Source: Candidatus Moraniibacteriota bacterium
GTDB lineage: Bacteria > Patescibacteriota > Minisyncoccia > Moranbacterales > UBA1568
Length of the DNA stretch: 64,000 bases
Direction: 5' to 3'
Assembly: GCA_037133435.1 (NCBI GenBank)
Contig: JBAXOD010000003.1
Span: 9,502 to 73,501, forward strand
Positions 1 to 64,000 of this stretch are shown one piece after another. Numbering within the stretch: the stretch's first letter is position 1; the number at the start of each line of letters is the position of its first letter. The translations under genes and the position numbers were made by a program. The notes beneath the pieces were generated by a model. The model did not search any database and had not been told where the DNA came from. It was given only the letters and a program-made list of their open reading frames with translations.

Positions 1-155
1 TTCTTGGCCGCGACGCTGTGGCTTTGGTTGCCGTTTTATATCCTGTTTCCGCTTGTCCGAAATTCCAAGGATAAGCTGAAGAAGCTGATGGGTTGGGCGT
101 AAGACTGAATCTAATACGCGACCGTGAACCGTTGCCGAGTCAGGGAATTGTCGCT

Positions 156-611
156 ATGCATGTATTCGCAAGAAAACCATGGTCGGCACTGGCACTCATC
201 TTGTGGATGAGTGTCATTTTCGCGTTTTCCTCGGTCCCGGGAGGAACGCCGAGCGCCGAGATGCCGCTCACGTACTTTTTGGAGCGGAAGGGAGCCCATG
301 TCTTCGAATATTTCGTCCTTTTGCTGCTCATTTATAACGTTCTCAGGGCGTACTCATCATATGACCATTTCGGCCTGAAACTGGCGCTTGCCGGTCCTCT
401 CTCGCTTCTCTATGCCTTCTCGGACGAGGTTCATCAGCTGGTCGTTCCCGGCCGCGAAGGCAAGCTCGCCGACGTCGGTATCGACGCGATCGGTATCGCA
501 CTTGGGCTGATCGTAATTGCTCTTATGTCCGAGAAGAAAAAAATAAAAAAACGAAAGACCACGAAAAAGAAAATGAACCCAAAGAAAGCCAAGGATCCTT
601 TGAAGAAGTAA
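156..611 (+). CDS. VanZ-like family membrane protein
   Basis: ORF track 93..611 begins at a TTG; a probable ATG start is at 156 (MHVFARKPW...). Hydrophobic segments plus FAFSSVPGG...RKGAHVFEYFVLL...YAFSDEVHQLVVPGREGKLADVGIDAIG match the VanZ family pattern. Lys-rich C-terminal tail. Confidence 0.6.
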   Translation: MHVFARKPWSALALILWMSVIFAFSSVPGGTPSAEMPLTYFLERKGAHVFEYFVLLLLIYNVLRAYSSYDHFGLKLALAGPLSLLYAFSDEVHQLVVPGREGKLADVGIDAIGIALGLIVIALMSEKKKIKKRKTTKKKMNPKKAKDPLKK

Positions 612-638
612 CCCTCGAAATCTGTTATCTGGTATTGA

Positions 639-2024
639 ATGAGTATGAGTGAACTGAGGATGTATGGACGAGCACAAATAGACCCTGTCGTCCCGAAAAA
701 ACCGATAGAAGAAACGCCTGTGGAAAAGCCGCAGGAAGCGGAGTTTGATATCGTTGATGCTCCGGAGCCGGAAGCAGCAGACCCGGCGGTATCGCCGGAC
801 GGGGATATTGCGAATCGGCGTGGCAACAAATGGGAGACCCGGAAGCGGACCATCGAGATCGAACTCGACGGTATCACGATTTCGCTCGAGGCTGAAACCT
901 ACGACTACGACTATCCCGAGAAGATCCAACAGGAGACCGGGATTTTGGGCTATGAGAGGACGAGGATATCGAATGAATCGATGTTTAATTTTTACAGACA
1001 ATATTATAAGGAACGACATGGGTTTAGTTTTGAAGAACATGGAATAACAGATCAGGCGGAAATGGAAAAATTTATAGCGCCCTTAATCGAAGACGCAAAT
1101 AAGATAGCAAAATCGGATTGGCAAATTACTATCTGCGAAAAGAAGATGACTGAAACAACAATTAAATCAAAAAAACGAGAATATGAAAAATTGATAAAAA
1201 ATGAAAAAGAAAAAAAATCTGAGCCTTTAACGAGAATAGATTTGGCCTTTAAAGACTCAAGCTTAAGAGATGAGAATCGTTATAAAATAAACATTCCTCA
1301 TATAAAAAAGTCTTCACTACTAGCACTATCAGGTGGTGAATATCCGGATCATTGCTATACTCATGTTTTAGGTGCATATGGTTACGAGCAAGAACATCAA
1401 AATGAGATGCTCAAGAATACATGGGAAGATCGCATATTTACCCAAAAAATATATGATCTTGAACGCATCAAAAAAAATGGCAATCTAATGATAAAGGAAG
1501 ACAATCCCAGGCATTCCCGTTTTTATTTATATAATAAGAAAACGGGGGAAAAATCAAGTGATGGTCTTCTTTTAAATGAAATGCTGCAAGAGCCATATCT
1601 GACAATGATTAAGAATGACGAGGTTTATGTGGAGGGGGCTATTTTTACGTACGCCAGTAGATTCTGGGGCTATAATTATGATAATTTTTCAGTAGGTTTC
1701 CCCGTGGAAATGGAACAGTTTCAGAGAGAATACTTATTGAAAGTAATGGAAAATGATTCTTGGGGAAAATATTTAGCGGAAGATATGCTTAATTTCGCGG
1801 AAGATTTTTTGTCGGGAGGTGAAGAATATAAAGAAGGTAATTTAGTGGTAGGGGGCCTTAGCGAAGCTCAATATCCTATTATCATTAATCATTCAGAAAT
1901 CCCTCAACTCGCTTGGGGTCATGCCAAATACGCGCACTATTCCAACGACAAGAGCTTCAACTTCTTCAAATTCCGCCACGCAGATCATTTGCCGGTACCC
2001 GCAAGCGCAAAGGCGGTGGAGTAG
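639..2024 (+). CDS. hypothetical protein (acidic Pro/Glu-rich N-terminus, AT-rich body)
   Basis: 461-aa ORF. The first ~100 codons are GC-rich; the rest (about 960-1900) is markedly AT-rich relative to the window. No recognisable family. Confidence 0.45.
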   Translation: MSMSELRMYGRAQIDPVVPKKPIEETPVEKPQEAEFDIVDAPEPEAADPAVSPDGDIANRRGNKWETRKRTIEIELDGITISLEAETYDYDYPEKIQQETGILGYERTRISNESMFNFYRQYYKERHGFSFEEHGITDQAEMEKFIAPLIEDANKIAKSDWQITICEKKMTETTIKSKKREYEKLIKNEKEKKSEPLTRIDLAFKDSSLRDENRYKINIPHIKKSSLLALSGGEYPDHCYTHVLGAYGYEQEHQNEMLKNTWEDRIFTQKIYDLERIKKNGNLMIKEDNPRHSRFYLYNKKTGEKSSDGLLLNEMLQEPYLTMIKNDEVYVEGAIFTYASRFWGYNYDNFSVGFPVEMEQFQREYLLKVMENDSWGKYLAEDMLNFAEDFLSGGEEYKEGNLVVGGLSEAQYPIIINHSEIPQLAWGHAKYAHYSNDKSFNFFKFRHADHLPVPASAKAVE

Positions 2025-2027
2025 GAT

Positions 2028-2425
2028 AGGTGTCTTTGCGAGGAATCTGCGACGAAGCAATCCAGTCACGTCGTTCGCGAACGACGGTGACCAGGGGGTT
2101 GGGTCGGGAGTAGGAAACTTGGATTGCCACGCCCCGAGAACGGGGCTCGCAAAGACAGAGGGAACAAGGCTGAGGAACCGGGACTGGATTGCCGCGGATG
2201 AGTACATCCTCGCAAAGACGACAGGAATGGAGACGGGAAAAGGGACGACAAGTATAGGGATCAGGAAATGGAAACTTGGATTGCCACGGGCGACTACGCC
2301 CTTGCAAAGACGGAGGGAGCCGGGAAGAATTGAAAAGCGAGGTCTGTCTTTGCGAGCGGAGCGAAGCAATTCAGGAATCGGAATACTTCTGGGCCGCCAC
2401 GGACTTCGCCGACTCGTCCTCGCGG
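2028..2425. repeat. cluster of at least 6 copies of a ~36-40 bp hairpin repeat, GGATTGC-(palindrome)-CTCGCAAAGACAGA, in both orientations
   Basis: Copies read at about 2030(-), 2110(+), 2185(+), 2277(+), 2343(-) and 2385(+, degenerate). Each has conserved ends GGATTGCC(A/G)CG ... CTCGCAAAGAC and an internal short palindrome that differs between copies (e.g. gccccgagaacggggc). Confidence 0.6.
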
Positions 2426-2447
2426 AGACGGACAAGGGAGAGGGCAG

Positions 2448-2480
2448 AAAAAAATCCTCCGATTACTCGGAGGATTTTTT
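2448..2480. terminator. bidirectional Rho-independent terminator between convergent genes
   Basis: aaaaaaa-TCCTCCG-attact-CGGAGGA-tttttt: a perfect 7-bp stem flanked by an A-run and a T-run, between the 639..2024 (+) ORF and rplT (-). Confidence 0.6.
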
Positions 2481-2509
2481 CTGACGAAGATATCAGGAGT
2501 GAAGCTGAA

Positions 2510-2860
2510 CTACAGGCTCTTGATTTTCTCGACGAGGGCCTTGAAGGCGTTCTCGTCGCGGACGGCGAGGTCGGAGAGGACCTTGCGGTCGAGTTCCACC
2601 TTCTTGGTCTTCAAGACGCCGATGAAGGCGCTATAGCTGATGTCGAAGGAACGGAGCGCGTTCCCGAGGCGGATGATCCAGAGTGAACGGAAGGTGCGCT
2701 TCTTGTTGTGGCGGTCGCGATACGCGTAGGCGCCAGCCTTCATGACGGCCTGCTTGGCGGCGGCATACTGTCGGCTGCGGCCCCAGCGGTAGCCCTTGGC
2801 CATCTGGAGGACGTTCTTTCGTCTTTTGCTTGCGGCGACGCCGCGCTTTACTCGGGTCAT
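2510..2860 (-). CDS. rplT: 50S ribosomal protein L20
   Basis: 116-aa protein [55 protein letters not shown]... is a canonical L20. It lies in the infC-rpmI-rplT order on the minus strand. Confidence 0.9.
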
Positions 2861-2939
2861 AGGATTGTCTGGATTTCCTGATTACGAAATATCGGTCAAT
2901 GGTACCCTGGATACGGTAGGAAGTCAACCGGGACCGCGT

Positions 2940-3137
2940 TTACGCGTACGGGAGGGCGCGCTTCACGTTCTGTTCTTCCTTCGCCACCGCGAATCCGACG
3001 TCGCGCCGCTTCGCATTGATTTCCGACCCGGAATAGCGGGAATTGTAGTGGTTCTGTCCTGTCGCGCGATGAATCAGTTTGCCGCTGCCGGTGACCTTGA
3101 TCTTCTTCACGACCGATTTCTTCGTTTTCTGCTTCAT
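2940..3137 (-). CDS. rpmI: 50S ribosomal protein L35
   Basis: 65-aa basic protein MKQKTKKSVVKKIKVTGSGKLIHRATGQNHY..., canonical L35, between infC and rplT. Confidence 0.85.
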   Translation of the reverse strand: MKQKTKKSVVKKIKVTGSGKLIHRATGQNHYNSRYSGSEINAKRRDVGFAVAKEEQNVKRALPYA

Positions 3138-3169
3138 ACGGTTGTCTTATGCTGATACGATGTTAGGCG

Positions 3170-3718
3170 TTATTCCGGGATGATGACCATGCTGATGCCG
3201 TTGCGCATTCCCTTGATCTCTTCCTCCACTTTGTAGGGGATGGCGAGGAGATCGAGGAATTCCTTCATGGATTCTTTCGCGCGGTCGCGCATCGCCTTCT
3301 CACGTCCGCGAAGGAGCAGTTCTATCCGTACCTTGTGGCCTTTTGAAAGGAATTTTTCCGCCTGATCCTTCTTGAAGAGGAGATCGTGCCTGTCGACGCG
3401 GAGTCCGATACGGATACCCTTGATGTCGATCTTTTTCTGGTTGCTCTTGGCCTGCTGTTCCTTCTTGGTCTGTTGGTATTGGAATTTCCCGTATTCGAGG
3501 ATCTTGCACACCGGGGGGACCGCCTGTGGTGAGACTTCGATGAGATCGAGTTCGTCCGCCCGTGCGATCTCCAGGGCCTGCGCGACGGACATCTCGCCGA
3601 GCGACTCGCCGTTTAAGCCTATCACGAAAATGACCGGCGCGGTGATTTGCTCGTTGTGCCGGAATTTCTGCTTGATCTGCGGCTTCGGTTTCGGCCTTCT
3701 GCTGCGTCTGCGTCTCAT
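3170..3718 (-). CDS. infC: translation initiation factor IF-3
   Basis: IF3 N- and C-domain motifs are present (VIGLNGESLGEMSVAQALEIARADELDLIEVSPQAVPPVCKILEYGKFQYQ ... IKGIRIGLRVDRHDLLFKKDQAEKFLSKGHKVRIELLLRGRE). It sits upstream of rpmI-rplT. Confidence 0.85.
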   Translation of the reverse strand: MRRRRSRRPKPKPQIKQKFRHNEQITAPVIFVIGLNGESLGEMSVAQALEIARADELDLIEVSPQAVPPVCKILEYGKFQYQQTKKEQQAKSNQKKIDIKGIRIGLRVDRHDLLFKKDQAEKFLSKGHKVRIELLLRGREKAMRDRAKESMKEFLDLLAIPYKVEEEIKGMRNGISMVIIPE

Positions 3719-3815
3719 ATGGTAGCGTCAGAAGCTTCGGAAGCTGCAAGAGCTTCAAGAGCTTAAATATATATTTCGCGTTACCGAAGTTTTTGAGGCT
3801 TCGGTACGCTTCCTG

Positions 3816-4210
3816 TGGAGTTGATGGGAATCGCACCCATGTCCAAACGGGTTTTTCCAGAACCGCCTACAAGCATAGTCAGCCTTTGGTTCCCCGGAAA
3901 GCGGAAAGGCGGACGGAAATCCTTCCGGGACCTCTTTTCATGCCGGGCCGACTGAGTGAATCGAGGTAAGACTCGTGTCGGTCCGCCTGATGGTATGACA
4001 CCGGATGACCCTTATCAGACATCGGGGGTCCGATGGCTCTCGCGAATTAGGCGAGGGCTGAAGCGAAAGACGGGGAGAACGCGTTAGCGAACGCCATCTT
4101 CACCTTTGATACGATGTTGGCAGTTATCGTGTGCGGGGATTTTTTACGATGATTCCCCATCATCGGCTTGCAGGTTCTGAATGAACGCGCTGTCGAAACT
4201 AAACAACCCC
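3816..4210 (-). ncRNA. ssrA: tmRNA (SsrA)
   Basis: The minus-strand 5' end reads GGGGUUGUUUAGUUUCGACAGCG (compare E. coli GGGGCUGAUUCUGGAUUCGACGGG). The 3' end reads AUGGG-UGCGAUU-CCCAU-CAACUCC-A (T-arm, then acceptor 3' strand pairing with the 5' GGGGUUG, then discriminator A; CCA is not encoded). An internal in-frame reading ...AFANAFSPSFASALA-UAA is a candidate tag. It lies immediately next to smpB. Confidence 0.65.
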
Positions 4211-4279
4211 CGCCCGCAACGCTTCGCCAGCTCGCCACGCTGCGCTTGCGCTGCTGGCGAGCGTAGCGATGCGGGCGGG
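4209..4279. repeat. long GC-rich hairpin of the CCCGCCCGCAACGCTTCGC...GCGATGCGGGCGGG family, just upstream of the tmRNA 5' end
   Basis: 14-bp arms cccgcccgcaacgc / gcgatgcgggcggg with one mismatch, enclosing a second nested palindrome. The same arms recur at about 48059 and, in degraded form, inside ileS, glyQS and atpA. Confidence 0.5.
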
Positions 4280-4342
4280 CCCCTTGCCTGTAAATGCTAC
4301 GAATAATCGTTGCAAACGGGCCTCGAAACATATTGGAAAGCG

Positions 4343-4603
4343 TTATGAACGGGGACTTTCTAAGTCGCTCAGCCTTCTTTTCAAATAGGCTCTTCCAAAA
4401 CCAGTTTTCAAATCCTTTTCTCTACTGATTGCATCCGTCAAATGATTTGATGCCTCGTAATAGAGTAATATAAACGGAACGCGATTCCTCGTCGATTGGA
4501 CTTTTCCAGCATTATGCTCCTCAAATCGCCGACTCAAATCATTTGTATGTCCGACATACAGTTTATTGTCCTTGAGACTCTTAAGTACATACACATAGTA
4601 CAT
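4343..4603 (-). CDS. GIY-YIG nuclease domain protein
   Basis: 86-aa protein MYYVYVLKSLKDNKLYVGHTNDLSRRFEEHN... contains GIY-YIG core motifs. Confidence 0.7.
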   Translation of the reverse strand: MYYVYVLKSLKDNKLYVGHTNDLSRRFEEHNAGKVQSTRNRVPFILLYYEASNHLTDAISREKDLKTGFGRAYLKRRLSDLESPRS

Positions 4604-4628
4604 ATAAGTACATACACATAGTACATAT
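4584..4628. repeat. tandem direct repeat, 2 x 22 bp (agtacatacacatagtacatat) with a 23-bp period
   Basis: Read directly in the AT-rich spacer between the GIY-YIG gene and smpB. Confidence 0.5.
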
Positions 4629-4648
4629 CTCTTGCGTCATTGACAATT

Positions 4649-5095
4649 TCACTTTTCACGCATCGCCCTGCCGATGTCTTTTCCGGCCTCGCGCTTCTTG
4701 ATCGCCTCCCGTTTATCGATCTGTTTTTTTCCTTTTCCTACCGCAAATTCAAGCTTCACGAGTCGGTTCTTAGTGTACACCCGAACGGGGACCAAAGTCA
4801 AGCCTTCGACGCGCGATTTTCCTATGAGTGAGCGGATTTCTGAACGGCGCAGGAGAAGCTTCCGCGAGCGGCGGTCTTCGTGACGCGTATCCTTGTGGGC
4901 GAGCGGATATGCGGAAATCAGGGAATTCATGAGAAAGAGCTCATTCCCGTGGGCGACCACGAAGCTTCCCTTGAGACTCATATGTCCGGCTTTGGCCGAT
5001 TTCACTTCCGCTCCGGTCAGTATCAAACCCGCCTCAAACCGGTCGGTGAGGGCGTAATCGAATGGAGCGCGTCTGTTTACGGAGAGTGTTTTCAT
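4649..5095 (-). CDS. smpB: SsrA-binding protein SmpB
   Basis: 148-aa protein ...NRRAPFDYALTDRFEAGLILTGAEVKSAKAGHMSLKGSFV... matches SmpB. Adjacent to the tmRNA gene. Confidence 0.85.
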   Translation of the reverse strand: MKTLSVNRRAPFDYALTDRFEAGLILTGAEVKSAKAGHMSLKGSFVVAHGNELFLMNSLISAYPLAHKDTRHEDRRSRKLLLRRSEIRSLIGKSRVEGLTLVPVRVYTKNRLVKLEFAVGKGKKQIDKREAIKKREAGKDIGRAMREK

Positions 5096-5183
5096 GGCTT
5101 CACTCTACCGCGATACGGCTGCGTCGACAAGGTTGGGAGATATAAAAAAGGACACCTTGGTGTCCTTTGTCGTCGTTCCGGCT

Positions 5184-5366
5184 CTATTGGGCTATATACA
5201 TATTATTTCTGCGTGTTTCTAAAACGGGATCGGTTACAAATTTTTGTTCATCGTTCTCTTGTGGAACGTGCCCCTCTTTCTTTTGGGTTCCGTATTTGAT
5301 TTTATATATTTCCGCGACACGCTCGGCGGCTGACTTTCCTTTGACAGGGTTCTTTTCTTGAGTCAT
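5184..5366 (-). CDS. small Lys-rich hypothetical protein
   Basis: 60-aa ORF in an AT-rich spacer. No family recognised; it could be spurious. Confidence 0.25.
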   Translation of the reverse strand: MTQEKNPVKGKSAAERVAEIYKIKYGTQKKEGHVPQENDEQKFVTDPVLETRRNNMYIAQ

Positions 5367-5485
5367 TGCTCATCCCTCCGGATAATTGAAATGTTAACGA
5401 AATTCTTTCGACCTTGATTTTTTATCATAAATGGAAAGAGAGCGCAAGTCTTCACGATGAAGGCATTTTCCCGTAGGATGGGAAT

Positions 5486-7099
5486 ATGAAGACTCAATGG
5501 GAGGAACACATCGGGACTGCGATAGCGGAGCTGCAAGGGGAAGGCCGGCTTCCTGTTTTTGACGTGCCCAAGATCAGCGTCGAGTGGACCCGGGACGAGC
5601 GGTTCGGGGAATATGCCAGCAATGCGGCGCTCGCGCTCGCGAAGCTCGCGAAAAAATCGCCGATGGAACTCGCGAAACTTATCGCCGACAAGCTTGAATC
5701 GGCTGCGGACGGACATATCGAGGTCGCCGCGCCGGGATATATCAATATCACGCTTTCGCAGTCGGCACTTTCCGCCGTCGTGGAGGAGATTCTCGAGCGT
5801 GGCGGGAAATATGGCGACAGCGGTATCGGCGAAGGGGTGTCGGTGAACAATGAATTCGTTTCCGCGAATCCGACGGGACCGATGCATCTTGGGAACGGGC
5901 GGGGAGGGTTCTTCGGCGACGCGCTTTCGAACATCCTGCGCAAGACGGGATATACGGTCATCAGTGAATTCTACGTCAACGACGCCGGTGGACAGGTGAT
6001 GAAGCTCGGGCACAGCGTTTTGCGCGATGAGCAGGCGGTATATGAAGGGGAGTACATCGATGAGATACGGGAGCGGTTCGATATCGGCGATGAGTCCGCG
6101 GCAGACGATGCACGCGTGCGCGAGGTCGGGACGATGGCCGCGGACTTCGTTCTTGCGGAATATATCCGAAAGACGCTCGAGGAAAAGATGCATATCACGT
6201 ACGATTCCTTCATTTCGGAGCGTACGGACATCGTCGGCAAGGGATTCGCGGATCGGGCGATCTCGATACTTCGCGATAAGGGGCTGACGTATGAGCAGGA
6301 CGGAGCGCTCTTTCTTCGCACGACGGATTTCGGGGACGACAAGGATCGGGTGCTGATCAAATCCGACGGGAACCGTTCCTATTTCGCTTCGGATTGCGGT
6401 AACTTCCTCTCCAAGCTGGATCGTGGCGCGACCCGTCTCATTTTGGAGCTCGGTGCGGACCATCACGGATATGTCCCGCGCATCAATGCCGCGGCGCGTG
6501 CGCTCGGTTTCGAAGGTCGTTTCGATATCTATCTGCATCAGCTGGTACGGCTCGTGAAGGACGGCAAGGAAGTGCGCATGTCGAAGCGCGCGGGGAACGT
6601 GGTGACGATCGACGAACTCGTCGACCTGGTCGGGCACGACGTCGCACGGTTTTTCTTCCTCATGTTGTCGCTCGATACGCACATGAATTTCGACCTTGGG
6701 CTCGCAGAGGAGCGGTCGGAAAAGAACCCGGTGTATTACGTACAGTATGCGCATGCGCGGCTTTCCAGCATCCTGCGAAAGGCAGAGGAAAGCGGTTTTT
6801 CGGCGGAAGGCGCGGATTTGTCGCTTCTGGTCAACCTGAAGGAGCGAGGATTGTTTCGTGAACTTTTGCTGTTTCCCGAATTGTGCGTCGAGGTGGCGGA
6901 TACGGGCGCGGTACACAAGCTTCCGCAGTACGCGATCCGGCTTGCCGACCGACTCCATTCCTTTTATGCCGATTGCCGCGTGATCGACGAGGGAAATCGG
7001 GAGCTGTCCGTGGCACGGCTCGCGTTGGTTACGGCTATCCGGACCGTTCTCGCCGAGACGTTGCGGCTGATCGGCATCGAGCCGCTTGAAAAGATGTGA
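5486..7099 (+). CDS. argS: arginyl-tRNA synthetase
   Basis: Class I HIGH-type motif (PTGPMHLGNGRGG), ...SEFYVNDAGGQ..., and the DALR anticodon-binding region (NPVYYVQYAHARLSSILRKA). 537 aa. Confidence 0.9.
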   Translation: MKTQWEEHIGTAIAELQGEGRLPVFDVPKISVEWTRDERFGEYASNAALALAKLAKKSPMELAKLIADKLESAADGHIEVAAPGYINITLSQSALSAVVEEILERGGKYGDSGIGEGVSVNNEFVSANPTGPMHLGNGRGGFFGDALSNILRKTGYTVISEFYVNDAGGQVMKLGHSVLRDEQAVYEGEYIDEIRERFDIGDESAADDARVREVGTMAADFVLAEYIRKTLEEKMHITYDSFISERTDIVGKGFADRAISILRDKGLTYEQDGALFLRTTDFGDDKDRVLIKSDGNRSYFASDCGNFLSKLDRGATRLILELGADHHGYVPRINAAARALGFEGRFDIYLHQLVRLVKDGKEVRMSKRAGNVVTIDELVDLVGHDVARFFFLMLSLDTHMNFDLGLAEERSEKNPVYYVQYAHARLSSILRKAEESGFSAEGADLSLLVNLKERGLFRELLLFPELCVEVADTGAVHKLPQYAIRLADRLHSFYADCRVIDEGNRELSVARLALVTAIRTVLAETLRLIGIEPLEKM

Positions 7100-7374
7100 T
7101 AATCGTGATACAATGGTGGGGTAGTTTTCTGAGAACCGGTGATTCTTTCCGACTATGAAACAAACGCCAAGAGGAAAAGATGAGAAAGCATTCCTTTTCG
7201 CCGCGAAGGTGACCCTTTCGATCGTCGCAACACTGATCATCGCCGCCGGAATCGACGTATCTTCTTCCGTACATGGGGCGAAGCACTTCTTCGGGGAAGT
7301 GGCGCATGCGGCACGTGTATCATATTGAATAGCAGAGAGCATAATCGAGATTTTTACCCTGACTGTTTGCCATT

Positions 7375-7986
7375 ATGGGACAAGCGACAGTCTTTTTTCT
7401 TATACGGCACGGGGAAGCTGAATCGAATACCCGACGCATCTTGGATTCGTTTCCCGGAAATCCCGCTTTCGGTCTGACTGAGAACGGCCGACAGCGGGTA
7501 GCGCTCTCTGCGGCCGCCATGGCAGCTGAGGGAATAGACGTTATTTTTTCGTCTCCGATGAGACGGACACGCGATACGGCGGAAATCATTTCGGAAGCAT
7601 GCGGCGGTATGTCGATACGGTTCGACGAACGACTGCGGGAATCTGATAATGGCATATGGAATGGGAGGTCTCTCGATGAGTTCAGGGAAAGACACCCTGA
7701 TTGGTCATCAAATATAGACGGTGATGTCGAGGAGGGGACCGAAGGTTATCCAGCCATGCGGGAACGAATGGTCGAAGTAGTCCAAAACGCGCTTCGTGAA
7801 TTTGTCGGTTGTCGGATCGCTATCGTTTCGCACGGAGACCCTCTTGTGCAACTTCACGGCGCTCTGCTCGGTGAAACTGTCATGGAGAGTATAAGCGAAG
7901 AGAATTGGTATCCCGAGACGGGATCGGCGACCCGGATCGAGATGGATTCCGATGCCGTGTCACGCCTGTTGTCTGGGAACGGATAG
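7375..7986 (+). CDS. histidine phosphatase family protein (phosphoglycerate mutase-like)
   Basis: RHGE catalytic motif (FLIRHGEAESN) and downstream ...SSPMRRTRDTAE...SHGD pattern. Confidence 0.65.
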   Translation: MGQATVFFLIRHGEAESNTRRILDSFPGNPAFGLTENGRQRVALSAAAMAAEGIDVIFSSPMRRTRDTAEIISEACGGMSIRFDERLRESDNGIWNGRSLDEFRERHPDWSSNIDGDVEEGTEGYPAMRERMVEVVQNALREFVGCRIAIVSHGDPLVQLHGALLGETVMESISEENWYPETGSATRIEMDSDAVSRLLSGNG

Positions 7987-8003
7987 CGCTATACTGGGGA
8001 TAT

Positions 8004-8483
8004 ATGAGGGAAGATCATCGTGAAACCATCGAAGTACATGTGGCAGGTATCTGTCTGCGGGAAACGGAGGCCGGTATATTGGTATTGATCGCGAAACGCC
8101 GCGAGAACCGGACGCTCTATCCCGGTCTCTGGGAATGCGGCGGCGGGCAAGTGCGTGCCGGCGAGAATTTTGATGAGGCGATCGCCCGGCAGATGCAAGA
8201 GGAATTCGGGATCCATATCGGTGAAGCGACCCCGTTCTCGACCTATGAGATCGCCGTACCGGATCTGCCGCAGACGAAGATCCCCGGTCTCGAATTCGTG
8301 TGTTCCTTCAAGGGGTATACGAAGAATCAGTCCGATCCGGTATGCGATATCCGGGAGCATTCCGAATGCCGATGGCAATCGATCGATGATTTATCGGGAT
8401 TTGACTTTATTCCCGGAATACGGGATGATATTCGTGATGGGTGGGAAATATATTCCCGGAATCGGGATATTCTCATGCGGTAG
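8004..8483 (+). CDS. NUDIX hydrolase
   Basis: Nudix box GGGQVRAGENFDEAIARQMQEEFG. The ORF track start (7905, overlapping the upstream gene) is replaced by an internal ATG at about 8004. Confidence 0.65.
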   Translation: MREDHRETIEVHVAGICLRETEAGILVLIAKRRENRTLYPGLWECGGGQVRAGENFDEAIARQMQEEFGIHIGEATPFSTYEIAVPDLPQTKIPGLEFVCSFKGYTKNQSDPVCDIREHSECRWQSIDDLSGFDFIPGIRDDIRDGWEIYSRNRDILMR

Positions 8484-8892
8484 GAGCGTACAATACAACC
8501 GGCGTCAATGGGGCCCAGTCCGCAATGCTATGGCGTTGCAGACGGATATCACCTCTGAGCTGGCCTCATGAGAGGCAGGCGCGCCTCGGAAAGAAACGTT
8601 ATGTATGGCTGATAGTCAGCCTTCGCAAATGCATCTTATGAGGGCGGTCCGCCTTCGCAAATGCTTCGGCATGACGCTGTAGAATCCGACGGGTAGGCCC
8701 GTAATAGCCGCAATGAAGGCAAGTGCTTCCCCATTTGGTTTTTGTGAATTGGGGTTTGTGTTTTGCGAAGTGAAGGTGGTACCACGGTTTTTCCGTCCTT
8801 CCCTGTTTTTCGGGGAGGGATTTTTGTTTATAATGAGAAATGGGGTGAAATGGGTGTAAAGGGGGGAATATCGAGCGGAATACGCATTCATT

Positions 8893-9570
8893 ATGATCAA
8901 GCCGGAACGAAAACCATACGGGTATCGGGATTTACTCGCCTATAAGAAGGCCGAGGAATTACAGTTTTCCTGTATGGAATTGACTCATGTGTTTCCGAGG
9001 ATAAAGACCTTGATCGCATTGGCCGATCAGATGGATCGCTCGGCGAGGTCGGTGAAACAGAATATCGTGGAAGGGTGGAAACGGAATTCGACGAAGGAGT
9101 ATTATGATTTCCTGGGATTTTCGATCGGGGCGAATACGGAATTGGAGGAGGATTGTGACGATATTTGGAAGGGGATGTACCCGGAATTGATGAGGGAAAG
9201 GGGTGTAATGGGATGGGAACAAAAGGACAAGATGGGTGAAAGGGAAGTAACGGGTCAGGATCAAGGAGGGGAAATGGGAGCAAAGAGAGGGTTGGATATC
9301 GAGAAATTGAAATTCTATCCGTTGGATGCGGGGTTGCCGAAAGTGGTACGATTGAAATTGAGATGCAAGGAATTGAATTTCCTACTCGATCGGCTTCAAA
9401 AATCGTTGATTGAAAAGATGAAAGAGGAAGAAACCCTTTCATGGAAAGATAAACGATTCCTTGTCAAAGACGTGAAGCGGAAGGAAGAAGACTACGATGA
9501 AAAGATACTTAGGGAAAACGGATTGAAACGCCTTGAGAACGGCCAAGTAGTGGAAGATACCGAAGTATAG
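8893..9570 (+). CDS. four-helix-bundle protein (23S rRNA IVS protein / Avd-like family) with a repetitive Gly/Glu/Lys-rich C-terminal extension
   Basis: The N-terminal ~110 aa (YRDLLAYKKAEELQFSCMELTHVFPR...LADQMDRSARSVKQNIVEGWKR...EYYDFLGFSIGANTELEE) fit the PF05635-like pattern. Imperfect inverted repeats (GGGTAATGG-like motifs) lie at about 8840-8870 and 9625-9657. Confidence 0.6.
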   Translation: MIKPERKPYGYRDLLAYKKAEELQFSCMELTHVFPRIKTLIALADQMDRSARSVKQNIVEGWKRNSTKEYYDFLGFSIGANTELEEDCDDIWKGMYPELMRERGVMGWEQKDKMGEREVTGQDQGGEMGAKRGLDIEKLKFYPLDAGLPKVVRLKLRCKELNFLLDRLQKSLIEKMKEEETLSWKDKRFLVKDVKRKEEDYDEKILRENGLKRLENGQVVEDTEV

Positions 9571-9657
9571 AAAACATCGATATTTCCATTACATCCATTA
9601 TTCTCCTTACTCCTTTTTCCCATTACGCCCTTCCCCCCCATTAACCCCATTTGTCTT

Positions 9658-12600
9658 ATGTCATTCAAGAAAATAGATTCGAAATCCGATTTCCCGAAGA
9701 TGGAAGAAGAGATGCTCGCCTATTGGAAAGAGCATGACGTCTTTTCGAAGTCGGTCGGGAAGGAAGCGCCGAAGGGAGATTTCGTGTTCTATGAGGGTCC
9801 GCCGACGGCGAACGGTAAACCGGGGCTGCACCACGTGCTCGCTCGGGCGTTCAAGGACGCCATTCCGCGCTACAAGACGATGAAGGGATACCGGGTGCGA
9901 CGCAAGGCCGGGTGGGATACGCACGGATTGCCTGTCGAGCTGCAGGTGGAGAAGGCGCTCGGACTGCGGAGCAAGCAGGATATCGAGAACATCATCCCTG
10001 GTGATGCGCGTGCGAGCGTCGTCGAGTTCAACAAAAAGTGCAAGGAATCCGTCTGGGAATATCGGGATCTGTGGGAGAAACTCACGGAACGCATGGGGTA
10101 CTGGGTGGACATGGAATATCCGTATGTCACCTATGAGGACAGCTATATCGAGTCGGTCTGGTGGCAATTTTCCAAGATCGCGGAGCAAAAGGACAAGGAC
10201 GGGAACGAGCTCCTCTACCGGGGACACAAGGTCGTGCCGTACTGTTACCGGTGCGGGACGGCGCTTTCCTCGCACGAGGTGGCGCAGGGATATCAGACCG
10301 TGAAGGATAATTCGGCGTACGTGAAATTCAAAGTGAAGCCGGGACAGAGGATCGGCAATTTCGTTTCGGACGAAAAGACCTATCTCGTCGCCTGGACGAC
10401 GACGCCGTGGACGCTCCCCGGGAACGTGGCCTTGGCGGTGAGAGAGGACGCGGAGTACTCCATAGGGAAACAGGATAAACCCGCTCATCTTGAAGGCGAG
10501 GAGTTTTCTTCGATTCAGGATGATACGGTGATTCTTCTCACTGAAACGGCGAGAACGGTGATCGGTGATGAGAAGGAGCCCTTTATCGCAACGGAAAAGA
10601 TCACCGGCAAGGATTTGTCGGGCACGGAGTATGAACCGCTCTTCGCCACTTCGGAAGAGGACAACGGCAAGATGTATCGCGTCGTGTCCGACGAAGTGGA
10701 CGGTCTGCACTTCATTACGACCGATACGGGGACGGGCATCGTTCATATCGCGCCGGCGTTCGGCGAGGACGATGCGAACGTCGCGAAAGTGAGCGGTCTA
10801 CCGACCTTGCATACCGTGGACCTCGAAGGGAAAATGATGAGCGGGATTCCCGGAGCCGGTGTCGCGGTCAAGAAAAAGAACGACAAGAACAGGTATGTGG
10901 TCGATGAACTCGTCATCGCCGATCTGCGCGAACGCGGGATGCTGCTCAAGGAGGAAATCTATGAACACGAGTATCCGTTCTGTTGGCGGTGCGAGACGCC
11001 ATTGATATATTTCGCCAAGCCGTCGTGGTTCATCGCTATGAGTACGCTCCGTGACGAGCTTTCGGAAAATGCCGAGGCGATATCGTGGGTGCCGGAGCAT
11101 ATCAAGGAGGGGCGTTTCGGGGAGTGGCTCAAGAGCGCCAAGGATTGGGCGATTTCGCGTGATCGATATTGGGGGACGCCGATCCCGGTGTGGGAATGTG
11201 CCGAATGCGGACGTCGTACGGTCATCGATTCGAAAGCGAGACTCGAGGAACTTTCCGGGAAGAAACCGGAGGACCTGCACAAGCCGTATATCGACGAGGT
11301 GGAGTGGCCGTGTGAATGCGGGCAGGGGACATGCCGGCGGACGCCCGAAGTGCTCGACGTGTGGTTCGATTCCGGAGCGATGCCTTTGGCACAGTACGGA
11401 TATCCGGCAAGCGCGACCGACGAGGAGAAAGACCTGATCGGCGAAGGAAAATACTTCCCGGCGGATTATATCAGCGAGGCGATCGATCAGACCCGCGGGT
11501 GGTTCTATACGCTCCATGCGATCGCGACTTTGCTTCGCAAAGCCGGTGTCGTCGTGACGGGGAATGCGTATCGGAACGTCGTCTGTCTGGGACATATTCT
11601 CGATTCGAAGGGAAAGAAGATGTCCAAATCGATTGGGAATGTCGTTGATCCGTTCGAGATGTTCGGGAAATACGGGGCGGATGCGCTCCGGTGGTATCTC
11701 TATTCCATCAATCAGCCGGGATTGCCGAAACGCTTCGACGAGAAAGGTATGCGCGACGTGATGAACCGGATTTTCCGGATGTTGTGGAATTCATATTCGT
11801 TCTTCACGACATATGCGTCGATCGACGGGTGGGAACCCCCCCGCAACTCTTCGGGTAGTGAGGTGGGCGGGCCGAAAGAAGATATGAAGGTTTCGGAAAA
11901 TATCCTTGACCGGTGGATCTTGTCCGAGTTGCAGGTGCTGATCCGAGAAGTCGACGAATCGCTTTCATCATACGACCTGTATTTGCCGACCGCCAAGATC
12001 GAATCGTTCATCGACGAACTGTCGAACTGGTATATCCGACGCAACCGCAAGCGGTTCTGGAAAAACGAGAACGACGGCGACAAGGACTCGGCTTATGCGA
12101 CCCTCTACGAGGTGCTTGTCACGCTTTCGAAACTCATGGCTCCGTTCACCCCGTTCATCTCTGAGGAGATCTATCGGAACCTGACTGCGGGCGAGTCGGT
12201 GCATCTTGCCTTGTGGCCGGAAGCGGATGAAGGAAGGATCGACGAGAAATTGGGGACGAATATGGCGGCTGTCAGGGAAATCGTGTCTGTCGGTTTACAG
12301 AAAAGGGCGGATGCCGGAATCAAAGTAAGGCAGCCTCTCGCCTCGATTTCTCTCGGAATAAAATACGAGGAATTATTCGGCACGATTTTCGATGAGAAGA
12401 ATCAGGATTCTTTCGTGAATATCATAGTGGAGGAGTTGAACGTGAAAAAAGTCGAACTGAACATATTGCAGGCACTGCTGAATGCGAACGAAGATATCCT
12501 TTTGGATCTTGATATAACGAACCAGCTTGCGCTTGAGGGAGAGGCGCGGGAAATCATCCGGGCGATCCAGGAAGGGCGCAAGAAAGCCGGATTCGAAGTG

Positions 12601-12801
12601 AATGATCGGATTACGATCGGCATCATCGGCAAAGAGACGGTATTCGATGGTGATGCGGAAGTTTCCGGATTCGGGGAAGAGATCGCTCACGAGACGCTCG
12701 CGACCGAAGTCGTCCGCGGCGATATCGAGGACGCGGACTATCGCGAAATCGCGAAGATCGAAGGGGAGATATTTTCCTTCGCGCTGAAACGGAATGTATG
12801 A
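9658..12801 (+). CDS. ileS: isoleucyl-tRNA synthetase
   Basis: 1047-aa protein with HIGH-region PPTANGKPGLHHVLARAFKD, KMSKS (KKMSKSIGN) and class Ia editing/CP1 architecture. Confidence 0.92.
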   Translation: MSFKKIDSKSDFPKMEEEMLAYWKEHDVFSKSVGKEAPKGDFVFYEGPPTANGKPGLHHVLARAFKDAIPRYKTMKGYRVRRKAGWDTHGLPVELQVEKALGLRSKQDIENIIPGDARASVVEFNKKCKESVWEYRDLWEKLTERMGYWVDMEYPYVTYEDSYIESVWWQFSKIAEQKDKDGNELLYRGHKVVPYCYRCGTALSSHEVAQGYQTVKDNSAYVKFKVKPGQRIGNFVSDEKTYLVAWTTTPWTLPGNVALAVREDAEYSIGKQDKPAHLEGEEFSSIQDDTVILLTETARTVIGDEKEPFIATEKITGKDLSGTEYEPLFATSEEDNGKMYRVVSDEVDGLHFITTDTGTGIVHIAPAFGEDDANVAKVSGLPTLHTVDLEGKMMSGIPGAGVAVKKKNDKNRYVVDELVIADLRERGMLLKEEIYEHEYPFCWRCETPLIYFAKPSWFIAMSTLRDELSENAEAISWVPEHIKEGRFGEWLKSAKDWAISRDRYWGTPIPVWECAECGRRTVIDSKARLEELSGKKPEDLHKPYIDEVEWPCECGQGTCRRTPEVLDVWFDSGAMPLAQYGYPASATDEEKDLIGEGKYFPADYISEAIDQTRGWFYTLHAIATLLRKAGVVVTGNAYRNVVCLGHILDSKGKKMSKSIGNVVDPFEMFGKYGADALRWYLYSINQPGLPKRFDEKGMRDVMNRIFRMLWNSYSFFTTYASIDGWEPPRNSSGSEVGGPKEDMKVSENILDRWILSELQVLIREVDESLSSYDLYLPTAKIESFIDELSNWYIRRNRKRFWKNENDGDKDSAYATLYEVLVTLSKLMAPFTPFISEEIYRNLTAGESVHLALWPEADEGRIDEKLGTNMAAVREIVSVGLQKRADAGIKVRQPLASISLGIKYEELFGTIFDEKNQDSFVNIIVEELNVKKVELNILQALLNANEDILLDLDITNQLALEGEAREIIRAIQEGRKKAGFEVNDRITIGIIGKETVFDGDAEVSGFGEEIAHETLATEVVRGDIEDADYREIAKIEGEIFSFALKRNV
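11836..11873 (+). repeat. palindromic hairpin element inserted in-frame in ileS
   Basis: The DNA ccccccgcaactcttcgggtagtgaggtgggcgggccg encodes PPRNSSGSEVGGP. It is related to the copies at 4209, 22885, 34620 and 48059. Confidence 0.5.
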
Positions 12802-13307
12802 GCAGGGTAATCATATTTTGTGGCTTACCAGGTTCGGGGAAGACGACTCTAGCATCCGAGGTTTCACGACGGATGAACATATTCTGTCTGCATAAGGATG
12901 CGATCAAGGAACGTTTGTATGGGTATCTGAACGGTACGAGTCTTGAGGATAGTCGAAGGATCGGATTTCATTCCATACGACTCCTCGTTGACCTGGCTGA
13001 TGACGCAATGAAGAACGGAACCGATATTATCATCGAGTCGACGTTCAATCATCCGGACAATGTCGAGCAATTCATAAAATGGGTGGCAGAAGGGCTGGAT
13101 GTAAGAGTAGTTGTGTGTCAGGTGGACGAAGAGGAACGTAAGCGGAGGTTCGTTAGTCGTCCTCGGCATGAGGCGTATCATGGCACGGAGAGAACCTTTT
13201 CAGAGGAGATATTTGATTACGGATTGATGACTGGAAAGAGTCTCGTGCTGGATACCGGAAGACCGCTTGCGGAAATCGTCGGGGAAGTGATGATATTTCT
13301 TTCGTGA
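12798..13307 (+). CDS. P-loop NTPase (AAA_33 / zeta-toxin-like kinase family)
   Basis: Walker A motif GLPGSGKTT near the N-terminus. 169 aa. Its start overlaps the ileS stop. Confidence 0.55.
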   Translation: MSRVIIFCGLPGSGKTTLASEVSRRMNIFCLHKDAIKERLYGYLNGTSLEDSRRIGFHSIRLLVDLADDAMKNGTDIIIESTFNHPDNVEQFIKWVAEGLDVRVVVCQVDEEERKRRFVSRPRHEAYHGTERTFSEEIFDYGLMTGKSLVLDTGRPLAEIVGEVMIFLS

Positions 13308-13328
13308 TGTAATGTTCTTGCCACGCTC

Positions 13329-14045
13329 ATGGAACTCCGACTGACCGCTATCATTCTTCGCAAACGGGAGATAGGCGAGACCGATCGCCTGTATACTTTT
13401 TTCACGCGCGAGATGGGCAAAGTGCAGGCCAGGGCGGTGGGCGTCCGCAAGCCGACCGCCAAGCTCGCCGCCGCGCTTGAGACACTCACGCTCTCGGACG
13501 TGACGGTCGTGCGCGGTCGCGGTATCGGCAAGGTGGCGGGTGCGATCGCGGAGGAATCGTTTCCGGCGCTTCGGGGCGAATACGGCGTTCTTTCGACGGG
13601 GCTCGAAACGGCCGCGGTCTTCGATCGGCTTGTGGGGCTCGAACAGCCCGATCAGACGCTGTTTTTTATGTTGTCGGAGTACCTGTCGCTTTTGGACATG
13701 TTGGCCCGAACGGGACGATCGTCCGAGGTACTACTGCTGACCGAGGCATTTTTCGTGAAAACGCTCGACGAACTCGGATACAGGATAGAGGCGGATGCGT
13801 GTGCGGTATCGGGAATGGCGCTCAACCGGGGAAACCGGTGTCTCTTCAGTCCCGAAGCGGGCGGTATCGTCACGGAGGAACACGCGGGATCGGATGCCGT
13901 GCCGATCGGCGAGAACGCGGTGAAACTCATCCGCCTCTTTCTCGGTAACAGACTCCCGTCCATTCCCAAGATACGTGCCGGAGTCGGTGATCTCGCGGAA
14001 GTGTCCCGGATCCGGAAACTGTTCCTCGATCGGGTGGTCCGATGA
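13329..14045 (+). CDS. recO: DNA repair protein RecO
   Basis: N-terminal OB-fold pattern (AIILRKREIGETDRLYTFFTREMGKVQARAVGVRK) and a C-terminal Cys-containing region (CAVSG...RC). About 238 aa. Confidence 0.7.
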   Translation: MELRLTAIILRKREIGETDRLYTFFTREMGKVQARAVGVRKPTAKLAAALETLTLSDVTVVRGRGIGKVAGAIAEESFPALRGEYGVLSTGLETAAVFDRLVGLEQPDQTLFFMLSEYLSLLDMLARTGRSSEVLLLTEAFFVKTLDELGYRIEADACAVSGMALNRGNRCLFSPEAGGIVTEEHAGSDAVPIGENAVKLIRLFLGNRLPSIPKIRAGVGDLAEVSRIRKLFLDRVVR

Positions 14046-14107
14046 CGGGTACTCCGCTTCGGGGGGATTTTCTGGTATACTGAATATGGAAAATAAAACC
14101 TACCCAT

Positions 14108-16024
14108 ATGGCGTTGCAAGATCTGAACGAGGACCTTCATCAGCACGATTTCAAGAGCGACCGCGACATGCGGACGATATACGACCCGGGAGATACCCGG
14201 AAGGATAGGCTCGAGCAGGTCGATTTTCATGCGAAGAAGTGGGACGAGACGCAGATACCGGTCCGCAAGACCGTCATGCAGCGTTTTTTCGAGTTTTCGA
14301 CGAAACATTGGCGCTGGTATGTGGCCGGGATATTTCTCCTGACCGTCACCGGATTCATATTCAATTTCTCTTTTTTCGGCTCATTCCTGTTCTCGGGCGA
14401 CCGGGTCGCGGTCACGGTCGAAGGTCCGACCGAGGTGGCGAGCGGGGTCGTGGTTTCGTATACCGTTCATTGGGAGAATCGGAACATGCTCGGAGCCAGC
14501 AACGCGCAAGTCATGATCCAATTGCCGGACACGTTCCGGATGGATCCGTCGGAGGGTTTTTCGGTGAACGGAAATACGGCGACGGCTTCGGTCGGAACCA
14601 TTGGGAACTTCGGGTCCGGACAGCTGAAATTTTCCGGAAAATTCTACGGATCGAAAGGGGAACTCTCCTACCTGCATCCCAAAATCCGGTTCTCGCCGGC
14701 GGGTCTTTCGATCGTCTATGAGTCGGAAAGTCAGACCGGCGTCACGATCGCCTCGTCGCCGTTGTTTTTGGAGGTGGTCGGACCCTTGGAAGCCGCATCG
14801 GGCAACGATGTCACGTATGATATAACGTATCGCAACGACAGTGATGTGGCGTATTCGAATCTTCGTCTCGTGACCGAATATCCCGAAGGCTTCGAGTTCC
14901 GTGATGCCGATCCGCGTCCGATCGAGGGTGACAGTAAATGGCGGATCGGAAATCTGGCACCCGGTCAGAGCGGGAAAATCCAGGTACACGGGATATTGGG
15001 CGGGGACAGCAACCAAGGGAAGGTGATGTACGCGTCGATCGGTGTCCTGCAGGGGGATGGATCTTTCGTCACGTATGAGAAAAAGGAGCGGTTGATCCGT
15101 ATGGTCGTGAGTCCGCTCAGGATCGTCCAGAAGGTGAACGGAAAAGCCGATCTCTCCGCGAATCAGGGCGATTTGCTCGCGTATGAACTGACCTACAAGA
15201 ATCAGGGTGATGTCGGACTCCGGAACGTGATCGTCACGCTCGATGTGGATGCCACGCTACTCGACATGACGATGCTGCGGCTCAATAATCAGGGATCGTT
15301 CGATGTCGCGAAAAGCAGGATCACCTGGACCGCGGCCGATTTTCCGGGCTTGGCCTATCTCGGTCCGAACGAGGGCGGGACCATAACGTTCATGGTACCA
15401 GTAAAGGCGAATGTCGCGACGACCGGTCAGACGGGAAAATATCCCACGATCAAGACGACCGCGAAGATCGACAGTCCCGACGTGCCGTTTACGGCGGGAC
15501 AGAATAAGATCATCGTGAGCAGTTCGCTCGAAGTCCGCATCGGTTCGACCGTCGAATTTTCGGTGCTTGGGTTCAATACCGATACGGCGATACCGAATAC
15601 CGGCCCGATTCCGCCGAAAGTCGGTCAGGAGACGACCTACATGCTCCGTATCAGCGCGACGAATTATCTCAATGACCTCGCCGGAACGAAGGTGACGATG
15701 ACGTTGCCGACCGGTTCCCGATATACGGGGAAATTCCTGCCGGAGGATTCCTCTCTGGATTATAATGAGCGTACGAGACAGTTGATATGGGATATCGGAA
15801 GTCTGCCCGGGGGTGGTCGGGTTTCCCGCGACTTGTCGGTGCAGGTCGCCATCACGCCCGGACCGGATCAGATAAACCAGGCGCCGGAACTTCTGCAATC
15901 GGCGATTCTCGATGCGCGTGACACCTTCACCGACGGGGATATCCATCTCACGTTGCCCGGGAAGACGACGGATCTCAAGGAAGACAAAGGTATCCCATGG
16001 AACGGATATTCCGTCGTGCCATAA
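14108..16024 (+). CDS. membrane-anchored protein with repeated DUF11-like beta-sandwich domains
   Basis: One N-terminal TM helix (WRWYVAGIFLLTVTGFIFNFSFFGSFLF) followed by at least 4 repeats of a ~110-aa unit of the form ...VxGPxEAASGNDVTYDITYRNDSDV. Confidence 0.5.
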   Translation: MALQDLNEDLHQHDFKSDRDMRTIYDPGDTRKDRLEQVDFHAKKWDETQIPVRKTVMQRFFEFSTKHWRWYVAGIFLLTVTGFIFNFSFFGSFLFSGDRVAVTVEGPTEVASGVVVSYTVHWENRNMLGASNAQVMIQLPDTFRMDPSEGFSVNGNTATASVGTIGNFGSGQLKFSGKFYGSKGELSYLHPKIRFSPAGLSIVYESESQTGVTIASSPLFLEVVGPLEAASGNDVTYDITYRNDSDVAYSNLRLVTEYPEGFEFRDADPRPIEGDSKWRIGNLAPGQSGKIQVHGILGGDSNQGKVMYASIGVLQGDGSFVTYEKKERLIRMVVSPLRIVQKVNGKADLSANQGDLLAYELTYKNQGDVGLRNVIVTLDVDATLLDMTMLRLNNQGSFDVAKSRITWTAADFPGLAYLGPNEGGTITFMVPVKANVATTGQTGKYPTIKTTAKIDSPDVPFTAGQNKIIVSSSLEVRIGSTVEFSVLGFNTDTAIPNTGPIPPKVGQETTYMLRISATNYLNDLAGTKVTMTLPTGSRYTGKFLPEDSSLDYNERTRQLIWDIGSLPGGGRVSRDLSVQVAITPGPDQINQAPELLQSAILDARDTFTDGDIHLTLPGKTTDLKEDKGIPWNGYSVVP

Positions 16025-16054
16025 AGAGTGATTGAGATTTGAACGGTAACCGAT

Positions 16055-17200
16055 ATGTTCACGATCGGGACGGACAACGGCCACGGCCGCACGGGCACGC
16101 TTCGGACGGGGTCGGGGAGGATTCCTACCCCGTTTTTCATGCCGGATGCGACACGCGCGGCGGTTCGCGGGACGACCGCGGCCGAAATCGCGCAATCCGG
16201 CATCGGGGCGATCGTCGTCAATACGTATCACCTCATGCTTCAGCCCGGGGCGATGCTCGTTCGCGATGCCGGCGGAATCCATCGGTTCATGGGGTGGGAG
16301 GGCCCCGTACTTTCCGATTCGGGAGGATATCAGATCTATTCGCTGATTCATCGGAATCCGGAAATGGGAAAGATCACCGAGGAGGGAGCCGAATTCAAGT
16401 CTGTACTCGACGGCTCGAAACACCTGCTGACACCCGAGCGGGCGATCGCGATCCAATTCGATCTCGGCGTGGATATGATGGTCGTCCTCGATGATCCGCG
16501 TCCGAACGACGTGCCGGAAACCGAAATTTCCGAGGCGGTCGAACGCACGATCCGTTGGGCGAAACGGAGCCGGGAGGAATTCGATCGGCAGATCGCGGCG
16601 CGTGGATTGTCCGACGAGTCCAGGCCGCTTCTCTTCGGGGTCGTGCAAGGCGGTATGTTTCCCGAGTTGCGGACCCGCTGTGCGGAAGGGCTTCGTGAGA
16701 TCGGTTTCGACGGATACGGGTTCGGTGGCCGTCACGTCGATGCGGAGGGGAATTTCCTCGAGGATATAGTGCGTCATACCGCGGCCGTCATTCCCGTAGA
16801 AAGCGTCCGATTCGCGCTCGGAGTGGGTACTCCCGAGGATATCGTCCGCTGTCATGCGCTCGGTTGGGATATGTTCGATTGCGTGATCCCGACGCGGGAA
16901 GGAAGACACGGGAGACTCTTTCTTCGGAAGAAAAAACTGACAACTGACAACTTACAACTGACGACGGGGGATTTTTACGAAACGATCAATATACACAATG
17001 AGCGGTTCACGGCGGATTTCACGCCGATCGATCCGGACTGCGATTGTCCGCTGTGTGCGAACCACACTGCCAGTTACCTGCATCACCTGTTCCGCGTGAA
17101 CGATCCGCTCGGCAGCCGGCTCGCGTCGACGCACAATCTCCGTTTCTACGCGCGACTTATGGAGCAACTGCATAAAGAAAAAGTGAAGACGGAAGAATAA
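16055..17200 (+). CDS. tgt: queuine tRNA-ribosyltransferase
   Basis: TGT motifs PDATRAAVRG, YHLMLQPG, LGVDMMVVLDD and the zinc site CDCPLCANHTASYLHHL. Carries an in-frame heptamer-repeat insertion (KLTTDNLQLTTG). Confidence 0.85.
   Translation: MFTIGTDNGHGRTGTLRTGSGRIPTPFFMPDATRAAVRGTTAAEIAQSGIGAIVVNTYHLMLQPGAMLVRDAGGIHRFMGWEGPVLSDSGGYQIYSLIHRNPEMGKITEEGAEFKSVLDGSKHLLTPERAIAIQFDLGVDMMVVLDDPRPNDVPETEISEAVERTIRWAKRSREEFDRQIAARGLSDESRPLLFGVVQGGMFPELRTRCAEGLREIGFDGYGFGGRHVDAEGNFLEDIVRHTAAVIPVESVRFALGVGTPEDIVRCHALGWDMFDCVIPTREGRHGRLFLRKKKLTTDNLQLTTGDFYETINIHNERFTADFTPIDPDCDCPLCANHTASYLHHLFRVNDPLGSRLASTHNLRFYARLMEQLHKEKVKTEE
16936..16965 (+). repeat. ACAACTN heptamer array inside tgt coding sequence (in frame)
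   Basis: actgacaactgacaacttacaactgacgacggggg encodes LTTDNLQLTTG between the conserved PTREGRHGRLF and DPDCDC segments. The same array type is common in intergenic spacers. Confidence 0.55.
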
Positions 17201-17313
17201 ATGACGTTCCGTATCGTTCGGTTTAAGATGATTTGTTGTCAGTTGCCCGCTCGCGATGACGAGCAGGTCCGCCACGGGGATGACGCGGATAAGTCGTAAG
17301 TCATGCGAATCAT

Positions 17314-20046
17314 ATGAATGAGGAAAAACCGTTTTATCAATTGTCCGCCATGGAGGCGCTCGCCCGGTTGAAGACCTCCGCGAACGGACTGTCCGGAGCC
17401 GAGGCCGCCACACGGCAGAAACTGTACGGAAAGAACGCCATCGAGATAAAGCGTCGTTTCGTCGTGACGAAGCTCTTCGTCAAGCAGTTCAACGACGTAT
17501 TCGTGTGGATACTGGCGGTGGCCGGTGTGGCGGCGCTCGCGCTCGGCGAGTCGCGGGACGCGAACATTATCGCGATAATCATCCTTACCAACGCGGCGAT
17601 CGGGTTCTTCCAGGAATTCAAGGCGGAACGGATCATCGAGAAGCTCGCGACGTTCATCGCCGATACCGCGACCGTCATCCGCGACGGCGAGAAGCACGAG
17701 ATTCCGGTTGCGGACCTCGTTCCAGGCGATGTCGTGTTCCTCGATGCCGGATCGAGCATACCGGCGGATGCCGCCGTGCTCGAGGCGTACAACTTCAAGG
17801 TGAACAGTTTCATCTTCACCGGGGAATCGGTGCCGGAGAAACGCTTTTCCGGCGCGATGACGGGGATAGTCGCCAAAAGTGACATCAACAATCTCGTCTT
17901 CATGGGAGAATCGGTCGCGTCCGGCGAGGCTCGGGTCGTGATCTTCGCTACCGGCATCTCGACCGGACTCGGCCATATGGCCGAACTCACGCACGGGATA
18001 AAGGACATTCAGACGCCGTTGCAGAAGAAGATGGAGCGGTTCGGTCGCAGCGTGGCATTTCTCTCGATCTCGATCGGCGGCATCGTCGTCATAATCGGTC
18101 ATTATCAGCATATCCCGCTCTATCAGTCATTACTTCTCGCTTTGGCGCTTTCGGTGTCGGTGGTGCCGGAAGGATTGCCCGCGGCGCTCTCGGTCGCGTT
18201 CGCGCTCGGGATGAAACGTCTCCTGTCGAAGAACGTCCTCGCGAAGAAACTCTCGGCCGTGGAAACGCTCGGGTCGGTGTCGTTCGTGTGTACCGACAAG
18301 ACGGGTACGATCACCAAGAACGAATTGTCGGTATTGAAGATCATCCTCGGAACCGGGGAGTATGACCTGTCCGGAGCGGGATATGAACCCAAGGGCGATT
18401 TTTCACTCGATGGAAAGCTGGTGAACCCGTCCGGTATTCCGGGGGCGGAAATGTTGTTCCGCATCTGCACGCTTTGCAACGATTCGGCGCTGTCGAAAGA
18501 GGACGGGCGGTACAAGGTGACGGGCGACCCGACCGAAGGGGCGCTCATCGTCGCGGCACGGAAGTACAATTCCCGCCCCGACTTTTTCGAGATCGGCTAT
18601 CGGAAGGTCGCGGAGAACCCGTTCGAGTCGGAACGGCGTCGGATGAGCGTGGTGTATGAAAACGACGAGACGCGGTCGTATGTGAAGGGATCTCCCGAGA
18701 GTCTCTTGGACCTTTCGACAGAGTGGATCGAGAACGGCGTGCAAAAGCCGCTCACGGAAGAGGATAAGGCCCGACTCCGCGCGATCTATGAAGACCTGTC
18801 CTCGCAGGCGCTCCGGGTGCTCGGATTCGCCTATCGGGATCTCAACGGTATCTCACCGAACGCATACCCCGAGGAATCCGAACGGAATCTCGTTTGGGTC
18901 GGTATGACCGCGATGATCGATCCGCCGCGCGAGGGGATACGTGAGGCGATCGCGGAATGTCGGCTTCTCGGCGTGTCGGTCGTGATGGTGACGGGGGACT
19001 ACGAGACGACGGCCAAGGCGATCGCGAAGAAAGCAGGGTTTTTCGCGGAGGGGTCGGAAGCGATTTCCGTCAACGGGACCATATTCGACGCGCTTTCCGA
19101 TGATGCGATCCTTGCAGCCGCGAAAAAAGGCGCCGTGTTCGCGAGAATCGCGCCCGAGCAGAAGCTGCGGCTCGCGACGGTACTGCAAACTGGCGGTGAG
19201 GTGGTCGCGATGACGGGGGATGGTGTGAACGATGCTTTGGCTCTCAAGAAGGCCGATATCGGCGTCGCGATGGGCATCACCGGGACCGACGTGTCCAAGG
19301 ATGCCGCGGACATGATCCTTCTCGATGATCATTTCGCGTCCATCGTACGTGCCATACGGGAGGGGCGTCGGATCTTCGAGAACCTGCGCAAATTCACGCA
19401 TTACGTTTTCACCTCGAACGCGAGTGAGCTCTTTTCAGTACTGCTCGGGTTCCTCTTGCATATCCCGTCGCCGATCTCCGCGGTACAGATCCTCGCGATC
19501 GATCTGGCGACGGACGTTTTCCCGTCCTTCGCGCTCGGTGTGGAACCCGAGGAACCGGACTCGAAGAGTCACTCTTCTCCGGCGATGGGACGCAAGATCA
19601 TGGACGGGCGCGGCGTGATAAGGCTGCTCTCCATCGGGGCGATCATGGCGATCGGTGGCGTGACCGCGTTTCTCTTGGTGCTTGCCCGCGAAGGGTGGGC
19701 GTACGGCGACGATCTCGATCCGGTGAGTCTGCTCTATCGGCATGCGACGACCGCGACGTATGTGACGCTCGCCCTGACCCAGATGGCGAACCTGCTGCAG
19801 TCGCGGAGCGAGTCGCGTTCGTTCTTCAAGATGCCGTTTTTCTCGAACCCGATGGTCTTTATCGGTATGGGAATATCCATCATGATGCTGTTCCTGTTCA
19901 CGCAGGTGACATTTTTCCAGGACGCGCTCGGCATGGCACCGATCGAACGGATCGACTGGGCGGTGGCATGGTGCTTTACCGCACTCGTCTTCTTCTACGA
20001 GGAATCCCGCAAGCGCGGCGTTCGGAAAGCGACGGAGAATGCCTGA
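17314..20046 (+). CDS. cation-transporting P-type ATPase (P2-type, Ca2+/Mg2+-like)
   Basis: Phosphorylation motif CTDKTGTIT, hinge motif TGDGVNDALALKKADIGVAMG, about 10 TM segments. 910 aa. Confidence 0.85.
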   Translation: MNEEKPFYQLSAMEALARLKTSANGLSGAEAATRQKLYGKNAIEIKRRFVVTKLFVKQFNDVFVWILAVAGVAALALGESRDANIIAIIILTNAAIGFFQEFKAERIIEKLATFIADTATVIRDGEKHEIPVADLVPGDVVFLDAGSSIPADAAVLEAYNFKVNSFIFTGESVPEKRFSGAMTGIVAKSDINNLVFMGESVASGEARVVIFATGISTGLGHMAELTHGIKDIQTPLQKKMERFGRSVAFLSISIGGIVVIIGHYQHIPLYQSLLLALALSVSVVPEGLPAALSVAFALGMKRLLSKNVLAKKLSAVETLGSVSFVCTDKTGTITKNELSVLKIILGTGEYDLSGAGYEPKGDFSLDGKLVNPSGIPGAEMLFRICTLCNDSALSKEDGRYKVTGDPTEGALIVAARKYNSRPDFFEIGYRKVAENPFESERRRMSVVYENDETRSYVKGSPESLLDLSTEWIENGVQKPLTEEDKARLRAIYEDLSSQALRVLGFAYRDLNGISPNAYPEESERNLVWVGMTAMIDPPREGIREAIAECRLLGVSVVMVTGDYETTAKAIAKKAGFFAEGSEAISVNGTIFDALSDDAILAAAKKGAVFARIAPEQKLRLATVLQTGGEVVAMTGDGVNDALALKKADIGVAMGITGTDVSKDAADMILLDDHFASIVRAIREGRRIFENLRKFTHYVFTSNASELFSVLLGFLLHIPSPISAVQILAIDLATDVFPSFALGVEPEEPDSKSHSSPAMGRKIMDGRGVIRLLSIGAIMAIGGVTAFLLVLAREGWAYGDDLDPVSLLYRHATTATYVTLALTQMANLLQSRSESRSFFKMPFFSNPMVFIGMGISIMMLFLFTQVTFFQDALGMAPIERIDWAVAWCFTALVFFYEESRKRGVRKATENA

Positions 20047-20173
20047 GAAACGAAGTATTCGAATATTTTCTTCCGGCCAGGGATGCTGCTTGCATACCCC
20101 GGGCTTTTCTGGTAGATTCCGAGGTTGGCATATTTCAGATATTCTTTATCAATCCATAAAAAGGACGGCATAC

Positions 20174-20932
20174 ATGGCAGACCATAAGGGAAATTCGGGA
20201 AAAGGATTCATACGAAAGGATTTTCATGACAATCGGGATCCGGAACTTACATTGAAAGAGAACGGCGCATGGTTTGTGGCTGATCCGAAGTCGAATACAT
20301 TCCTAGCCGGACGTGATACATATGACGGTCCGAAGGGAAGCAGGCCACCTGTGCTTCAACGAGAACTGATCAATTTCGGATGGGCGGCGCAATGGTCGGC
20401 GGTGCTCGACTATTTCGCAGAGCTACTGAAAAAGAATGCGTTTAAGGGAAAGAAACCGTTGTTGGAGAAAGGGCCGACCGCCATCGCGTATTTGCCCGAG
20501 CATGGAGCATTCGCAGAATCCGTGTCGAGATTTTTTAAATGCGGTCTTCTGCAAGCTGTTCCCAGACATGACATCGCGAACGTGACGGAGCTGTTCTCGT
20601 TCCGGACGAATGTCGGGAAGGAAGAGCGGGTATTGATTTTGTATGAGATGCTTTCCGTTTCGGATTTCCCGGAAATAGATGCGCTTATCCGTTCCATCAC
20701 GAAACGGAAGGGAAAGGTGATCGGGATCGGTTGCGCGGTGAACGATACATTCCCGCTTCAGGACGCTTTCAAGGGAGTTCCGATCGTTTCGGTCCTTGCC
20801 CCGGGAATCGAGCGGTTTAAATTGGGAGAACAGGGTTCGTCGGATATGAACGCCGAAATTATCGGGGATCCGTATAATCCTGACGCGTGGGAGGAATTGA
20901 TTGAACCGAAGAAAAAGAAGAAAAAAGGGTGA
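20174..20932 (+). CDS. hypothetical protein
   Basis: The ORF track begins at 20039, overlapping the ATPase gene. The likely ATG is at 20174 (MADHKGNSGKG...). Lys-rich C-terminus. No family recognised. Confidence 0.4.
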   Translation: MADHKGNSGKGFIRKDFHDNRDPELTLKENGAWFVADPKSNTFLAGRDTYDGPKGSRPPVLQRELINFGWAAQWSAVLDYFAELLKKNAFKGKKPLLEKGPTAIAYLPEHGAFAESVSRFFKCGLLQAVPRHDIANVTELFSFRTNVGKEERVLILYEMLSVSDFPEIDALIRSITKRKGKVIGIGCAVNDTFPLQDAFKGVPIVSVLAPGIERFKLGEQGSSDMNAEIIGDPYNPDAWEELIEPKKKKKKG

Positions 20933-20948
20933 AGCAAGGAGTGTGAAT

Positions 20949-20976
20949 GGACGACTTTCAACGGTCGTCCTTTTTA
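20949..20976 (+). terminator. Rho-independent terminator
   Basis: ggacgac-tttcaac-ggtcgtcc followed by ttttt, immediately after the 20174..20932 gene. Confidence 0.55.
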
Positions 20977-21114
20977 TTTCGTCTGACTTTCACCCCGATA
21001 CGGCACATCGATCGGAGAGATGTCGGTTGTAATGAAAATCCATCGTCTAGATTCAACGCTCGTTCCGTGGTATATTTCACGGTAGAGTCGATGTTCTAGA
21101 GGGAAACATTCTAC

Positions 21115-21327
21115 ATGGATATGTCAACGACAGCATTCGGTATCATCGCGATTCTCGTACTGCTGGTGTTCGCCTGGCCACGTGCCCGGGCGTTCTTTTC
21201 ACAGCCCTCGTTGTTGGTCCTTTCGATCGCCTTCGTTGTGGCGATTCTTGCGGTAACGGTCATCATCCCTGAGACGCAGCGGTATGGAGGGGAGCTTACT
21301 AATGCATCGACAGGCGATGCGGGATAG
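21115..21327 (+). CDS. small hypothetical membrane protein
   Basis: 70-aa ORF with two hydrophobic helices. Weak support. Confidence 0.3.
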   Translation: MDMSTTAFGIIAILVLLVFAWPRARAFFSQPSLLVLSIAFVVAILAVTVIIPETQRYGGELTNASTGDAG

Positions 21328-21461
21328 AAGATGAATCTTTCGCTCGTCGTTTCTGTTCAACGAAATCCGACGTTAACCCTGGAAAGGTTGAAACATTTCC
21401 GAACGATCAGCTATTCAAACAGAGTTAAAATGAATCGTCTCACCGAATTAGAGGCGATTTT

Positions 21462-21490
21462 TTGACTTTCGGCTTGAGACGGGGTAGATT
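21462..21490 (+). promoter_or_regulatory. sigma70-like promoter (TTGACT-N17-TAGATT)
   Basis: Read directly about 300 bp upstream of glyQS. The same TTGACT core recurs in the atp promoter and inside the MITE. Confidence 0.4.
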
Positions 21491-21508
21491 TGAAGGGAAA
21501 GAAGGGTA

Positions 21509-21666
21509 TTTCGATACGGCGTTGTTGAATAATTCATTTAGCTTTAATAAGCCTTAAAATGTCATTTAATTTTTCAGACATCACTATTTATTGATAATTT
21601 TTTGACTTTTTACGAAAATAACAGCTTAGATAAAGGTTCGAATTATTCAACAACGCCTTTCGATAC
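21509..21666. mobile_element. MITE-like element: 18-bp terminal inverted repeats flanked by a 9-bp direct duplication (TTTCGATAC)
   Basis: Left TIR ggcgttgttgaataattc (about 21518-21535) and right TIR gaattattcaacaacgcc (about 21640-21657) are perfect reverse complements. The AT-rich ~100-bp interior contains a TTGACT box. An identical tttcgatac lies immediately outside both TIRs. Confidence 0.5.
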
Positions 21667-21793
21667 TATAAATCGGGAGTCTCCCACCCCTCAGTCATGA
21701 ATACATGACAGCTCCCCTCGGGCAGCCCGCCCGTATCACTACGTGAAACGTTGTGGACAGGGGGAGCAGGAACGTACTATAACGATATTTCTA

Positions 21794-23283
21794 TGGCGCA
21801 GATAGAGAACCTGATGGATAAGCTGGTTTCGCTTTCGAAAAGGCGCGGGTTCGTATTCCCGAGTTCGGAGATCTATGGCGGGTTCGCGGCGGTGTATGAT
21901 TTCGGACCGTACGGGGTTGAGCTTGCCCGCAATATCCGCGAAGCATGGTGGCAGGCCATGGTGCGCGAGCACGAGAATATCGTCGGTCTCGACAGTGCGA
22001 TTTTCATGCATCCGAAAGTCTGGGAGGCGTCGGGGCATGTCGGCGGATTCAGCGACCCTTTGGCCGAGTGCCGCAAGTGTCACTCGCGATTGCGGGTGGA
22101 TCATCTCCTCGAGGAGGCGGGCGTGTTCGCCGACGAAAAGATGAGCGAGGAAGAAATCAACGCGCTCTTCTCGGAACACAAAGGAAAAGTAGTCTGCCCC
22201 AAATGCGGTGGGCATGATTTCACCGAGGCGAAGAGCTTCAACTTGCTCGTGAAATCCAACCTCGGCAATTTCACCGGCGACTGGGACAAGGATCCTGCCC
22301 GCAATGCTACGGAGCATAACGTTGCAGGCGGGGCGACTTATCTGCGTGGTGAGACGTGCCAGGGCATCTACGTCAATTTCAAGAATGTGCTCGATTCGAC
22401 CCGCATGAAGGTGCCGTTCGGTATCGCACAGATCGGCAAGGCGTTCCGAAACGAGATCACCGCCCGGCAGTTCATCTTCCGCAAGCGCGAGTTCGAGCAG
22501 ATGGAGATGCAGTTCTTCGTGCATCCGGACACGGCTACGGAATTTTATGAAAAATGGCGGGCAAAACGTTTTCAGTATTATATCGACCTTGGACTCAAAC
22601 CGGAGAATTTGCAGTGGCACCAGCACGAGAACCTCGTGTTCTATGCGAAGGCGGCATGGGATATCGAGTACCGGTTCCCGTTCGGATTCAAGGAGCTCGA
22701 AGGTGTGCACAACCGGAGCAATTATGATCTGACCCAGCATTCGAAGTTCTCGGGCGTCGATCTTTCCTATCGCGACCCGCTGACGGGGGAGAAGTATATC
22801 CCGTGGATCGTCGAGACATCCGTCGGTGTGGATCGGACCTTTCTCGCCGTGCTGACCGACGCGTATACCGAAGAAGTAATCCGACCCGCCCACAATCCTT
22901 CGGATAGTGAGGCGGGCAGGGGAGTGGAAGACGAAATCAGGGTGGTGTTGAAGTTTCCGAAAAAACTCGCGCCGGTCAAGGTCGCGGTGTTCCCGCTCCT
23001 TCGCAACAAGCCCGAGCTCGTGGCTGCGGCACGCGCGATTTTCGATTCGCTCAAGGGCGATTTCGCCACCGAGTACGACGACAACGGAAATGTCGGCAAG
23101 CGCTATCGAAGACAGGACGAGATCGGCACGCCGTACTGCGTGACCGTCGACTTCGACACGGTCGGACTCGGTGAGGACCCGTCGCTCAAGGACACTGTCA
23201 CCGTGCGAGATCGCGACACGATGGAACAGATCCGTATCCCGGTTTCCGAGTTGCGCGCGTATGTCTCGGAGAATCTGAAATAG
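21794..23283 (+). CDS. glyQS: glycyl-tRNA synthetase (dimeric class II)
   Basis: The ORF track starts at 21751; the likely ATG is at about 21794 (MAQIENLMDKL...). Class II motifs and the archaeal/eukaryote-type GlyRS layout (FRNEITARQFIFRKREFEQMEMQFF, GIAQIGKAFRNE). Contains an in-frame hairpin-element insertion. Confidence 0.85.
22885..22918 (+). repeat. palindromic hairpin element inserted in-frame in glyQS
   Basis: cccgcccacaatccttcggatagtgaggcgggcagg encodes PAHNPSDSEAGRG. Arms GCCCGCC/GGCGGGC. Confidence 0.5.
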
Positions 23284-23284
23284 T

Positions 23285-23719
23285 ATGTTCAAGGAATTGT
23301 CGAAAAATATTTTTCTCAATAAGGAATTACAATACGAAGTTCCTACAAGAAAACTTCCATTTATAATACGAATATCAGGGAATAATGTTGAAATAAACGT
23401 GGAATATAAAATCGAGCCGGAACGAATTGTCGGTATCTGTGGAGAGTGCGGAGAGGAGAACAAAATTCTTTTTCGTGAGAAAGTTTCCGGTGAGCCGGTT
23501 GTGATATCCGAAAATCAGGAAGCTATTGTTGTGGCTCAGGAAAAAATTCGTGAATTGGTCGAGGGAGTAGAAAATAATATGCTCTGTTGTGAGGATTGCT
23601 TTACGGAAGAATTCCGGGCGAATCGTCCGAAGCGGTATCTGGAAGCCATGCGAACCGTTTCTCAGGAGCTGGAAATTTCGATTGATATGAAAAAACTGGA
23701 AAGCGCCATATCGGGATGA
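23285..23719 (+). CDS. hypothetical protein (AT-rich, Cys-containing)
   Basis: 144 aa with a CGECGEEN...CCEDCF pattern. Lower GC than its surroundings. No family recognised. Confidence 0.4.
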   Translation: MFKELSKNIFLNKELQYEVPTRKLPFIIRISGNNVEINVEYKIEPERIVGICGECGEENKILFREKVSGEPVVISENQEAIVVAQEKIRELVEGVENNMLCCEDCFTEEFRANRPKRYLEAMRTVSQELEISIDMKKLESAISG

Positions 23720-24558
23720 GTCCCATGAAATTGAAGCATATGGAGCCGACGCAGATCGCGATATTCAAGAGGAAGGAGATACGTAAGACGCTCCATGAGG
23801 GGGAATGGTGGTTTTCGGCTTCCGATGTCGTATTCGCATTGACGGATTCTTTGAATTCGACAGACTATATCAAGAAAATGAGGCTTAGGGATGCGGAGCT
23901 GAGCAAAGGGTGGGGACAAATTGTCACCCCCCTTTGGTTGGAAACGGAAGGGGGTCGGCAGAAGGTGAATTGCGCGAATACCGAGGGTATATTCCGTATC
24001 ATTCAGTCCATCTCGTCGCCGAAAGCGGAGCCGTTCAAGCGATGGTTGGCGAAGGTCGGCTATGAGCGGGTGCAGGAGATCGAAAATCCGGAACTGGCGA
24101 CGAAACGGACTCGCGCGCTCTATAAACTGAAAGGATATCCGGACGAATGGATTGAGAAGCGGATGCGTGGCATCGCGATTCGTGAAGAGCTGACCGACGA
24201 ATGGCAGAAGCGTGGAGCGAAACGCCCCGATGACTACGAAATCCTCACTGCAGAAATCTCGAAGGCGACGTTTGGGGTGACGCCGACGGAATACAAGAAA
24301 CTGAAGGGACTGAAGCGGGAGAATCTTCGGGACCACATGGACGATTTTGAACTGATTTTCACGATGCTCGGCGAGCGGTCGACAACGGAAATTCATCGGG
24401 TTGAGGATTCGAAGGGCGTTCGAAAACTGAAAAGTGACGCGAAAGCCGGTGGAACAATCGCTGGTGGGGCGAGGAAACAACTTGAGAAACGGCTCGGCCG
24501 ATCGGTTGTTACGCCGAAGAATTTCAAGGACGCTGTTAGTAAGAAGAAACTGAAATAA
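23716..24558 (+). CDS. Bro-N domain protein (phage antirepressor / DinD-like)
   Basis: N-terminal IAIFKRKEIRKTLHEGEWWFSASDVVFALTDS... resembles the Bro-N fold. Overlaps the upstream gene by 4 bp. AT-richer than the genome background. Confidence 0.45.
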   Translation: MSPMKLKHMEPTQIAIFKRKEIRKTLHEGEWWFSASDVVFALTDSLNSTDYIKKMRLRDAELSKGWGQIVTPLWLETEGGRQKVNCANTEGIFRIIQSISSPKAEPFKRWLAKVGYERVQEIENPELATKRTRALYKLKGYPDEWIEKRMRGIAIREELTDEWQKRGAKRPDDYEILTAEISKATFGVTPTEYKKLKGLKRENLRDHMDDFELIFTMLGERSTTEIHRVEDSKGVRKLKSDAKAGGTIAGGARKQLEKRLGRSVVTPKNFKDAVSKKKLK

Positions 24559-24682
24559 TATCGGATTAATGCCAGTGCTAAGAAATCAATTCCCTCAGTC
24601 TCCCTGCCCGAAATGCTATCGTTGCAGGCGGGCGCGAGGATTTGCGTCTGCGAAAATCCGTGGCGGTCCATGACCGGGTCTT

Positions 24683-24839
24683 AGAGCCTATCCGTTAGGG
24701 TCTCCGTCACGAGCCGTACAATCTTCGAGCGGAAAGGCGGGTAACCCGCGGAGCCCTATCGAGATAAGGCGACAAGGGGTACGCGCGTGTACGCCGAAGA
24801 TCGTAGGCGAAGTAGGTATGTTCCTAACGGATAGGCTCT
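24683..24839. other. 157-bp GC-rich element closed by perfect 17-bp inverted repeats (AGAGCCTATCCGTTAGG / CCTAACGGATAGGCTCT); candidate structured ncRNA or MITE
   Basis: The inverted repeats were read directly. The ~123-bp interior has several nested hairpins (e.g. ggcgggtaacccgc, gtacgcgcgtgtacgc). No target-site duplication seen. No match to RNase P, SRP, 6S or tmRNA cores that I can recognise. Confidence 0.4.
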
Positions 24840-24846
24840 CAATACT

Positions 24847-24907
24847 GGATTGCCACCCCGGCATACGCAGGGCAAGCTGCCCGAGTACGGGCTCGCAAAG
24901 ACAGACG
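24847..24907 (+). repeat. extended copy of the GGATTGC...CTCGCAAAGACAGA hairpin repeat
   Basis: ggattgccaccccggcatacgcagggcaagctgcccgagtacgggctcgcaaagacagacg. Confidence 0.5.
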
Positions 24908-25082
24908 TAAGGGACTACGTTCCCAATGGTAAGGAGTTTCAGTCCCTTCTATCTATAAGGTACCAGCAAATAGTATTCGGTATATACGTTATCCTTGCAG
25001 TCATGATGTGATTGTGCCAAGATGAAGTGTTTCACGTTCCCATTCATTATTCATAATTCCTTATTCCTAATTCCGCACCGAT

Positions 25083-26384
25083 ATGAAGTACAAGAAATTC
25101 ACCTTGGAGAACGGCCTGCGCGTGATACTCGCCCCGATGACAGAGACGGGGACGGCGACCGTGCTCGTGATGACCGGTGTCGGATCCCGTTTCGAAACGC
25201 GTAAGGAGAACGGCATCGCGCACTTCCTCGAACACATGATGTTCAAAGGGACGACGAAACGACCGACCGCATTCGACATCTCACGCGAGCTCGATTCGAT
25301 TGGCGCCGAGTACAATGCGTTCACAGGCAAGGAATATACCGGATACTACGCCAAGGTGGAGGCGCATCATTGGGAAACAGCACTCGACGTGGTCTCCGAC
25401 ATGTTCCTCAACGCGAAGATCGACCAAGACGAGATCGATCGCGAGCGGGGGACGATCATCCAGGAAATCAACATGTACGAGGATATGCCGGCACGCAAGG
25501 TGGGCGATTTCTGGGAAGAGCATCTTTACGGTGATACTCCGCTCGGATGGGACATCGCCGGACCGAAGGAAAATATCAAGGCGTTCAATCGTCGTGATTT
25601 CGTGAAGTATATGGAACGCGGTTATGTCGGCGGGAACGTCGTCGTCGGTATCGCGGGCAATATCGATCCGAAAAAAGTGATGGCTGAAGTCGAGGCCCGG
25701 TTCGGTGTCGTGAAAACAGGTGCACGTCCGGAATTCAAAAAGGCCTCCGATCGGCAGTCGGCACCGGGCGTTTTCATTCACAAGAAGAAGACCGATCAGA
25801 CACATTTCCTCTTAGGTGTCCGCGGGTATGATATGTATCACCCGGACCGTTTCGCTCTCGGCATCCTCTCTGTCATTCTTGGCGGTGGTATGTCGAGCCG
25901 TCTCTTCATCGAAGTGAGGGAGCGACGTGGTCTCGCATACCGGGTCCGTACCGAGGTGGAATCGTTCCATGATGCCGGGTATATCGCCACGCAGTGTGGC
26001 GTCGAACACGTGAATCTCGAGAAGGCGATCGCGGTCATTCTCGACGAGTACAAGAAGATCGCGACCGAGAAGGTCGGTAAGGATGAACTTCGCAAGGCCA
26101 AGGAATATATCAAAGGTGGCCTCGCTATGGGACTCGAGGGATCCGACGAGGTCGTGGAGTATCTCGTCTCGCAGGAAATACTCAAGAGCGAGATCGTACT
26201 GCCGAAAGACAAAGTCCGCGCGATCGAGCGGGTGACGGCTGACGACGTACTCCGTGTCGCGCAGGATCTTTTCCGCAACGACCGGCTGAACCTTGCGATC
26301 GTCGGTCCGCAGGACGCCCGTAAGAAGGCGAAACTCGAGAAGATGATGGACCTTAGAATCAGTAGTATAGTAAGTAGCGTGTAG
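25083..26384 (+). CDS. M16 family zinc peptidase (insulinase/pitrilysin-like)
   Basis: Inverted zinc motif HFLEHMMFKGT (HxxEH) plus glutamate further downstream. 433 aa. Confidence 0.8.
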   Translation: MKYKKFTLENGLRVILAPMTETGTATVLVMTGVGSRFETRKENGIAHFLEHMMFKGTTKRPTAFDISRELDSIGAEYNAFTGKEYTGYYAKVEAHHWETALDVVSDMFLNAKIDQDEIDRERGTIIQEINMYEDMPARKVGDFWEEHLYGDTPLGWDIAGPKENIKAFNRRDFVKYMERGYVGGNVVVGIAGNIDPKKVMAEVEARFGVVKTGARPEFKKASDRQSAPGVFIHKKKTDQTHFLLGVRGYDMYHPDRFALGILSVILGGGMSSRLFIEVRERRGLAYRVRTEVESFHDAGYIATQCGVEHVNLEKAIAVILDEYKKIATEKVGKDELRKAKEYIKGGLAMGLEGSDEVVEYLVSQEILKSEIVLPKDKVRAIERVTADDVLRVAQDLFRNDRLNLAIVGPQDARKKAKLEKMMDLRISSIVSSV

Positions 26385-26512
26385 ATAGTGGTGGGGAATA
26401 TTCATTGTTGGGGCTGTCGCTAAAGATGAATTATTCGGTTAACGGGTTCACGTGTTAACGGGTTAAGAAAGAAGGGAGACAGACAGGCTTGTCTTTTTGC
26501 TGATGTATATAT

Positions 26513-27202
26513 ATGGGAACCTTGTATCTCGTGGCGACACCAATCGGGAATATGGAAGACATCACGCTCCGGGCGCTTCGCGTGCTCGGGGAATGTGATG
26601 CGGTGCTCGCCGAAGATACGCGCGTGACGCGGCGGTTGCTTGATCGGCACGGCGTCGGGAAGCCGTCGATATCGTGCCATGAGCATACCGACGTGACAAA
26701 GCTCGCGTCGCTTGTTGCCCGTTTGAAAGCGGGGGAATCATTCTCATACGTGACGGACGCCGGTACGCCGGGACTTTCCGATCCGGGAAACCGGCTCGTT
26801 TCCCTCGCGCTTGAAGCGGGCGTCACAGTCGTTCCCGTACCTGGACCGTCCGCTCTCGGAGCGATCGTGTCGGTCGCTGGAATAGATATGCGTGAATTCA
26901 CATTCAAGGGATTTCCACCTCACAAGAAGGGGCGTGAGACATTTTTCCGATATGTCGCGGAATCAGAATTGCCTGTGATCTACTATGAGTCGCCGCACAG
27001 GGTCCTGAAGAATCTCAGTTTACTTGCTTCGTTTTCCCCGGAGAAACGGATTATTCTCGGACGTGAGTTGACCAAGATGTTCGAAGAGACCGTTCGTGGA
27101 ACCGTGAGCGAGGTCCTTGCTCGATTTGAATCCGAACCGACCAAAGTGAAAGGCGAATTCGTCATTATCGCGTATAATGGGAGTAGAGAAAAAAATATAT
27201 GA
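26513..27202 (+). CDS. rsmI: 16S rRNA (cytidine1402-2'-O)-methyltransferase
   Basis: LYLVATPIGNMEDITLRALRVLGECDAVLAEDTR... is the canonical RsmI N-terminus. 229 aa. The stop overlaps the metG start. Confidence 0.8.
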   Translation: MGTLYLVATPIGNMEDITLRALRVLGECDAVLAEDTRVTRRLLDRHGVGKPSISCHEHTDVTKLASLVARLKAGESFSYVTDAGTPGLSDPGNRLVSLALEAGVTVVPVPGPSALGAIVSVAGIDMREFTFKGFPPHKKGRETFFRYVAESELPVIYYESPHRVLKNLSLLASFSPEKRIILGRELTKMFEETVRGTVSEVLARFESEPTKVKGEFVIIAYNGSREKNI

Positions 27203-28644
27203 ACAAACCTTTTTTTATCACCACCGCGATCGACTACGTGAACGGAGAACCGCACGTGGGACACGCCGCCGAGAAAGTGCTGACCGATACGGTTGCACGG
27301 TATCATCGGGACGTCCTCCGAGAGGATACGTTTTTCCTGACAGGTACAGACGAGAACAGTCTCAAGAACGTGCAGGGAGCGGAGAAAGCGGGTCGACCGG
27401 TCGATGAATACGTGAAGGAAAACGCCGAGGCGTTCAAGTCTCTCGGTGATTCACTCGGACTTTCGTTTGATCGATTTATTCGCACGACAGAGGATATCCA
27501 TTTCGCCGGCGCCAAGAAATTCTGGAGCGCGATGAATCCGAATGATCTGTACAAAAAAAGTTATCATGGCCTCTACTGCGTCGGATGTGAAGAATTCAAG
27601 ACGGAGAAGGATCTGATCGATGGGAAGTGTCCGGAACACATGACCGAACCGGAAACGGTCGCGGAGGAGAATTGGTTCTTCCGGCTTTCCTCCTATGGCG
27701 ACCGGCTCAAGAAACTGATCGACTCCGGAGAGATCTCGATCGTGCCGGAATTTCGAAAAAACGAGGTGTTGTCGTTTATCGGCATGGGCCTGGAGGATTT
27801 TTCCGTTTCGCGATCCGTCGCGAGAGCGAAGGGGTGGGGTGTACCGGTGCCCGGCGACGAATCGCAAATCATGTACGTCTGGGTGGACGCGCTTGCAAAT
27901 TATATAACCGCACTTGATTACGCGGGCGACGGTACCGAATATGCGAAATTCTGGGCGGGTGACGGTGAACGGGTTCATATCATCGGCAAAGGCATCCTGC
28001 GTTTCCATGCTATTTATTGGCCGGCTATGTTGCTTTCAGCGAACCTTTCGCTCCCGACGAAGATATATGCACATGAATATCTGACGATCGACGGGGCCAA
28101 GATGTCCAAATCGCTCGGAAACGTCCTGTATCCCGGTGAGCTCGTGGAGCGGTTCGGTAAGGACGGCTCCCGATACCTATTGCTCTCCTCGATACCGTAT
28201 TCCAAGGACGGAGACTTGTCGTGGGCGAAGATGACTGAGAAATTCAATGCCGATCTCGCGAACGGGCTTGGCAATCTCGTGTCGCGCGTGATGCGTCTGT
28301 CCGAAGGGCTCGATGCCGATATGAAAAAAGTCTCGGAAATGCCCGTATTTCCTGAAGAAGTCGCCACGTTGCTTGAATCATACCGTTTCGCGGAAGCGCT
28401 TGAGAAAATCTGGGAGACGGTCCGTGACGCGAACCGCTACATCGAGGAAGAGAAGCCATGGGAGCTCGCGAAGACTGACCGTGAGAAATTCGCCGGCGTA
28501 ATGTCGATCCTGCTCGACCGGCTCGCGTACCTCTCCGTCGCGCTCGTCCCGTTCCTGCCCGACACCGCCGCGAAGATCCGTACATCGCTCGAATCCGGTA
28601 CGACGGAGATTCTTTTCCAAAGGGTGAAGGCAGAAAACAAATAG
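27199..28644 (+). CDS. metG: methionyl-tRNA synthetase (short form)
   Basis: HIGH region (PHVGHAAEKV), KMSKS (KMSKSLGN), zinc knuckle CVGCEEF...C. 481 aa, lacking the C-terminal dimerisation domain. Confidence 0.9.
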   Translation: MNKPFFITTAIDYVNGEPHVGHAAEKVLTDTVARYHRDVLREDTFFLTGTDENSLKNVQGAEKAGRPVDEYVKENAEAFKSLGDSLGLSFDRFIRTTEDIHFAGAKKFWSAMNPNDLYKKSYHGLYCVGCEEFKTEKDLIDGKCPEHMTEPETVAEENWFFRLSSYGDRLKKLIDSGEISIVPEFRKNEVLSFIGMGLEDFSVSRSVARAKGWGVPVPGDESQIMYVWVDALANYITALDYAGDGTEYAKFWAGDGERVHIIGKGILRFHAIYWPAMLLSANLSLPTKIYAHEYLTIDGAKMSKSLGNVLYPGELVERFGKDGSRYLLLSSIPYSKDGDLSWAKMTEKFNADLANGLGNLVSRVMRLSEGLDADMKKVSEMPVFPEEVATLLESYRFAEALEKIWETVRDANRYIEEEKPWELAKTDREKFAGVMSILLDRLAYLSVALVPFLPDTAAKIRTSLESGTTEILFQRVKAENK

Positions 28645-28679
28645 CAGTGAGCAGAGAATAACTACAGTAAACAGGATAT

Positions 28680-29276
28680 ATGAATCGGGAGTGCATCGAA
28701 GAACTTGAACGGGAAATCAAGGGACTTCATTATGAGCCGAAGATTGGGCTGCATAGTTTTTCCGACTCCGAAACGAAGGAATTCTACAAGTGGTTTTGGG
28801 ATATTCATATCAAGCCGGTTATCGGATTCAGTAAGAAAATGGCGGAGAAATACGGAGCCGATATGGAAGTAGTCTGGCTTGGGGCGATGTTGCATGATAT
28901 TGCTCGCCTTGAGGATGCAGAGCCGCACGATGAAATAGGTTCGAAGAAGGCGTATGAATTGCTCGTGAAGCGAGGCTTCGAAACAGATGTCGCGGAGAAA
29001 GTACGTGATGTCGTCCTAAGGCACCGATGTCGGAAATATCCGCCGGAGACATTGGAACAGAAAATCATCGCCTCGGCCGACGCTATGGCGCATTTCATAC
29101 CGCCGTTCTATCTTTGGATAGGAAAATACTCGAACAAGTCGTTTTTCGATGTTCTTGAAAAGAATCGGAAAAAGATAGAGCGTGATTACAACGAGAAAAT
29201 ATTCTTTGAGGATGAGAAAGAATCGGTCAGGGGACAATATGAGGTTTTGAAAGCATGGATGGCGTATGAGGCGTGA
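28680..29276 (+). CDS. HD domain phosphohydrolase
   Basis: H...HD...D signature (LGAMLHDIARLED ... ADAMAHF). AT-rich gene. Confidence 0.6.
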   Translation: MNRECIEELEREIKGLHYEPKIGLHSFSDSETKEFYKWFWDIHIKPVIGFSKKMAEKYGADMEVVWLGAMLHDIARLEDAEPHDEIGSKKAYELLVKRGFETDVAEKVRDVVLRHRCRKYPPETLEQKIIASADAMAHFIPPFYLWIGKYSNKSFFDVLEKNRKKIERDYNEKIFFEDEKESVRGQYEVLKAWMAYEA

Positions 29277-29285
29277 AGTCAAGTT

Positions 29286-29888
29286 ATGAATCCAGAAGTA
29301 AGCGAAATAGAAAATCTTCTTGTTGAGAAAATCCTTCCCGATCTGGAAAAGAGTCGGGGTGGGTTTGATAAGATACATACGTTCGAAGTCGTGGAATGGT
29401 TGAGGAAAATTATGAGTCACCATCCGGAGTTGGGACTCGATGAGGCTGTCATGATCATTGCCGCGTATGCCCATGATTGGGGCTATTCGGACATTTTCAA
29501 GGAAGGGGATGTCATGGATTTCGAGAGGGTCGAGGGCGCGAAGGTACTTCATATGGAGCTTGGATCGAAAAAACTGGAGGCACTTTTGTGTGACGATTTT
29601 TTCGACCTTCTTTCCGAAGAGCGGAAGGCTCGTGCGATTCACCTGGTCGCCGTGCATGACAAGAAATTCGAACTCAAGGATACCGACGAACTGGTACTGA
29701 TGGAAGCCGATATGTTGAGCGCACTTTTTATAGGGGGAGAGAAACCGAAAAATGATGCCGTATGGAACGAGAAATTCATGGAAGCGATGAAAACGACGAG
29801 GTTGCCGAAATTCATTACCGAATACGGGAAAAGGGAGGCGGAACGATTGATAAAAGAGCGGGAGGAGTATTATGATACGTTGAAATAG
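29286..29888 (+). CDS. HD domain phosphohydrolase (paralog of the upstream gene)
   Basis: IAAYAHDWGY ... VAVHDKKF ... EADMLSALF. A tandem paralog; AT-rich. Confidence 0.55.
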   Translation: MNPEVSEIENLLVEKILPDLEKSRGGFDKIHTFEVVEWLRKIMSHHPELGLDEAVMIIAAYAHDWGYSDIFKEGDVMDFERVEGAKVLHMELGSKKLEALLCDDFFDLLSEERKARAIHLVAVHDKKFELKDTDELVLMEADMLSALFIGGEKPKNDAVWNEKFMEAMKTTRLPKFITEYGKREAERLIKEREEYYDTLK

Positions 29889-30036
29889 CCGATATGCTCT
29901 CACCCCTCACCCAGCATACGCGGGTCAAGAGTCATGAATACATGACAGCTCCCCTTCCCAAAGGGACCCTGTTGGGGCTGGCAGGGGAGGAGGAGATCGT
30001 TTCCTCCCTCACTCCCTACTTCTGTCTTCAAGGTCT

Positions 30037-30954
30037 ATGCTTTTCGACACCCATGCCCATGTGAATTTCAACGCCTTCCGCGAAGATGCGGACGAGGTGC
30101 TTCGACGTGCGCTCGAAGCGGGGATATCGGTGGTGAACGTGGGATCGCAATTGTCGACAAGTCGTCGGGCGATAGAATACGCGAAAAAATTCGAAGGTCA
30201 GGGCGTGTATGCCGCGATCGGGTTGCATCCGATACAACTACGCAAGCGGTCGTTCGAGCATCGCGACGACGAGAATGATTGGGAATTGCCGTCAACCGAA
30301 ATCAAGACTATCGGAGAGGGATTTGATTACGATGCGTACCTTGAAATTGCGCGAGACCCGCACGTCGTCGCGATCGGCGAGGTCGGGCTCGACTACCATC
30401 ACTTCGAGGATGGGGACGATGTCGAAGCGATGAAGGAAGAACAGAAGCGCATCCTTCGCGAATTCGTCCGCCTGGCGAATGAGGTCGGCAAGCCGATGAT
30501 GATCCACTGCTGGGGCGTAAAATCGAGCAAGCTCGACCACGCCCGAACGGCCGTAATACCAAACCAGCTCGACCACGCCCGAACGGATGCCTATGACGAC
30601 CTGCTTGCGTTGTTCGATGAAACGGCACCCGAGAAACGGGGCGTGATACACAGCTTCATCGGGAGTCATAAGACCGCGAAAAAATTCCTGGATCGAGGAT
30701 GGAATATCGGTATCAACGGTATCGTTACCTATTCGGATTCGTATGATCGGCTGATTCGCGAAGTACCACTCCAAAGGATCGTCGTCGAGACCGACTGCCC
30801 GTACCTGGCGCCGGTTCCGCAAAAGGGGGAACGGAACGAACCGCTTCTTGTCCGGTTGGTCGTGGAGAAGATCGCATTCGTGAAGGGGATCCCGTTCGAT
30901 GAGACTGCTCGAGTGACGACGGACAACGCGCGAATGATGCTCGGAATCCGATAA
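30037..30954 (+). CDS. tatD: TatD family hydrolase
   Basis: MLFDTHAHVNF, GEVGLDYHH, MMIHCW, ETDCPYLAP. Contains a 25-aa in-frame insertion with an internal 30-bp tandem duplication (LDHARTAVIPNQLDHARTD). Confidence 0.8.
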   Translation: MLFDTHAHVNFNAFREDADEVLRRALEAGISVVNVGSQLSTSRRAIEYAKKFEGQGVYAAIGLHPIQLRKRSFEHRDDENDWELPSTEIKTIGEGFDYDAYLEIARDPHVVAIGEVGLDYHHFEDGDDVEAMKEEQKRILREFVRLANEVGKPMMIHCWGVKSSKLDHARTAVIPNQLDHARTDAYDDLLALFDETAPEKRGVIHSFIGSHKTAKKFLDRGWNIGINGIVTYSDSYDRLIREVPLQRIVVETDCPYLAPVPQKGERNEPLLVRLVVEKIAFVKGIPFDETARVTTDNARMMLGIR

Positions 30955-31014
30955 TCATTGCGGTGATGTGATATAATGAATAAGTAGTGACATATCATTA
31001 ACTGTAAAAAGTAT

Positions 31015-31296
31015 ATGGAAACGAATACGCACGCACAGAACCTGATTAGCGATAACAGTCCGATCGTGCCGCTTTCGGCCATGGGAGGGTCCGACGACGT
31101 GCCTGAGGTACCGGATTCCGCGGTCACCGGCACCGGGCAGGGAAACGGAAACGAGCACATCCGTTTCGGAGGACCTTCGGCAAAGCCGATATCACAGAGC
31201 GAGGATGAGGCGACGGCCGCTTCGGAAGACGTTTTCGATACATTTGGGAACTCCATCAAGACCGATGATGATTCTTCGGTGGAACGCTTCGTTTGA
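31015..31296 (+). CDS. small acidic hypothetical protein
   Basis: 93-aa low-complexity acidic ORF upstream of the atp operon. Weak support. Confidence 0.3.
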   Translation: METNTHAQNLISDNSPIVPLSAMGGSDDVPEVPDSAVTGTGQGNGNEHIRFGGPSAKPISQSEDEATAASEDVFDTFGNSIKTDDDSSVERFV

Positions 31297-31356
31297 TCAG
31301 AACCAGTGGAGGGAGGGAAAAAAATTAAGGAAGGAAAAATATCATTTCCCGTTTTT

Positions 31357-31385
31357 TTGACTTTTCCGCCGGATTTGTCTAGAAT
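31357..31385 (+). promoter_or_regulatory. sigma70-like promoter for the ATP synthase operon (TTGACT-N17-TAGAAT)
   Basis: Read directly about 90 bp upstream of atpB. Confidence 0.45.
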
Positions 31386-31477
31386 ACTCTTTGAGGAGGG
31401 TAAAGAAAGATCGAGTGAGGGCGAAGTGATGCCTTTTTCTTTTTGTCCGGTTCGGATGACTGATTCCCGTCACATAT

Positions 31478-32257
31478 ATGGAAATCTCGATCGTTGCCGA
31501 ACCGTTGTTCTCGATAGCCGGGTTTACCGTAACGAATTCGCTGTTCATGGCGATCGTAGTCTCTTTTTTTGGCTTTATTGCGGTATTTTTACTTATTCAG
31601 CCGAAAAAATTTACAATGGTTCCCAAGGGTGCCCAGAACGTTATCGAAGCGATCTTCGAAGGGCTTCTTTCATTTATGGAAGGAATTACCCAGAATCGCC
31701 GGCAGGCCACGCAGTTTTTCCCGCTAGTCGCCACGATTTTTCTTTTCGTGCTGTTTTCGAATTGGTCCGGTTTGTTGCCGGGAGCGGGAACGATCGGTCT
31801 GCATGAAATGAACGGGGGAAAAGTGATGTTCATTCCGATCATGCGAAGTCCGAGCGCCGACCTCAATATGACGGTCGCACTCTCTCTCATTTCCGTTTTT
31901 TCCGTACAGCTTTTCGGAATCCTCGCACTCGGCCTTCGGGGATACGCGTCGAAATTTTTCGTCGCCCCGTGGAAGGCCCCGTATGTCGTCGGTACGGCGG
32001 TCGGACTCTTGGAACTCATAGGAGAGGGTGCGAAGGTGCTCTCATTCTCCTTCCGTCTTTTCGGTAACGTGTTCGCCGGCGAGGTATTGCTTACGGTGAT
32101 GCTTTCGCTCGTGCCGTACCTGGTCCCGCTCCCGTTTCTGGTCATGGAACTGTTCGTGGGAGTGGTTCAGGCGGGAATATTTTCGCTCCTCACTATCGTC
32201 TTTCTCAAGATGGCGACGGCGGAACATGAAGCGCATGAAGCGCATGAGGCGCACTGA
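31478..32257 (+). CDS. atpB: F0F1 ATP synthase subunit a
   Basis: Multi-TM protein with the conserved ...LSFSFRLFGNVFAGEVLL... segment. Ends in a (HEA)3 repeat encoded by a 9-bp x3 tandem. Confidence 0.85.
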   Translation: MEISIVAEPLFSIAGFTVTNSLFMAIVVSFFGFIAVFLLIQPKKFTMVPKGAQNVIEAIFEGLLSFMEGITQNRRQATQFFPLVATIFLFVLFSNWSGLLPGAGTIGLHEMNGGKVMFIPIMRSPSADLNMTVALSLISVFSVQLFGILALGLRGYASKFFVAPWKAPYVVGTAVGLLELIGEGAKVLSFSFRLFGNVFAGEVLLTVMLSLVPYLVPLPFLVMELFVGVVQAGIFSLLTIVFLKMATAEHEAHEAHEAH

Positions 32258-32302
32258 TCGCGGAGTACGAACTCTCGGTTTATGGAAGCCGGCGGTTCGT
32301 AA

Positions 32303-32575
<273 letters not shown>

Positions 32576-32681
32576 GGCTTTCGATCGGCGGCCGGGAGAG
32601 GATTCTTTCATTGGAAAATCCTCCCGACCGTACATCGGGCACCGTGCTTATCAGGTCCAGACACTATTTTTCATCCGACGT

Positions 32682-33167
32682 ATGGAAATACTCACGCAGA
32701 TCGGCATCGACGGGAAACTCCTCCTCGCGCAGGCGGTGAACTTTTTGATACTTCTGTTCCTGTTGCGGCACTTCGCGTACAAGCCGATGCTCGCGTTCCT
32801 CGAGAAGCGGACGGCACGGATCGAGGAGGGGCTGAAGAACGCCGACGAGGCGAAGAAGCGGCTCGAGGAAGCGACCAAGAACGAGGAAAAGGTGCTCTCG
32901 AAAGCCCATGAAGAGGCCAGAAAGCTTGTGAACGAGGCCAGGGAAGCCGCCGAGAAGCGGGGACAGGAGCTCGTGGCCGAATTTGGAAAGAAAGCTGAAC
33001 GGATTGTCGAGGAAGCGAGGGAACGGGCAGTCGAGGAACGGGAGAAGCTCTTCCGCGAAGCCAAAGGAGAGATTGCCGATCTCGTCATCGCGACGACAGA
33101 GAAAGTGCTTCGCGAGAAGCTCGACACGGAGGACGCGAAAAAGTCGGTGAGTCGATTCCTGGCATAA
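32682..33167 (+). CDS. atpF: F0F1 ATP synthase subunit b
   Basis: N-terminal TM helix followed by a long charged coiled coil. Positioned between atpE and atpH. Confidence 0.75.
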   Translation: MEILTQIGIDGKLLLAQAVNFLILLFLLRHFAYKPMLAFLEKRTARIEEGLKNADEAKKRLEEATKNEEKVLSKAHEEARKLVNEAREAAEKRGQELVAEFGKKAERIVEEARERAVEEREKLFREAKGEIADLVIATTEKVLREKLDTEDAKKSVSRFLA

Positions 33168-33233
33168 AAAGCACTTAGCAATTGGACAATGAAACAATAT
33201 AACAATAGAGCAATTGAACAATAATCTTCGGCA

Positions 33234-33635
33234 ATGAAAATCTCACCGACACAATACGCGAAAGTCCTGGTCGCGCTCTCATCGGAGGGCGGCGATTCGT
33301 CGCGTGTGGCGGCATCATTCCTCTCGTTCGTGCGTAAACACAAAGGGGCGAAGAAACTTTCCGAGATTGTCCGTGCGGCGGAAACGTTTTCTGATGAGGA
33401 GGCCGGACGCGTGTCCCTTTCGGCGGAGACGGCGATTGAAGCGGATGATGCGATGAGAAAAGATATCGCGAAGAATGCCGCAACGCTGTTTCCGGGAAAG
33501 GACGTGTCGCTTTGTTATGTGGTACGACCGGACATTATCGGAGGAGTACGATTCTCTTCAAATGATGAAGTGGTCGATGGTAGTATCCGGGCGAGACTCC
33601 GGGCACTGAAAGGGAAGATGCGAACGAACAACTGA
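33234..33635 (+). CDS. atpH: F0F1 ATP synthase subunit delta (short)
   Basis: Assigned by position in the operon and a C-terminal ...RPDIIGGVRFSSNDEVVDGSIRARL... OSCP-like motif. Confidence 0.65.
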   Translation: MKISPTQYAKVLVALSSEGGDSSRVAASFLSFVRKHKGAKKLSEIVRAAETFSDEEAGRVSLSAETAIEADDAMRKDIAKNAATLFPGKDVSLCYVVRPDIIGGVRFSSNDEVVDGSIRARLRALKGKMRTNN

Positions 33636-34062
33636 AAGTATTACTAACAACTCACAATTAACAACTGACAACGACCGAAAATACAAGAGACGAAGACACT
33701 ATATCAATCTAACAATTTATCAATATAACGATGTAGCTATCGAGTCAACGATTTGTTTCCGGAACGGTCCGGGGACATAAGTCGATTGGAAGATCTAGTG
33801 ACAGATAACAGATATTGATATAAGCATCCCCTTCTCCCTCTGGGAGAAGGTGGATCGGTACTCCGAGACGGATGAGGGTCGGGTTCAGGGACGGGTCTAA
33901 TGAATTCAGACCCTCACCTGTCAGGAATACCTGACATCCTCTCCCGGAGGGAGAGGTGACAGAAAAAGGGAGTGAGGGAGGGGAAGGTTTTGAAGTGGCA
34001 GACAGAAAGACGGAAAAAGGAACCCTATATCGCAATCTATCATTCATTGATTCAAAAACACT

Positions 34063-35601
34063 ATGGCAAACATACTCATCGAGGAACTGAAGAAACAGAT
34101 AGCCGATTTCCGATTCGAAGCGGAGAAGGAATCGATCGGTCGGATACTCGAAACCGGTGACGGCGTAGCACGCCTTTCCGGGCTTTCCGGCGTGGCGGCA
34201 TCCGAAATCATCTCGTTTGAAAGCGGGGCGGTCGGGGTCGCGCTCAATCTCGAAGAGGCCGAGGTCGGCGTGATGATGCTTTCCGGCGGCAACGGCGTCC
34301 GTGAGGGTGAGACGGCCAAGGGGACCGGGAAACTCCTCTCCATTCCTGTGTCCGATGCGATTATCGGACGGGTCGTCGATCCGCTCGGTGTGCCGCTCGA
34401 TGGGCGCGGCGAGATCGCGGGCGAGAAGAAACTCATGCCGATCGAGAAAGTCGCTCCGGGCGTCATCACCCGTCAGGGCGTGAACCAGCCGCTCCAGACC
34501 GGAATCAAGGCAATCGACGCGCTCATCCCGATCGGTCGCGGACAGCGCGAACTGATCATCGGCGATCGTCAGACCGGCAAGACCGCGATCGCGATCGATG
34601 CCATCGTGAATCAGAAGCCAGCCCACAACGCTTCACGTAGTGATGCGGGCGGGGGACAGGACGTGATCTGCGTGTATGTCGCGGTCGGTCAGAAGGAATC
34701 CAAAGTCGCGCGTATCCTCGGCGAACTTACGAAACGTGGGGCGATGGAGTATACGATCATCGTTTCGGCCGGCGCATCCGACCCGGCGGCGCTCTCGTTC
34801 CTCGCACCGTATGCCGGTTGTGCAATCGGCGAATATTTCATGGACCAAGGCAAAGATGTACTCGTCATCTATGATGATCTTTCCAAGCATGCGTGGGCGT
34901 ATCGGCAGATCGCGCTCATCTTGCGTCGTCCGCCGGGACGCGAGGCCTATCCGGGCGACGTGTTCTATCTTCATTCACGGCTCCTTGAGCGGAGCGCCAA
35001 GATGAACCAGGAGAACGGCGGCGGGTCGCTCACCGCGCTTCCGATCATTGAGACACAGGCCGGCGACGTGTCCGCCTATATCCCGACGAACGTCATTTCC
35101 ATCACCGACGGACAGATCTATCTCGAATCCGATCTCTTCCACAAGGGCATCCGCCCAGCGCTCAATGTCGGTCTCTCAGTTTCCCGCGTGGGTTCCGCCG
35201 CACAGATCAAGGCGATGAAACAGGTCGCGGGCACCTTGCGACTCGACCTTGCGCAGTTCCGCGAACTCGAGGCTTTCGCACAGTTCGGTTCCGACCTCGA
35301 CGAGAAGACCCGCTCACTCATCGAACGCGGTCGCCGGTCGGTGGAAGTCCTGAAACAGGGTCAGTATTCGCCGCTCTCCGTGGAGCAGGAAGTCGCGGTG
35401 CTCTATGCGCTCTCGCGCGGATATCTCGATACCGTGCCGGCCGACAAGATTCGTTCCTGGGAAAAGGAATTTCTCGAGTATCTCGCTTCCGAAGGGGAAG
35501 ATGTGCTTTCGGCGATCCGAGAGAAGAAAGCGCTCGACGAGGAGACGGAATCGATGTTGAAAGCGAGAATAGAAGAATTTGGAAAGAGATTTTCGGAGTA
35601 A
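34063..35601 (+). CDS. atpA: F0F1 ATP synthase subunit alpha
   Basis: P-loop [15 protein letters not shown], 512 aa. Contains a ~13-aa in-frame hairpin-element insertion ([14 protein letters not shown]) right after the P-loop helix. Confidence 0.92.
34620..34655 (+). repeat. palindromic hairpin element inserted in-frame in atpA
   Basis: gcccacaacgcttcacgtagtgatgcgggcggggga is nearly identical in its 3' arm to the intergenic copies at 4209 and 48059. Confidence 0.5.
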
Positions 35602-35738
35602 TCATGATGTTTTCCAGTTTTGTCATCCCGGGCTTGACCCGGGATCCAAGGAGTAGATTCCGGCTCGTGGGCCGGAATGACAGACCGGTGTTGTCGGTTG
35701 TAAGTGGTAAGTTGTAAGTCGTAAGTTCGCGAAGCGCT

Positions 35739-36617
35739 ATGCCGAACGTGGCCGATATCAGACGGAGAATAAAGGGCGTGAAGAGCACGGGGAAAATCAC
35801 CCGGGCTATGGAAATGGTGTCCGCCGCCAAGGTTCGCCGTGCGGTTCAGACTGCAACGGCACTTCGACCGTATGCCGAGGAGGCGATATCAGTACTTCGT
35901 CAGGTCCGCCTCGCATTCCCCGAGAACAAGCATCCGCTCCTTGAAACGCGTGAGACGAACAAACGGATCGTTCTCTTGGTCAGTGGGAATCGTGGACTCG
36001 CCGGGACATTCTATGCGCAACTCTTCCGCGCGCTTCGTGCACACCTGTCGGATATTTCCGGCGAGGTGTCATTCATCACGATCGGCAAGAAGAGCGACGC
36101 GCAGGCGAAACGGATGGAAAAGGACGTACTCGCGTCGTTCCCGGATATTCTCGCTCTTCCCACGGCGGAGTCGGTGCGTCCGGTCGCCAAGATGCTCCTC
36201 GAAGAATATCGTTCCGGTCGGACGGACCGTATCGAGGTGGCCTATACGAACTTCTTTTCCATGATGCGGCAGGAGCCGGTCATACGGACGATCCTCCCGA
36301 TCTCGTCGGAAGAGGCGGAGTCCGAGCTCGAAGTCTCGGGTCGCAAACCGGAAGAGGGGAAATACGCGATCGAACCGGGGCCGGACGCGGTACTCGAGAC
36401 GATGGTGCCGCGGCTCCTCGAGGTCGAGATCTTTCACGCGATCCTCGAATCGAATGCGTCACAAGAAGCGGCGCGCATGATGGCGATGCGAAGCGCGACC
36501 GATGCGGCGACTGAGATGGCTGAGGGACTTACGCTCTCCTATAACCAGCTGCGACAGTCCAAGATCACCCAGGAAATCGCCGAGCTCTCGGCGGGGAAAG
36601 CAGCTTTGGAAAACTGA
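35739..36617 (+). CDS. atpG: F0F1 ATP synthase subunit gamma
   Basis: Starts MPNVADIRRRIKGVKSTGKITRAMEMVSAAKVRRA; ends ...YNQLRQSKITQEIAELSAG. Both are canonical. Confidence 0.85.
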   Translation: MPNVADIRRRIKGVKSTGKITRAMEMVSAAKVRRAVQTATALRPYAEEAISVLRQVRLAFPENKHPLLETRETNKRIVLLVSGNRGLAGTFYAQLFRALRAHLSDISGEVSFITIGKKSDAQAKRMEKDVLASFPDILALPTAESVRPVAKMLLEEYRSGRTDRIEVAYTNFFSMMRQEPVIRTILPISSEEAESELEVSGRKPEEGKYAIEPGPDAVLETMVPRLLEVEIFHAILESNASQEAARMMAMRSATDAATEMAEGLTLSYNQLRQSKITQEIAELSAGKAALEN

Positions 36618-36732
36618 CAACGTACAACGTACAACTAACAACTTATAACTTACAACGGGGAAATCGCAGTTAACAATGAACAACTAACAACTAACGACAG
36701 GGAAATCATAACTAACAACCAACAACGACTGA
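36612..36732 (+). repeat. longest ACAACTN heptamer array in the window
   Basis: ctgacaacgtacaacgtacaactaacaacttataacttacaacgggg ... caactaacaactaacgacaggg ... actaacaaccaacaacgac. Similar arrays lie at about 33625, 35690(-), 38344, 38824(-), 43557, 44591, 45781, 45850(-) and 60233. Confidence 0.6.
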
Positions 36733-36942
36733 AAATGCACACGAAGAAAACAATGTAACAATACGGCAATAGAGTAGTGGAGCAATATGACAATGTAAAT
36801 ATCGAAAGTCGATTTGAAAGGGAGGAAGTGAGAATGAAAAATTAAGTGGATTCTTTGCTCCCACCCCTCAGTCTCGAAGACTCGACAGCTCCCCTCGGGC
36901 AGGGGAGCGGGCGGGAAAAGAATGAACGTAATCTCGTATTAG

Positions 36943-38349
<1,407 letters not shown>

Positions 38350-38462
38350 CAACCAACAACTGACAACGGGGAGCGGGGAGGGGACTGACAACTAACAACT
38401 AACAACTGACCACTGACAACGGGGAATTGGGAGTAGGGGGGTGATTTGAAATAGTAAAAGAT

Positions 38463-38822
38463 ATGGAAAAATTCCGGTTCAGGAAATGGAAAGTGTACAA
38501 TGATTCGCAGGAGCTCTTTTCCCTTATTCTGAAAATTGTTAAGGATCTACCGAAAGAATTCCGTTTCGAAATAGGAAGTCAGATGATCCATGCCGCCTTG
38601 TCGGTAGCGCTTAATATTGCGGAAGGAAGTGGAAAAACTACGGATAAGGAACTGAATCGTTTTCTGAATATTTCCCTCGGCTCCCTCTATGAGACGATGA
38701 CGGCAATGGATGCGTTGAAATTAAACGGGATGGTTCAAGAAGAGCGGTATGATGAGGCGATGAAACAGATAGATGGGATTTCAAACCAGCTTGGTGGGTT
38801 AAAGAAAACACTTGTGAAATGA
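38463..38822 (+). CDS. four-helix-bundle protein (23S rRNA IVS protein / Avd-like family) inserted between atpD and atpC
   Basis: The 119-aa protein (ELFSLILKIVKDLPKEFRFEIGSQMIHAALSVALNIAEGSGKTTDKELNRFLNISLGSLYET...) fits the family. It is flanked by heptamer arrays in opposite orientations: acaactN upstream, ttgtaag downstream. Confidence 0.65.
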   Translation: MEKFRFRKWKVYNDSQELFSLILKIVKDLPKEFRFEIGSQMIHAALSVALNIAEGSGKTTDKELNRFLNISLGSLYETMTAMDALKLNGMVQEERYDEAMKQIDGISNQLGGLKKTLVK

Positions 38823-38850
38823 CGGTTGTAAGTTGTAAGTTGTAAGTTGT

Positions 38851-39294
38851 ATGTTACTCAGACTGAAGATAGTGACGCCGGAACGGCTCGTGCTCGAAGA
38901 GGACGTGTATTCGGTGACGTTGCCGGCCGAGGACGGGGAGATCACTGTATTGCCGGACCATATCCCGTATATCGGGTCGCTCCGGTCCGGGGAGATTTTC
39001 TTTCGCCGAGAGGCGAACGCGGAGCCGGAGAGTCTTGCGACCTCGGGCGGGTTCGTGGAGCTCCACGGCAATGTCCTGTCCGTCATGGCCGATACCGCCG
39101 AACGTGCCGAGGAGATCGACCTCGAACGTGCCGAAGTGGCGAAGAAGAAAGCCGAGGAGCTCAAGGCCGAGCGGCATCTGCTCGACGACGAACAATATGC
39201 CCGTGTCGCGGCGTCTTTGGAGAAAGAATTCGCCCGGCTGCACGTCGCCCACAAACATCGGAGTAAAGGCGGATTCGTCGCTCCGGGACAGTAG
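38851..39294 (+). CDS. atpC: F0F1 ATP synthase subunit epsilon
   Basis: The N-terminal beta-sandwich start (LRLKIVTPERLVLEEDVYSVTLPAEDGEITVLPDHIPYIGSL) is typical, and the gene closes the operon. Confidence 0.8.
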   Translation: MLLRLKIVTPERLVLEEDVYSVTLPAEDGEITVLPDHIPYIGSLRSGEIFFRREANAEPESLATSGGFVELHGNVLSVMADTAERAEEIDLERAEVAKKKAEELKAERHLLDDEQYARVAASLEKEFARLHVAHKHRSKGGFVAPGQ

Positions 39295-39316
39295 GAATAG
39301 AATATCTGGCAACTTT

Positions 39317-39358
39317 GCAGAGTCGCTCCGGTGGAGCGACTCTGCTTGATTTTCGGCT
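39317..39358 (+). terminator. Rho-independent terminator after atpC
   Basis: gcagagtcgctcc-ggtg-gagcgactctgc followed by ttgattttc. Confidence 0.55.
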
Positions 39359-39413
39359 TGAAAAAAGGCGGGGAGTGCGTTAGAGTAGGGGGAGTAATCG
39401 TGATGTTTGCATT

Positions 39414-42400
39414 ATGGAAGGGCGATATATTCCCGAGAATATCGAGGGAAAGTGGCAGAAAAAATGGGAGGAACAAGGGACGTTCCGGCAATACGGCCGT
39501 GAGCGGAAGTTCTATGCGCTTGATATGTTCCCGTACCCTTCGGGGGCCGGGCTGCATGTGGGGCATCCGAAGGGCTATATCGCGACGGATGTGATCGCAC
39601 GGATGAAACAGCTTCAGGGGTATGCGGTGCTGCATCCGATGGGGTGGGACGCATTCGGTCTCCCGGCGGAACAGTACGCGATCAAGAATAAGACGCATCC
39701 GAGCAAGACGACGCGGGAGAATGTCGCCACCTTCAAGGGGCAGCTCGGCCGGCTCGGCTTCACGTACGACTGGGATCGTGAGATCAATACGACCGACCCG
39801 GAGTATTACAAGTGGACACAGTGGATATTTCTGCAGATGCTGAAGAAGGGGCTCGCGTATGAATCGTACGAGCCGATTATCTGGTGTCCGTCGTGCCAGA
39901 CGGGACTCGCGAACGAGGATCTGGAGAACGGCGCGTGCGAGCGGTGCGGGACGATCGTCGAGAAGAAACCGATGCGCCAGTGGGTGCTGCGCATCACCGA
40001 TTATGCTGATCGACTATTGGAAGGGCTCGGCTCGCTTGATTGGCCGGAGTCGATCAAGGAATCGCAGCGCAACTGGATCGGACGGAGCGAAGGAACCGTC
40101 ATACGGTTCCAAATCATAAATCCCAAATTACAATTTCCAAACAAATCCCAAAACACGGATTCGAAATCACAAACGAAGGAGGAATTCATCGAGGTGTTCA
40201 CGACGCGGGTGGATACGCTGTATGGTTGCACCTATGTGGTGGTGGCGCCTGAACATCCTTTGATCAGGGAACAGTTAACAGATAACAGTGAACAGATAGC
40301 AGAGATCAAGAATTGGGAAGAGGTCCGTGCGTATATCGAAGAAACGAAGAAGAAGACCGAGATGGAGCGGACGGCGGAGGGGCGCGAAAAGACCGGCGTT
40401 CGGCTCGAAGGTATCATGGCGGTCAATCCGATAAACGGTGAGGAAGTGCCGGTGTTCGTCGCGGATTATGTGCTCGGTGATTACGGTACCGGCGCGGTGA
40501 TGGCCGTCCCGGCGCACGACACGCGTGATTTCGCCTTCGCGAAAAAATACGACCTGCCGATCAAGAATGTCATCATGCCGCACCTGACCGATAAGAAGAA
40601 CCCTCCGCGGGAAGGGAAGAAGTCCGTCGAACGCAATACCATCCACGCGTTGGTACGGAATCCGAAGGACGGGAAATTCCTGTGTCTAGAGTGGAAGAAT
40701 CATCCATGGACCACATTCATCGTGGGCGGCGTGGAAGACGGTGAGGACATCGTCGAGGCCGCCAAACGGGAAGTGCTCGAGGAGACGGGATTCTCGAATC
40801 TGCGACATATCGGAACCTTGGACAGGAAAGTGCGAAGCGAATATTTCGCGGCGCACAAGGACGAGAATCGGGTCGCGAATACGACAGCGGTTTTGTTCGA
40901 ACTTGAAGACGAATCACGAGAATCGGTCACCGAGGAAGAGGTCGCGAAACACTCGGTCCTCTGGCTTTCGCTCGACGAGATCAGGAATCGCGAAATGACC
41001 TGTGCGGAACTCGATATCTGGCTTGGGTGGCTCGAAGGGAAAGACGATGCGTTCGTTGACGACGGGGCGCTTACGGATTCCAGTGAGTTTTCCGGACTCT
41101 CTTCCGAAGCCGCGCGTGAGAAAATCAACGCGAAACTTGAAGCCGATGGGAACGGGAAGAAGGTCGTGAAATACAAGCTCCGCGAGTGGGTGTTCTCGCG
41201 TCAACGGTATTGGGGGGAGCCGATCCCAGTCGTGCACTGCGAAAAGTGTGGTGTGGTGCCCGTGCCGGAAAACGAACTCCCGGTGTTTCTGCCGGATGTC
41301 GAAAGCTACGAGCCGACGGGAACGGGGGAGTCGCCTTTGGCCGCGATTGAGAGTTGGGTGAATACGACCTGTCCCACGTGCGGCGGGCCCGCGAAACGCG
41401 AGACGAATACGATGCCTCAATGGGCAGGGTCTTCGTGGTACTACCTGCGCTATATCGATCCGTTGAACCAGGACGTGCTCGTCGGCAAGGAACTGGAAAA
41501 GGAATGGATGCCGGTCGACGTGTATGTCGGCGGGGCGGAGCATGCGACACGGCACCTTATTTATGCCCGGTTCTGGCATAAGTTCCTCTTTGATATCGGC
41601 GCGATTTCGACGGACGAGCCGTTTCGGAAACTTTGCAATGTGGGGCTTATCCTCGCCTCCGACGGGCGCAAGATGTCCAAGCGGTGGGGGAACGTCGTCA
41701 ATCCGGACGATATGGTCCGCGATTTCGGCGCGGACGCGATGCGGCTCTACGAGATGTTCATGGGTCCGTTCAACCAGAATATTTCCTGGAACACCGACGG
41801 TGTCGTCGGCACGAGGCGGTTTTTGGAGAAGGTGTGGAAGCTGCAAAACAGACTTACAACTGACAACTTACCACCGACAACAGAAGAATCGGGACTGACA
41901 ACTGACAACTCATCCGCGACATCTCCGTGCGCGGACCCGCTCGCAAAGACGAGCGGGCAACCGACAAAAATAGATTGCCTTCTTCATCGGACTATCGTGA
42001 AGGTGATGGAGGACATCGAAGCTATGCGGTTCAATACGGCAGTGAGCACACTTATGATCCTTGTGAACGCGTTCGAGAAGGAAGGAACGATCACGAAGGA
42101 ATCATACGGCATCTTCCTCTTGCTCCTGTCGCCGTTCGCTCCGCATATCGCGGAAGAGCTGTGGGCCGGACTTGGAAATCCCGAATCGATATTCCTCTCG
42201 ACATGGCCCGTGGCCGACCTGGCCTTGCTTGTGGAAGATACCGTGAAAATCGTCGTCTCGGTCAACGGCAAGGTCCGCGATACGTTCGAAGTACCCGCAG
42301 ACGCGACCGAAGACGATCTGAAAGCGAAAGCGTTCGCGAGTGACAAAATCGCCAAGTTCCTCGACGGCCGGGAGCCCAAGCGCGTCATCGTCGTTCCTGG

Positions 42401-42425
42401 GAAATTGGTGAACGTGGTGGTATGA
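39414..42425 (+). CDS. leuS: leucyl-tRNA synthetase with an embedded NUDIX domain
   Basis: HIGH region (GAGLHVGHPKGY), KMSKS (KMSKRWGN), CP1 editing domain. A ~150-aa NUDIX-fold segment containing GGVEDGEDIVEAAKREVLEETG lies between ...KYDLPIKNVI and ...SSEFSGLSSEAAREKI. A heptamer/hairpin insertion (LTTDNLPPTTEESGLTTDNSS...PLAKTSGQP) sits near the anticodon-binding domain. 1003 aa. Confidence 0.9.
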   Translation: MEGRYIPENIEGKWQKKWEEQGTFRQYGRERKFYALDMFPYPSGAGLHVGHPKGYIATDVIARMKQLQGYAVLHPMGWDAFGLPAEQYAIKNKTHPSKTTRENVATFKGQLGRLGFTYDWDREINTTDPEYYKWTQWIFLQMLKKGLAYESYEPIIWCPSCQTGLANEDLENGACERCGTIVEKKPMRQWVLRITDYADRLLEGLGSLDWPESIKESQRNWIGRSEGTVIRFQIINPKLQFPNKSQNTDSKSQTKEEFIEVFTTRVDTLYGCTYVVVAPEHPLIREQLTDNSEQIAEIKNWEEVRAYIEETKKKTEMERTAEGREKTGVRLEGIMAVNPINGEEVPVFVADYVLGDYGTGAVMAVPAHDTRDFAFAKKYDLPIKNVIMPHLTDKKNPPREGKKSVERNTIHALVRNPKDGKFLCLEWKNHPWTTFIVGGVEDGEDIVEAAKREVLEETGFSNLRHIGTLDRKVRSEYFAAHKDENRVANTTAVLFELEDESRESVTEEEVAKHSVLWLSLDEIRNREMTCAELDIWLGWLEGKDDAFVDDGALTDSSEFSGLSSEAAREKINAKLEADGNGKKVVKYKLREWVFSRQRYWGEPIPVVHCEKCGVVPVPENELPVFLPDVESYEPTGTGESPLAAIESWVNTTCPTCGGPAKRETNTMPQWAGSSWYYLRYIDPLNQDVLVGKELEKEWMPVDVYVGGAEHATRHLIYARFWHKFLFDIGAISTDEPFRKLCNVGLILASDGRKMSKRWGNVVNPDDMVRDFGADAMRLYEMFMGPFNQNISWNTDGVVGTRRFLEKVWKLQNRLTTDNLPPTTEESGLTTDNSSATSPCADPLAKTSGQPTKIDCLLHRTIVKVMEDIEAMRFNTAVSTLMILVNAFEKEGTITKESYGIFLLLLSPFAPHIAEELWAGLGNPESIFLSTWPVADLALLVEDTVKIVVSVNGKVRDTFEVPADATEDDLKAKAFASDKIAKFLDGREPKRVIVVPGKLVNVVV
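41851..41960 (+). repeat. ACAACTN heptamer array plus CCCGCTCGCAAAGACGAGCGGG hairpin, in-frame in leuS
   Basis: acttacaactgacaacttaccaccgacaac...ggactgacaactgacaactcatcc followed by gacccgctcgcaaagacgagcgggcaacc. Confidence 0.55.
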
Positions 42426-42450
42426 AAAAATGAAAAATTGAGATATAAAA

Positions 42451-42831
42451 ATGGAAAATGACAAAGAAAAATTCAAAGTTAAATTTAAAAGACGTCTCTA
42501 TGTATTCGCTCTTAGTATAGTGAAATGTATCGACACGCTTCCTCGTGGGACCGTATCAGACGTACTTGGAAAACAGCTCTTAAGAAGTGGAACGAGCGTA
42601 TTGGCGAATTATATTGAAGCGCAGGCGGCAAGTTCAAAAAAAGATTTCAGGAATTTCTTCTCATATTCACTGAAGTCGGCAAATGAATCAAAAGTGTGGA
42701 TTGTTCTGTTGAAGGATTCCGGAAAAATCGGGACAGAAAAGGCGGATATGCTTCTCAAGGAATGTATCGAGATATCGAATATACTTGCGAAAAGTGTCAT
42801 TACCATGAAGGAGAATGAAAAGAAGAAGTAA
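42451..42831 (+). CDS. four-helix-bundle protein (23S rRNA IVS protein / Avd-like family)
   Basis: 126-aa protein (YVFALSIVKCIDTLPRGTVSDVLGKQLLRSGTSVLANYIEAQAASSKKDFRNFFSYSLKSANESKVW). An inverted repeat gaaaaat(t/g)gagatataaaaatg lies at about 42426-42455 and, as reverse complement, at about 42850-42880. Confidence 0.6.
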   Translation: MENDKEKFKVKFKRRLYVFALSIVKCIDTLPRGTVSDVLGKQLLRSGTSVLANYIEAQAASSKKDFRNFFSYSLKSANESKVWIVLLKDSGKIGTEKADMLLKECIEISNILAKSVITMKENEKKK

Positions 42832-42883
42832 CTGACCGTCAGAAAGTTTTCATTTTTATATCTCCATTTTTCACTTTTATCCT

Positions 42884-43555
42884 ATGCGTACGACCATCAC
42901 AGATTATTTGAAGCTCGACAAGCCGTTGGTGATCTTCGACCTCGAGACGACCGGCCTTTCCGCGGGTGAGGATCGGATCATCGAGATCGCCTACGAGAAG
43001 ATTTTGCCATCGGGCGAGATCGTGGCGGAATGCAAGCGGATCAATCCGGGGCGTCCCATACCGGAGGCGTCGACGCGGATCACCGGCATCACCGATGCGG
43101 ACGTGCAAGACGAGCCGTCGTTCACCAAGCTTTCCTACGGGCTCTGGAACGTGTTCGAGGGCGTGGACGTGGGCGGGTTCAACATACTCGGGTTCGATCT
43201 GCCGTTTTTGCGCGGTGAGTTCGCGACGGTCGGCAAGACCTTCGATTATTCCCAGAAGAAGGTGCTCGACGCGAAGATCCTGTATCACAAGACCGTACCG
43301 CGTGATAATTTCGCCCCGCGCAACCTCTCCGCTGCATACAAGCTGTACTGCGGACAGGCACATCAGACGGCCCATACCGGGGCGGGGGACGTCCGAGTCA
43401 CGGTTGAGATTCTCGAGAAAATCCTCGAGAAGCATCCGGAGTTCCGAAGCTGGGATACGATCATGGAACTCAACGGTCAGAAGAAACTCCTCGAATCGGC
43501 GAAGAACGAGCATGCGCCGCTCGTGACGGGGGCGTCGTCGGGAACGCTGTTCTAG
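42884..43555 (+). CDS. DEDDh 3'-5' exonuclease (DnaQ/epsilon-like)
   Basis: Exo I (VIFDLETTGL), Exo II (FNILGFDLPFL), Exo III (HTGAGDVRVTVE) motifs. Confidence 0.7.
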   Translation: MRTTITDYLKLDKPLVIFDLETTGLSAGEDRIIEIAYEKILPSGEIVAECKRINPGRPIPEASTRITGITDADVQDEPSFTKLSYGLWNVFEGVDVGGFNILGFDLPFLRGEFATVGKTFDYSQKKVLDAKILYHKTVPRDNFAPRNLSAAYKLYCGQAHQTAHTGAGDVRVTVEILEKILEKHPEFRSWDTIMELNGQKKLLESAKNEHAPLVTGASSGTLF

Positions 43556-43800
43556 CTGATAACAGGAGAGTAACTGACAACTAATAACTAACAACAGATA
43601 ACAGGAAACCCGCCTTCGCTGAAACTACGGAGCGGCAAAGCAAGGAATCCCTTCCACCCCTCAGTCACGAAGACGTGACAGCTCCCCTCGGGCAGGGGAG
43701 CAGGATTCGTGAGACCTGATCAGTCTCCGTTGAAAGCTGTCAGTTATACGTTGTTAGTGCCTCTCAGCCATCAGTATTAAGTTGTGAGTCATAAGGGACT

Positions 43801-44577
43801 ATGTCCATATTTCATGCCATAATTCTCGGTATCGTCGAAGGGTTGACGGAGTTCCTGCCGGTGTCTTCGACTGGGCACCTCATCTTGGTGTCCGACGTGC
43901 TCGGTATCACGCAGACGGACTTCGTGAAGTCGTTCGAGATCGTGATCCAACTCGGTGCGATACTGGCAGTGGTCGTCTTGTACTTCCGTCGGTTTCTTAC
44001 CGATTGGGAAACGCTCAAACGCCTTGCAGTCGCTTTCCTGCCGACGGCCTTCGTCGGACTCGTGCTCTATCGGTTCATCAAGAGCCTGTTCGAATCGCCG
44101 ATGACGATCGTCGCGACGCTCTTGCTTGGCGGCGTGGCCATCATTCTCTTCGAACGGTGGCTGAAAACACGGAAGCCTGTCGAAGAGACGACGACCGGCG
44201 CAACGATGACCTACCGGCAGGCATTCCTGATCGGCGTAGCACAGTCGGTCGCGGTGATTCCCGGCGTATCACGCTCCGGCGCGACGATTGTCGGCGGACT
44301 CGCGCTCGGACTTTCCCGGACGGCGATCACGGAATTCTCGTTCCTTCTGGCGGTACCGACCATGACCGCGGCGGTCGGGTACGACCTGTTGAAAAATGCC
44401 GGCGCGTTTTCTTCCGCGGACCTGCCAGTACTCGCGGTCGGTTTCTTCGTCTCGTTCGTCGTCGCGTTCGTCGCGGTGAAGTCGTTCCTCTCCTTCGTGA
44501 AGACGCATTCGTTCACCGGATTCGGCATCTATCGCATCATCGCGGCGATCGCGTTTTATCTGCTGGTGATTAGATAA
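43801..44577 (+). CDS. uppP: undecaprenyl-diphosphate phosphatase
   Basis: MSIFHAIILGIVEGLTEFLPVSSTGHLIL... and PGVSRSGATI are UppP/BacA signature motifs. 8 TM segments. Confidence 0.85.
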   Translation: MSIFHAIILGIVEGLTEFLPVSSTGHLILVSDVLGITQTDFVKSFEIVIQLGAILAVVVLYFRRFLTDWETLKRLAVAFLPTAFVGLVLYRFIKSLFESPMTIVATLLLGGVAIILFERWLKTRKPVEETTTGATMTYRQAFLIGVAQSVAVIPGVSRSGATIVGGLALGLSRTAITEFSFLLAVPTMTAAVGYDLLKNAGAFSSADLPVLAVGFFVSFVVAFVAVKSFLSFVKTHSFTGFGIYRIIAAIAFYLLVIR

Positions 44578-44711
44578 CAGGGAATAGGGGAACTGACAAC
44601 TAACAACATACAACTTATAATGGGGAACAAAAGGGATGGATTGCCACGGACGGATACGTCCTCGCAAAGACAGACGAGGATTTGTTCTCTGGTCGGCCTA
44701 AAAATCGTTGA

Positions 44712-45554
44712 ATGAATGAAGAATTTACTATGATCATATCAGGAGCACTAGTCGCGAAGAGGATTTTCGATGAGGCGAAAGCTATCACGTCGAGCCTTTC
44801 AATCCGGCCGGGATTCGGCGTGGTGCTTGTCGGAGATGATCCGGCATCGCGGATCTATGTCGGTATCAAGGAGCGTCGTGCCGCCGATCTCGGATTCGTC
44901 TTCAGGAAAGAAGTATTGCCGATGACCGCGACGGAGGAAGAGATCATCCGTGCGATCGAATCGCTCAATGCCGACGAGGCGATCCATGGCATCCTCGTCC
45001 AACTCCCGCTTCCGGACGGCCTCGATACGGACCGGGTCATCGCCGCCATCGATCCGAAAAAGGATGCCGACGGATTCCACTCGGAGACGGTCCGGAATTT
45101 TCTCTCCGGTGACCGGGATTCCATTCCGGTTTTTCCGGAAGCGATCATGGAACTCGCGAAGTCGACCGGGATCGATTTGTCCGGAAAGAAGGGGGTTGCC
45201 ATCGTGAATTCGGAGCTGTTCGGTTTCATCATGAAAAAGGCGTTCGAGTACGAAGGAATCAATCCGACGATCGTTCCGACTGCCGATGTCAATGCGCGCA
45301 TTGATGAAATTTCCAATGCCGACCTGGTCGTGACCGCCGTCGGTCAGCCGGAGCGGTTTCCGCGTAACGTTTTCAAACAGGGCGCCATCGTCATCGACGG
45401 CGGGATTTCCCAAAAGGATGGCAAGGTCCGAGGGGATGTTTCCATAGAAGGGGATGACGCTGATATTTTTCTTTCCCCCGTTCCCGGCGGTGTCGGTCCC
45501 GTGACCGTCGCCTGCCTTCTTCGCCGCACGGCGAAATTGGCTAAAGGGAATTGA
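44712..45554 (+). CDS. folD: bifunctional methylenetetrahydrofolate dehydrogenase/cyclohydrolase
   Basis: YVGIKERRAADLGF, ILVQLPLP, DADGFH, GGVGPVT. Confidence 0.85.
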   Translation: MNEEFTMIISGALVAKRIFDEAKAITSSLSIRPGFGVVLVGDDPASRIYVGIKERRAADLGFVFRKEVLPMTATEEEIIRAIESLNADEAIHGILVQLPLPDGLDTDRVIAAIDPKKDADGFHSETVRNFLSGDRDSIPVFPEAIMELAKSTGIDLSGKKGVAIVNSELFGFIMKKAFEYEGINPTIVPTADVNARIDEISNADLVVTAVGQPERFPRNVFKQGAIVIDGGISQKDGKVRGDVSIEGDDADIFLSPVPGGVGPVTVACLLRRTAKLAKGN

Positions 45555-45616
45555 TACCCACACGTTTATGGAAACGAAAAACGGCACGGATACGTGTCGT
45601 TTTTCGTTCTTTATAG

Positions 45617-45700
45617 TACCGCGGGAGAGACTCGAACTCTCATGGTATCGCTACCGCGGGATTTTGAGTCCCGTGTGTCTACCAGTTCCACCACCGCGGC
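45617..45700 (-). tRNA. tRNA-Leu (anticodon CAA), type II with long variable arm
   Basis: Folded by hand on the minus strand: acceptor GCCGCGG/CCGCGGU (G1-U72), 3-bp D-stem GUG/CAC, anticodon stem CGGGA/UCCCG with loop CUCAAAA, variable arm GGUAGCGAUACC, T-arm GAGAG-UUCGAGU-CUCUC, discriminator A. CCA is not encoded. Confidence 0.8.
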
Positions 45701-45940
45701 GTTTCAGCCCTTTTCTTCGGCCTCCACTAGGTTCAGGATAGGGAATTGAAAAGATAGTGTCAATGGAATATAATAGGGGAGACCTACGACTGACAACGAA
45801 CAACTTATAACGGGGAGGGGAAAGTCGTCAGGAGTGGTCGGGTCGTCGGTTGTCAGTTTGTTGTGACTTGTAAGTTTTCTCTCTGTGACTTCTGTTATTG
45901 GCTGTTAGTTGTTAGTTTTGCGTTGTTAGTGACTTCTACT

Positions 45941-46744
45941 ATGTCTAAGATCGTCGCGTTCGTGAACCAAAAGGGCGGGGTGGGGAAGACCACCTCGACC
46001 ATCAATGTCGCCCGATGCCTCGCCGAACTCGGCAAGAAGGTATTGTTGGTGGACCTCGATCCGCAGGGGAATGCCTCGTCGGGACTCGGTATCGATCCCC
46101 GCGGCATCGAGAAGAACCTCTATCATGCCATGATCGGGTCGCTTCCGCCGCAGGAAATCGTATTGTCGACGAATGTGCCGAGGCTGCATATCATTCCCGC
46201 GGCGCAGGACCTTGCCGGCGCGGAAATCGAGATGGTCCATATCGATGCGCGGGAGTTCCGATTGTATTCCGTGCTCCGTCCACTGCGTTCGTTTTATGAT
46301 TATATCTTGATCGACAGCCCACCGAGTCTCGGACTCCTTACCGTGAACGGGCTCGTCGCGAGTGACGAAGTGGTCATTCCGGTACAGACCGAATATTATG
46401 CGCTCGAGGGACTTTCCCAGCTCCTCGGAACCATCGAGCTCGTCCGTGAGCGGCTGCAACCGAACCTCAAGATCATGGGGGCGCTTTTGACGCTGTTCGA
46501 TCGCCGTAACCGGCTCGCGCAGCAGGTAGTGAACGAGGTCCGGGCGCACTTCCCGGGTCCGGTGTTCGAGACGGTCATTCCCCGTTCCGTACGACTCGCC
46601 GAGGCACCGAGCTATGGCAAATCGATCCTGGATTTCGACGCGTTTTCCAAGGGTGCCAGGGCATACAAATCCGTAGCGCGGGAGATCGTGGCGAAAGAGG
46701 ATCAGGTAACAGATAATCCGCTTCATCTCCGCAAAGCGGAGTGA
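45941..46744 (+). CDS. parA: chromosome partitioning ATPase ParA/Soj
   Basis: The ORF track starts at 45863; the likely ATG is at about 45941 (MSKIVAFVNQKGGVGKTTSTINVA). Deviant Walker A present. Confidence 0.85.
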   Translation: MSKIVAFVNQKGGVGKTTSTINVARCLAELGKKVLLVDLDPQGNASSGLGIDPRGIEKNLYHAMIGSLPPQEIVLSTNVPRLHIIPAAQDLAGAEIEMVHIDAREFRLYSVLRPLRSFYDYILIDSPPSLGLLTVNGLVASDEVVIPVQTEYYALEGLSQLLGTIELVRERLQPNLKIMGALLTLFDRRNRLAQQVVNEVRAHFPGPVFETVIPRSVRLAEAPSYGKSILDFDAFSKGARAYKSVAREIVAKEDQVTDNPLHLRKAE

Positions 46745-46869
46745 GCGGACCCGCTCGCAGCGAAGAGCGGGCAGATATCAGATAGCGGAGAACTCACAAC
46801 GGGGAACGGATTTTTTGAACGGGTAGATTTTGGGAATTGTGAATTGGTCATTGATCATTCTGAATCACT

Positions 46870-47844
46870 ATGGTACAGCAACACGGACTCGGACGCGGAC
46901 TCTCGTCGCTCATTCCTCCGAAAAAGGAAGATCGGGAAGCATCGTTCAAGGATATGACGATCAAGACCATGGAGGCACAGGGTGTCGATCTTTCGACGAC
47001 GCACGTTCCGAACGATCGGGAACGTATCGCGACTTCCGATCCGGAACCGGCCGCGTCCTCGGTAGGGGCCCCGGGCGTCACGGAAGTCCTTATTTCCGAA
47101 ATCGTTCCGAACCCGCATCAGCCGCGGTTGCATTTCGACGAGGATCGGCTCCGGGAGCTTGCGGAATCCATTCGGGAACACGGTGTCGTCCAGTCGCTGG
47201 TCGTCTCGCCGAGGCAGGATGGAACCTATGAATTGATCGCCGGAGAACGTCGGTTGAAGGCCTCGAAGCTCGCGGGACTTATGAAGGTTCCCGTGGTCAT
47301 CCGGGACGCGGACGAGCGTGAGAAACTGGAACTGGCCATCATCGAGAACGTCCAGCGTCACGATCTCAACCCGATCGAGGAAGCACGGGCGTATGCGAGA
47401 CTGATCGACGAGTTCGGTCTGATCCAAGAAGACGTGGCGAAGAAGATGGGCAAGAGCCGGAGTGCGGTCGCCAACGCGGTCCGATTGCTCGTTTTGCCGA
47501 TCGAGATCCAGCGCGCGGTCGCCGAGGGGAAGATTTCCGAGGGACATGCCAAAGTGCTCCTTTCGGTCGAGAATCCGGAAAAGCAACGTGCGGTCTTCGA
47601 GCTTATCATGAAGACCGGATTGACCGTTCGCGGGACGGAAGCCAAAGTCCGGGAATCGGTGGTGCATACGCATACGCGTCGCGTTTCCCCGGTAGCTCCC
47701 GGGCTCGTCGAGAAAGCTGACCGGATTTCTGCGGCTCTCGGGACCAAGGTCGAAGTGAAGCCGGCCGGCAAGGGCGGCCGGATCGTCGTCGAGTATTATT
47801 CGGACGAGGAACTCGAACAGATCGTCTCGAGAATCCTGCCGTGA
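46870..47844 (+). CDS. parB: chromosome partitioning protein ParB
   Basis: ParB box (ISEIVPNPHQPR), GERRLKASKLAG, HTH region. Confidence 0.85.
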   Translation: MVQQHGLGRGLSSLIPPKKEDREASFKDMTIKTMEAQGVDLSTTHVPNDRERIATSDPEPAASSVGAPGVTEVLISEIVPNPHQPRLHFDEDRLRELAESIREHGVVQSLVVSPRQDGTYELIAGERRLKASKLAGLMKVPVVIRDADEREKLELAIIENVQRHDLNPIEEARAYARLIDEFGLIQEDVAKKMGKSRSAVANAVRLLVLPIEIQRAVAEGKISEGHAKVLLSVENPEKQRAVFELIMKTGLTVRGTEAKVRESVVHTHTRRVSPVAPGLVEKADRISAALGTKVEVKPAGKGGRIVVEYYSDEELEQIVSRILP

Positions 47845-47858
47845 ATCCCTTTTCTTAG

Positions 47859-48167
47859 TATCTCTCTCAAATCTCATGTCGAACTGAAATACGGAAATTT
47901 CGATAGGAGCGCCAACCAGAGGTTGGTCACCCTCTGGGTGAAAAACCCTGAAAATCGAGGACGGGTATCCGAAGGAGATGGGGATCCCGCTGTCGTAACC
48001 TGACGATTTTTGAATGATTTGTCCGCCCGCGACGATCGCTTGGCGAGACGGTCGGGGTCCGCCCGCAACGCTTCGCGTAGCGATTCGGGCGGGCAGCCGA
48101 AATTTTCGGATTTCAGCCGGCAAGCGGATTTTTTGCCTTATAGAGGCGTTGAGATTTGAGAGAGATA
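47859..48167. repeat. 309-bp segment bounded by perfect 17-bp inverted repeats (TATCTCTCTCAAATCTC / GAGATTTGAGAGAGATA)
   Basis: Read directly. The interior contains hairpins ccagaggttgg/caccctctgggtg and a family-B hairpin (about 48059-48093). The right arm overlaps the TTG start of the next ORF. Confidence 0.4.
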
Positions 48168-48533
48168 CTTACTTGCATTGAAAACGATATGAAATTGATC
48201 ACAAATGACGAAACAATCAGTCGATCCGAATTGAAAGATATGGCCGGGAAGATGTTTGGCGGACTGGTAAAGGGCGTTGTGGATGTCTCGCGCGGGATCA
48301 TGGCCGTGGATGCCGAACTGCATGCCGACGAGGAAGCGTTCCTTCTGAAATCCGGCTCGTCGCAAGACGATCTCTGGGGTATCAACCTTTATCCGGACGA
48401 GACGGGTGAGGATTTCATCGAATTCGATTCCATGATAAACGTCCGACCCCGACAGGGAAATAAGAGTCGTGGCGTCGAGAATGCCGATCTTCGGAGTGCA
48501 ATAATCGGAATCGTAAACGATCTAGTCGTATGA
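48156..48533 (+). CDS. hypothetical protein (TTG start)
   Basis: 125-aa ORF. Its stop overlaps the next gene's start by 4 bp. Confidence 0.4.
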   Translation: MREILTCIENDMKLITNDETISRSELKDMAGKMFGGLVKGVVDVSRGIMAVDAELHADEEAFLLKSGSSQDDLWGINLYPDETGEDFIEFDSMINVRPRQGNKSRGVENADLRSAIIGIVNDLVV

Positions 48534-48865
48534 GCGATATCTTCCATGAGGGTTTGGCGAACGGCGGATGGGAAGTACTCCCGCTCGTTTCGCAGATGGC
48601 CAATATCGGCAGTGAAGTCGGTCGTGCATTCTCGTGGCGGGGAAAAAATCGTGAGGAACGGGCGAACGACGCGGCGTGCCGGGCTTTGGAACTGTTTGAT
48701 TTTTCCCTTTCCGATGCGAAAAACCGTGAACGCCTACGCGAGATCGCACGAGCGCGCGAAGTGTTCGTCGATTCTTTTTTTGGTGACAATGAATACGGCT
48801 CCACCCCTGAATTGTGGCAATCATATTTCTTAGCCTTCGCGACGGCTGCCCGACAAGGGAAGTAA
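48530..48865 (+). CDS. hypothetical protein (possibly MazG-like all-alpha NTP pyrophosphohydrolase)
   Basis: 111-aa acidic helical protein. Weak resemblance to the MazG family only; not diagnostic. Confidence 0.3.
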   Translation: MSDIFHEGLANGGWEVLPLVSQMANIGSEVGRAFSWRGKNREERANDAACRALELFDFSLSDAKNRERLREIARAREVFVDSFFGDNEYGSTPELWQSYFLAFATAARQGK

Positions 48866-48903
48866 TACCGAAATAACTTGATGTGTTGTATATCGCCACC
48901 AGG

Positions 48904-48958
48904 GGAGTTCGCCCAGCCCTTCGCGAAGAGCGGGGCGAACTCCGGCTGAGTCTTTTTT
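48904..48958 (+). terminator. hairpin (ggagttcgccc...gggcgaactcc) followed by a T-run
   Basis: 11-bp perfect stem with a cttcgcgaag inner palindrome; tttttt 9 nt downstream. Confidence 0.4.
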
Positions 48959-48992
48959 CCATGCTATACTGAAGACAAACATCATCCGGAAT

Positions 48993-51671
48993 ATGTCTGA
49001 AAAGGATTTTTTCGCTATCGGAGAGGAACGACGGAAGCTTCGTCACGAGGTGCTTGATGCGACCGGGTTTTCGGCACACGAAGTGTCTTCGCGTGGCGGA
49101 GTGGTCGCGAAACCGGAATTCATGAAGGAGGTCAATGAAGGCAACCTTTCAAATGTCGCGGAGAAGGTCGTGCTCGATGCGGACTCGGCGCCTTCGGTAT
49201 CCGAGGGACTTGACCGTATCGAGGCGTTGAACGAGAAAGCAAAGGAGTTCAAACTTTTTCCGGACCGACCGGAGAAAACCGAAGCGGTGTCGCCTGAACA
49301 AACGGAGCGGTCACTTTCCGATGTCCGCCGACGATATGCAAAAGCGCGCGAGGCCAAGGCGCTTGATGGTGGAGGAGAGAAGCCGACGAGGATGGATACA
49401 GAAGAGACGCTCATCGAGCCAAACGAAAAGGAACAGCGAAAGGCAAACCTTTTCCAGGAACTTTATTCGATGGAACGATTTTCCACACTCCAGAAGCAGG
49501 GTCGGTATCGTTTGTTGCGCCGACCGGAAGATGAGCGACTTGCCGAACGGCTTCGTATAGGCGCGGACCTCACGCGGACCGTCATAAAACGGCGCGAAAC
49601 ACTTGAGGCGGATGTGGATACGAGATACGTGGTCCGTGAATATGAGCTGTCGAAATATCGGCAACAGCTGACAAACGAACGCTTCGTGGTCACGCCGAGT
49701 CGGCGTGGCTATATCGATCGGATCGGATCACTCATCGAACAAGGAAAGCCGATTCTTGAGGAAGGGCATACCGGTGGTGGCAAGACCGAGCTCGCGAAGT
49801 ATGCCGCGCGCGAATGTACCGGTCGTGAAGCTGAGGTCGTGTATTGCAACCCACAGACCCGCCAGAGCGATATTTTCGGCAGGCAATCACTTCGTGAAAG
49901 TGACCGCGGGGCAACCGTGACGGATATCGATTTCGGTCCGCTCACGAGGGCTCTTACCGAAGGGAAAATCTGTATTTTCGATGAATTTAACGAGCTTGAC
50001 CCGAGATTCCGGCAGGTGCTCAAAGCCCTCTACAACGCGAAACCTGGGGACATGGTGAACGTGCCGGGCAATGGCAAAGTTCTCGTCGCACAAGGGTTCG
50101 GTTGCATCATGACCGCGAACCTCAAGAGTGAGAAATATGCCGAGAAGGGTGCGCTTGAACCGCAAGAAACACGAGTGTTTCTTGATTCGACCATTCGGAC
50201 GGACTATCCGCCTGCTTCGGAATTGTACGATGTCGCACTGTCCTCACTTGCCGATACGCAGGGGAACGTGCTTCTGACGCGCGAAGAGGCGGACACGACC
50301 CTGAAGCATTTCACCGATGCCATCCACGATATACAGGAGGCATATGCGAACACACTCCCGGCACACTATGGAAATGACACCGATTTTTCGGCGTTCGGGA
50401 AGGGGTCGAAACGGGGGAAACGACCGCAACTCGAGAAATACGTGCTCGATACCGGTATGGCGGTGCGACTCTTACAGGGATTTCGAATCGCACGGATGGA
50501 ACACGGGACATCGCTTGTCGATTTCCTCGACGAAGCACTCATCCGGACCTTCGAGGGGGACAAGATCGGTGAAGAGGACAAGCGCCTCGCGATCTATATG
50601 TTGGCCCAAAAAGGATTCCTCTCAGGATACAAGCAAGAGGACTTTCGGACACGCATCGGGGTCGATTACTCCGACAAGAAGCTCGATCCGACGACATTAT
50701 CAAAATCGAAACGAGCCGAGCTTTCTCCGGACGAAAGCTTTGCGACCCTGTCCGCCGAAGAGGTGGCGAGAATCGATCCGTATGAACGGATGAGAATCGA
50801 CGCGAATGAGGAGCTCGGATTGCCGTCCACGTCACCGGATAAGCCGGGCTCTCCTGAATACCACAGTTTCAGGGAGGCACGGGATATCTTCAAGGAGCGT
50901 TTCTATGGGCCAGAGGAAACAGAGCAGGTCTTCGGGTTCCGACCGGAAGCACCACCGATCCCGTATACAAAAGCAGACATGCTCCGGCACGAACAGCTCG
51001 GTCATATCCTGATGTACAATCCGGATATATTGCCAGACGGGACGCCGTTCGATATTCAGACCATGGCCAGTCGTGCGCTTTCCGGCGGACGCAATGTCTT
51101 GGAACGCGATGCGAGCGGAATTCCGACGAAGTATCTCCTCTACAAGGAGCAGTTTGACGAAAATGGTAAGATCTTGGACGGTGCTTGGTTTTCTGGCGAT
51201 CAAGAAGTGAAAACCGGCACCCCACAGTCTGGGTGGCAGTTTGTCTCGCCCGAGGCCTTGCCTGATACGGAAAACAAAAACTTCGTCGCGCAGACGGATA
51301 TCCTGATCGAGAATGCGAGAGAAAATTTCTTTGGCGGAGGAGTACCGGATGCATTTCAAAAAGCCGTCGATGAATGGCATTCAAAGAAGGTTATGTTCAA
51401 AGATGATGCCAACAAGCTTGCGTCGCTTCCAATCATGAACTTTGTGCGTGAACGAGTACAAAATACGATATTTCGGTTTCTCCTCGTACATGGAACAGGA
51501 AGAGGGACGCTGTTCGCGGACGGCAATTATGTCTGGTCATATGCACTCTCGTCGGGCGGCAGCCTCGTTTCCTTCGGCTTTGCGGTCGCGGTTGGCGCGG
51601 ACGTGTACGGGTACGCGCCGGTTGACTCGTACTCGGATTTGCGTGCCGTGGCCTCCCGCAGTGGATGTTGA
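48993..51671 (+). CDS. DGR target protein: MoxR-like AAA+ ATPase (AAA_5-type) with a C-terminal hypervariable (VR-encoded) domain
   Basis: Walker A LEEGHTGGGKTELAKYA, Walker B ICIFDEFNELD, sensor GFGCIMTANLK. The last ~40 codons are the VR of the DGR; they differ from the downstream TR only at adenine positions. Confidence 0.8.
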   Translation: MSEKDFFAIGEERRKLRHEVLDATGFSAHEVSSRGGVVAKPEFMKEVNEGNLSNVAEKVVLDADSAPSVSEGLDRIEALNEKAKEFKLFPDRPEKTEAVSPEQTERSLSDVRRRYAKAREAKALDGGGEKPTRMDTEETLIEPNEKEQRKANLFQELYSMERFSTLQKQGRYRLLRRPEDERLAERLRIGADLTRTVIKRRETLEADVDTRYVVREYELSKYRQQLTNERFVVTPSRRGYIDRIGSLIEQGKPILEEGHTGGGKTELAKYAARECTGREAEVVYCNPQTRQSDIFGRQSLRESDRGATVTDIDFGPLTRALTEGKICIFDEFNELDPRFRQVLKALYNAKPGDMVNVPGNGKVLVAQGFGCIMTANLKSEKYAEKGALEPQETRVFLDSTIRTDYPPASELYDVALSSLADTQGNVLLTREEADTTLKHFTDAIHDIQEAYANTLPAHYGNDTDFSAFGKGSKRGKRPQLEKYVLDTGMAVRLLQGFRIARMEHGTSLVDFLDEALIRTFEGDKIGEEDKRLAIYMLAQKGFLSGYKQEDFRTRIGVDYSDKKLDPTTLSKSKRAELSPDESFATLSAEEVARIDPYERMRIDANEELGLPSTSPDKPGSPEYHSFREARDIFKERFYGPEETEQVFGFRPEAPPIPYTKADMLRHEQLGHILMYNPDILPDGTPFDIQTMASRALSGGRNVLERDASGIPTKYLLYKEQFDENGKILDGAWFSGDQEVKTGTPQSGWQFVSPEALPDTENKNFVAQTDILIENARENFFGGGVPDAFQKAVDEWHSKKVMFKDDANKLASLPIMNFVRERVQNTIFRFLLVHGTGRGTLFADGNYVWSYALSSGGSLVSFGFAVAVGADVYGYAPVDSYSDLRAVASRSGC
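51543..51658 (+). repeat. DGR variable repeat (VR) at the 3' end of the target gene
   Basis: 116-bp gapless alignment with the TR at about 51925-52040. About 15 mismatches, every one at a TR adenine. The 3' end ...gatttgcgtgccgtggcctcccg is identical (IMH-like). Encodes ...ALSSGGSLVSFGFAVAVGADVYGYAPVDSYSDLRAVASR. Confidence 0.8.
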
Positions 51672-51924
51672 GCTTTGATCTTTGAACCTTTGAGTCGGCT
51701 TCCGCCCCGGAAAGGGGTGGAAGCGGTTTTGAATATGATATACTGATTGTGGGAATGAGACACGGCGTACGCGTCGTGACCCCAGCAGTTTCTGCTTGTC
51801 CGGTGTCGGCGCGAGTATCGACAGAGAGGGGAGTAGGAGCGCGCGCATATTTTCTCCCCACGTCCGGTGCCGGTACGAGACCGTATCCGCTTCGGAACGC
51901 ATTCGGATGGCACCGGGCACCATG

Positions 51925-52040
51925 GCACTCTCGTCGGACGGCAACCTCGTTTACTTCGGCAATGCGGACGCGAATGGCGCGAACGTGAACGGGAACACGC
52001 CGGATGACTCGAACTCGAATTTGCGTGCCGTGGCCTCCCG
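51925..52040 (+). repeat. DGR template repeat (TR)
   Basis: gcactctcgtcggacggcaacctcgtttacttcggcaatgcggacgcgaatggcgcgaacgtgaacgggaacacgccggatgactcgaactcgaatttgcgtgccgtggcctcccg. Rich in AAC/AAT codons (8 Asn in frame). Non-coding position between the target gene and avd. Confidence 0.8.
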
Positions 52041-52052
52041 AAGGAACGGCGA

Positions 52053-52442
52053 TCACCGCGGACGACCCGCGGTTTTCGTTTCCTCCGATTCGGTCGTCTT
52101 TTTGAGCCAGCCACCGATCATCTTGCCGATCTCGACGCCGTATCCGGATAATTCGGCGTACCCGGCATCGTTGAGACATCGGGTATCGTGCGCGAGCCGG
52201 AGATGAAAGAAAAATATCCGCAGTGTCACGTCCATCTTGTTGAGGATCATGGCCCTCGATGTGCCACGTTTCGATTGAGCCAGGTAGCCGAGCTCGACAA
52301 TCTCGAGGAGGGACTGTTCGAGACGCATACCGAGCGAGTAGCGTGACGCTTTCGGAAATGAAAGAATACGGGTATGGAGACACCGATAACAGTCGGCAAG
52401 CCGAAGGAAAATGACCGGTTCCGAGAAGTTGCTGTCGTTCAT
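52053..52442 (-). CDS. avd: DGR accessory variability determinant (Avd), four-helix-bundle family
   Basis: 129-aa minus-strand ORF: ...FPKASRYSLGMRLEQSLLEIVELGYLAQSK...LNKMDVTLRIFFFHLRLAHDTRCLNDAGYAELSGYGVEIGKMIGGWLKK. This aligns well with the bAvd/PF05635 pattern (...LRLA...EIGKMLGGW...). Divergent from the RT. Confidence 0.7.
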   Translation of the reverse strand: MNDSNFSEPVIFLRLADCYRCLHTRILSFPKASRYSLGMRLEQSLLEIVELGYLAQSKRGTSRAMILNKMDVTLRIFFFHLRLAHDTRCLNDAGYAELSGYGVEIGKMIGGWLKKTTESEETKTAGRPR

Positions 52443-52448
52443 GATGAT

Positions 52449-53474
52449 ATGTTCGAACGGATTATCTCACTTGAGAACCTGGTTGGCGCGTGGCGTGAAT
52501 TCCGAATCGGGAAACGTTCCAAAAAAGACGTCATCGAGTTCGGTGATCGGGTCGAAGAATATCTCGTGGCGCTCGCTCTCGACCTGAAAGCCGGGAAGTA
52601 TCGTCACGGACAGTATACCCGATTCATCGTCCACGATCCAAAACGGAGGGAAATATCCAAGGCGCCGGTCCGTGACCGGGTGCTCCACCATGCCCTTTGC
52701 CGAGTGATCGTTCCCGTGTTCGATCGCGGATTCATTTTCGATTCGTATGCGAATCGGACCGGGAAAGGGACACTTTCCGCGAATGACCGGCTCGATGCCT
52801 TCGTCCGGAAATGCTCGCGAAACGGCTCGCGCACGGCGTTCGTATTGAAGGCTGATATCCGGAAATACTTCGATTCGGTCGATCACGAAACGTTGCTTCG
52901 GATTTTGGGTCGACGGATCCGATGTGAACGAACGCTCGGATTGCTTCACTTTGTCGTTTCGAGCTTTGAAACGTCTCCCGGTAAAGGTATTCCACTCGGA
53001 AACTTGACGTCGCAACTGTTCTCCAACGCGTATCTCGATCCATTTGACCAGTTCGTAAAGCGAGAGCTCGGTGTGAAATACTATATCCGGTATGCCGATG
53101 ATTTCGTGGTCCTTTCGGACGATGTGGGAGCGCTTGACCGCATGCGGTCACGTATGGATGCGTTCCTGACCCTGAATCTCGGCCTCACGCTACATCCCGA
53201 GAAGACACGGATTGTTCGATTCGGGAGCGGGGTGGATTTTCTCGGGAAGGTGCATTTCCGATTTCACCGGGTCCTTCGCGTGAAAACGAAGAGACGAAGT
53301 ATCCGGAGAATCGCATCTCGGAATGAGTCATCGTATATCGGACTCCTGAGACATTCGCGGTCGCATGGATTGGTACGGATACTCCGTGATATACTGGAAC
53401 AAAGGAATATTTTGGAAGAAGTATGCGTGAACCCGTCTACAAAGCCGAGCGGAGCGTGGACCAGTCGGGTATGA
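52449..53474 (+). CDS. DGR reverse transcriptase
   Basis: RT motifs including YADDFVV. The DGR-diagnostic LGNLTSQ (I/LGxxxSQ in motif 4, replacing the group II intron QG). N-terminus MFERIISLENLVGAW resembles the Bordetella bRT start. The ORF track offers 52374 as an upstream start, but that would overlap avd. Confidence 0.85.
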   Translation: MFERIISLENLVGAWREFRIGKRSKKDVIEFGDRVEEYLVALALDLKAGKYRHGQYTRFIVHDPKRREISKAPVRDRVLHHALCRVIVPVFDRGFIFDSYANRTGKGTLSANDRLDAFVRKCSRNGSRTAFVLKADIRKYFDSVDHETLLRILGRRIRCERTLGLLHFVVSSFETSPGKGIPLGNLTSQLFSNAYLDPFDQFVKRELGVKYYIRYADDFVVLSDDVGALDRMRSRMDAFLTLNLGLTLHPEKTRIVRFGSGVDFLGKVHFRFHRVLRVKTKRRSIRRIASRNESSYIGLLRHSRSHGLVRILRDILEQRNILEEVCVNPSTKPSGAWTSRV

Positions 53475-55471
53475 CACGTCCCGATTCGGGCGACAACGGC
53501 GACCCGGTGGCCGATTTTATCGAACGAAACAAACGTGCGCTTACGCAGTATGCCGGCGATGCGTCGCTTTCCGTGCGTTCTGCCGAGGGGGTGATGACAC
53601 CAGACGGCCCGCTTGAGACATGCGCGATCGATCTTGAGAAGGGAGAATATTATTTGCATCGACGGTTCCGGGACGGGGCATACGGTGGATCCGAGGAGAA
53701 GATGCTCTTCGGGGCGTTTCATGAGATAGAACACTTCCGCGAGCTTCGGGGTCTTTTGCGGGAGCACACCGGGTCGGACGTCTGGCGGAAATTGCGAAAG
53801 AAAAAAGAAGAACGGACGCGGTATCATATATTGGATAATTCTTTTGGTGATGTGAAGATGAATAATGCGGTCGTGAATCGCGCGCCCGTATTGTCCGGGA
53901 CGCGGGAAGAACTGTATCGGAGCGACCTATTTCCCGAGCGGGACTTGACGGGCCTTCCGAAACATTTGCAGTTCGTGCACGTGCTGAATTGCGAGATGCA
54001 GATCCCGGGCGAGACCTGGACGGTCGATCCGGACGTCCGTGAGGAATTCGAGAAACTGAAAACGATACGCGGTCAGAAATCCGGACGCCCGATACTCGAG
54101 TATGCGACCCATCCGGATATCTCGATGCGTGATCGACTGATCGTGCAAGACGCGCTCATCGAACCGGTGTACGAAAAATTCTTCGTAGAGGACGTTCGGA
54201 AGAAACAAGAACAGCAATCGAACAAACCTTCGGAATCGGGGCAAAAAAATGGTGAACCGGACCAAAGCGGGGATGCATCGAAACCGGGAAGCAGTGATGG
54301 AAAGCCGGATACGAATCAGGAGCCTCCATCGGAATCGTCTTCGAAGCCAGGGAATGAAATGCCTGGGCAGAGCGAAGGGGCTTCGGGTAAGTCGACCGAT
54401 GAAAACAGGACTGACCCCGAGAATCCCGAGGCATATTTCCGTAAGGAATATGATGACTATTTTAAACAGCATCCGGAGGCGATACCAAAAGACGTGTTGA
54501 AGCGTGTTGTGGAAGAGGAAATCACACGACAAAACGAAAGCATGCGAGATCCTGGAAAAAACGCGTTCGATGCGTATGCCCGGGCGCAGGGCGTCGAGCC
54601 GAACGATCTTCGGAACTATATGCGTTTCCGTGACTCGCTCGAAAAAATAACCGATTCGGAAACAGGCGAATCGGTTGTAGATGCGATACGAGAACTGTTC
54701 GAGCGGATTATTTCGAAACGTTTGAAGTGGATGCCAGAGCCGAAATACCCACTTCCGGAAGGGGACGAGCTTGAATATCCTGCAGAAGCAGTTGTCAGGA
54801 CACGCGCTGGCGAGACAGAACCAGACGTATGGAGTGAGACGGAATTTCGTGAAAAAGAGGGGGATTTCACGGGTGACTTCGATGTGACTCTTGTTGGTGA
54901 TACCTCGATTTCGATGGCGGAAAATGGCGGGAAAAAACGGGACGAACAGAAGAAAGGCATCATATTGATCATGGAGGCACTTTCTGAATTCTCGGAGCGA
55001 TTAGAAGAGGTGCGCTCGCGGCTCCGACATGATCTGCACGTCCGTTCGGAAGGATGGGTATTCGGGAATTCGGCGGAATGTGTCAAACCGCTGTCCGAGG
55101 ATTTGTCGGAGAAAGACCGGGTCGCGATGTACAAGCGACTTGGGAACACGAGCGGATCGACGAAGGACTTTCTCGTACTCAAAAAGTTGTCTGATGCCCT
55201 GACCGAAGATGAAGTGAATCGCATACGTAATGGAAGTCTTAAAAAAATTGTTATCGTCATGACCGATGGAGATAGTGATAACGTAGCGCTTGTACAAGAA
55301 GAGCTCAAAAAACTTCGTGATAATGGCGTCATCGTTATCGGCGTAGGGATAACTGAAGAAGGGAAATCGGCACTGACGACCTATGCGCCGGAGGCGAGGC
55401 TTTGTGAAAAAGCGACGGATGTAGCCATGGTTCTCGGTGAACTGCTCAAGGAACATCTCCGGAGCCTTTAA
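53471..55471 (+). CDS. vWA domain protein (MIDAS motif) with N-terminal HExxH-containing region
   Basis: C-terminal vWA domain: DVTLVGDTSISM ... IVIVMTDGDSDN (DxSxS...T...D MIDAS). N-terminal FHEIEHF. Central low-complexity acidic/Ser-Gly-rich linker. The start ATG overlaps the RT stop (ATGA). The ORF track start 53423 is in the same frame. Confidence 0.7.
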   Translation: MTRPDSGDNGDPVADFIERNKRALTQYAGDASLSVRSAEGVMTPDGPLETCAIDLEKGEYYLHRRFRDGAYGGSEEKMLFGAFHEIEHFRELRGLLREHTGSDVWRKLRKKKEERTRYHILDNSFGDVKMNNAVVNRAPVLSGTREELYRSDLFPERDLTGLPKHLQFVHVLNCEMQIPGETWTVDPDVREEFEKLKTIRGQKSGRPILEYATHPDISMRDRLIVQDALIEPVYEKFFVEDVRKKQEQQSNKPSESGQKNGEPDQSGDASKPGSSDGKPDTNQEPPSESSSKPGNEMPGQSEGASGKSTDENRTDPENPEAYFRKEYDDYFKQHPEAIPKDVLKRVVEEEITRQNESMRDPGKNAFDAYARAQGVEPNDLRNYMRFRDSLEKITDSETGESVVDAIRELFERIISKRLKWMPEPKYPLPEGDELEYPAEAVVRTRAGETEPDVWSETEFREKEGDFTGDFDVTLVGDTSISMAENGGKKRDEQKKGIILIMEALSEFSERLEEVRSRLRHDLHVRSEGWVFGNSAECVKPLSEDLSEKDRVAMYKRLGNTSGSTKDFLVLKKLSDALTEDEVNRIRNGSLKKIVIVMTDGDSDNVALVQEELKKLRDNGVIVIGVGITEEGKSALTTYAPEARLCEKATDVAMVLGELLKEHLRSL

Positions 55472-55538
55472 TGGGTCGGAGCATAGTCTATTTTCCCGAA
55501 ATGACCTTTTCTGGTACAATGGTGGCAGGATAACTCCT

Positions 55539-56309
55539 CTATTTTCATCTATGGAAGGGAACGGCATCTACCTCTCGATCGTCATACCGGCATACAAGGA
55601 GGGAGAACGGATCGGCAGGAACCTGCTCGAGATAGACAAATACCTGAAAGCCAAGGATTTTACGTACGAGATCGTCGTCGTCGTGGACGGTTCGCCGGAC
55701 AATACCGCGGAAGTGGCCCGCAATTACGCTCATCAGGTCGCGAATCTCCGGGTGATCGAGAATACGGAAAATCACGGAAAGGGTTTCGTGGTGAGACAGG
55801 GACTGCTCGAGGCGAAGGGGAAGTATCGGGTTTTCCTGGACGCGGACGGCTCGACCTCCATCACGCATTGGGATTCCTTCGCACCGGTGTTCGAGAACGG
55901 GGCGGACGTGGTGATCGGCTCCCGGGATCTTCCGGATTCGTTCATCCAGGTCCATCAGCCGAAGTATCGCGAGGTGATGGGCAATATGGGGAATTGGCTG
56001 ATCCGTATCGCTTTGGGTCTGTGGAAATTTCCGGATACGCAGTGCGGTTTCAAGGCGCTGACCGGTGAAGCGGCGGATGCGGTCGCCAAGCGTATGGTCG
56101 TGGACCGGTTCGGATTCGATTTCGAGCTGATCACGCTGGCCAAACGGCTCGGGTTCCGGATAGAGCAGATGCCGGTCCGATGGATGAACGAGGAAGGCTC
56201 GACCGTCTCGCTCGCCGGAAAGAACGGTTTCACCCAGGTGCTGATCGATCTGTGGAATACGCGACTGAGGTTGTGGACCGGAGCGTATCGATTGAAAGAC
56301 GAGGCCTGA
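55539..56309 (+). CDS. family 2 glycosyltransferase (dolichyl/polyprenyl-phosphate hexosyltransferase-like)
   Basis: LSIVIPAYKEGERI, VVVVDGSPDNT, DADGS and QCGFKAL GT-A/GT2 motifs. The ORF track starts at 55437; the likely ATG is at 55539. Confidence 0.75.
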   Translation, partial: LFSSMEGNGIYLSIVIPAYKEGERIGRNLLEIDKYLKAKDFTYEIVVVVDGSPDNTAEVARNYAHQVANLRVIENTENHGKGFVVRQGLLEAKGKYRVFLDADGSTSITHWDSFAPVFENGADVVIGSRDLPDSFIQVHQPKYREVMGNMGNWLIRIALGLWKFPDTQCGFKALTGEAADAVAKRMVVDRFGFDFELITLAKRLGFRIEQMPVRWMNEEGSTVSLAGKNGFTQVLIDLWNTRLRLWTGAYRLKDEA

Positions 56310-56347
56310 CGGAAGAATAAAAAAAGGAAAAAAAATAACACAAAGCC

Positions 56348-57421
56348 GTGAAAATAGAAGTGATCGAAAAAAAGACGGAACGTGGGGCGTCAGTCGTCCC
56401 GCCGAAGAACAAGGACTCCCGCGAATCGGAGTCCGAGTTGCGGCAGGATATCATCACCGGCGACTGGGTGGTCATCGCGACTGGCCGGGCGAAGCGGCCC
56501 GATGAGTTCGTTTCGCCGGAACGCGTTCCTGCGGACGAGGATGTAGCGGATCCGTTCTCCGATCTCGTGGCGAGCGGTCAGAAGGAATCCGTGCTCGTCT
56601 ATCGTCGTGCGGACGGGGATTGGAGCCTGTCGGTGATCCCGAACCTGTATCCGTCGTTTTCGAGTGGCAAGGTGCCACGCGACCTTTCGGAAGGCCCGTA
56701 TTTCGCGATGAGCGGGGTGGGATACCACGAAATCATCATCACGCGAGATCCGAAGCTTTCCATCGCGGAACTTCCACTCTGGCAGGTGGCCGAAGTGATC
56801 GACGCGTACCAGGACCGGTATCTCGCGCTCATGGCCAGGAAGAGCGTCAAATACATCCAGGTGTTTCATAATCACGGCAAGGAAGCGGGAGCGTCGATCC
56901 CTCACCCTCATTCCCAACTGATGGCAATCCCGATCATCTCGCCCTTTATCGAGTCGCAGCTTCGCGGGGCGGAACGGTATCGGAAGAACCATCGGGAGAA
57001 CGTGTTTCAGACCATCCTCGATTTCGAAAGCGAATCCCGGACCCGTTTCGTCTTCGAAAACGAACACTTCTTCGCGTTTTGTCCGTTTTCTTCGAGAGTC
57101 GCGTTCGAGACGTGGATCATGCCGAAAAAATCGGGAAACCCGTATTTTGAACGGATCACGGAAGAAGAAAAGCTCGCGCTTGCCGAAGCCCTGCAGAAGA
57201 CATTGTCCGCCATTCACGAAGGACTCGGCGACCCGGCATACAATTTCTATCTCAATACCGCGCCGTGCGACGGCAGGGAATATCCGTTCTACCGCTGGCA
57301 TGTCGAGATCCTGCCGAAGACCTCCGTGTGGGCGGGATTCGAGATCTCGACCGGTGTGGAAGTTTCCACGATCCAGCCTGAAGTGGCCGCAGAATATCTC
57401 CGCTCACAGCTCGAATCTTGA
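56348..57421 (+). CDS. galT: galactose-1-phosphate uridylyltransferase family protein (HIT-like)
   Basis: Active-site HPHSQ (SIPHPHSQL), paired half-barrel HIT-like organisation. Zinc ligands not all obvious. Confidence 0.65.
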   Translation: MKIEVIEKKTERGASVVPPKNKDSRESESELRQDIITGDWVVIATGRAKRPDEFVSPERVPADEDVADPFSDLVASGQKESVLVYRRADGDWSLSVIPNLYPSFSSGKVPRDLSEGPYFAMSGVGYHEIIITRDPKLSIAELPLWQVAEVIDAYQDRYLALMARKSVKYIQVFHNHGKEAGASIPHPHSQLMAIPIISPFIESQLRGAERYRKNHRENVFQTILDFESESRTRFVFENEHFFAFCPFSSRVAFETWIMPKKSGNPYFERITEEEKLALAEALQKTLSAIHEGLGDPAYNFYLNTAPCDGREYPFYRWHVEILPKTSVWAGFEISTGVEVSTIQPEVAAEYLRSQLES

Positions 57422-57442
57422 TTCCGACCACCTGTACCACTT

Positions 57443-58231
57443 ATGACGAAACGATATTTTGTCGGCAATCTCAAGATGAATCCGGTTTCCGTGAGTCAGG
57501 CGGACGCGTATCTGGACGCGTTGCGGGAGGAACTCTCCGGAAAGGCTTTCAATGATACCAAGGTGATTATCGCCCCTCCGGCGGTGTATCTCGAACGGTT
57601 TGGAAACAGGCTTCCGAAGGGCATATCGCTTGCCGCTCAGGACACATTCTGGGAGCCGGAAGGATCGTTTACCGGGCAGATTTCACCGAACATGCTCCGG
57701 GATCTTGGATCGGCATTCGTCATCGTGGGACACAGCGAACGAAGGTCATACGCGCATGAGACCGATACCGAAGTGGGGCAAAAGGTCCGCGCCGCGATTC
57801 GTGAAGGTCTGCGTCCGATAGTGTGCGTCGGAGAGACGGCGGATGAAAAGGAACAAAACGAAACGGGAACCGTCATCACAAGACAGGTGACCGAGGCGCT
57901 ACGCGACGTGTCTTTTGAAGATATCGGTCGGATCATCGTCGCCTATGAACCGAGATGGGCTATCGGTACCGATCGGACCCCGGAACGGGAAGAGATCCGG
58001 GAAGTCGCGATTTTGATACGAAAGGTGATCGACTCGCTTCGCGGGGAGTCAGGCTCGGAGGTGCCGGTCCTCTATGGCGGATCCGTGAAGACGTCCCTGT
58101 TGGAAAAAGTCTGTTTCGGACCGGGTATGGACGGGGTGCTGGTCGGGCGCGACAGTCTCATCCCGAAAGAGGTGGTCGCGATGGTTGCGATAATCGACTC
58201 GTACGTGGAAAAAGGGACCGACGGGGAGTAG
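57443..58231 (+). CDS. tpiA: triosephosphate isomerase
   Basis: NLKMN, GHSERR, AYEPRWAIGT(D), YGGSV motifs. Somewhat divergent. Confidence 0.75.
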   Translation: MTKRYFVGNLKMNPVSVSQADAYLDALREELSGKAFNDTKVIIAPPAVYLERFGNRLPKGISLAAQDTFWEPEGSFTGQISPNMLRDLGSAFVIVGHSERRSYAHETDTEVGQKVRAAIREGLRPIVCVGETADEKEQNETGTVITRQVTEALRDVSFEDIGRIIVAYEPRWAIGTDRTPEREEIREVAILIRKVIDSLRGESGSEVPVLYGGSVKTSLLEKVCFGPGMDGVLVGRDSLIPKEVVAMVAIIDSYVEKGTDGE

Positions 58232-58265
58232 ACGGAATAATACGATAGAACCGATACGAAAGACT

Positions 58266-59123
58266 ATGATACGAAACACGAAGGAACTTTTGATAGAGGC
58301 GAAGAAGGACGGGTATGCCGTCGGAGCGTTCAATACCGTCAATCTCGAGACGAGCAAGGCGATTCTCGATGCAGCCGCCGAACTCTCGGCTCCGGTCATC
58401 GTGCAACTCACGGAAAAGACAATGGAATATGCTGGAGGACGGGTCCTTTTTCAGTTGATCCGGAACATGGCCGAATTCTATCATCCGAACCTTCCTGTGG
58501 CGATCCATCTCGATCACGGGAAGAGTTTCGAGATCGTGGAACGGGCCATCGAGATCGGATTGCCGTCCGTCATGTACGACGGCTCGCGGCACACGTACGG
58601 CGATAATATCCGCACGACCGCGAAGGTCGTCACGTTCGCTCATACGAAAGGTGTTTCCGTACAGGGGGAACTCGGGAATGTTCCGTACCTTTCCGAGGTG
58701 AACGGGGCCATCGATTGGGACAAATATATGACCGATCCCGACGAGGCGGTACGGTTCGTCAAGGATACCGGTATCGATACGCTCGCGGTGGCTATCGGAA
58801 ACGCGCACGGATTCGCGACGGAACGGCCCGAGCCGGACTATGACCGGCTCTCCGAAATCGCCGGAAAAGTCTCCATACCGCTCGTCTTGCATGGCGCATC
58901 CGACTGGGAGGATGGCCGGGCGGAAGAGGCAATCAAGCGCGGCATTTCCTGTTTCAATGTCGATACCGCCATCAAACTCGCGTTCGTCGGTGCGGTGACT
59001 CGGGCCATCGGGGAAGGTGACAAGACCGATATCCGAAGTATCCTCGAGCCGGCTCGCGAGGCGGTCAAGGCGGAAGTGAAACGCAAGATACGGCTGTTCG
59101 GAGCCGCGGGAAAAGCAGCGTAG
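58266..59123 (+). CDS. fba: class II fructose-bisphosphate aldolase
   Basis: GAFN, HLDHG, LHGAS(D) motifs of class II FBA. Confidence 0.85.
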   Translation: MIRNTKELLIEAKKDGYAVGAFNTVNLETSKAILDAAAELSAPVIVQLTEKTMEYAGGRVLFQLIRNMAEFYHPNLPVAIHLDHGKSFEIVERAIEIGLPSVMYDGSRHTYGDNIRTTAKVVTFAHTKGVSVQGELGNVPYLSEVNGAIDWDKYMTDPDEAVRFVKDTGIDTLAVAIGNAHGFATERPEPDYDRLSEIAGKVSIPLVLHGASDWEDGRAEEAIKRGISCFNVDTAIKLAFVGAVTRAIGEGDKTDIRSILEPAREAVKAEVKRKIRLFGAAGKAA

Positions 59124-59230
59124 TCGAACGTCCATCAAGTCCATAAAGTCACGAATCGAAAATCGTGAATATGGTCGGGAGATGGCAAATGTGGAATCAA
59201 AAATCATAAAAAACGATAACACGAAAACAT

Positions 59231-60229
59231 ATGGCGGCGAAAAAAATAGCTATCAACGGTTTCGGGCGGATCGGACGTGCCGCGTTCAAGATCGCACTGC
59301 AGCGGAAAGGAAGCGAAGTGGTCGCGATTAACGATTTGACGGATGCGCCGACTCTGGCGCATCTGCTCCGATTCGATACCGCGTATGGGATATACCGTCA
59401 CCAGGTGAAAGCAGAGAAGGACGCGATCATCGTGGACGGGAAGCGGTACCCGGTCTTCTCCGAGCCGGATCCGAAAAAACTGCCCTGGAAGGATCTCGGT
59501 GTCGATGTCGTCTTGGAATGTACGGGGCGCTTCGTCGACGGGGAATCGGCCGGCCAGCACCTGTTTGCGGGTGCGGGCAAGGTCGTGCTGTCGGCTCCGC
59601 CCAAAGGGGAAAACGAGATCCCGACCTATCTCATCGGCGTGAACGATCGGGAATACAAGGGCGAGGCCATCGTTTCGAACGCGTCGTGCACCACCAACTG
59701 CATCGCGCCGGTCGCGAAGATCATCTCGAAGCGGTTCGGGATCGTGAAGGCCATGATGACGACCATCCATTCGTACACGGCCGATCAGAACCTTGAGGAC
59801 GGTCCGCATCGCGATCTTCGTCGCGCGCGCGCGGCGGCACAAAACATCGTACCGACCACGACCGGCGCGGCGATTTCGGTGGCGCGGCTCCTTCCGGAGA
59901 TCGCGGGGAAGTTCGACGGGCTCGCCATCCGCGTTCCCACGCTCGTCGCGTCGTTGACCGACTTCACTTTCCTCGTCTCGAAGAAGACGACCGCCGAAGA
60001 GGTGAACGCCGCGATCGAGGAAGCGAGCCGGGACAAGGAATACGCCCGGGCGCTTGCCGTCACGCGGGAACCTCTGGTCTCGTCGGATTTCGTCGGCAAT
60101 CCGTTCTCGAGCATCGTCGATCTCTCTCTGACCAAAGTGGTGGACGGCGACCTTGTAAAAGTCATGGCGTGGTATGATAATGAATGGGGATACTCGAACC
60201 GGCTCGTCGAACTCGCCGAAGAAATATAG
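59231..60229 (+). CDS. gap: glyceraldehyde-3-phosphate dehydrogenase
   Basis: INGFGRIGR NAD-binding, active-site SNASCTTNC, WYDNEWGYS. Confidence 0.9.
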   Translation: MAAKKIAINGFGRIGRAAFKIALQRKGSEVVAINDLTDAPTLAHLLRFDTAYGIYRHQVKAEKDAIIVDGKRYPVFSEPDPKKLPWKDLGVDVVLECTGRFVDGESAGQHLFAGAGKVVLSAPPKGENEIPTYLIGVNDREYKGEAIVSNASCTTNCIAPVAKIISKRFGIVKAMMTTIHSYTADQNLEDGPHRDLRRARAAAQNIVPTTTGAAISVARLLPEIAGKFDGLAIRVPTLVASLTDFTFLVSKKTTAEEVNAAIEEASRDKEYARALAVTREPLVSSDFVGNPFSSIVDLSLTKVVDGDLVKVMAWYDNEWGYSNRLVELAEEI

Positions 60230-60340
60230 TCAAAAAACCACAACATACAACATACAACTTACAACTCTCAACCACCACTGTTTTTCCATCCGTGACAGTT
60301 TCCGGGTTGTCCGTTGTCAGTCGTAAGTTGTCAGTTACGT

Positions 60341-61942
60341 ATGTACGACATTCTCATAAAGAACGGCATGGTGATCGACGGCTCGGGAGTACCGATGTTC
60401 CGGGCCGATGTCGCCGTCAAGGAAGGGAAGATAGCTGCCGTCGGGATCTTGGCTTCCGAGACCGCCGAACTGGTGTACGACGCTGACGGATGCTATGTCT
60501 CACCCGGTTTCATCGACGTAAACAATCATTCGGACACGTATTGGGAGCTGTTCCGGTCGCCGGGACTTCCCGGCATGCTCTTGCAGGGCGTGACGACGAT
60601 CGTCGGCGGAAATTCCGGCGCGTCGCTCGCGCCCCTTACTCGGTCCGAGGATATCGTCGCGATCCAAAAATGGACGGATGTCGCCAAGGTGAATTTCAAC
60701 TGGTTGTCGATGAGTGAGCTGCTGACCGAAATCGGACGAAGGCCGCTCTCGGTGAATTTCGCGACGCTGGCGGGTCACGGGACGATACGCAGGAGCGTCC
60801 TCAAAAGTCCGACAAAAAAACCCGACGCGTCGGATATCGAGAAGATGAAACGGCTGCTCGATCAGGCGCTCCGCGACGGTGCCATCGGATTGTCGACCGG
60901 CCTCAAATACACGCATTCCAGGCTTGCCGAGGAAGCGGAGCTCTCCGAACTTTTCGCGTCGGTCGTCCGGGAAAAGATGGTTCACGCGACGTATCTGCGT
61001 GACGAGGGCGAACATCTGCTCGACGCGGTTTCCGAGGCGATCGTTTCGGCGAAGGCTGCCGGCATGTCGCTGCATATCTCGCATCTCAAGGCGGTCGGAA
61101 AACGGAACTGGCATCTCTTCGAGGAGGCGCTTTCGTCCATTCGGAACGCGGCGACCGATGGTCTCGACATCACTTTCGACGTCTATCCGTATACCGCGAG
61201 CGGATCGGTCCTTTATACGCTCCTGCCGGACTGGGTCACCGAAAGCGGACGTAAGACGATGCTTCATCGGCTCAAGGATTTTCAGGTACGGCAGTCGGTC
61301 GTGCGCGACATGAAAGCGAACGAGTATGACTATTCTGAAATGCGGGTCTCGGTATCGACGTTGTCGAAGATGGTCGCTCAGAAGAACGTGAGCGAGATGG
61401 CGACGGCCCGGGGCGTCGCTCCGGAAGAGGTCGTGATCGACGTGCTGCTCGCGAGCGAGGGACGCGCGATCGTCTCGCTCGAGGTCCTGAGCGAACGTAA
61501 CGTCGAGAAGGCCGTACAGGACCCGTTCTCCATCATCAGTTCCAACGGCGTCGGGTATCCGATAGAACATGAGGCTACCGGGGACATGGTCCATCCGAGG
61601 AACTTCGGCACTTTTCCGAGGATATTTTCGCAGTACGTTCGCGAGAAGAAGCTGTTGTCGTGGGAAGAAGCGGTGCACAAGATGACCGGCAAGCCGGCCG
61701 CGAAATTCCATTTCATGGACCGCGGTCTCCTGCGGGAAAACTTTCAGGCCGACATAGTCGTCTTCGATCCGGACACCATCGCCGACCGCTCGACGATGGA
61801 GATTCCGTACCTGTATCCGGACGGGATCCGTATGGTCGTCGTGAACGGGATCGTGGCCGCTCATGGGGGAGTATGGACCGGTTCCCGGTCCGGCCAGTTG
61901 ATACTCAGCAAGAAACGCGGCCCGTCGTTCCTGTTCCGATAA
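60341..61942 (+). CDS. amidohydrolase family protein (D-aminoacylase-like)
   Basis: N-terminal ILIKNGMVIDGSG...DVAVKEGKIAAVG and metal-binding HxH-like FIDVNNHSD. The ORF track start 60314 is a TTG; the ATG is at 60341. Confidence 0.7.
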   Translation: MYDILIKNGMVIDGSGVPMFRADVAVKEGKIAAVGILASETAELVYDADGCYVSPGFIDVNNHSDTYWELFRSPGLPGMLLQGVTTIVGGNSGASLAPLTRSEDIVAIQKWTDVAKVNFNWLSMSELLTEIGRRPLSVNFATLAGHGTIRRSVLKSPTKKPDASDIEKMKRLLDQALRDGAIGLSTGLKYTHSRLAEEAELSELFASVVREKMVHATYLRDEGEHLLDAVSEAIVSAKAAGMSLHISHLKAVGKRNWHLFEEALSSIRNAATDGLDITFDVYPYTASGSVLYTLLPDWVTESGRKTMLHRLKDFQVRQSVVRDMKANEYDYSEMRVSVSTLSKMVAQKNVSEMATARGVAPEEVVIDVLLASEGRAIVSLEVLSERNVEKAVQDPFSIISSNGVGYPIEHEATGDMVHPRNFGTFPRIFSQYVREKKLLSWEEAVHKMTGKPAAKFHFMDRGLLRENFQADIVVFDPDTIADRSTMEIPYLYPDGIRMVVVNGIVAAHGGVWTGSRSGQLILSKKRGPSFLFR

Positions 61943-62075
61943 GGGGGACCGCGCCGCGTATCGGGAAACGATCGTCCTGAAATCGTTTCATGGACGATTT
62001 TTCGTCTCCGAACGGTTGATGATAACGCGAAAGGATGCTAGCATCGATTCCAAGATAGATACTAACAAAACCGGA

Positions 62076-64000
62076 ATGAAATCGGGACCACAGGCGGATT
62101 CATTCATTTTTACGGATTATGGGCTGAACCCGGAGACGAGGGAGGCCGTTTTTCGCTATGAGATAGGGCTTTCAGACCGTCCGTCGCTTTCCTTCACGGA
62201 CACGGTCGTGTTTCCAAAAGAATTCTCGCTAGAGGGGATTCCGGAAGCGTTGCTCGGGAATACGCTGCGAAGCCTTCATCTGATGCTCGGTATCAGTTAC
62301 TACAAGCTGTATTGTCCGCCGGAAATCATCCTCTCGACGGATCCGATCTCGAAAGAGCAGGCTGACTTTTGGAACGTCATCTACGGAAGGGGTCTCGGTG
62401 AATTCTACTATCGCAACGGTCTTGACCCGGATATCCGGATACGGTTCCCGTATGACGAAACGCTGACCGCCCGCCCCGCTTCCATCCGGAGACAGGACCG
62501 GTCGCTCGTCGGGATCGGGGGAGGGAAGGATTCCATCGTGGCGGGAGAACTCCTCAAGGAACACGGTGACGATTTTTCGGCACTGCTCATCGAAACGCAG
62601 AAGGGGTCTCCCATTTCGGATGCCGTCACGGAACTGATGGGCGTCCCGTCCGTGAACGTTTCCCATATTCTCGATCCGAAAATCTTCGAGGTGCACGAAG
62701 GCGCCTACAACGGACACATCCCGATTTCCGCGGTGTTCGCGTTCATCGGTTACCTGGCGGCGATCCTCTACGACTATTCGTACGTGGTCGTCGGGAACGA
62801 GCGCAGCAGCGATTTCGGGAACGTGCGATGCGGCGAGACGGAAGTGAACCATCAGTGGAGCAAGTCCTCCGAGTTCGAAAGCCTTTTCAGGGGGTATGCG
62901 GACCGGTTTCTTTCCCCGGACATCGTCTATTTTTCCCTACTCCGACCGTTTCATGAGATCCGTATCGCGGAAATGTTTTCGAAACATGGGAAATATTTCC
63001 CGATCTTTTCGAGCTGCAACCGGAACGTGCGGATTTTCAAGGAACGTCCCGAGACGAAATGGTGCGGGGAATGTCCGAAATGCCTCTTCGTGTTCACGAT
63101 GTTTGCCCCGTTCCTGAATCGCGAAGAACTCGTCCGGATTTTCGGAAGGAACCTCTTCGAGGAAGAGTCGCTCATCCCGTCGTTCGCGGATATTTTCGGA
63201 TTCGGGAATATGAAACCGTTCGACTGCGTCGGCACGTTCGAAGAGGCGAGGGCGGCGCTCTTCCTCTCGCGGGAACGGTATGCGGACACCGTCGTCATGA
63301 AACGATTCGTGGGAATGATAGAACAACCGGAGGAGCTGATACAAGAGACATTCTCGACCAGTTCCGCTTTGCTCATTCCGACGCGTTTCGGATTGTACGG
63401 CATGAAGAACGCGCTCATTCTCGGGTACGGGAAGGAAGGAAAGATAACCGAGCAATATCTTCGGAAGTTCTTTCCTGATCTTGAGATCGCCGTGGCGGAC
63501 AAGACGACGGATCCGGAGTATCTGCAAAAGCAGGGCGGATACGACCTGGTGGTCAAGACGCCGGGAATCCGAAAGACCGCGGTCACGGTCCCGTATATCA
63601 CCGCGACGAACCTGTTCTTCTCCACGCTCCGAAACGTCGTCATCGGCGTGACGGGCAGCAAGGGAAAGAGCACCACCGCCTCGCTCATCTTCTCCATCCT
63701 GAAAGAAGCCGGAAAGAAAACGCGGCTCGTGGGGAATATCGGTACGCCGATGCTTGGCGTGTTGCTCGAACCGATCGATCCGGATGAGATATTCGTCGTG
63801 GAGCTCTCGAGTTATCAGCTTGACGATATCGCGTATTCTCCGGATATCGCGGTCGCGCTCAACCTGTTCCCCGAGCACATGAATTATCACGGCGATGCCG
63901 AACGATATTATGATGCGAAAAAGAATATCATGCGGTTTCAGGGTCCCGGAGATATTCTCGTGTACGATGCGAACGATCCGAGGTTGCGCGCGTGGGCGCA
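62076..64000 (+). CDS. fusion protein: N-terminal MurL-like (PP-loop-like, putative UDP-MurNAc-L-Ala-L-Glu epimerase) domain plus C-terminal MurD-like ligase domain; 3'-truncated by the window edge
   Basis: Not in the ORF track because it has no stop inside the window; translated by hand from the ATG at 62076 with no internal stops. The C-terminal part has MurD motifs (GVTGSKGKSTTASLI, ELSSYQLDD, NLFPEHMNYHG). The N-terminal ~330 aa have SLVGIGGGKDSIVAGELL (PP-loop-like SGGxDS). Confidence 0.6.
   Translation, partial: MKSGPQADSFIFTDYGLNPETREAVFRYEIGLSDRPSLSFTDTVVFPKEFSLEGIPEALLGNTLRSLHLMLGISYYKLYCPPEIILSTDPISKEQADFWNVIYGRGLGEFYYRNGLDPDIRIRFPYDETLTARPASIRRQDRSLVGIGGGKDSIVAGELLKEHGDDFSALLIETQKGSPISDAVTELMGVPSVNVSHILDPKIFEVHEGAYNGHIPISAVFAFIGYLAAILYDYSYVVVGNERSSDFGNVRCGETEVNHQWSKSSEFESLFRGYADRFLSPDIVYFSLLRPFHEIRIAEMFSKHGKYFPIFSSCNRNVRIFKERPETKWCGECPKCLFVFTMFAPFLNREELVRIFGRNLFEEESLIPSFADIFGFGNMKPFDCVGTFEEARAALFLSRERYADTVVMKRFVGMIEQPEELIQETFSTSSALLIPTRFGLYGMKNALILGYGKEGKITEQYLRKFFPDLEIAVADKTTDPEYLQKQGGYDLVVKTPGIRKTAVTVPYITATNLFFSTLRNVVIGVTGSKGKSTTASLIFSILKEAGKKTRLVGNIGTPMLGVLLEPIDPDEIFVVELSSYQLDDIAYSPDIAVALNLFPEHMNYHGDAERYYDAKKNIMRFQGPGDILVYDANDPRLRAWA

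Follow-up and report, generated by a model that had tools for sequence, protein, structure and literature searches.

A short GC-rich palindrome found in frame in essential bacterial genes is probably serviced by a small GIY-YIG nuclease

Our analysis points to a family of short mobile DNA palindromes, which we named PAL, that lies in frame within essential genes, recurs almost unchanged across bacterial phyla and is probably serviced by a GIY-YIG nuclease. The window, a 64-kb stretch of a Candidatus Moranbacteria/Patescibacteria MAG, contains seven PAL copies, four of which preserve the reading frame of their host gene (ileS, atpA and two in glyQS; Table 1). The original prediction placed copies of a palindromic family in frame in these three genes. 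That observation is confirmed, with coordinates corrected by 1–3 nt, and is larger in extent than first described: two copies (22294–22332 and, on the minus strand, 21726–21761) had been missed, as had the near-identity of PAL across phyla and the candidate GIY-YIG partner at 4343–4603, and the family is not lineage-specific.

Results

PAL is a GC-rich palindrome of exactly 36 nt, CCCGCCCGCAACGCTTCGCGTAGCGATGCGGGCGGG, with the termini CCCG... and ...CGGG and with variants of 36–39 nt. Its ends are sharp, positions −7 and +30 being exactly where conservation falls to the background level, and its flanks have random composition; no target-site duplication (TSD) signal was present in 117 PAL copies. 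We located the window copies by reading the sequence, by a mismatch scan and with a profile derived from them. When up to three mismatches to the consensus were allowed, 100 dinucleotide shuffles gave no match; the profile detected the 4209 copy at E = 3e-4 and five others in the window at E ≤ 3.5e-9. The nucleotide similarity among copies thus greatly exceeds chance, as the original prediction required. The host genes were identified with NCBIfam models (ileS, 8.8e-274; glycine-tRNA ligase, 1.7e-178; atpA, 1.7e-237).

Table 1. PAL copies and the nuclease locus in the 64-kb window
Feature	Position	Strand	Remarks
tmRNA (ssrA)	3813..4210	-	structured-RNA gene adjoining the GIY-YIG and PAL cassette
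PAL with nested palindrome	4209..4279	+	between the GIY-YIG stop codon and the tmRNA 5' end
Stand-alone GIY-YIG nuclease gene, 86 aa	4343..4603	-	UPF0213/COG2827-like, candidate cognate enzyme
smpB	4649..5095	-	upstream neighbor of the cassette
PAL in ileS, in frame	11836..11871	+	encodes PPRNSSGSEVGG
PAL in glyQS leader, non-coding	21726..21761	-	mismatch scan and profile
PAL in glyQS site A, in frame	22294..22332	+	39 nt, encodes PARNATEHNVAGG
PAL in glyQS site B, in frame	22885..22920	+	encodes PAHNPSDSEAGR
PAL in atpA, in frame	34618..34653	+	12-residue peptide, surface loop after the P-loop helix
PAL near consensus, intergenic	48058..48093	+	downstream of parB

Folded as DNA, the consensus hairpin reaches −18.5 kcal/mol. 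The coding copies retain little of this hairpin potential (atpA, −7.3 kcal/mol; ileS, −5.7 kcal/mol), and the ileS copy, with six mismatches to the consensus, has lost its hairpin. Two intergenic copies had been described as perfect hairpins. The copy at 4209–4279, which overlaps the tmRNA 5' end by 2 nt, does have perfect arms, but they are those of a split 36-nt copy around an unrelated 35-nt insert and not of a single long hairpin; the arms of 48058–48093 contain one wobble and one mismatch. Variants once proposed at about 46745 and 48904 went undetected by the profile and do not belong to the family; 46745 falls in a different repeat-like stretch. A degenerate PAL-like stretch at 48022–48057, just upstream of the 48058 copy, was not significant. 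Among Rfam 15 covariance models, only tmRNA and one tRNA matched the window, with no match at E ≤ 1 around 48058–48093. An intrinsic terminator was rejected, as there is no T-run after PAL and positions +30 to +50 are random in composition. A CRISPR repeat was rejected as well: PAL copies are dispersed, and in L056, the sole tandem case, the repeat is 136 nt long and made of tRNA fragments.

Orthologue comparisons support the reading of the ileS, glyQS and atpA segments as insertions, not ancestral loops. Relative to close orthologues, they appear as clean additions of 36–39 nt without target duplication that give essential proteins extra loops of 12–13 residues, and these residues are absent from close AtpA, IleRS and GlyRS relatives. 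AtpA proteins 98.4–99% identical to that of the window do not have the 12 residues, and a relative with 91% nucleotide identity retains the empty site, CAGAAG/GGACAG. The atpA insert is polyphyletic, being absent from 98.4–99.6% identical neighbors in two separate clades, and this site near the P-loop has been filled repeatedly. No other IleRS among the 120 nearest has the ileS insert, which, compared with the relative L121, is a clean gain of 36 nt. Both glyQS inserts are absent from GlyRS relatives at 86–88% identity; the site B copy is identical in the DNA of the relatives P0121 and P0122 and missing from P0123. PAL presence differs even between near-identical genomes.

Sub-families were apparent among the copies. 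The atpA and 21726 copies have three derived changes in common, the ileS and glyQS site B copies have three others, and the variant CCTGCCCGAAACGCTTCGCGTAACGATGCGGGCGGG occurs in atpA of one genome and glyQS of another. Because sub-families share derived substitutions, PAL spreads by copying. The glyQS site A copy belongs to a sister PAL variant, the one identical to the PAL beside the GIY-YIG gene of L131, and carries three added nucleotides, GAG, at its exact center.

Beyond the window, the near-unchanged 36-mer occurs in >115 loci from Verrucomicrobiota, many Patescibacteria classes, Margulisbacteria and others (taxon labels are those of the MAG records, some of which may be mis-binned). 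The sequence is almost invariant in hosts of 28–66% G+C, and identical 36-mers are found in unrelated genes and phyla. Roughly one-third of these copies lie in frame inside real genes, among them a kinase, RecJ, Tgt, UvrA, UvrB and PNPase-like genes. The earlier suggestion of one preferred frame was borne out, with 20 of 33 copies in long ORFs of other genomes using the PARNAS frame. No description of the element was found in the literature searched.

The positions of the copies show that PAL lands preferentially at the center or edge of DNA hairpins, whether those of other palindromes or those of tRNA/tmRNA genes, where it enters the D-arm or the acceptor end. At 4209–4279, an unrelated 35-nt palindrome is nested at the exact center of the PAL copy; insertion at a hairpin center is also seen in L018, in P0122 DNA a nested copy splits PAL 18/18, and the central GAG of the glyQS site A copy fits the same pattern. 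The 21726–21761 copy interrupts a hairpin of a second repeat family where the loop meets the stem. As judged from these nested arrangements, new copies enter older palindromes at their exact center.

The only recurrent neighbor of PAL copies is a GIY-YIG gene. In the window, this gene is placed between smpB and tmRNA, with a PAL copy directly after it, whereas L121 has smpB and tmRNA without the cassette, which is present or absent between relatives. The protein (PF01541 at 5.5e-15; PDB 1zg2, UPF0213, at 2.9e-6) comprises the catalytic domain only, with no separate DNA-binding domain, and its C-terminal motif, LKTGFGRAYLKRRL, is kept across phyla. In palindrome-selected loci, PAL is no more than 150 nt away from 13 of 16 GIY-YIG genes (P = 4.7e-12). 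The gene is nearby in only ~12% of palindrome loci, a low share that is expected for a non-autonomous element. Conversely, when 90 loci were chosen by the GIY-YIG protein alone, 36 had a CCYGCCYGC-armed palindrome within ~90 nt, all in one half of the protein tree. Closely related GIY-YIG proteins carry the same palindrome variant, such that the variant follows nuclease phylogeny; this co-variation could partly reflect shared host ancestry.

The GIY-YIG and PAL architecture is stereotyped and recurs at tRNA/tmRNA genes across phyla. In tRNA-associated cassettes, PAL is always in a non-functional duplicated tRNA fragment, 6–17 nt from the ORF junction; the cassettes use many tRNA identities, with the duplication made locally in each case, and the orientation of PAL relative to the ORF varies. 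No RAYT homologue was detected in the 64-kb window by tblastn, and no autonomous IS with a DDE transposase and matching terminal inverted repeats was seen next to PAL copies.

Discussion

On balance, we favor a model in which the small GIY-YIG nuclease moves PAL, or at least recognizes and cuts it. Recognition by a conserved GIY-YIG protein would explain how PAL stays near-invariant in hosts of such different G+C content. To our knowledge, GIY-YIG enzymes form no covalent intermediate, do not ligate and are not known as transposases; because no such intermediate is formed, joining of PAL would have to use host repair or ligation. The nuclease gene and its palindrome would form a cassette parked at tRNA/tmRNA genes and transferred between phyla. 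As 36 nt equal 12 codons, the frame downstream of a PAL insertion is always kept. Of the six readings, five are open, and one of these gives a hydrophilic 12-residue peptide capped by Pro and Gly; copies in that reading within permissive surface loops or linkers would survive and be translated in essential proteins. Surviving coding copies would then decay and lose the hairpin, the present state of those in ileS, glyQS and atpA. More tentatively, PAL and an 80–90-aa GIY-YIG gene could constitute an undescribed class of bacterial mobile element: a nuclease-only system that would recognize one invariant 36-bp palindrome, settle its gene beside tRNA and tmRNA genes, and possibly rRNA genes, via local gene-fragment duplications, scatter the palindrome into hairpins and breaks genome-wide and cross phyla. 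If so, this class would, as a side effect, repeatedly supply essential proteins of different phyla with 12-residue loops.

An alternative that we consider unlikely is that the protein does not transpose PAL but acts as a free-standing homing endonuclease on structured-RNA genes. PAL would then be its recognition or cleavage site, a repair scar or an immunity insert at the cut; solo copies, in-frame ones included, would result from ectopic cleavage followed by repair that copies only the 36-nt piece. The distance of 6–17 nt between PAL and the ORF junction resembles the cleavage/insertion offset of GIY-YIG homing, and both the repeated filling of the atpA site and the presence or absence of the cassette between relatives would fit. 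Free-standing GIY-YIG homing enzymes (phage T4 seg genes; I-TevI family) share the GIY-YIG domain, the location beside conserved genes, the variable presence and an offset of the gene from the presumed cut site. However, they exceed 200 aa, include a DNA-binding domain and home to one cognate site by homology, leaving no dispersed short repeats, whereas the window nuclease has just 86 aa and no linked sequence-specific DNA-binding domain. Moreover, the random flanks of solo copies mean that there is no common target or homology for repair, and the many tRNA identities, each with its own local duplication, also count against homing. It is still harder to credit that the segments are low-complexity loops, either ancestral or convergent, made alike by GC-rich composition. 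The insertion sites are indeed naturally variable loops, and at the atpA site the loop of the mitochondrial alpha subunit is longer, but this reading is refuted by empty sites in relatives up to 99.6% identical, by the shuffles and by identical 36-mers in unrelated genes and phyla.

REPs are species-specific, extragenic repeats, and a RAYT gene is bordered by its own cognate repeat. PAL resembles REPs/REPINs as a palindrome of 20–40 bp present in high copy number without TSDs, and resembles REPIN-RAYT systems in having a single partner gene flanked by the cognate repeat, with repeat variant and protein co-varying. It is nonetheless improbable that PAL is an ordinary REP/REPIN-type repeat, moved by a RAYT (Y1/HUH) transposase from another part of the genome, and that it lies near GIY-YIG genes only because both favor tRNA-proximal, hairpin-rich DNA. 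The size and palindromic shape would match, clean insertion is consistent with single-strand Y1 transposition, and a RAYT-like gene lies near atpA in the related contig L119. However, PAL lacks the GTAG or CGTC tetranucleotide that is conserved at one end of REPs (PMC3733652), GTAG being internal only. Its flanks show no conserved target tetranucleotide, the window has no RAYT homologue, the palindrome variant tracks the GIY-YIG tree, and the gene flanked by PAL encodes a GIY-YIG protein instead of a Y1/HUH enzyme; PAL also crosses phyla and lies within ORFs in four of seven window copies and about one-third elsewhere, often in frame. A host-beneficial cis element under selection (a terminator, mRNA stabilizer, protein-binding or nucleoid site), with in-frame copies as accidents, is very improbable. 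Strong conservation and the intergenic copies at gene ends, after parB and before tmRNA, would suit such a role, but PAL has no T-run after it, random flanks and no Rfam match, enters essential coding regions and then decays, is identical in unrelated phyla of very different G+C and is polymorphic among near-identical strains.

The favored model of a nuclease-serviced palindrome invites comparison with other repeats. The original prediction likened the family to the Rickettsia RPEs, selfish palindromic repeats that reportedly lie in frame in housekeeping genes, are translated as surface peptides and are said to occur in RNA genes and intergenic DNA as well. The analogy holds for a palindromic repeat translated in housekeeping proteins, that is, in outcome, yet PAL is unlike RPEs in its size, its hosts and its partner enzyme. 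RPEs are ~100–150 bp long and confined to Rickettsia, and we know of no partner enzyme for them; PAL is 36 bp, near-identical across phyla and paired with a GIY-YIG gene. By its hosts (Patescibacteria, Verrucomicrobiota and others), PAL falls outside the RPE-1 to RPE-8 elements of the Rickettsiales. Unlike MITEs, PAL makes clean insertions without target-site duplication (117 copies). Yeast mitochondrial GC clusters are likewise short, GC-rich mobile palindromes that insert into one another, have optional in-frame copies in var1 and share their genome with homing-endonuclease genes; they differ from PAL in being organellar, in belonging to other sequence families and in preferring AT-rich targets, and we know of no dedicated small GIY-YIG partner for them at tRNA genes. 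A study of CPR rRNA genes concerned rRNA genes and described no conserved 36-bp palindrome, in-frame protein insertions or tRNA/tmRNA cassette (PMC11270868). It did report GIY-YIG-encoding, non-intron insertion sequences at the tops or bases of stem-loops, which its authors judged not to spread via classical homing (PMC11270868), and which resemble the PAL cassette in phylum, in nuclease superfamily and in their location at stem-loops of structured-RNA genes.

A 36-nt palindrome present seven times in the window

By coordinate reading, a mismatch scan and a profile search, we found seven copies of one 36-nt element, PAL (consensus CCCGCCCGCAACGCTTCGCGTAGCGATGCGGGCGGG), in the window, which has a G+C content of 54% and whose AtpA, GlyRS and IleRS proteins have their closest relatives in Candidatus Moranbacteria/Moraniibacteriota MAGs; for IleRS, the identity to one Moraniibacteriota MAG protein is 100%. 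The original prediction held that such copies resemble one another beyond chance, and this is borne out: chance likeness is excluded because no match occurred in 100 shuffles and profile E-values in the window reach 5e-11. Two stretches at 46745 and 48904 had also been put forward as variants of the family; neither was detected as a PAL member. No Rfam family for PAL was found in a gathering-threshold scan of the window or a permissive scan around 48058-48093. Abutting the upstream side of this last copy is a degenerate PAL-like stretch (TCCGCCCGCGACGATCGCTTGGCGAGACGGTCGGGG), which is not statistically significant and may be an old tandem PAL copy.

PAL copies and neighboring features in the window
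Feature	Coordinates	Strand	Location and remarks
PAL copy	4209-4279		between GIY-YIG gene and tmRNA; interrupted by nested palindrome
GIY-YIG gene	4343-4603	minus	between smpB and tmRNA
23-nt tandem duplication	4581-4626		5' end of GIY-YIG ORF
PAL copy	11836-11871		ileS, in frame
Second repeat family	21680-21770		copy broken by PAL
PAL copy	21726-21761	minus	glyQS leader
PAL copy	22294-22332		glyQS site A, in frame; 39-nt sister variant
PAL copy	22885-22920		glyQS site B, in frame
PAL copy	34618-34653		atpA, in frame
Second repeat family	36849-36912	reverse complement	
Second repeat family	43644-43705		
Degenerate PAL-like stretch	48022-48057		upstream of the next copy
PAL copy	48058-48093		intergenic, 3' of parB

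The element is sharply bounded. In a set of 118 distinct copies taken from other genomes, exactly 36 positions are almost fully conserved and background level is reached at -7 and +30, with no flanking motif around the copies; among 117 copies there was neither a target-site duplication nor a stem-extension signal. Folded as single-stranded DNA, the consensus forms a GC stem of 10 bp that encloses a second stem of 4 bp (-18.5 kcal/mol, z = -4.7), and this hairpin is largely gone in window coding copies (-7.3 in atpA, -5.7 in ileS). Positions 12 and 20 of the 36-mer change together from C/G to T/A and so separate two common sub-variants (98 C-G, 15 T-A and 4 mixed pairings). This covariation is compatible with an alternative inner hairpin, ACGC-TTC-GCGT, or just with the existence of two lineages. 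A G-T wobble strand asymmetry occurs at one arm position only (C/T at -4), so we did not count it as support for an RNA or single-strand role.

Coding copies are insertions

The in-frame copies in ileS, glyQS and atpA had been proposed to be insertions, and relatives with empty sites confirm this for all three genes. Among the 120 nearest AtpA proteins, 110 have an uninterrupted NQK-GQD, and the window protein and nine others carry 12–15 extra residues exactly at that point. The carriers are scattered over at least five separate places on a tree built with the insert left out, and the insert is absent from AtpA neighbors of the window protein (98.4–99% identity) and of another homologue, P0036 (99.6%). 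At the DNA level, the syntenic relative L118 (atpA 91% identical) has the empty site CAGAAG|GGACAG, whereas the window has CAGAAG[36 nt]GGACAG. Alignment with solved F1 alpha structures leaves a 12-residue gap at the insert point; because the mitochondrial alpha loop is longer there, the site appears to be a permissive surface loop.

The patchy pattern of the atpA insert may have arisen by re-insertion, by precise excision or through short conversion tracts. A three-taxon site-pattern scan revealed no clustered co-conversion tract around the insert, a result that neither shows nor excludes homing-type conversion. At first sight, the derived substitutions shared by the atpA copies of the window and homologue P0001 prove common descent and a later precise loss, but this argument is weakened because those three changes also mark a sub-family that is represented at 21726. 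On a related contig, L119, a RAYT/IS200-like Y1 transposase gene (8957-9511) lies 500 nt upstream of an insert-free atpA allele, and its product apparently holds a repeat-derived peptide (…GAGPCACPNEEGRPQGVAPT…).

The IleRS insert occurs in the window protein alone among 120 homologues, and comparison with the related locus L121 reveals a clean 36-nt insertion in ileS at TGGGAA|CC. GlyRS relatives that lack both inserts (469 aa) are 86–88% identical to the window protein, and those that have both are 82–92% identical. The two insertion sites in GlyRS and the one in IleRS are hypervariable linkers, and in relatives they hold other in-frame repeat peptides; these proteins are thus colonized by several unrelated repeat families. 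These peptides include SCHSREGGNP…LDPRVKPEDD, DPSPDGSRAGW / DLPTGQAGW and PSTSSGQ, carried by the IleRS homologues P0256, P0261, P0292 and P0310 and the GlyRS homologues P0144-P0222, P0136 and P0154.

Spread by copying and insertion at palindrome centers

The atpA and 21726 copies have three derived changes in common, and the ileS and glyQS site B copies three others. One exact variant, CCTGCCCGAAACGCTTCGCGTAACGATGCGGGCGGG, is found in atpA at locus L203 and, in another genome, in glyQS site A at L205. Such groups of copies with common derived changes are evidence that PAL spreads by copying.

Site A of glyQS exists in four states in four related genomes: empty; occupied by the family-A sub-variant; occupied by the sister variant with GAG at its center, as in the window; and occupied by the sister variant into which an entire family-A copy is nested, exactly between positions 18 and 19. 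Insertion at a palindrome center is also seen in the window copy beside tmRNA and at locus L018, and several copies adjacent to GIY-YIG genes have extra bases at the PAL center. The copy in the glyQS leader is placed at the loop-stem junction of a hairpin from a different repeat family. This second family (~50 nt, …CCCACCCCTCAGTCAYGAAKACRTGACAGCTCCCCTCGGGCAGGGGAGC…) has its own hairpin, occurs three times in the window and is also present in L118.

Distribution and reading frame

A scan of 185,579 species genomes with a 25-nt degenerate core, which detects near-consensus cores only, recovered the PAL core at no fewer than 115 loci; by our own estimate, fewer than 0.1 match would be expected by chance. 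Among the matches listed are many Verrucomicrobiota, including contigs of 1.5–5 Mb, many Patescibacteria classes, Margulisbacteria, and MAGs labeled Bdellovibrionales, Terriglobales, Lentisphaerae and Gammaproteobacteria; all genomes compared are MAGs or metagenome contigs, with taxon labels as deposited. Local G+C ranges from 28 to 66% across the listed loci, and the 36-mer is almost unchanged in all of them. A search of 2.9 million viral contigs gave just 2 matches; phages are therefore not the main carriers of PAL. Searches of full-text literature, with most subscription journals outside their coverage, returned tangential papers only and no description of PAL.

Among the matches listed, 33 copies lie within frames that stay open for 60 codons or more on each side, and 20 of these use the commonest peptide reading, PARNAS. 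This frame bias shows that the peptide is under selection, an argument for translation of the inserts. All 10 long host ORFs checked contain Pfam domains. Hosts include a Ser/Thr kinase and a surface protein in Verrucomicrobia, RecJ, Tgt, a type IV coupling protein, an RNase PH-domain protein, UvrB (reading PARIATRSVAGG), UvrA (reading PPATLRVAMRAG), and a radical-SAM enzyme and a glycosyltransferase (12-residue reading).

A candidate partner nuclease

Some verrucomicrobial PAL copies lie inside tRNA-Val fragments next to a short ORF, and the window has an ORF of the same type. Its 86-aa product is a GIY-YIG protein (PF01541, 5.5e-15) whose closest solved relatives are the UPF0213 proteins BH0048 and EF2693. 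The order in the window is smpB, the GIY-YIG gene, PAL and tmRNA, with PAL abutting the tmRNA 5' end; L121 has smpB and tmRNA and lacks the GIY-YIG/PAL cassette. The 5' end of the window ORF carries two mutually out-of-frame copies of ATGTACTATGTGTATGTACTTA.

The association was assessed from both sides. Among 116 sources (115 palindrome-chosen loci from the matches listed, plus the window), 15 have a GIY-YIG homologue (14 of the 115, plus the window), and 13 of the 16 GIY-YIG genes in these palindrome-chosen sources are <150 nt from PAL (P = 4.7e-12). The protein-side set comprised 90 loci: 80 metagenome loci picked by protein alone, nine genome loci and the window. A family-A PAL lies within 50 nt in 15 of the 80, and a palindrome with CCYGCCYGC arms lies within ~90 nt in 36 of the 90. 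All 36 belong to the same half of the protein tree, and neighbors on that tree have the center variant of the palindrome in common. The window glyQS site A copy is the variant found beside the GIY-YIG gene of locus L131. The family has 986 cluster representatives at E ≤ 1e-10. In the other GIY-YIG clade (L139, L149, L154, L184, L196 and others), which lacks CCYGCCYGC palindromes, genes are often flanked by CCCCGTTAGAG / CTCTAACGGGG palindromes, which may represent a second nuclease-repeat pairing.

In ~24 of 60 protein-selected loci, a tRNA (Lys, Gln, Leu, Thr, Ile, Arg, Met or Asn) or tmRNA begins 0–90 nt 3' of the GIY-YIG ORF on the same strand. The tRNA loci follow the pattern [tRNA nt 1..x] PAL [x+1..y], a few nt, ATG...stop, a few nt, [intact tRNA], where the breakpoint x is in the D-arm (nt 9–12 or 17–21) and the x+1..y segment is 6–17 nt. 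The duplicated fragment matches the local tRNA and was therefore made on site. Verrucomicrobial tRNA-Val loci have the mirror-image arrangement, and in Patescibacteria loci PAL sits at the extreme 5' end of tmRNA, where no duplication would be needed. In a Chthoniobacterales MAG (L056, 4430-4990), four tandem 136-nt units, each consisting of tRNA-Val nt 1–22, PAL and 74 nt, precede an intact tRNA-Val and a GIY-YIG gene with a truncated, apparently degraded ORF that ends before the conserved C-terminal motif.

Discussion

Selfish repeats that colonize essential genes in frame have been regarded as a Rickettsia curiosity. Our results reveal the same 36-bp element in such positions in at least two major phyla, in hosts that include ATP synthase, aminoacyl-tRNA synthetases, UvrA/UvrB, RecJ and Tgt. 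PAL is a discrete element, with sub-families, that inserts itself into new sites; it targets hairpin centers and edges, crosses phyla and has become fixed in frame within essential genes. Its insertion offers a general and dateable route to loop gain in conserved proteins, and the inserts are a warning for alignments, phylogenies and gene calling in MAGs.

Adjacency, reciprocal enrichment and co-variation of palindrome variant with protein clade suggest that the GIY-YIG protein is the cognate nuclease of PAL. Recognition by this protein would account for the invariance of PAL DNA despite GIY-YIG proteins that are mutually only 55–78% identical. The main rival explanation retains the nuclease and treats PAL as its target or scar, not as its cargo. 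A different possibility, that PAL is a REP driven by a RAYT, is disfavored: PAL lacks the terminal GTAG/CGTC tag, no RAYT homologue occurs within the 64-kb window, many copies are intragenic and the host range is cross-phylum. If the GIY-YIG protein is indeed the partner, the pairing gives a testable function to a family that has no assigned function in the libraries searched and points to mobility without a transposase or recombinase of known class. The near-invariance of PAL over hosts of 28–66% G+C makes protein-DNA recognition testable in vitro.

In CPR rRNA genes, non-intron insertion sequences at the tops or bases of stem-loops encode GIY-YIG proteins and were judged not to have spread via classical homing (PMC11270868), and GIY-YIG genes have been listed among those passed from Patescibacteria to other bacteria (PMC12455944). 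The ATP-synthase operon of L118 contains three small DUF559 (Vsr-like endonuclease) genes and a 23S_rRNA_IVP gene (4388-4735, 9223-9579, 12973-13329 and 15010-15369), none of which is in the window. Duplications of the sequence at window 33738-33958 lie directly ahead of two or more of the DUF559 copies (9223-9579 and 12973-13329 among them), and these genes are another small target-duplicating nuclease cassette.

Follow-up and report, generated by a model that had tools for sequence, protein, structure and literature searches.

The window analysed here (the whole stretch of DNA, 64 kb, from a candidate-phyla bacterium) carries three genes for small four-helix-bundle proteins, each enclosed by inverted repeat arms (Table 1). 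Their neighbours are ileS, atpD/atpC and leuS/rnt, and the window contains no rRNA gene. All three proteins match Pfam family PF05635 (23S_rRNA_IVP; E-values 1.6e-15, 2.7e-26 and 2.2e-20 for cassettes 1 to 3) with scores above its cutoff of 33.8 bits, and all exceed the cutoff of TIGR02436 ("four helix bundle protein"), which bears out their earlier assignment to the 23S-rRNA-intervening-sequence family. No fourth member of either family was found elsewhere in the window. The four-helix-bundle protein is the sole ORF of each cassette, with Pfam and NCBIfam matches to four-helix-bundle families only; no transposase or recombinase is present, and a PADLOC search of the cassettes gave no match to anti-phage defence models.

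Table 1. Coordinates in the window of the three cassettes and of the features compared with them.
Feature	Coordinates	Strand	Description
Cassette 1 left arm	8830..8869	+	G-rich tandem motif AATGGGGTGA / AATGGGTGTA / AAGGGGGGAA
Cassette 1 ORF	8893..9570	+	225 aa, long-form four-helix-bundle protein
Repeat-encoded loop in cassette 1 ORF	9187..9291	+	disordered, hypervariable; left-arm G-rich motif
Cassette 1 right arm	9586..9659	+	C-rich; complementary to left arm and to internal repeats; ends at ileS ATG (9658)
Cassette 2 left arm	38343..38420	+	two CAACTNA heptamer blocks (38343-38367, 38384-38420); first heptamer holds atpD stop (38347-38349)
Cassette 2 ORF	38463..38822	+	119 aa four-helix-bundle protein in the atpD-atpC interval
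Cassette 2 right arm	38825..38855	+	(GTTGTAA)n; overlaps atpC ATG (38851)
Cassette 3 left arm	42426..42457	+	A-rich AAAATGN-type array; starts at first base past leuS stop; holds own ATG (42451)
Cassette 3 ORF	42451..42831	+	126 aa; tight ~123-aa subfamily across many candidate phyla
Cassette 3 right arm	42847..42878	+	ends 5 nt 5' of rnt ATG (42884)
CAAC forward/reverse arrays	43572..43790	+	enclose a ~130-nt GC-rich hairpin element, no ORF
DGR Avd	52053..52442	-	PF22296; for contrast only, outside the cassette class
ORF-less hairpin	60240..60336	+	forward and reverse CAAC heptamer arrays; mini version of cassette 2 arms

Anatomy of the three cassettes

Each cassette fills one gap precisely, from terminator to ileS, from atpD stop to atpC start and from leuS stop to rnt start. 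The left arm of cassette 1 begins directly after a terminator-like hairpin (8795-8821); this cassette probably lies between a T-box-like leader and ileS. Its repeats are 9-10-mers, not heptamers, and its arms pair at ~8830-8869 / 9622-9659 (28–40 nt, ~75% complementary). The protein has helices at residues 15–32, 38–63, 67–92 and 150–179 plus a C-terminal extension; the Pfam match covers only the first three, the fourth being placed by an AlphaFold2 model (pLDDT 79) behind a disordered loop (residues 109–132). The arms of cassette 2 pair as 6-bp helices with single A-A mismatches between them, and those of cassette 3, a unit of 453 nt, are 32 nt long and 91% complementary. No plus-strand terminator-like site occurs within the atpD-atpC or leuS-rnt intervals, and the terminator-like hairpin of the atp operon (39317-39345) lies downstream of atpC.

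The inverted sequence noted earlier around each of the three ORFs is present beyond chance: dinucleotide shuffles of the right flank reached the observed score in 6/2000 trials for cassette 1 and in 0/2000 for each of the other two. When the 59 crudely called genes of the window are ordered by how complementary their flanks are, the cassette ORFs take places 1, 3 and 4, and place 2 goes to atpG, which is located between heptamer arrays. The same tendency appeared in a larger sample, where 18 loci flagged as four-helix-bundle genes had a median flank score of 16.5 against 7.0 for ~1780 other genes from equally crude gene calling (Mann-Whitney p = 6e-9). Wrong-strand ORFs stood in for two of these loci (L138 and L178), and 15 of the 16 correctly called loci were at or above the 95th percentile. 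Minimum-free-energy and centroid RNA folds both predict that all three cassettes are closed by a terminal stem, and in all three the inverted repeats at the ends would make a stem of at least ~20 bp, the length expected of ORF-bearing intervening sequences (IVS). In 17 cassettes, flank duplexes of 26–79 bp reach from the stop codon of the gene before to the start codon of the gene after. The left arm is the purine-rich one in 26 of 28 cassettes, a set with many members related to one another, so that p-values overstate its independence.

The arms differ in how exclusive they are. Within the 64 kb, cassettes 1 and 3 have motifs that occur nowhere outside the cassette itself. The preliminary description was right that heptamer arrays of opposite orientation enclose the second ORF, but the same CAAC heptamers occur at many other window sites (16935, 33643, 35690, 36617-36726, 43572/43740, 44596/45903 and 60240/60306) and, in frame, within leuS (41852-41910).

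Recurrence among relatives and in other phyla

The atpD-atpC junction is normally tight, with a median gap of 1 nt over 147 loci, which agrees with the earlier remark that a four-helix-bundle gene is unusual there; the arrangement is not unique, having arisen in at least three lineages, and in other genomes GxxExxY and other small genes fill the junction. When the atp operon is compared among relatives, as had been proposed, the cassette is present in some and absent in others. In other Moranbacteria-like relatives (L003-L011) atpC follows atpD directly or after a gene-free stretch of no more than ~110 nt. At the cassette 3 site, leuS and rnt adjoin in other Moranbacteria and overlap in L008, and in the close relative L163 all that is left behind leuS is a solo left arm of 27 nt. 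Cassettes 1 and 2 stand at the same site in close relatives (72–94% identical), with their arms kept. For cassette 2, the right arm is near-identical in L163, L165 and L166, and is almost invariant among relatives at this site while the protein falls to 72% identity. The preliminary description had offered stable ancestral genes, at identical sites in all related genomes and with inverted repeats not conserved, as the reading opposed to mobile modules; site identity does hold for cassettes 1 and 2 in close relatives, but the inverted arrays are conserved along with them and the objection therefore fails. This stability at one site also implies that movement is rare at best.

Other copies of the same subfamilies lie elsewhere. 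A relative of cassette 2 (64% identical), placed at an RNase H / DGR junction in a distant genome, retains CAAC-type heptamers, which in the ~5 kb examined of that locus occur solely at its own flanks. In several candidate phyla the cassette-3 subfamily is lodged in operons at six sites unrelated to one another, where the neighbours include glycosyltransferases, lexA/uvrA and type IV secretion genes, always with (AAAATGN)n arms that overlap the first 14 nt of the ORF. These six copies share a left end, AAAATGnAAAATGnAAAnATCAAA|ATGGAAAATGACAA, and a right end, TAA|TTTTGyATTTTACATTGTCATTTTnCATTTTGATTTTTACATTTTA; in four of them the next gene starts at +53 to +57. Compensatory changes appear in 4 of 39 predicted arm pairs.

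More distantly, 10 of 14 four-helix-bundle loci on cyanobacterial and Riemerella plasmids have inverted tandem arrays (score ≥ 14.5), for example (TAGGGAG)8/(CTCCCTA)5, amid neighbours that include cas6/cas4, cas10/cmr3 and nrdB/nrdA. In one cyanobacterial cassette the arrays are direct instead of inverted, and two cyanobacterial copies are antisense to the neighbouring genes. At three of the 14 loci flank complementarity is not above background; the alpha and gamma plasmids of PCC 7120, two of these, still carry a tandem array downstream, and Calothrix PCC 7716 has none. The design thus recurs in other candidate-phyla bacteria, in cyanobacteria and on a Bacteroidota plasmid, with differing motifs in about 20 independent contexts and three phyla. 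These comparisons support the view that arms and ORF are inherited together as a single unit, which turns up at many unrelated sites. Each protein subfamily has its own repeat type, and the unit persists vertically over the long term; its decay leaves solo arms or ORF-less hairpins.

Likeness to rRNA intervening sequences and competing explanations

In Coxiella the IVS measures 428–444 nt, has a 28-bp terminal stem and carries two to three tandem GACAGAT heptamers 5' of the S23p ATG, with RNase III cleaving at the first repeat (PMC4990558); 23S_rRNA_IVP ORFs are also found in rRNA insertions of candidate-phyla bacteria (PMC11270868). Our cassettes resemble the Coxiella and Leptospira elements in protein family (S23p/PF05635), in size (cassette 3), in terminal inverted repeats with a stem of ~28–32 bp, in their sporadic distribution and in the existence of short ORF-less versions; as in Coxiella, tandem heptamers of variable copy number lie immediately upstream of the ORF start (CAACTNA in cassette 2, AAAATGN in cassette 3). 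The difference lies in the site, which is helix 9, 25 or 45 of the 23S rRNA for the IVS and the space between protein-coding cistrons here or, for cassette 1, probably that between the T-box-like leader and ileS. It is thus supported that the three loci are repeat-bounded cassettes built like ORF-bearing rRNA IVS and placed between protein-coding genes, and the earlier suggestion of IVS-like cassettes inside mRNAs holds for both family and anatomy.

We consider it likely that each locus is an IVS-type cassette residing in mRNA rather than rRNA. Its four-helix-bundle ORF is promoterless and terminatorless, with a purine- or A-rich left arm and the inverted complement as right arm; being co-directional with its neighbours and filling a single intercistronic gap, it would therefore be transcribed by the host operon. 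In the transcript the arms would pair into a 30–70-bp stem, closing the cassette as a stem-loop and setting the upstream stop codon (or terminator) beside the downstream start codon; in the cassette-3 subfamily the stem would also bury the cassette's own ATG. By analogy with the 23S intervening sequences of Coxiella, Leptospira and Salmonella, RNase III might cut this stem, which would free the four-helix-bundle mRNA and part the flanking cistrons; such a cut would sever the mRNA, whereas rRNA fragments stay joined by the ribosome. The data themselves show the anatomy, its statistics, the behaviour as a unit, the sporadic distribution and the predicted stems; co-transcription, cleavage by RNase III and whatever part the protein may play at the repeats are what we infer. 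Promoterless single ORFs with an imperfect inverted-repeat site, pointing one way and expressed from an upstream promoter, are also known as integron cassettes, but ours lack integrase, attC and attI and are lone insertions across housekeeping operons, not an array.

Instead of acting in RNA, the arms could be the terminal inverted repeats of DNA-level mobile elements of MITE or non-autonomous transposon type, read either by a recombinase supplied from elsewhere or by the cassette's own four-helix-bundle protein, any RNA stem being incidental. We hold this to be possible, if on the unlikely side. Many insertion sites, a solo arm and ORF-less derivatives are compatible with it, as is an identical copy in two contexts (L192 and L197) whose identity breaks off exactly at the right-arm end, a pair that may be an assembly chimera. 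A test of RNA-level selection, which compared 20 G-U with 14 A-C mismatches, did not reach significance (p = 0.2), and rRNA IVS have themselves been proposed to be transposition remnants (PMC4990558). MITEs and REP/BIME elements likewise are short, multi-copy, intergenic inverted repeats that include ORF-less forms; the cassettes differ in their conserved ORF and in arms that are subfamily-specific tandem arrays of variable copy number, not fixed ends. Moreover, there is no transposase in or beside any cassette, a non-rigorous look by eye saw no target-site duplication at the ends of the six cassette-3-type copies, and the strand polarity of the arms together with their stop-to-start placement better fits a transcript-level constraint.

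A host origin of the arms seems to us unlikely. Inverted-array hairpins would then be intercistronic processing or insulating sites of candidate-phyla operons, the repeats belonging to the site, and small genes (four-helix-bundle, GxxExxY, DUF559, NYN) would gather in their loops. The wide spread of CAAC heptamers over the gaps of the window, ORF-less hairpins included, and the restriction of CAAC arrays to its clade would fit this. ORF-less inverted arrays also fill the atpD-atpC spacer in L005, L007, L017, L024 and L084, the GxxExxY genes at that junction likewise have inverted arrays, and in several candidate-phyla genomes inverted tandem arrays or REP-like hairpins bracket atpD, atpF, atpG or nothing at all. 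Against it stand the private motifs of cassettes 1 and 3, the cassette-3 arm sequence, which is conserved across phyla and unrelated sites and reaches into the ORF, and the distant cassette 2 relative, which has the same heptamer type at its own flanks only.

Ordinary small accessory genes, whose flanks would be complementary through low-complexity intergenic sequence and shared ancestry, with functionless arms, are disfavoured and very improbable: the stable inheritance of cassettes 1 and 2, the modest whole-cassette folding z-scores (-2.4, 0.1 and -2.2) and the phylogenetic non-independence of the samples would suit them, but the shuffle and rank statistics, the near-invariant right arm of cassette 2 beside its diverging protein and the recurrence of one design with different motifs would not.

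The window does contain a genuine diversity-generating retroelement (DGR), as reported before, with 16 differences between VR (51543-51661) and TR (51925-52043), all at TR adenines, an Avd and a reverse transcriptase (PF00078). The idea that the cassettes are orphan Avd paralogs serving this DGR has in its favour a common fold (PMC10053308), the sub-threshold Avd-model matches of cassette 2, the best of the three (29.4 bits against a cutoff of 80 for NF033474, 17.8 against 40 for PF22296), and the one cassette 2 relative that adjoins a DGR; it is scarcely credible, since the DGR has its own PF22296 Avd, to which the three proteins show no detectable pairwise similarity, all score below the curated Avd cutoffs, 9–43 kb separate them from the TR, the VR and the reverse transcriptase (51.5–53.5 kb), and 15 of 16 other cassette sites have no called or annotated reverse transcriptase gene in the flanks examined.

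A possible wider element class

Mazel et al. 1990 reportedly described cyanobacterial STRRs as short tandemly repeated heptamers in intergenic DNA. Plasmids of Nostoc, Calothrix and Anabaena bear such arrays beside their four-helix-bundle genes, whereas the host of our window is not a cyanobacterium; to our knowledge no description of STRRs presents them as a pair of inverted arms that enclose a gene of this family. One might go further and join PF05635 genes and inverted heptamer arrays into a single widespread class of self-contained intercistronic elements, a reading that we put forward with considerable doubt. If it were true, rRNA IVS would be merely the rRNA-resident subset, and the class would have left ORF-less relics in the form of many STRR arrays of cyanobacteria and intergenic heptamer hairpins of candidate phyla. 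Since their proteins are akin to Avd, whose families Pfam and CDD group with PF05635 (PMC10053308), the cassettes might even spread via an RNA intermediate. The protein, as a pentamer, would recognise the repeats of its own cassette type, with each subunit taking one repeat in the manner of TRAP, and this binding would govern RNase III access or translation, or drive the spread of the cassette. XCC0516 has been reported as a homopentamer (PMC4990558), and five chains make up the deposited entries of both 2rld and 2gsc, the solved structures nearest to the cassette proteins.

Three repeat-bounded cassettes in intercistronic gaps

The window has 54% G+C and belongs to a Moranbacteria-like bacterium of the candidate phyla radiation, whose AtpD is 75–80% identical to those of the nearest species representatives, and nearly all genes of the region lie on the plus strand. 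Three four-helix-bundle (4HB) ORFs, the exact proteins of which are annotated by NCBI as 'four helix bundle protein [Candidatus Moraniibacteriota bacterium]', match PF05635 (23S_rRNA_IVP) and TIGR02436 with scores above the curated cutoffs. A phmmer search of all six-frame ORFs of the window gave no fourth PF05635-type member, and models of defence systems did not match the cassettes. Given that pairwise BLASTP among the three proteins and the Avd of the DGR at ~51.5–53.5 kb gave no matches (cassette 2 versus cassette 3 included), relatedness was judged by phmmer and family models.

Each cassette, i.e. a 4HB ORF with its left and right inverted short-tandem-repeat arrays (arms), exactly fills a single intercistronic gap. 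Cassette 1 starts 9 nt past a terminator-like hairpin and ends at the ileS ATG; cassette 2 starts inside the atpD stop codon and its right array overlaps the atpC ATG; cassette 3, 453 nt long and with the cleanest arms of the three, starts at the first base past the leuS stop (42425), has its own ATG inside the left arm and stops 5 nt short of the rnt ATG (42884). No plus-strand terminator-like sites were found in the cassette-occupied gaps, which makes co-transcription with the host genes the simplest reading of the sequence; a terminator-like hairpin of the atp operon lies 3' of atpC.

Features of the window (coordinates within the window)
Feature	Position	Strand	Description
tmRNA gene	3813–4210	−	tag ANIVSKVKMAFANAFSPSFASALA; ordinary
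T-box-like leader	8629–8826	+	upstream of cassette 1 and ileS
Terminator-like hairpin	8795–8821	+	followed by a T-run
Cassette 1 ORF	8893–9570	+	G-rich arm motif also within ORF
Cassette 1 arms	~8830–8869 / 9622–9659		~75% complementary
Gap between array after atpH and atpA start	33636–34062
CAAC/GTTG intergenic arrays	16935–16962, 33643–33672, 35690–35727, 36617–36726, 43572–43602, 43740–43790, 44596–44614, 45903–45930, 60240–60336
GC-rich hairpin element	~36868–36930, ~43650–43705		ccacccctcagtc.cgaagac..gacagctcccctcgggcaggggagc
Cassette 2 ORF	38463–38822	+
Cassette 2 arms	38343–38420 / 38825–38855		CAACTNA / GTTGTAA heptamers; 6-bp helices split by single A-A mismatches
atp terminator-like hairpin	39317–39345	+
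leuS	39414–42425	+	LeuRS of 1003 aa with inserted NUDIX domain (precomputed Pfam)
In-frame CAAC heptamers in leuS	41852–41910	+	encode '...LTTDNLPPTTEESGLTTDN...'; stretch also in L165, a clade member
Cassette 3 ORF	42451–42831	+
Cassette 3 arms	42426–42457 / 42847–42878		32 nt; 91% complementary
tRNA-Leu(CAA)	45616–45700	−	ordinary
DGR Avd	52053–52442	−
Longest reverse-transcriptase ORF	52374–53474	+

The inverted flanks are real and beyond chance, since dinucleotide shuffles of the right flank reached the observed score in only 6, 0 and 0 of 2000 trials (cassettes 1, 2 and 3) and the three ORFs rank 1, 3 and 4 in flank complementarity among 59 crudely called window genes. In both minimum-free-energy and centroid RNA folds a terminal stem is predicted to close all three cassettes. 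Family matches, inverted arms, shuffle and rank tests thus agree in confirming the repeat-bounded 4HB ORFs of the preliminary description. All three of its inverted repeats were recovered, but the CAAC heptamers of cassette 2 proved to be dispersed and not cassette-specific: they are scattered across the intergenic regions of this genome, often ending in ACGGGG, with one in-frame copy in leuS. Among ~160 candidate-phyla atp loci the CAAC/GTTG motif is restricted to the window and its clade members L163, L165 and L166. The motifs of cassettes 1 and 3 have no other occurrence in the 64 kb. An inverted-repeat search with a 7-nt seed overlooked cassette 2 because of the mismatch at every seventh base; Tandem Repeats Finder and folding recovered it.

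Insertion sites and relatives in other genomes

The atpD–atpC gap has a median of 1 nt (147 loci with both genes). A comparison of atp operons in related genomes, as the preliminary description had proposed, found cassette 2 absent from Moranbacteria-like relatives (L003–L011), in which atpD and atpC are adjacent or at most ~110 nt apart with no gene between, and present, always between atpD and atpC and with inverted arrays intact, in its closest homologs (94, 82 and 72% identity), among which the right array is nearly invariant. At the cassette 3 site, leuS and rnt overlap in one of these relatives (L008). Genome and metagenome scans for strain-level relatives with empty sites found none, the best AtpD and AtpC reaching 80% and 65%. 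The atpD-4HB-atpC layout, earlier called unusual, is so when set against the normal gap, but it recurs in two other loci (L037, L138); a third (L091) has atpA-4HB-atpG. The inverted arrays differ in each, and we take these insertions into atp operons to be independent.

Elsewhere, the atpD–atpC junction carries GxxExxY (TIGR04256) genes with inverted arrays as well as other small genes, and the GxxExxY inserts suggest a wider guild of small intercistronic cassettes. Two such genes, from two other candidate-phyla lineages (L043 2449–2924 and L109 737–1234), are bracketed by inverted short repeats, e.g. (TACTAAA)n. In L005, L007, L017, L024 and L084, relatives without an inserted gene, the spacer is filled by ORF-less hairpins of inverted short tandem arrays such as (TTTTCAA)n...(TTGAAAA)n.

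The cassette 3 proteins form a tight subfamily (~123 aa, 62–70% identity, 2609 matches at E ≤1e-5) that ranges over Moran-, Kaiser-, Wolfe-, Doudna-, Howlett- and Magasanikbacteria and Paceibacterota. Six distinct copies each lie between unrelated genes (two glycosyltransferases, lexA/uvrA, type IV secretion genes, a large surface protein and its neighbour, and others), all co-directional with their neighbours. They have in common a left end in which an AAAATGN-type array leads into 'ATGGAAAATGACAA' and a right end 'TTGTCATTTTnCATTTTGATTTTTACATTTT', with the next gene starting at +53 to +57 in four of the six; the consensus fold of the joined arms predicts 39 pairs, four of them with compensatory changes. 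L163, a close relative (94% identity in the cassette 2 protein), has after its leuS stop only 'AAAATGAAAAATTGAaATATAAAAA', which is the cassette 3 left arm; a terminator comes next, then an unrelated ORF. L192 and L197 encode an identical cassette-3-type protein in different surroundings, either as a second copy or through an assembly join at the repeat; the DNA identity stops exactly at the right-arm end, which is thus a repeat boundary under either reading. A cassette 2 relative (64% identical) lies between RNase H and a DGR target in a Paceibacterota genome, flanked by (TAACTAA/CAACCGA)n and (GTTGTAN)n arrays whose motif occurs, within the ~5 kb examined, only at its own flanks. Such subfamily-matched arms mean that each protein subfamily has its own repeat type and, as judged from sequence, the arms travel with the gene as one unit. 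One candidate-phyla contig (L176 2068–4547) alternates three 4HB genes of different subfamilies with type IV secretion genes (X-4HB-prgI-4HB-traC-like-4HB-virB4); flank complementarity is 17–18 for two of them and only 11.5 for the first (2068–2469).

The cassette 1 protein is a long form, with helices predicted by AlphaFold2 at 15–32, 38–63, 67–92 and 150–179 plus an extension. Its loop 109–132 is predicted to be disordered, is hypervariable in length among homologs and is encoded by G-rich repeats of the left-arm type. A decayed gene was considered and rejected, the long form being conserved full-length in more than 100 homologs. One homolog (80% identical) also lies just upstream of ileS, between an upstream flank that is purine-rich (G-rich) and a downstream flank that is largely pyrimidine-rich, and another (57%) is in a different operon. 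The same-site homologs of cassettes 1 and 2 indicate that movement is rare. The T-box-like leader scores 23.9 bits against Rfam RF00230 (E 0.002–0.006), far below the gathering score of 93. Its stem I is very short, and the motif AAGGUGGUACCACGG is present along with a terminator hairpin; the leader heading a relative's ileS operon (L178 1472–1618) reaches 33 bits. If the T-box is real, cassette 1 is placed between a riboswitch and the gene that it controls.

Spread, rival explanations and likeness to rRNA intervening sequences

Against a background of ~1.9 Mb of candidate-phyla sequence processed with a crude gene caller, the median flank score was 16.5 for 18 4HB-flagged loci and 7.0 for ~1780 other genes (Mann-Whitney p = 6e-9, a value that overstates independence because many cassettes are related). 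Two of the 18 (L138, L178) are wrong-strand ORFs from the caller, and 15 of the 16 correctly called loci are at or above the 95th percentile. We used composition-robust alignment scores and dropped RNAduplex energies as a background statistic, since base composition dominates them and the AT-rich cassette 3 arms score weakly.

Searches of plasmids with tblastn located 4HB genes in Riemerella (one) and in cyanobacteria, between cas6/cas4, cas10/cmr3, nrdB/nrdA and type IV secretion genes; two plasmid copies are antisense to their neighbours. Inverted tandem arrays scoring at least 14.5 flank 10 of the 14 plasmid loci (background median 7.5, 25 neighbouring genes), e.g. (TAGGGAG)8/(CTCCCTA)5 in Nostoc edaphicum (31.5), (GGGAACA)n/(TGTTCCC)n in Nostoc C052 (30) and (GGGTGTA)n/(TACACCC)n in Calothrix brevissima (26.5). 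Flanking arrays are absent at the Calothrix PCC 7716 locus; in Nostoc PCC 7120 both copies lack flank complementarity, their only tandem array being downstream. Departing from the stem model, the 4HB gene between cas6 and cas4 of a Pseudanabaena galeata plasmid (L214 2277–2956) is preceded by a long (AAAAGCT)14 array and followed by a long (AAAAGCC)10 array, which are direct and not inverted. Of 28 cassettes, 26 have a left arm rich in purines on the sense strand, a polarity that points to a constraint linked to the transcript or to the ORF start.

Inverted short-tandem-array hairpins may instead be general operon spacers of the candidate phyla into which small genes settle. Relatives with ORF-less arrays at the atpD–atpC junction, and arrays around core genes, support this view, but it leaves unexplained why the motif goes with the protein subfamily from one phylum and site to the next. 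MITE-like cassettes acting at the DNA level, which can coexist with the RNA model, would also account for the large number of sites, the solo arm and the copies that lack an ORF; against this, there is no transposase, no target duplications were seen by eye at six cassette-3-type ends, and the left-arm purine polarity is not predicted. As a test of RNA-level versus DNA-level selection, G-U and A-C arm mismatches stand at 20:14, which is not significant. That the three genes serve the DGR, or are orphan Avd paralogs as had been suggested, is rejected: the DGR has its own PF22296 Avd, to which the cassette proteins have no detectable similarity, and they score below the Avd cutoffs.

The nearest characterised system to the cassettes is the ORF-bearing rRNA intervening sequence. 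In Coxiella, the 23S element is 428–444 nt long and closed by a terminal stem of 28 bp; tandem GACAGAT heptamers, two or three depending on the strain, stand just before the S23p ATG, and the first repeat is the site of RNase III cleavage (PMC4990558). Cassette 3 shares this plan, with its 453 nt, 32-nt stem and heptamers leading into the ATG. The cassettes have every sequence-level feature of such an element except the defining rRNA location; we therefore describe them, by analogy, as working like intervening sequences, yet do not class them as rRNA intervening sequences. The 23S_rRNA_IVP ORFs reported within 16S and 23S insertions of candidate-phyla bacteria (PMC11270868) fit one element class able to live in rRNA or mRNA. 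The interpretation in the preliminary description is supported in part: its cassettes and their likeness to intervening sequences hold, its Avd paralogs do not, and excision is a putative step.

From the directly supported anatomy, predicted pairing and evolutionary behaviour, we propose that a cassette would be co-transcribed with its host operon and its arms would pair into a long duplex, juxtaposing the flanking genes and offering RNase III a putative substrate from which the 4HB mRNA would be freed. In the cassette 3 subfamily the duplex would also bury the start codon, and translation may depend on ribosomes from the upstream gene or on processing. To our knowledge, where rRNA intervening sequences and their S23p/4HB ORF come from and what they are for have been open questions since ~1990, as they have for the cyanobacterial STRR heptamers; a pattern that extends across phyla gives a handle on both old puzzles. 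If repeat-bounded cassettes also live between ordinary genes, residence in rRNA is incidental to the element. mRNAs would then offer a setting for its study in which the effects of cleavage on adjacent genes can be measured; for the window, these are the atp operon, three housekeeping genes and a probably T-box-controlled ileS leader. The cognate array would likewise be a testable partner for a very large family of proteins with unknown function, the cassettes would be a source of operon-internal RNA processing in reduced candidate-phyla genomes, and genes annotated as 'four helix bundle protein' within conserved operons should be treated with caution, as insertions. In a partial coverage of the literature we found no paper on repeat-bounded 4HB cassettes in operons, of which a prior description is possible, or on their link to STRR-type heptamers.

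The DGR and other features of the window

The DGR is genuine, with 16 of 16 TR-VR differences at TR adenines, and the PF22296 match bears out its Avd, previously called bona fide. Unlike the target gene, VR, TR and reverse transcriptase, this Avd is on the minus strand. The first 69 nt of the longest reverse-transcriptase ORF lie within the Avd gene; the true start of the enzyme may be a Met near 52449.

The LeuRS of L163 has 816 aa and no NUDIX match on record. In the atpG–atpD gap of the same relative, a DUF559 (Vsr-like) gene is flanked by CTCTCCCnnnGGGAGAG hairpins similar to the GC-rich element and by a 13-mer tandem array, so the window copy looks like a remnant of another cassette type. 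Upstream of atpA, ~390 nt separate its start from the heptamer array that follows atpH, against only ~100 nt in L163; this gap could be a decayed insert.

Follow-up and report, generated by a model that had tools for sequence, protein, structure and literature searches.

What are the tandem heptamers that fill the spacers between genes, and recur inside two enzyme genes, along a 64-kb stretch of DNA (the window) from an uncultured Candidatus Moranbacteria-like CPR bacterium? The closest homologues of its tgt and atpG genes carry the name Candidatus Moranbacteria. An earlier interpretation of the same stretch (the sequence-only reading) had described arrays of the unit ACAACTN and had offered two roles for them, either protein-binding sites reminiscent of terminators or uptake signals, or a second mobile micro-element. 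We analysed these approximately 64 kb of one genome together with orthologous pieces from relatives, and detected arrays with TRF and with a register analysis around the core ACAAC.

The heptamer arrays of the window

The presence of the arrays was confirmed, with period 7 at all listed sites, a core of ACAAC and essentially all of the positions first described. The window contains 16 ACAACNN arrays, 14 of them in intergenic spacers and two inside genes (tgt and leuS), both in frame (Table 1). Twelve lie in plus orientation (16933-16967, 33647, 36610, 36673, 36708, 38342, 38388, 41856, 43577, 44596, 45786 and 60240) and four in minus orientation (35688, 38823, 45892 together with 45849, and 60304). 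Identical 5-mers were found 222 times at a lag of 7 nt, 117 times at a lag of 8 and 77 times at a lag of 5, with ACAAC as the top word. Two adjacent units, ACAACTNACAACT, gave 11 matches where shuffles predicted 0.00, and ACAACGGGGA gave four where 0.13 were expected; three of these four were array ends and the fourth (46796) was solitary. Most of the remaining plus arrays end in degenerate versions of the latter (ACGACGGGGGA, ACGACAGGGAA, ATAACGGGGA, ATAATGGGGA and ATAACAGGAAA). As had been claimed, the arrays are non-random, most follow closely on the 3' side of a gene, and ACAACGGGGA is a frequent terminus. Contiguous arrays comprise 3-7 units, and the upper figure of the 3-15 units originally given is reached only by the composite at 36610-36728, in which GGGGAAATC splits three sub-arrays. 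The size distribution has its mode at 4-4.5 units and shows no steady decay. The unit variants are CAACTGA, CAACTAA and CAACTTA (written here as ACAACTN), and ATAACTN units are only sporadic.

Placement relative to genes was tight. Plus arrays begin at the upstream stop codon or no more than about 20 nt after it; the stop codons of atpG and atpD sit in the first unit of the array that follows, and some arrays contribute both the stop codon of a gene and the last residues of its protein. Start codons (atpC, atpG, bacA) are adjoined only by reverse-oriented arrays. Read forward, the unit places TGA or TAA in each of the three frames, and an open reading frame therefore cannot run far into an array. 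The variable base N was A or G in 49 of the 67 plus-oriented units, and stop-bearing variants were favoured on the sense strand whichever way the array was oriented. No self-complementarity was found in (ACAACTN)n, and the hairpin families of the window are separate from the heptamer arrays. GC skew is positive over the whole window, which consequently holds neither an origin nor a terminus, and the 12:4 bias of plus over minus arrays is inseparable from gene direction.

Table 1 Heptamer arrays and associated features in the window (z, duplex z-score of inverted pairs).
Feature	Positions	Strand	Remarks
tgt array, in frame	16933..16972	+	AAAACTG ACAACTG ACAACTT ACAACTG ACGACGG GGGA; encodes KLTTDNLQLTTGD
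Array starting 8 nt past atpH stop codon	33643..33674	+	
Array directly upstream of atpG start codon, with ACCAC variant unit	35688..35727	- (complement)	
Three sub-arrays, separators GGGGAAATC / GGGAAATC, higher-order period 42 nt	36610..36728	+	atpG stop TGA in unit 1
Two modules, both ending ACAACGGGGA, spacer GCGGGGAGGGGACTG	38342..38425	+	atpD last codon and stop lie in unit 1
Gene for 23S-rRNA-intervening-sequence protein (IVP, PF05635) between inverted arrays	38463..38822	+	absent in L086
(GTTGTAA)x4, adjoining IVP stop and atpC start	38823..38850	-	complementary to upstream arrays; z = -5.1
leuS arrays, in frame, two modules of 21 nt register, LTTDNLPPTTEESGLTTDNS	41853..41912	+	
Array 17 nt past stop of RNase T-like gene, end ATAACAGGAAA	43573..43610	+	
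Degenerate array directly upstream of bacA (uppP) start	43724..43797	-	partner of 43573 array; z = -3.9
Array 15 nt past bacA stop, end ATAATGGGGA	44592..44626	+	
Array between tRNA-Leu and parA, end ATAACGGGGA	45782..45818	+	
Degenerate arrays upstream of parA	45849..45931	-	partner of 45782 array; z = -2.3
Solitary ACAACGGGGA between parA and parB, without array	46796..46805	+	
Array 11 nt past gap stop codon	60240..60274	+	
Array forming inverted pair with 60240-60274, ~30 nt between arms	60304..60336	-	z = -4.3

Coding copies in tgt, leuS and ileS

The two genic arrays are translated as had been described, as LTTDNLQLTTG in tgt and, in leuS, as LTTDNLPPTTEESGLTTDNSS with an in-frame hairpin after it. 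Relative to insert-free orthologs the tgt insert measures 30 nt, which is divisible by 3 and not by 21, so a rule that coding copies always come in multiples of 21 nt fails in this gene; in leuS, with modules of 21 and 42 nt, the rule is approximately kept. An AlphaFold model of Tgt, which served solely to place the insert, gave the insert loop a pLDDT below 50; the loop falls where Z. mobilis TGT has its FTWDGP turn. Across lineages this loop holds different heptamers, hairpins or nothing. The leuS insert differs in length among relatives by whole-codon steps, and ileS of two relatives (L007 and L011) holds the same module of about four units. Hairpin elements share spacers with the heptamers, as well as the tgt and leuS sites.

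At in-frame T-N-A positions of the coding units N was T or C in 18/18 cases, and at out-of-frame T-N-A positions it was G in 27 of 37 units. The coding copies were in frame in every relative compared, and the genes are housekeeping genes. That in-frame copies imply selection, as first argued, is borne out by the composition of the in-frame positions and by the whole-codon steps in leuS, and a selective filter on the coding copies is supported. It is extremely improbable that these copies are sequencing or assembly artefacts: the insert recurs at an identical position, its reading frame unbroken, in orthologs from many metagenomes, and an identical Tgt protein is encoded on a contig of an independent Logan assembly, which removes assembly as their source. 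We also considered whether each genome has one heptamer flavour that its coding insert mirrors, and rejected this as a general rule because the relatives each have several unit families. The tgt, leuS and ileS inserts of the window's own clade do use its dominant ACAACTN family.

Turnover of arrays among relatives

The arrays are not confined to the window, and ACAACNN arrays were also found in the relatives L085, L087, L088, L005, L007, L011 and L153. Their size changes quickly at fixed sites. Comparing the window with L085, the array after bacA has 3-4 versus 8-9 units between identical flanks, the spacer between atpD and the IVP gene has two versus three modules and the leuS insert measures 117 versus 258 nt; copy number thus varies more than two-fold despite 97% AtpG identity between the two. 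Such rapid change in unit number is the expected behaviour of replication slippage or unequal recombination. Just past the atpG stop codon a heptamer array was present in all five genomes compared, with differing units: ACAACNN in the window and L088, GTAGTNA in L085, AATTTCG in L086 and GAATNNN in L087. Before atpC, the window, L085 and L087 share an identical (GTTGTAA)x4 array, whereas the flanking genes are only 78-93% identical, and this may reflect conservation or a recent spread of the cassette. In L086, atpD and atpC are 4 nt apart and both arrays and insert are absent; this junction represents the array-free ancestral state.

In 935 kb of related loci, tandem repeats of period 7 accounted for 121 arrays, those of period 6 for 41 and those of period 8 for 67. 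On crude ORF calls, the period-7 arrays were about 7-fold enriched in the non-coding ~12% of these loci, and many different heptamer units occurred both within and between related genomes. A rare ACCAC penultimate unit beside ACAACGG-GGA was found at at least four unrelated sites, the combination with ACAACGGGGA occurring in the atpD-IVP spacer, in the atpA-atpG spacer, in leuS and in tgt of L011. A variant common to unrelated sites points to copying between sites. The original suggestion of a mobile micro-element gained support from the presence of this module at unrelated sites and in ileS.

Inverted pairs and the origin of the arrays

At seven spacers the arrays form inverted pairs, with duplex z-scores of -2.3 to -6.0, and roughly half of all arrays are inverted pairs around inserted DNA. 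Three independent IVP genes (at 38463 and 42451 in the window, and at 2915 in L003) each lie between inverted short-period arrays of differing sequence, with z = -5.1, -2.9 and -4.1, respectively. Further pairs (-2.3 to -6.0) lie between rnt and bacA, between the tRNA and parA, between gap and the amidohydrolase gene and, in L087, between atpG and atpD. The IVP gene and its copy in L087 share 94% nucleotide identity, compared with 78-84% for the flanking genes. The arrays at 33643, 36610 and 44592, as well as those in tgt, leuS and ileS, have no partner. GGGGA-like pentamers surround some modules (44580/44621, 45771/45813), but the modules in tgt and at 60240 lack them. Y1 transposase genes were seen in relatives only.

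We consider it probable (about 0.6) that the arrays are lineage-specific heptanucleotide tandem repeats, copied between sites, resized by slippage, selfish or neutral, and filtered by selection. The arrays make up a dispersed family whose basic module has about four units and ends in ACAACGGGGA, and unit number at fixed sites changes fast, as replication slippage or unequal recombination would predict. New sites could receive the module during repair or recombination in which other copies serve as template, or because it travels at the termini of small insertion cassettes. On this reading the arrays would be selfish or neutral rather than functional, with selection acting only as a filter, such that within genes whole-codon, stop-free versions in disordered loops survive. 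Permissive loops in tgt and leuS, and in ileS of relatives, accept such repeats again and again.

An account in which every array is an ordinary microsatellite, arisen independently by local polymerase slippage and never copied from one site to another, is unlikely. It would explain the length variation at fixed sites and the many heptamer units within and between related genomes, and it agrees with Mrazek's view, cited in PMC4679880, that 7 nt suits polymerase slippage. However, one core is common to 16 arrays in 64 kb, the ACAACGGGGA end and the rare ACCAC unit recur at unrelated sites that include three different genes, and array size peaks at 4-4.5 units instead of decaying steadily. The tight placement at stops and starts, the sense-strand preference for stop-bearing variants and this same mode all sit poorly with plain slippage and could reflect function, which also counts against the reading that we prefer. 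Alternatively, small cassettes resembling intervening sequences could have the arrays as their stem-forming terminal inverted repeats. Such cassettes would enter precisely where a stop codon meets the following start, and would carry IVP genes, hairpins or nothing; solo arrays, those of tgt and leuS among them, would then be half-sites or footprints, and the stems perhaps RNase III-type processing sites on the operon transcript. The three IVP genes between inverted arrays, the pairs at the other spacers, the absence of the whole insert from L086 and the higher identity of the IVP gene than of its neighbours all favour such cassettes, which we regard as a tentative possibility. Against them stand the partnerless arrays and the mismatch that stems would have at every seventh base because N differs between the orientations, and the GGGGA flanks are only suggestive as a target-site duplication. 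A bolder version is rather improbable: the arrays would be the stem-forming ends of rRNA-intervening-sequence-like mobile cassettes homing precisely into operon stop-start junctions, with Avd-like or 23S-rRNA-IVP four-helix-bundle genes, hairpins or nothing as cargo and with solo arrays in spacers and enzyme loops as footprints, and both the 7-nt unit and the preferred size near four units would stem not from polymerase slippage but from whatever makes or binds the arrays, such as a multi-OB-fold protein or templated synthesis.

A functional role in cis appears doubtful. Each C/A-rich, G-poor and unstructured heptamer might bind one OB-fold-like domain in RNA or single-stranded DNA; candidate binders are a cold-shock protein, ribosomal protein S1, Rho, or CsrA at the ACA..GGA end. 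By this means the arrays would determine translational coupling, the stability of the mRNA or intergenic termination. Consistent with this, arrays lie tight against stop and start codons, their mode is about four units, the site past the atpG stop always has a heptamer array even though its units differ by genome, at array ends GGGGA comes after a -10-like TATAAT box in two cases, and MacGregor has proposed S1, Csp or CsrA for the TAACTGA repeats (PMC4679880). Yet a single operon contains both orientations, the corresponding junctions of L086 have no arrays, relatives with 97% identical AtpG differ more than two-fold in copy number, and an intergenic function cannot extend to the copies that lie within enzyme genes. 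The units at one site also differ among close relatives, which argues against a sequence-specific binder. An Rfam search of the whole window at gathering score returned only tmRNA and tRNA-Leu, with no match to the arrays, and in a promoter and terminator scan of 33-47 kb no terminator-like site coincided with an array; two promoter-like matches (44593, 45746) touched array ends and most arrays had none. Given the lack of an Rfam family, the terminator-like sites elsewhere and the occurrence of both orientations, the protein-binding, terminator or uptake-signal role of the sequence-only reading received no support.

Comparison with known heptanucleotide repeats

The Moranbacteria arrays extend heptanucleotide repeat families to small, streamlined CPR genomes, in which one would not expect operon junctions to hold such amounts of repeat DNA; our full-text literature search found no paper on such families in CPR genomes. 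The tgt loop, the LeuRS linker and the IleRS site are natural 'insertion traps' that record which micro-repeats were active in each lineage, and thereby offer a handle on repeat spread and on protein tolerance. That (C/T)AACTGA-type units recur in distant phyla, that array size peaks at about four units and that the arrays sit so close to stops and starts all bear on the old question of why bacteria favour repeats of seven.

The arrays belong to the bacterial heptanucleotide tandem repeats, a class that includes the cyanobacterial STRR, Mrazek's long SSRs and MacGregor's TAACTGA repeats. The sequence-only reading mentioned neither this class nor the frequent inverted pairs around inserted DNA. 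Like STRR and the long SSRs, they consist of head-to-tail 7-nt units in many dispersed arrays, form several families per genome, are concentrated in spacers and vary in copy number between close relatives. The classical STRR units (CCCCAGT, TTGGTCA and CAACAGT) differ in sequence from the Moranbacteria unit, and the Moranbacteria host differs in having a small CPR genome. Small dispersed or MITE-like repeats in conserved cyanobacterial genes are reportedly associated with tandem heptamers; unlike such MITE-like elements, the arrays described here are non-palindromic. REP and REPIN were rejected as candidates, since they require an imperfect palindrome per unit and (ACAACTN)n has no self-complementarity. 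The arrays share fast changes in repeat number with the SSRs of contingency loci, but phase variation was rejected because the coding copies hold frame in all relatives and the genes are housekeeping rather than surface or virulence genes. Arrays of (ACAACTN)n with at least four units also occur in cyanobacteria (Calothrix, Nostoc, Microcoleus and Stigonema), Bacteroidota, Acidobacteriota, Planctomycetota, Saccharibacteria and a Moraniibacteriota genome; none of those from other phyla showed the GGGGA terminus.

The closest match is the TAACTGA repeat of marine Beggiatoaceae, cyanobacteria and Bacteroidetes (MacGregor 2015, PMC4679880), an article that gives heptanucleotide repeats as the commonest long SSRs in bacteria. 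Those repeats carry stops in three frames, overlap stop codons and are occasionally found inside ORFs, and CAACTGA is listed there as a one-base variant encoding QLTTDN (PMC4679880). Both families have a 7-nt tandem unit, one base apart (CAACTGA and TAACTGA), occur in sets of 2-6 copies that are mostly intergenic and patchy across phyla, have forward copies with stops in all frames that overlap the upstream stop, and place some in-ORF copies at the protein periphery (PMC4679880). They differ in the CPR host and in position, as forward TAACTGA repeats mostly lie a few nucleotides upstream of start codons, whereas forward Moranbacteria arrays follow stop codons. Equally, the coding copies of the TAACTGA repeats are mainly in hypothetical proteins and those of Moranbacteria are in the conserved genes tgt, leuS and ileS. 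The module of about four units with its G-rich end (ACAACGGGGA), the ACCAC unit common to unrelated sites and the inverted array pairs around inserted DNA set the Moranbacteria arrays apart and are specific to this clade.

Heptamer arrays in the window

Tandem Repeats Finder, a register-aware scan and shuffled controls all agree that the heptamer arrays described by the sequence-only reading are real. Period 7 gave 19 rows in Tandem Repeats Finder, the most of any period in the window, and the scan located 16 arrays with ACAAC cores at 7-nt spacing, 12 in plus and 4 in minus orientation. Counts of identical 5-mers were 222 at a lag of 7, 117 at a lag of 8 and 77 at a lag of 5, with ACAAC as the top word. 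Paired adjacent units (ACAACTNACAACT) occurred 11 times in the window and not once in 100 shuffles. The arrays had been described as 3 to 15 units long; tandem arrays are present, but contiguous ones hold 3-7 units each. The ending in ACAACGGGGA held in part: the word occurs 4 times against 0.13 expected, and in-register alignment places ACAAC-GGGGA or a near variant at the close of most plus arrays, but the copy at 46796 stands without an attached array. The variable base N is A in 26, G in 23, T in 15 and C in 3 units of plus arrays, and T in 20, G in 8, C in 5 and A in 2 units of minus arrays. Any stems would therefore be mismatched at every seventh base, and stop codons stay on the sense strand in both orientations.

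The best Tgt and AtpG homologues bear the name Candidatus Moranbacteria or Moraniibacteriota. The window has a G+C content of 54% and a GC skew that is positive from end to end. The 33-46 kb part, rich in arrays, carries atpH-atpA-atpG-atpD, a gene for a 23S rRNA intervening sequence protein (IVP), atpC, leuS, a second IVP gene, an RNase T-like gene, bacA (uppP), folD, tRNA-Leu and parA-parB.

Positions of the arrays and associated features (window coordinates unless a locus of a relative, L003 or L085-L088, is named)
Feature	Position	Strand	Remarks
Plus arrays	16933, 33647, 36610, 36673, 36708, 38342, 38388, 41856, 43577, 44596, 45786, 60240	+	register scan
Minus arrays	35688, 38823, 45892, 60304	-	register scan
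tgt ORF	16055-17200		PF01702; holds in-frame array
leuS ORF	39414-42425		holds in-frame arrays
leuS repeat-derived in-frame inserts	40107-40173; 40270-40303		14-nt TTCCAAATCACAAA array (IINPKLQFPNKSQNTDSKSQ); AACAGNT heptamers (QLTDNSEQ); both variable among relatives
NUDIX domain inserted in LeuRS	40635-40991		PF00293; residues 408-526; kept in L085, L087, L088
Hairpin GGACCCGCTCG..CGAGCGGGC	41937-41965; 46751-46779		translated in frame within leuS (SPCADPLAKTSGQ); again in spacer after parA
IVP genes	38463-38822; 42451-42831; L003 2915-3292		PF05635
DUF559/Y1/GIY-YIG spacer genes	L085 2706-3053, 7541-7897, 11291-11647; L086 14711-14891; L087 16874-17212; L088 3742-4068
Hairpin family CCACCCCTCAGTC..GACAGCTCCCCTCGGGCAGGGGAGC	21681-21734, 29930-29955, 36858-36911, 43651-43704		dispersed; also in other loci of relatives
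Conserved element GTCAACGATTTGTTTCCGGAACGGTCCGGGGACATGAGTCGATTTGAAAG	33745-33780		~50 nt; also in atpG-atpD spacers of L085, L086, L087
Repeat family TGGATTGCCACGG..CCTCGCAAAGAC	2185-2314, 44637-44674		three copies
Second heptamer family ATTCNTN	25042-25074		its complement, GAATNNN, makes up the L087 arrays after atpG
Promoter-like CTGACA-17-TATAAT; TTGAAA-17-TATAAT	44593-44621; 45746-45774		at or beside array ends; GGGGA or AGGGGA follows directly
119-nt direct repeat	51543-51661, 51925-52043		87% identity; copies 382 nt apart
tmRNA gene	3813-4210	-	tag peptide ANIVSKVKMAFANAFSPSFASALA
tRNA-Leu(CAA)	45616-45700

Arrays in relatives

We compared the window with 80 metagenome loci around tgt orthologues, 3 more tgt loci and 4 ATP-operon loci (L085, L086, L087 and L088, with AtpG identities to the window of 97%, 87%, 86% and 82%, respectively). 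Related loci totalling 935 kb had period 7 as the top tandem period, with 121 non-overlapping arrays, compared with 41, 67 and 99 for periods 6, 8 and 9; arrays of at least 4 copies numbered 76 at period 7 and 8, 9 and 4 at the other three. Across the related loci L002-L084 the period-7 copy number has its mode at 4-4.5 (41/162), or about 30 nt, a mode absent at periods 6, 8 and 9, where counts simply decay. About half of the period-7 arrays lie in the ~12% of these related loci that is non-coding by crude ORF calls.

The typical module in the window and relatives is ACTG-ACAACTN-ACAACTN-ACNACTN-ACAACGG-GGA. A rare ACCAC unit adjoins the terminus at the atpD-IVP spacer, the atpA-atpG spacer (minus), leuS and tgt of the relative L011. 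Copying between sites, by insertion or gene conversion, would best explain these sequences, because the derived ACCAC variant is common to unrelated sites.

Arrays also change at fixed sites. The array after bacA has 3-4 units in the window and 8-9 in L085 with identical flanks, and the modules of array plus GGGGAGCGGGGAGGGGACTG that lie 5' of the IVP gene number two in the window but three in L085. Modules of 7, 21 and 42 nt that slip or exchange unequally would give size changes of this sort, the leuS differences below included. A heptamer array directly follows the atpG stop codon in 5/5 genomes, with differing units: ACAACNN in the window and L088, GTAGTNA in L085, AATTTCG in L086 and GAATNNN in L087.

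Copies inside tgt, leuS and ileS

The arrays in tgt and leuS are indeed in frame and encode the peptides first read from them. The suggested restriction of coding copies to multiples of 21 nt failed, as the tgt insert is 30 nt. A hot spot across Moranbacteria is the Tgt turn flanked by GRHGRLF and FYETINI, which corresponds to FTWDGP of Z. mobilis TGT and has pLDDT <50 in the model. Depending on lineage it holds ACAACTN-derived LTTDNLQLTT, other heptamers (including CAGGATA, AATTTCA, AATCTCG and AAAGTCN), palindromic hairpin elements or nothing, the last as in P0029 (on an 826-kb contig). In the window, the leuS insert between KVWKLQNR and IDxLLH is 117 nt long, comprising some 60 nt of array and a hairpin that is also in frame; it reaches 258 nt in L085 and is shorter in L087 and L088; the corresponding LeuRS linker usually has 14-19 residues across CPR. 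LeuRS of L085 and L088 also has an extra insert of ~125 residues after the CxxC motif. In ileS, two relatives (L007, L011) carry the module in frame with its terminus and a third (L008) a degenerate form; the same-type IleRS of other Moranbacteria loci (L016, L024, L038) has only VDEPG there.

The repeat's T-N-A is a stop codon in frame when N is A or G. Among the clade's arrays in tgt, leuS and ileS, all 18 units with T-N-A in frame have T or C as N, and 27 of the 37 with it out of frame have G. Such a pattern is consistent with an intergenic repeat that bears stops and that genes retain solely in stop-free, whole-codon form within permissive loops. The earlier suggestion of selection on in-frame copies thus stands as a filter, but not as evidence of function.

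Gene ends and inverted pairs

The placement 3' of genes was confirmed at six genes (atpH, atpG, atpD, rnt, bacA and gap), where plus arrays begin at the upstream stop codon or at most ~20 nt past it. The first unit supplies the stop codons of AtpD and AtpG, together with the final one to three residues of the former and the final codon of the latter. AtpD ends in EAAN*, ETNN* or ETDN* among relatives, and in DAKA* in L086, which lacks an array there and has an atpD-atpC gap of 4 nt. In the window, L085 and L087 this junction runs from arrays through the IVP gene to (GTTGTAA)x4 and directly to the atpC ATG. The IVP gene is 94% identical in nucleotides to its L087 copy, compared with 78-84% for atpG, atpD and atpC. 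Small DUF559 endonuclease, Y1 transposase and GIY-YIG genes lie in ATP-operon spacers of relatives; at their places the window has arrays and hairpins only.

Interpretation

We favour, at a probability of roughly 60%, a selfish or neutral heptamer family resembling the short tandemly repeated repetitive (STRR) heptamers of cyanobacteria. Such a family would spread as a short module, slippage would alter array size, and arrays would build up wherever tolerated, with selection filtering those inside genes. Local slippage alone, which could yield the size changes seen after bacA, is unlikely beside an ACCAC variant held in common by unrelated sites. Assembly artefact is likewise unlikely.

The arrays may instead form the termini of cassettes that resemble intervening sequences. 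Each of the three IVP genes has inverted short-period arrays, of a different sequence each time, abutting its start and stop codons, and complementarity between spacer start and end exceeds shuffled controls at 7 junctions (z from -2.3 to -6.0); no such excess was found at the window's atpH-atpA or atpG-atpD. They may also be binding sites for an RNA-binding or single-strand-binding protein, a reading that does not exclude cassette ends. Terminator-like sites do not coincide with arrays, promoter resemblance occurs at two array ends only, and neither the arrays nor the ~50-nt spacer element matched Rfam.

Comparison with known repeats

TAACTGA heptamer repeats are known from Beggiatoaceae, cyanobacteria and Bacteroidetes, in sets of 2-6 copies that are mainly intergenic; forward copies carry stops in three frames and overlap upstream stop codons, and a minority lie within ORFs, close to protein ends (MacGregor 2015, PMC4679880). 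Among the long simple sequence repeats of bacteria, heptanucleotides are the most frequent (Mrazek, as cited in PMC4679880). The window unit, rotated, is CAACTGA, one base off TAACTGA and tabulated as such a variant, encoding QLTTDN (PMC4679880). We scanned GTDB species genomes for four ACAACTN units in a row. The matches listed include Calothrix, Nostoc, Microcoleus, Stigonema, Flavobacteriales, Cytophagales, Acidobacteriota, Planctomycetota, Saccharibacteria and one Moraniibacteriota genome; among them N is mostly G or A and, unlike in the window, the 3' flank is not GGGGA. Full-text literature searches found no paper linking heptamer repeats to CPR/Patescibacteria. The feature is real and belongs to an already known class of heptamer repeats; its occurrence in a CPR host, its insertion hot spots within essential enzymes, its defined GGGGA terminus, its four-unit mode and its inverted pairs around IVP genes merit genome-wide follow-up.
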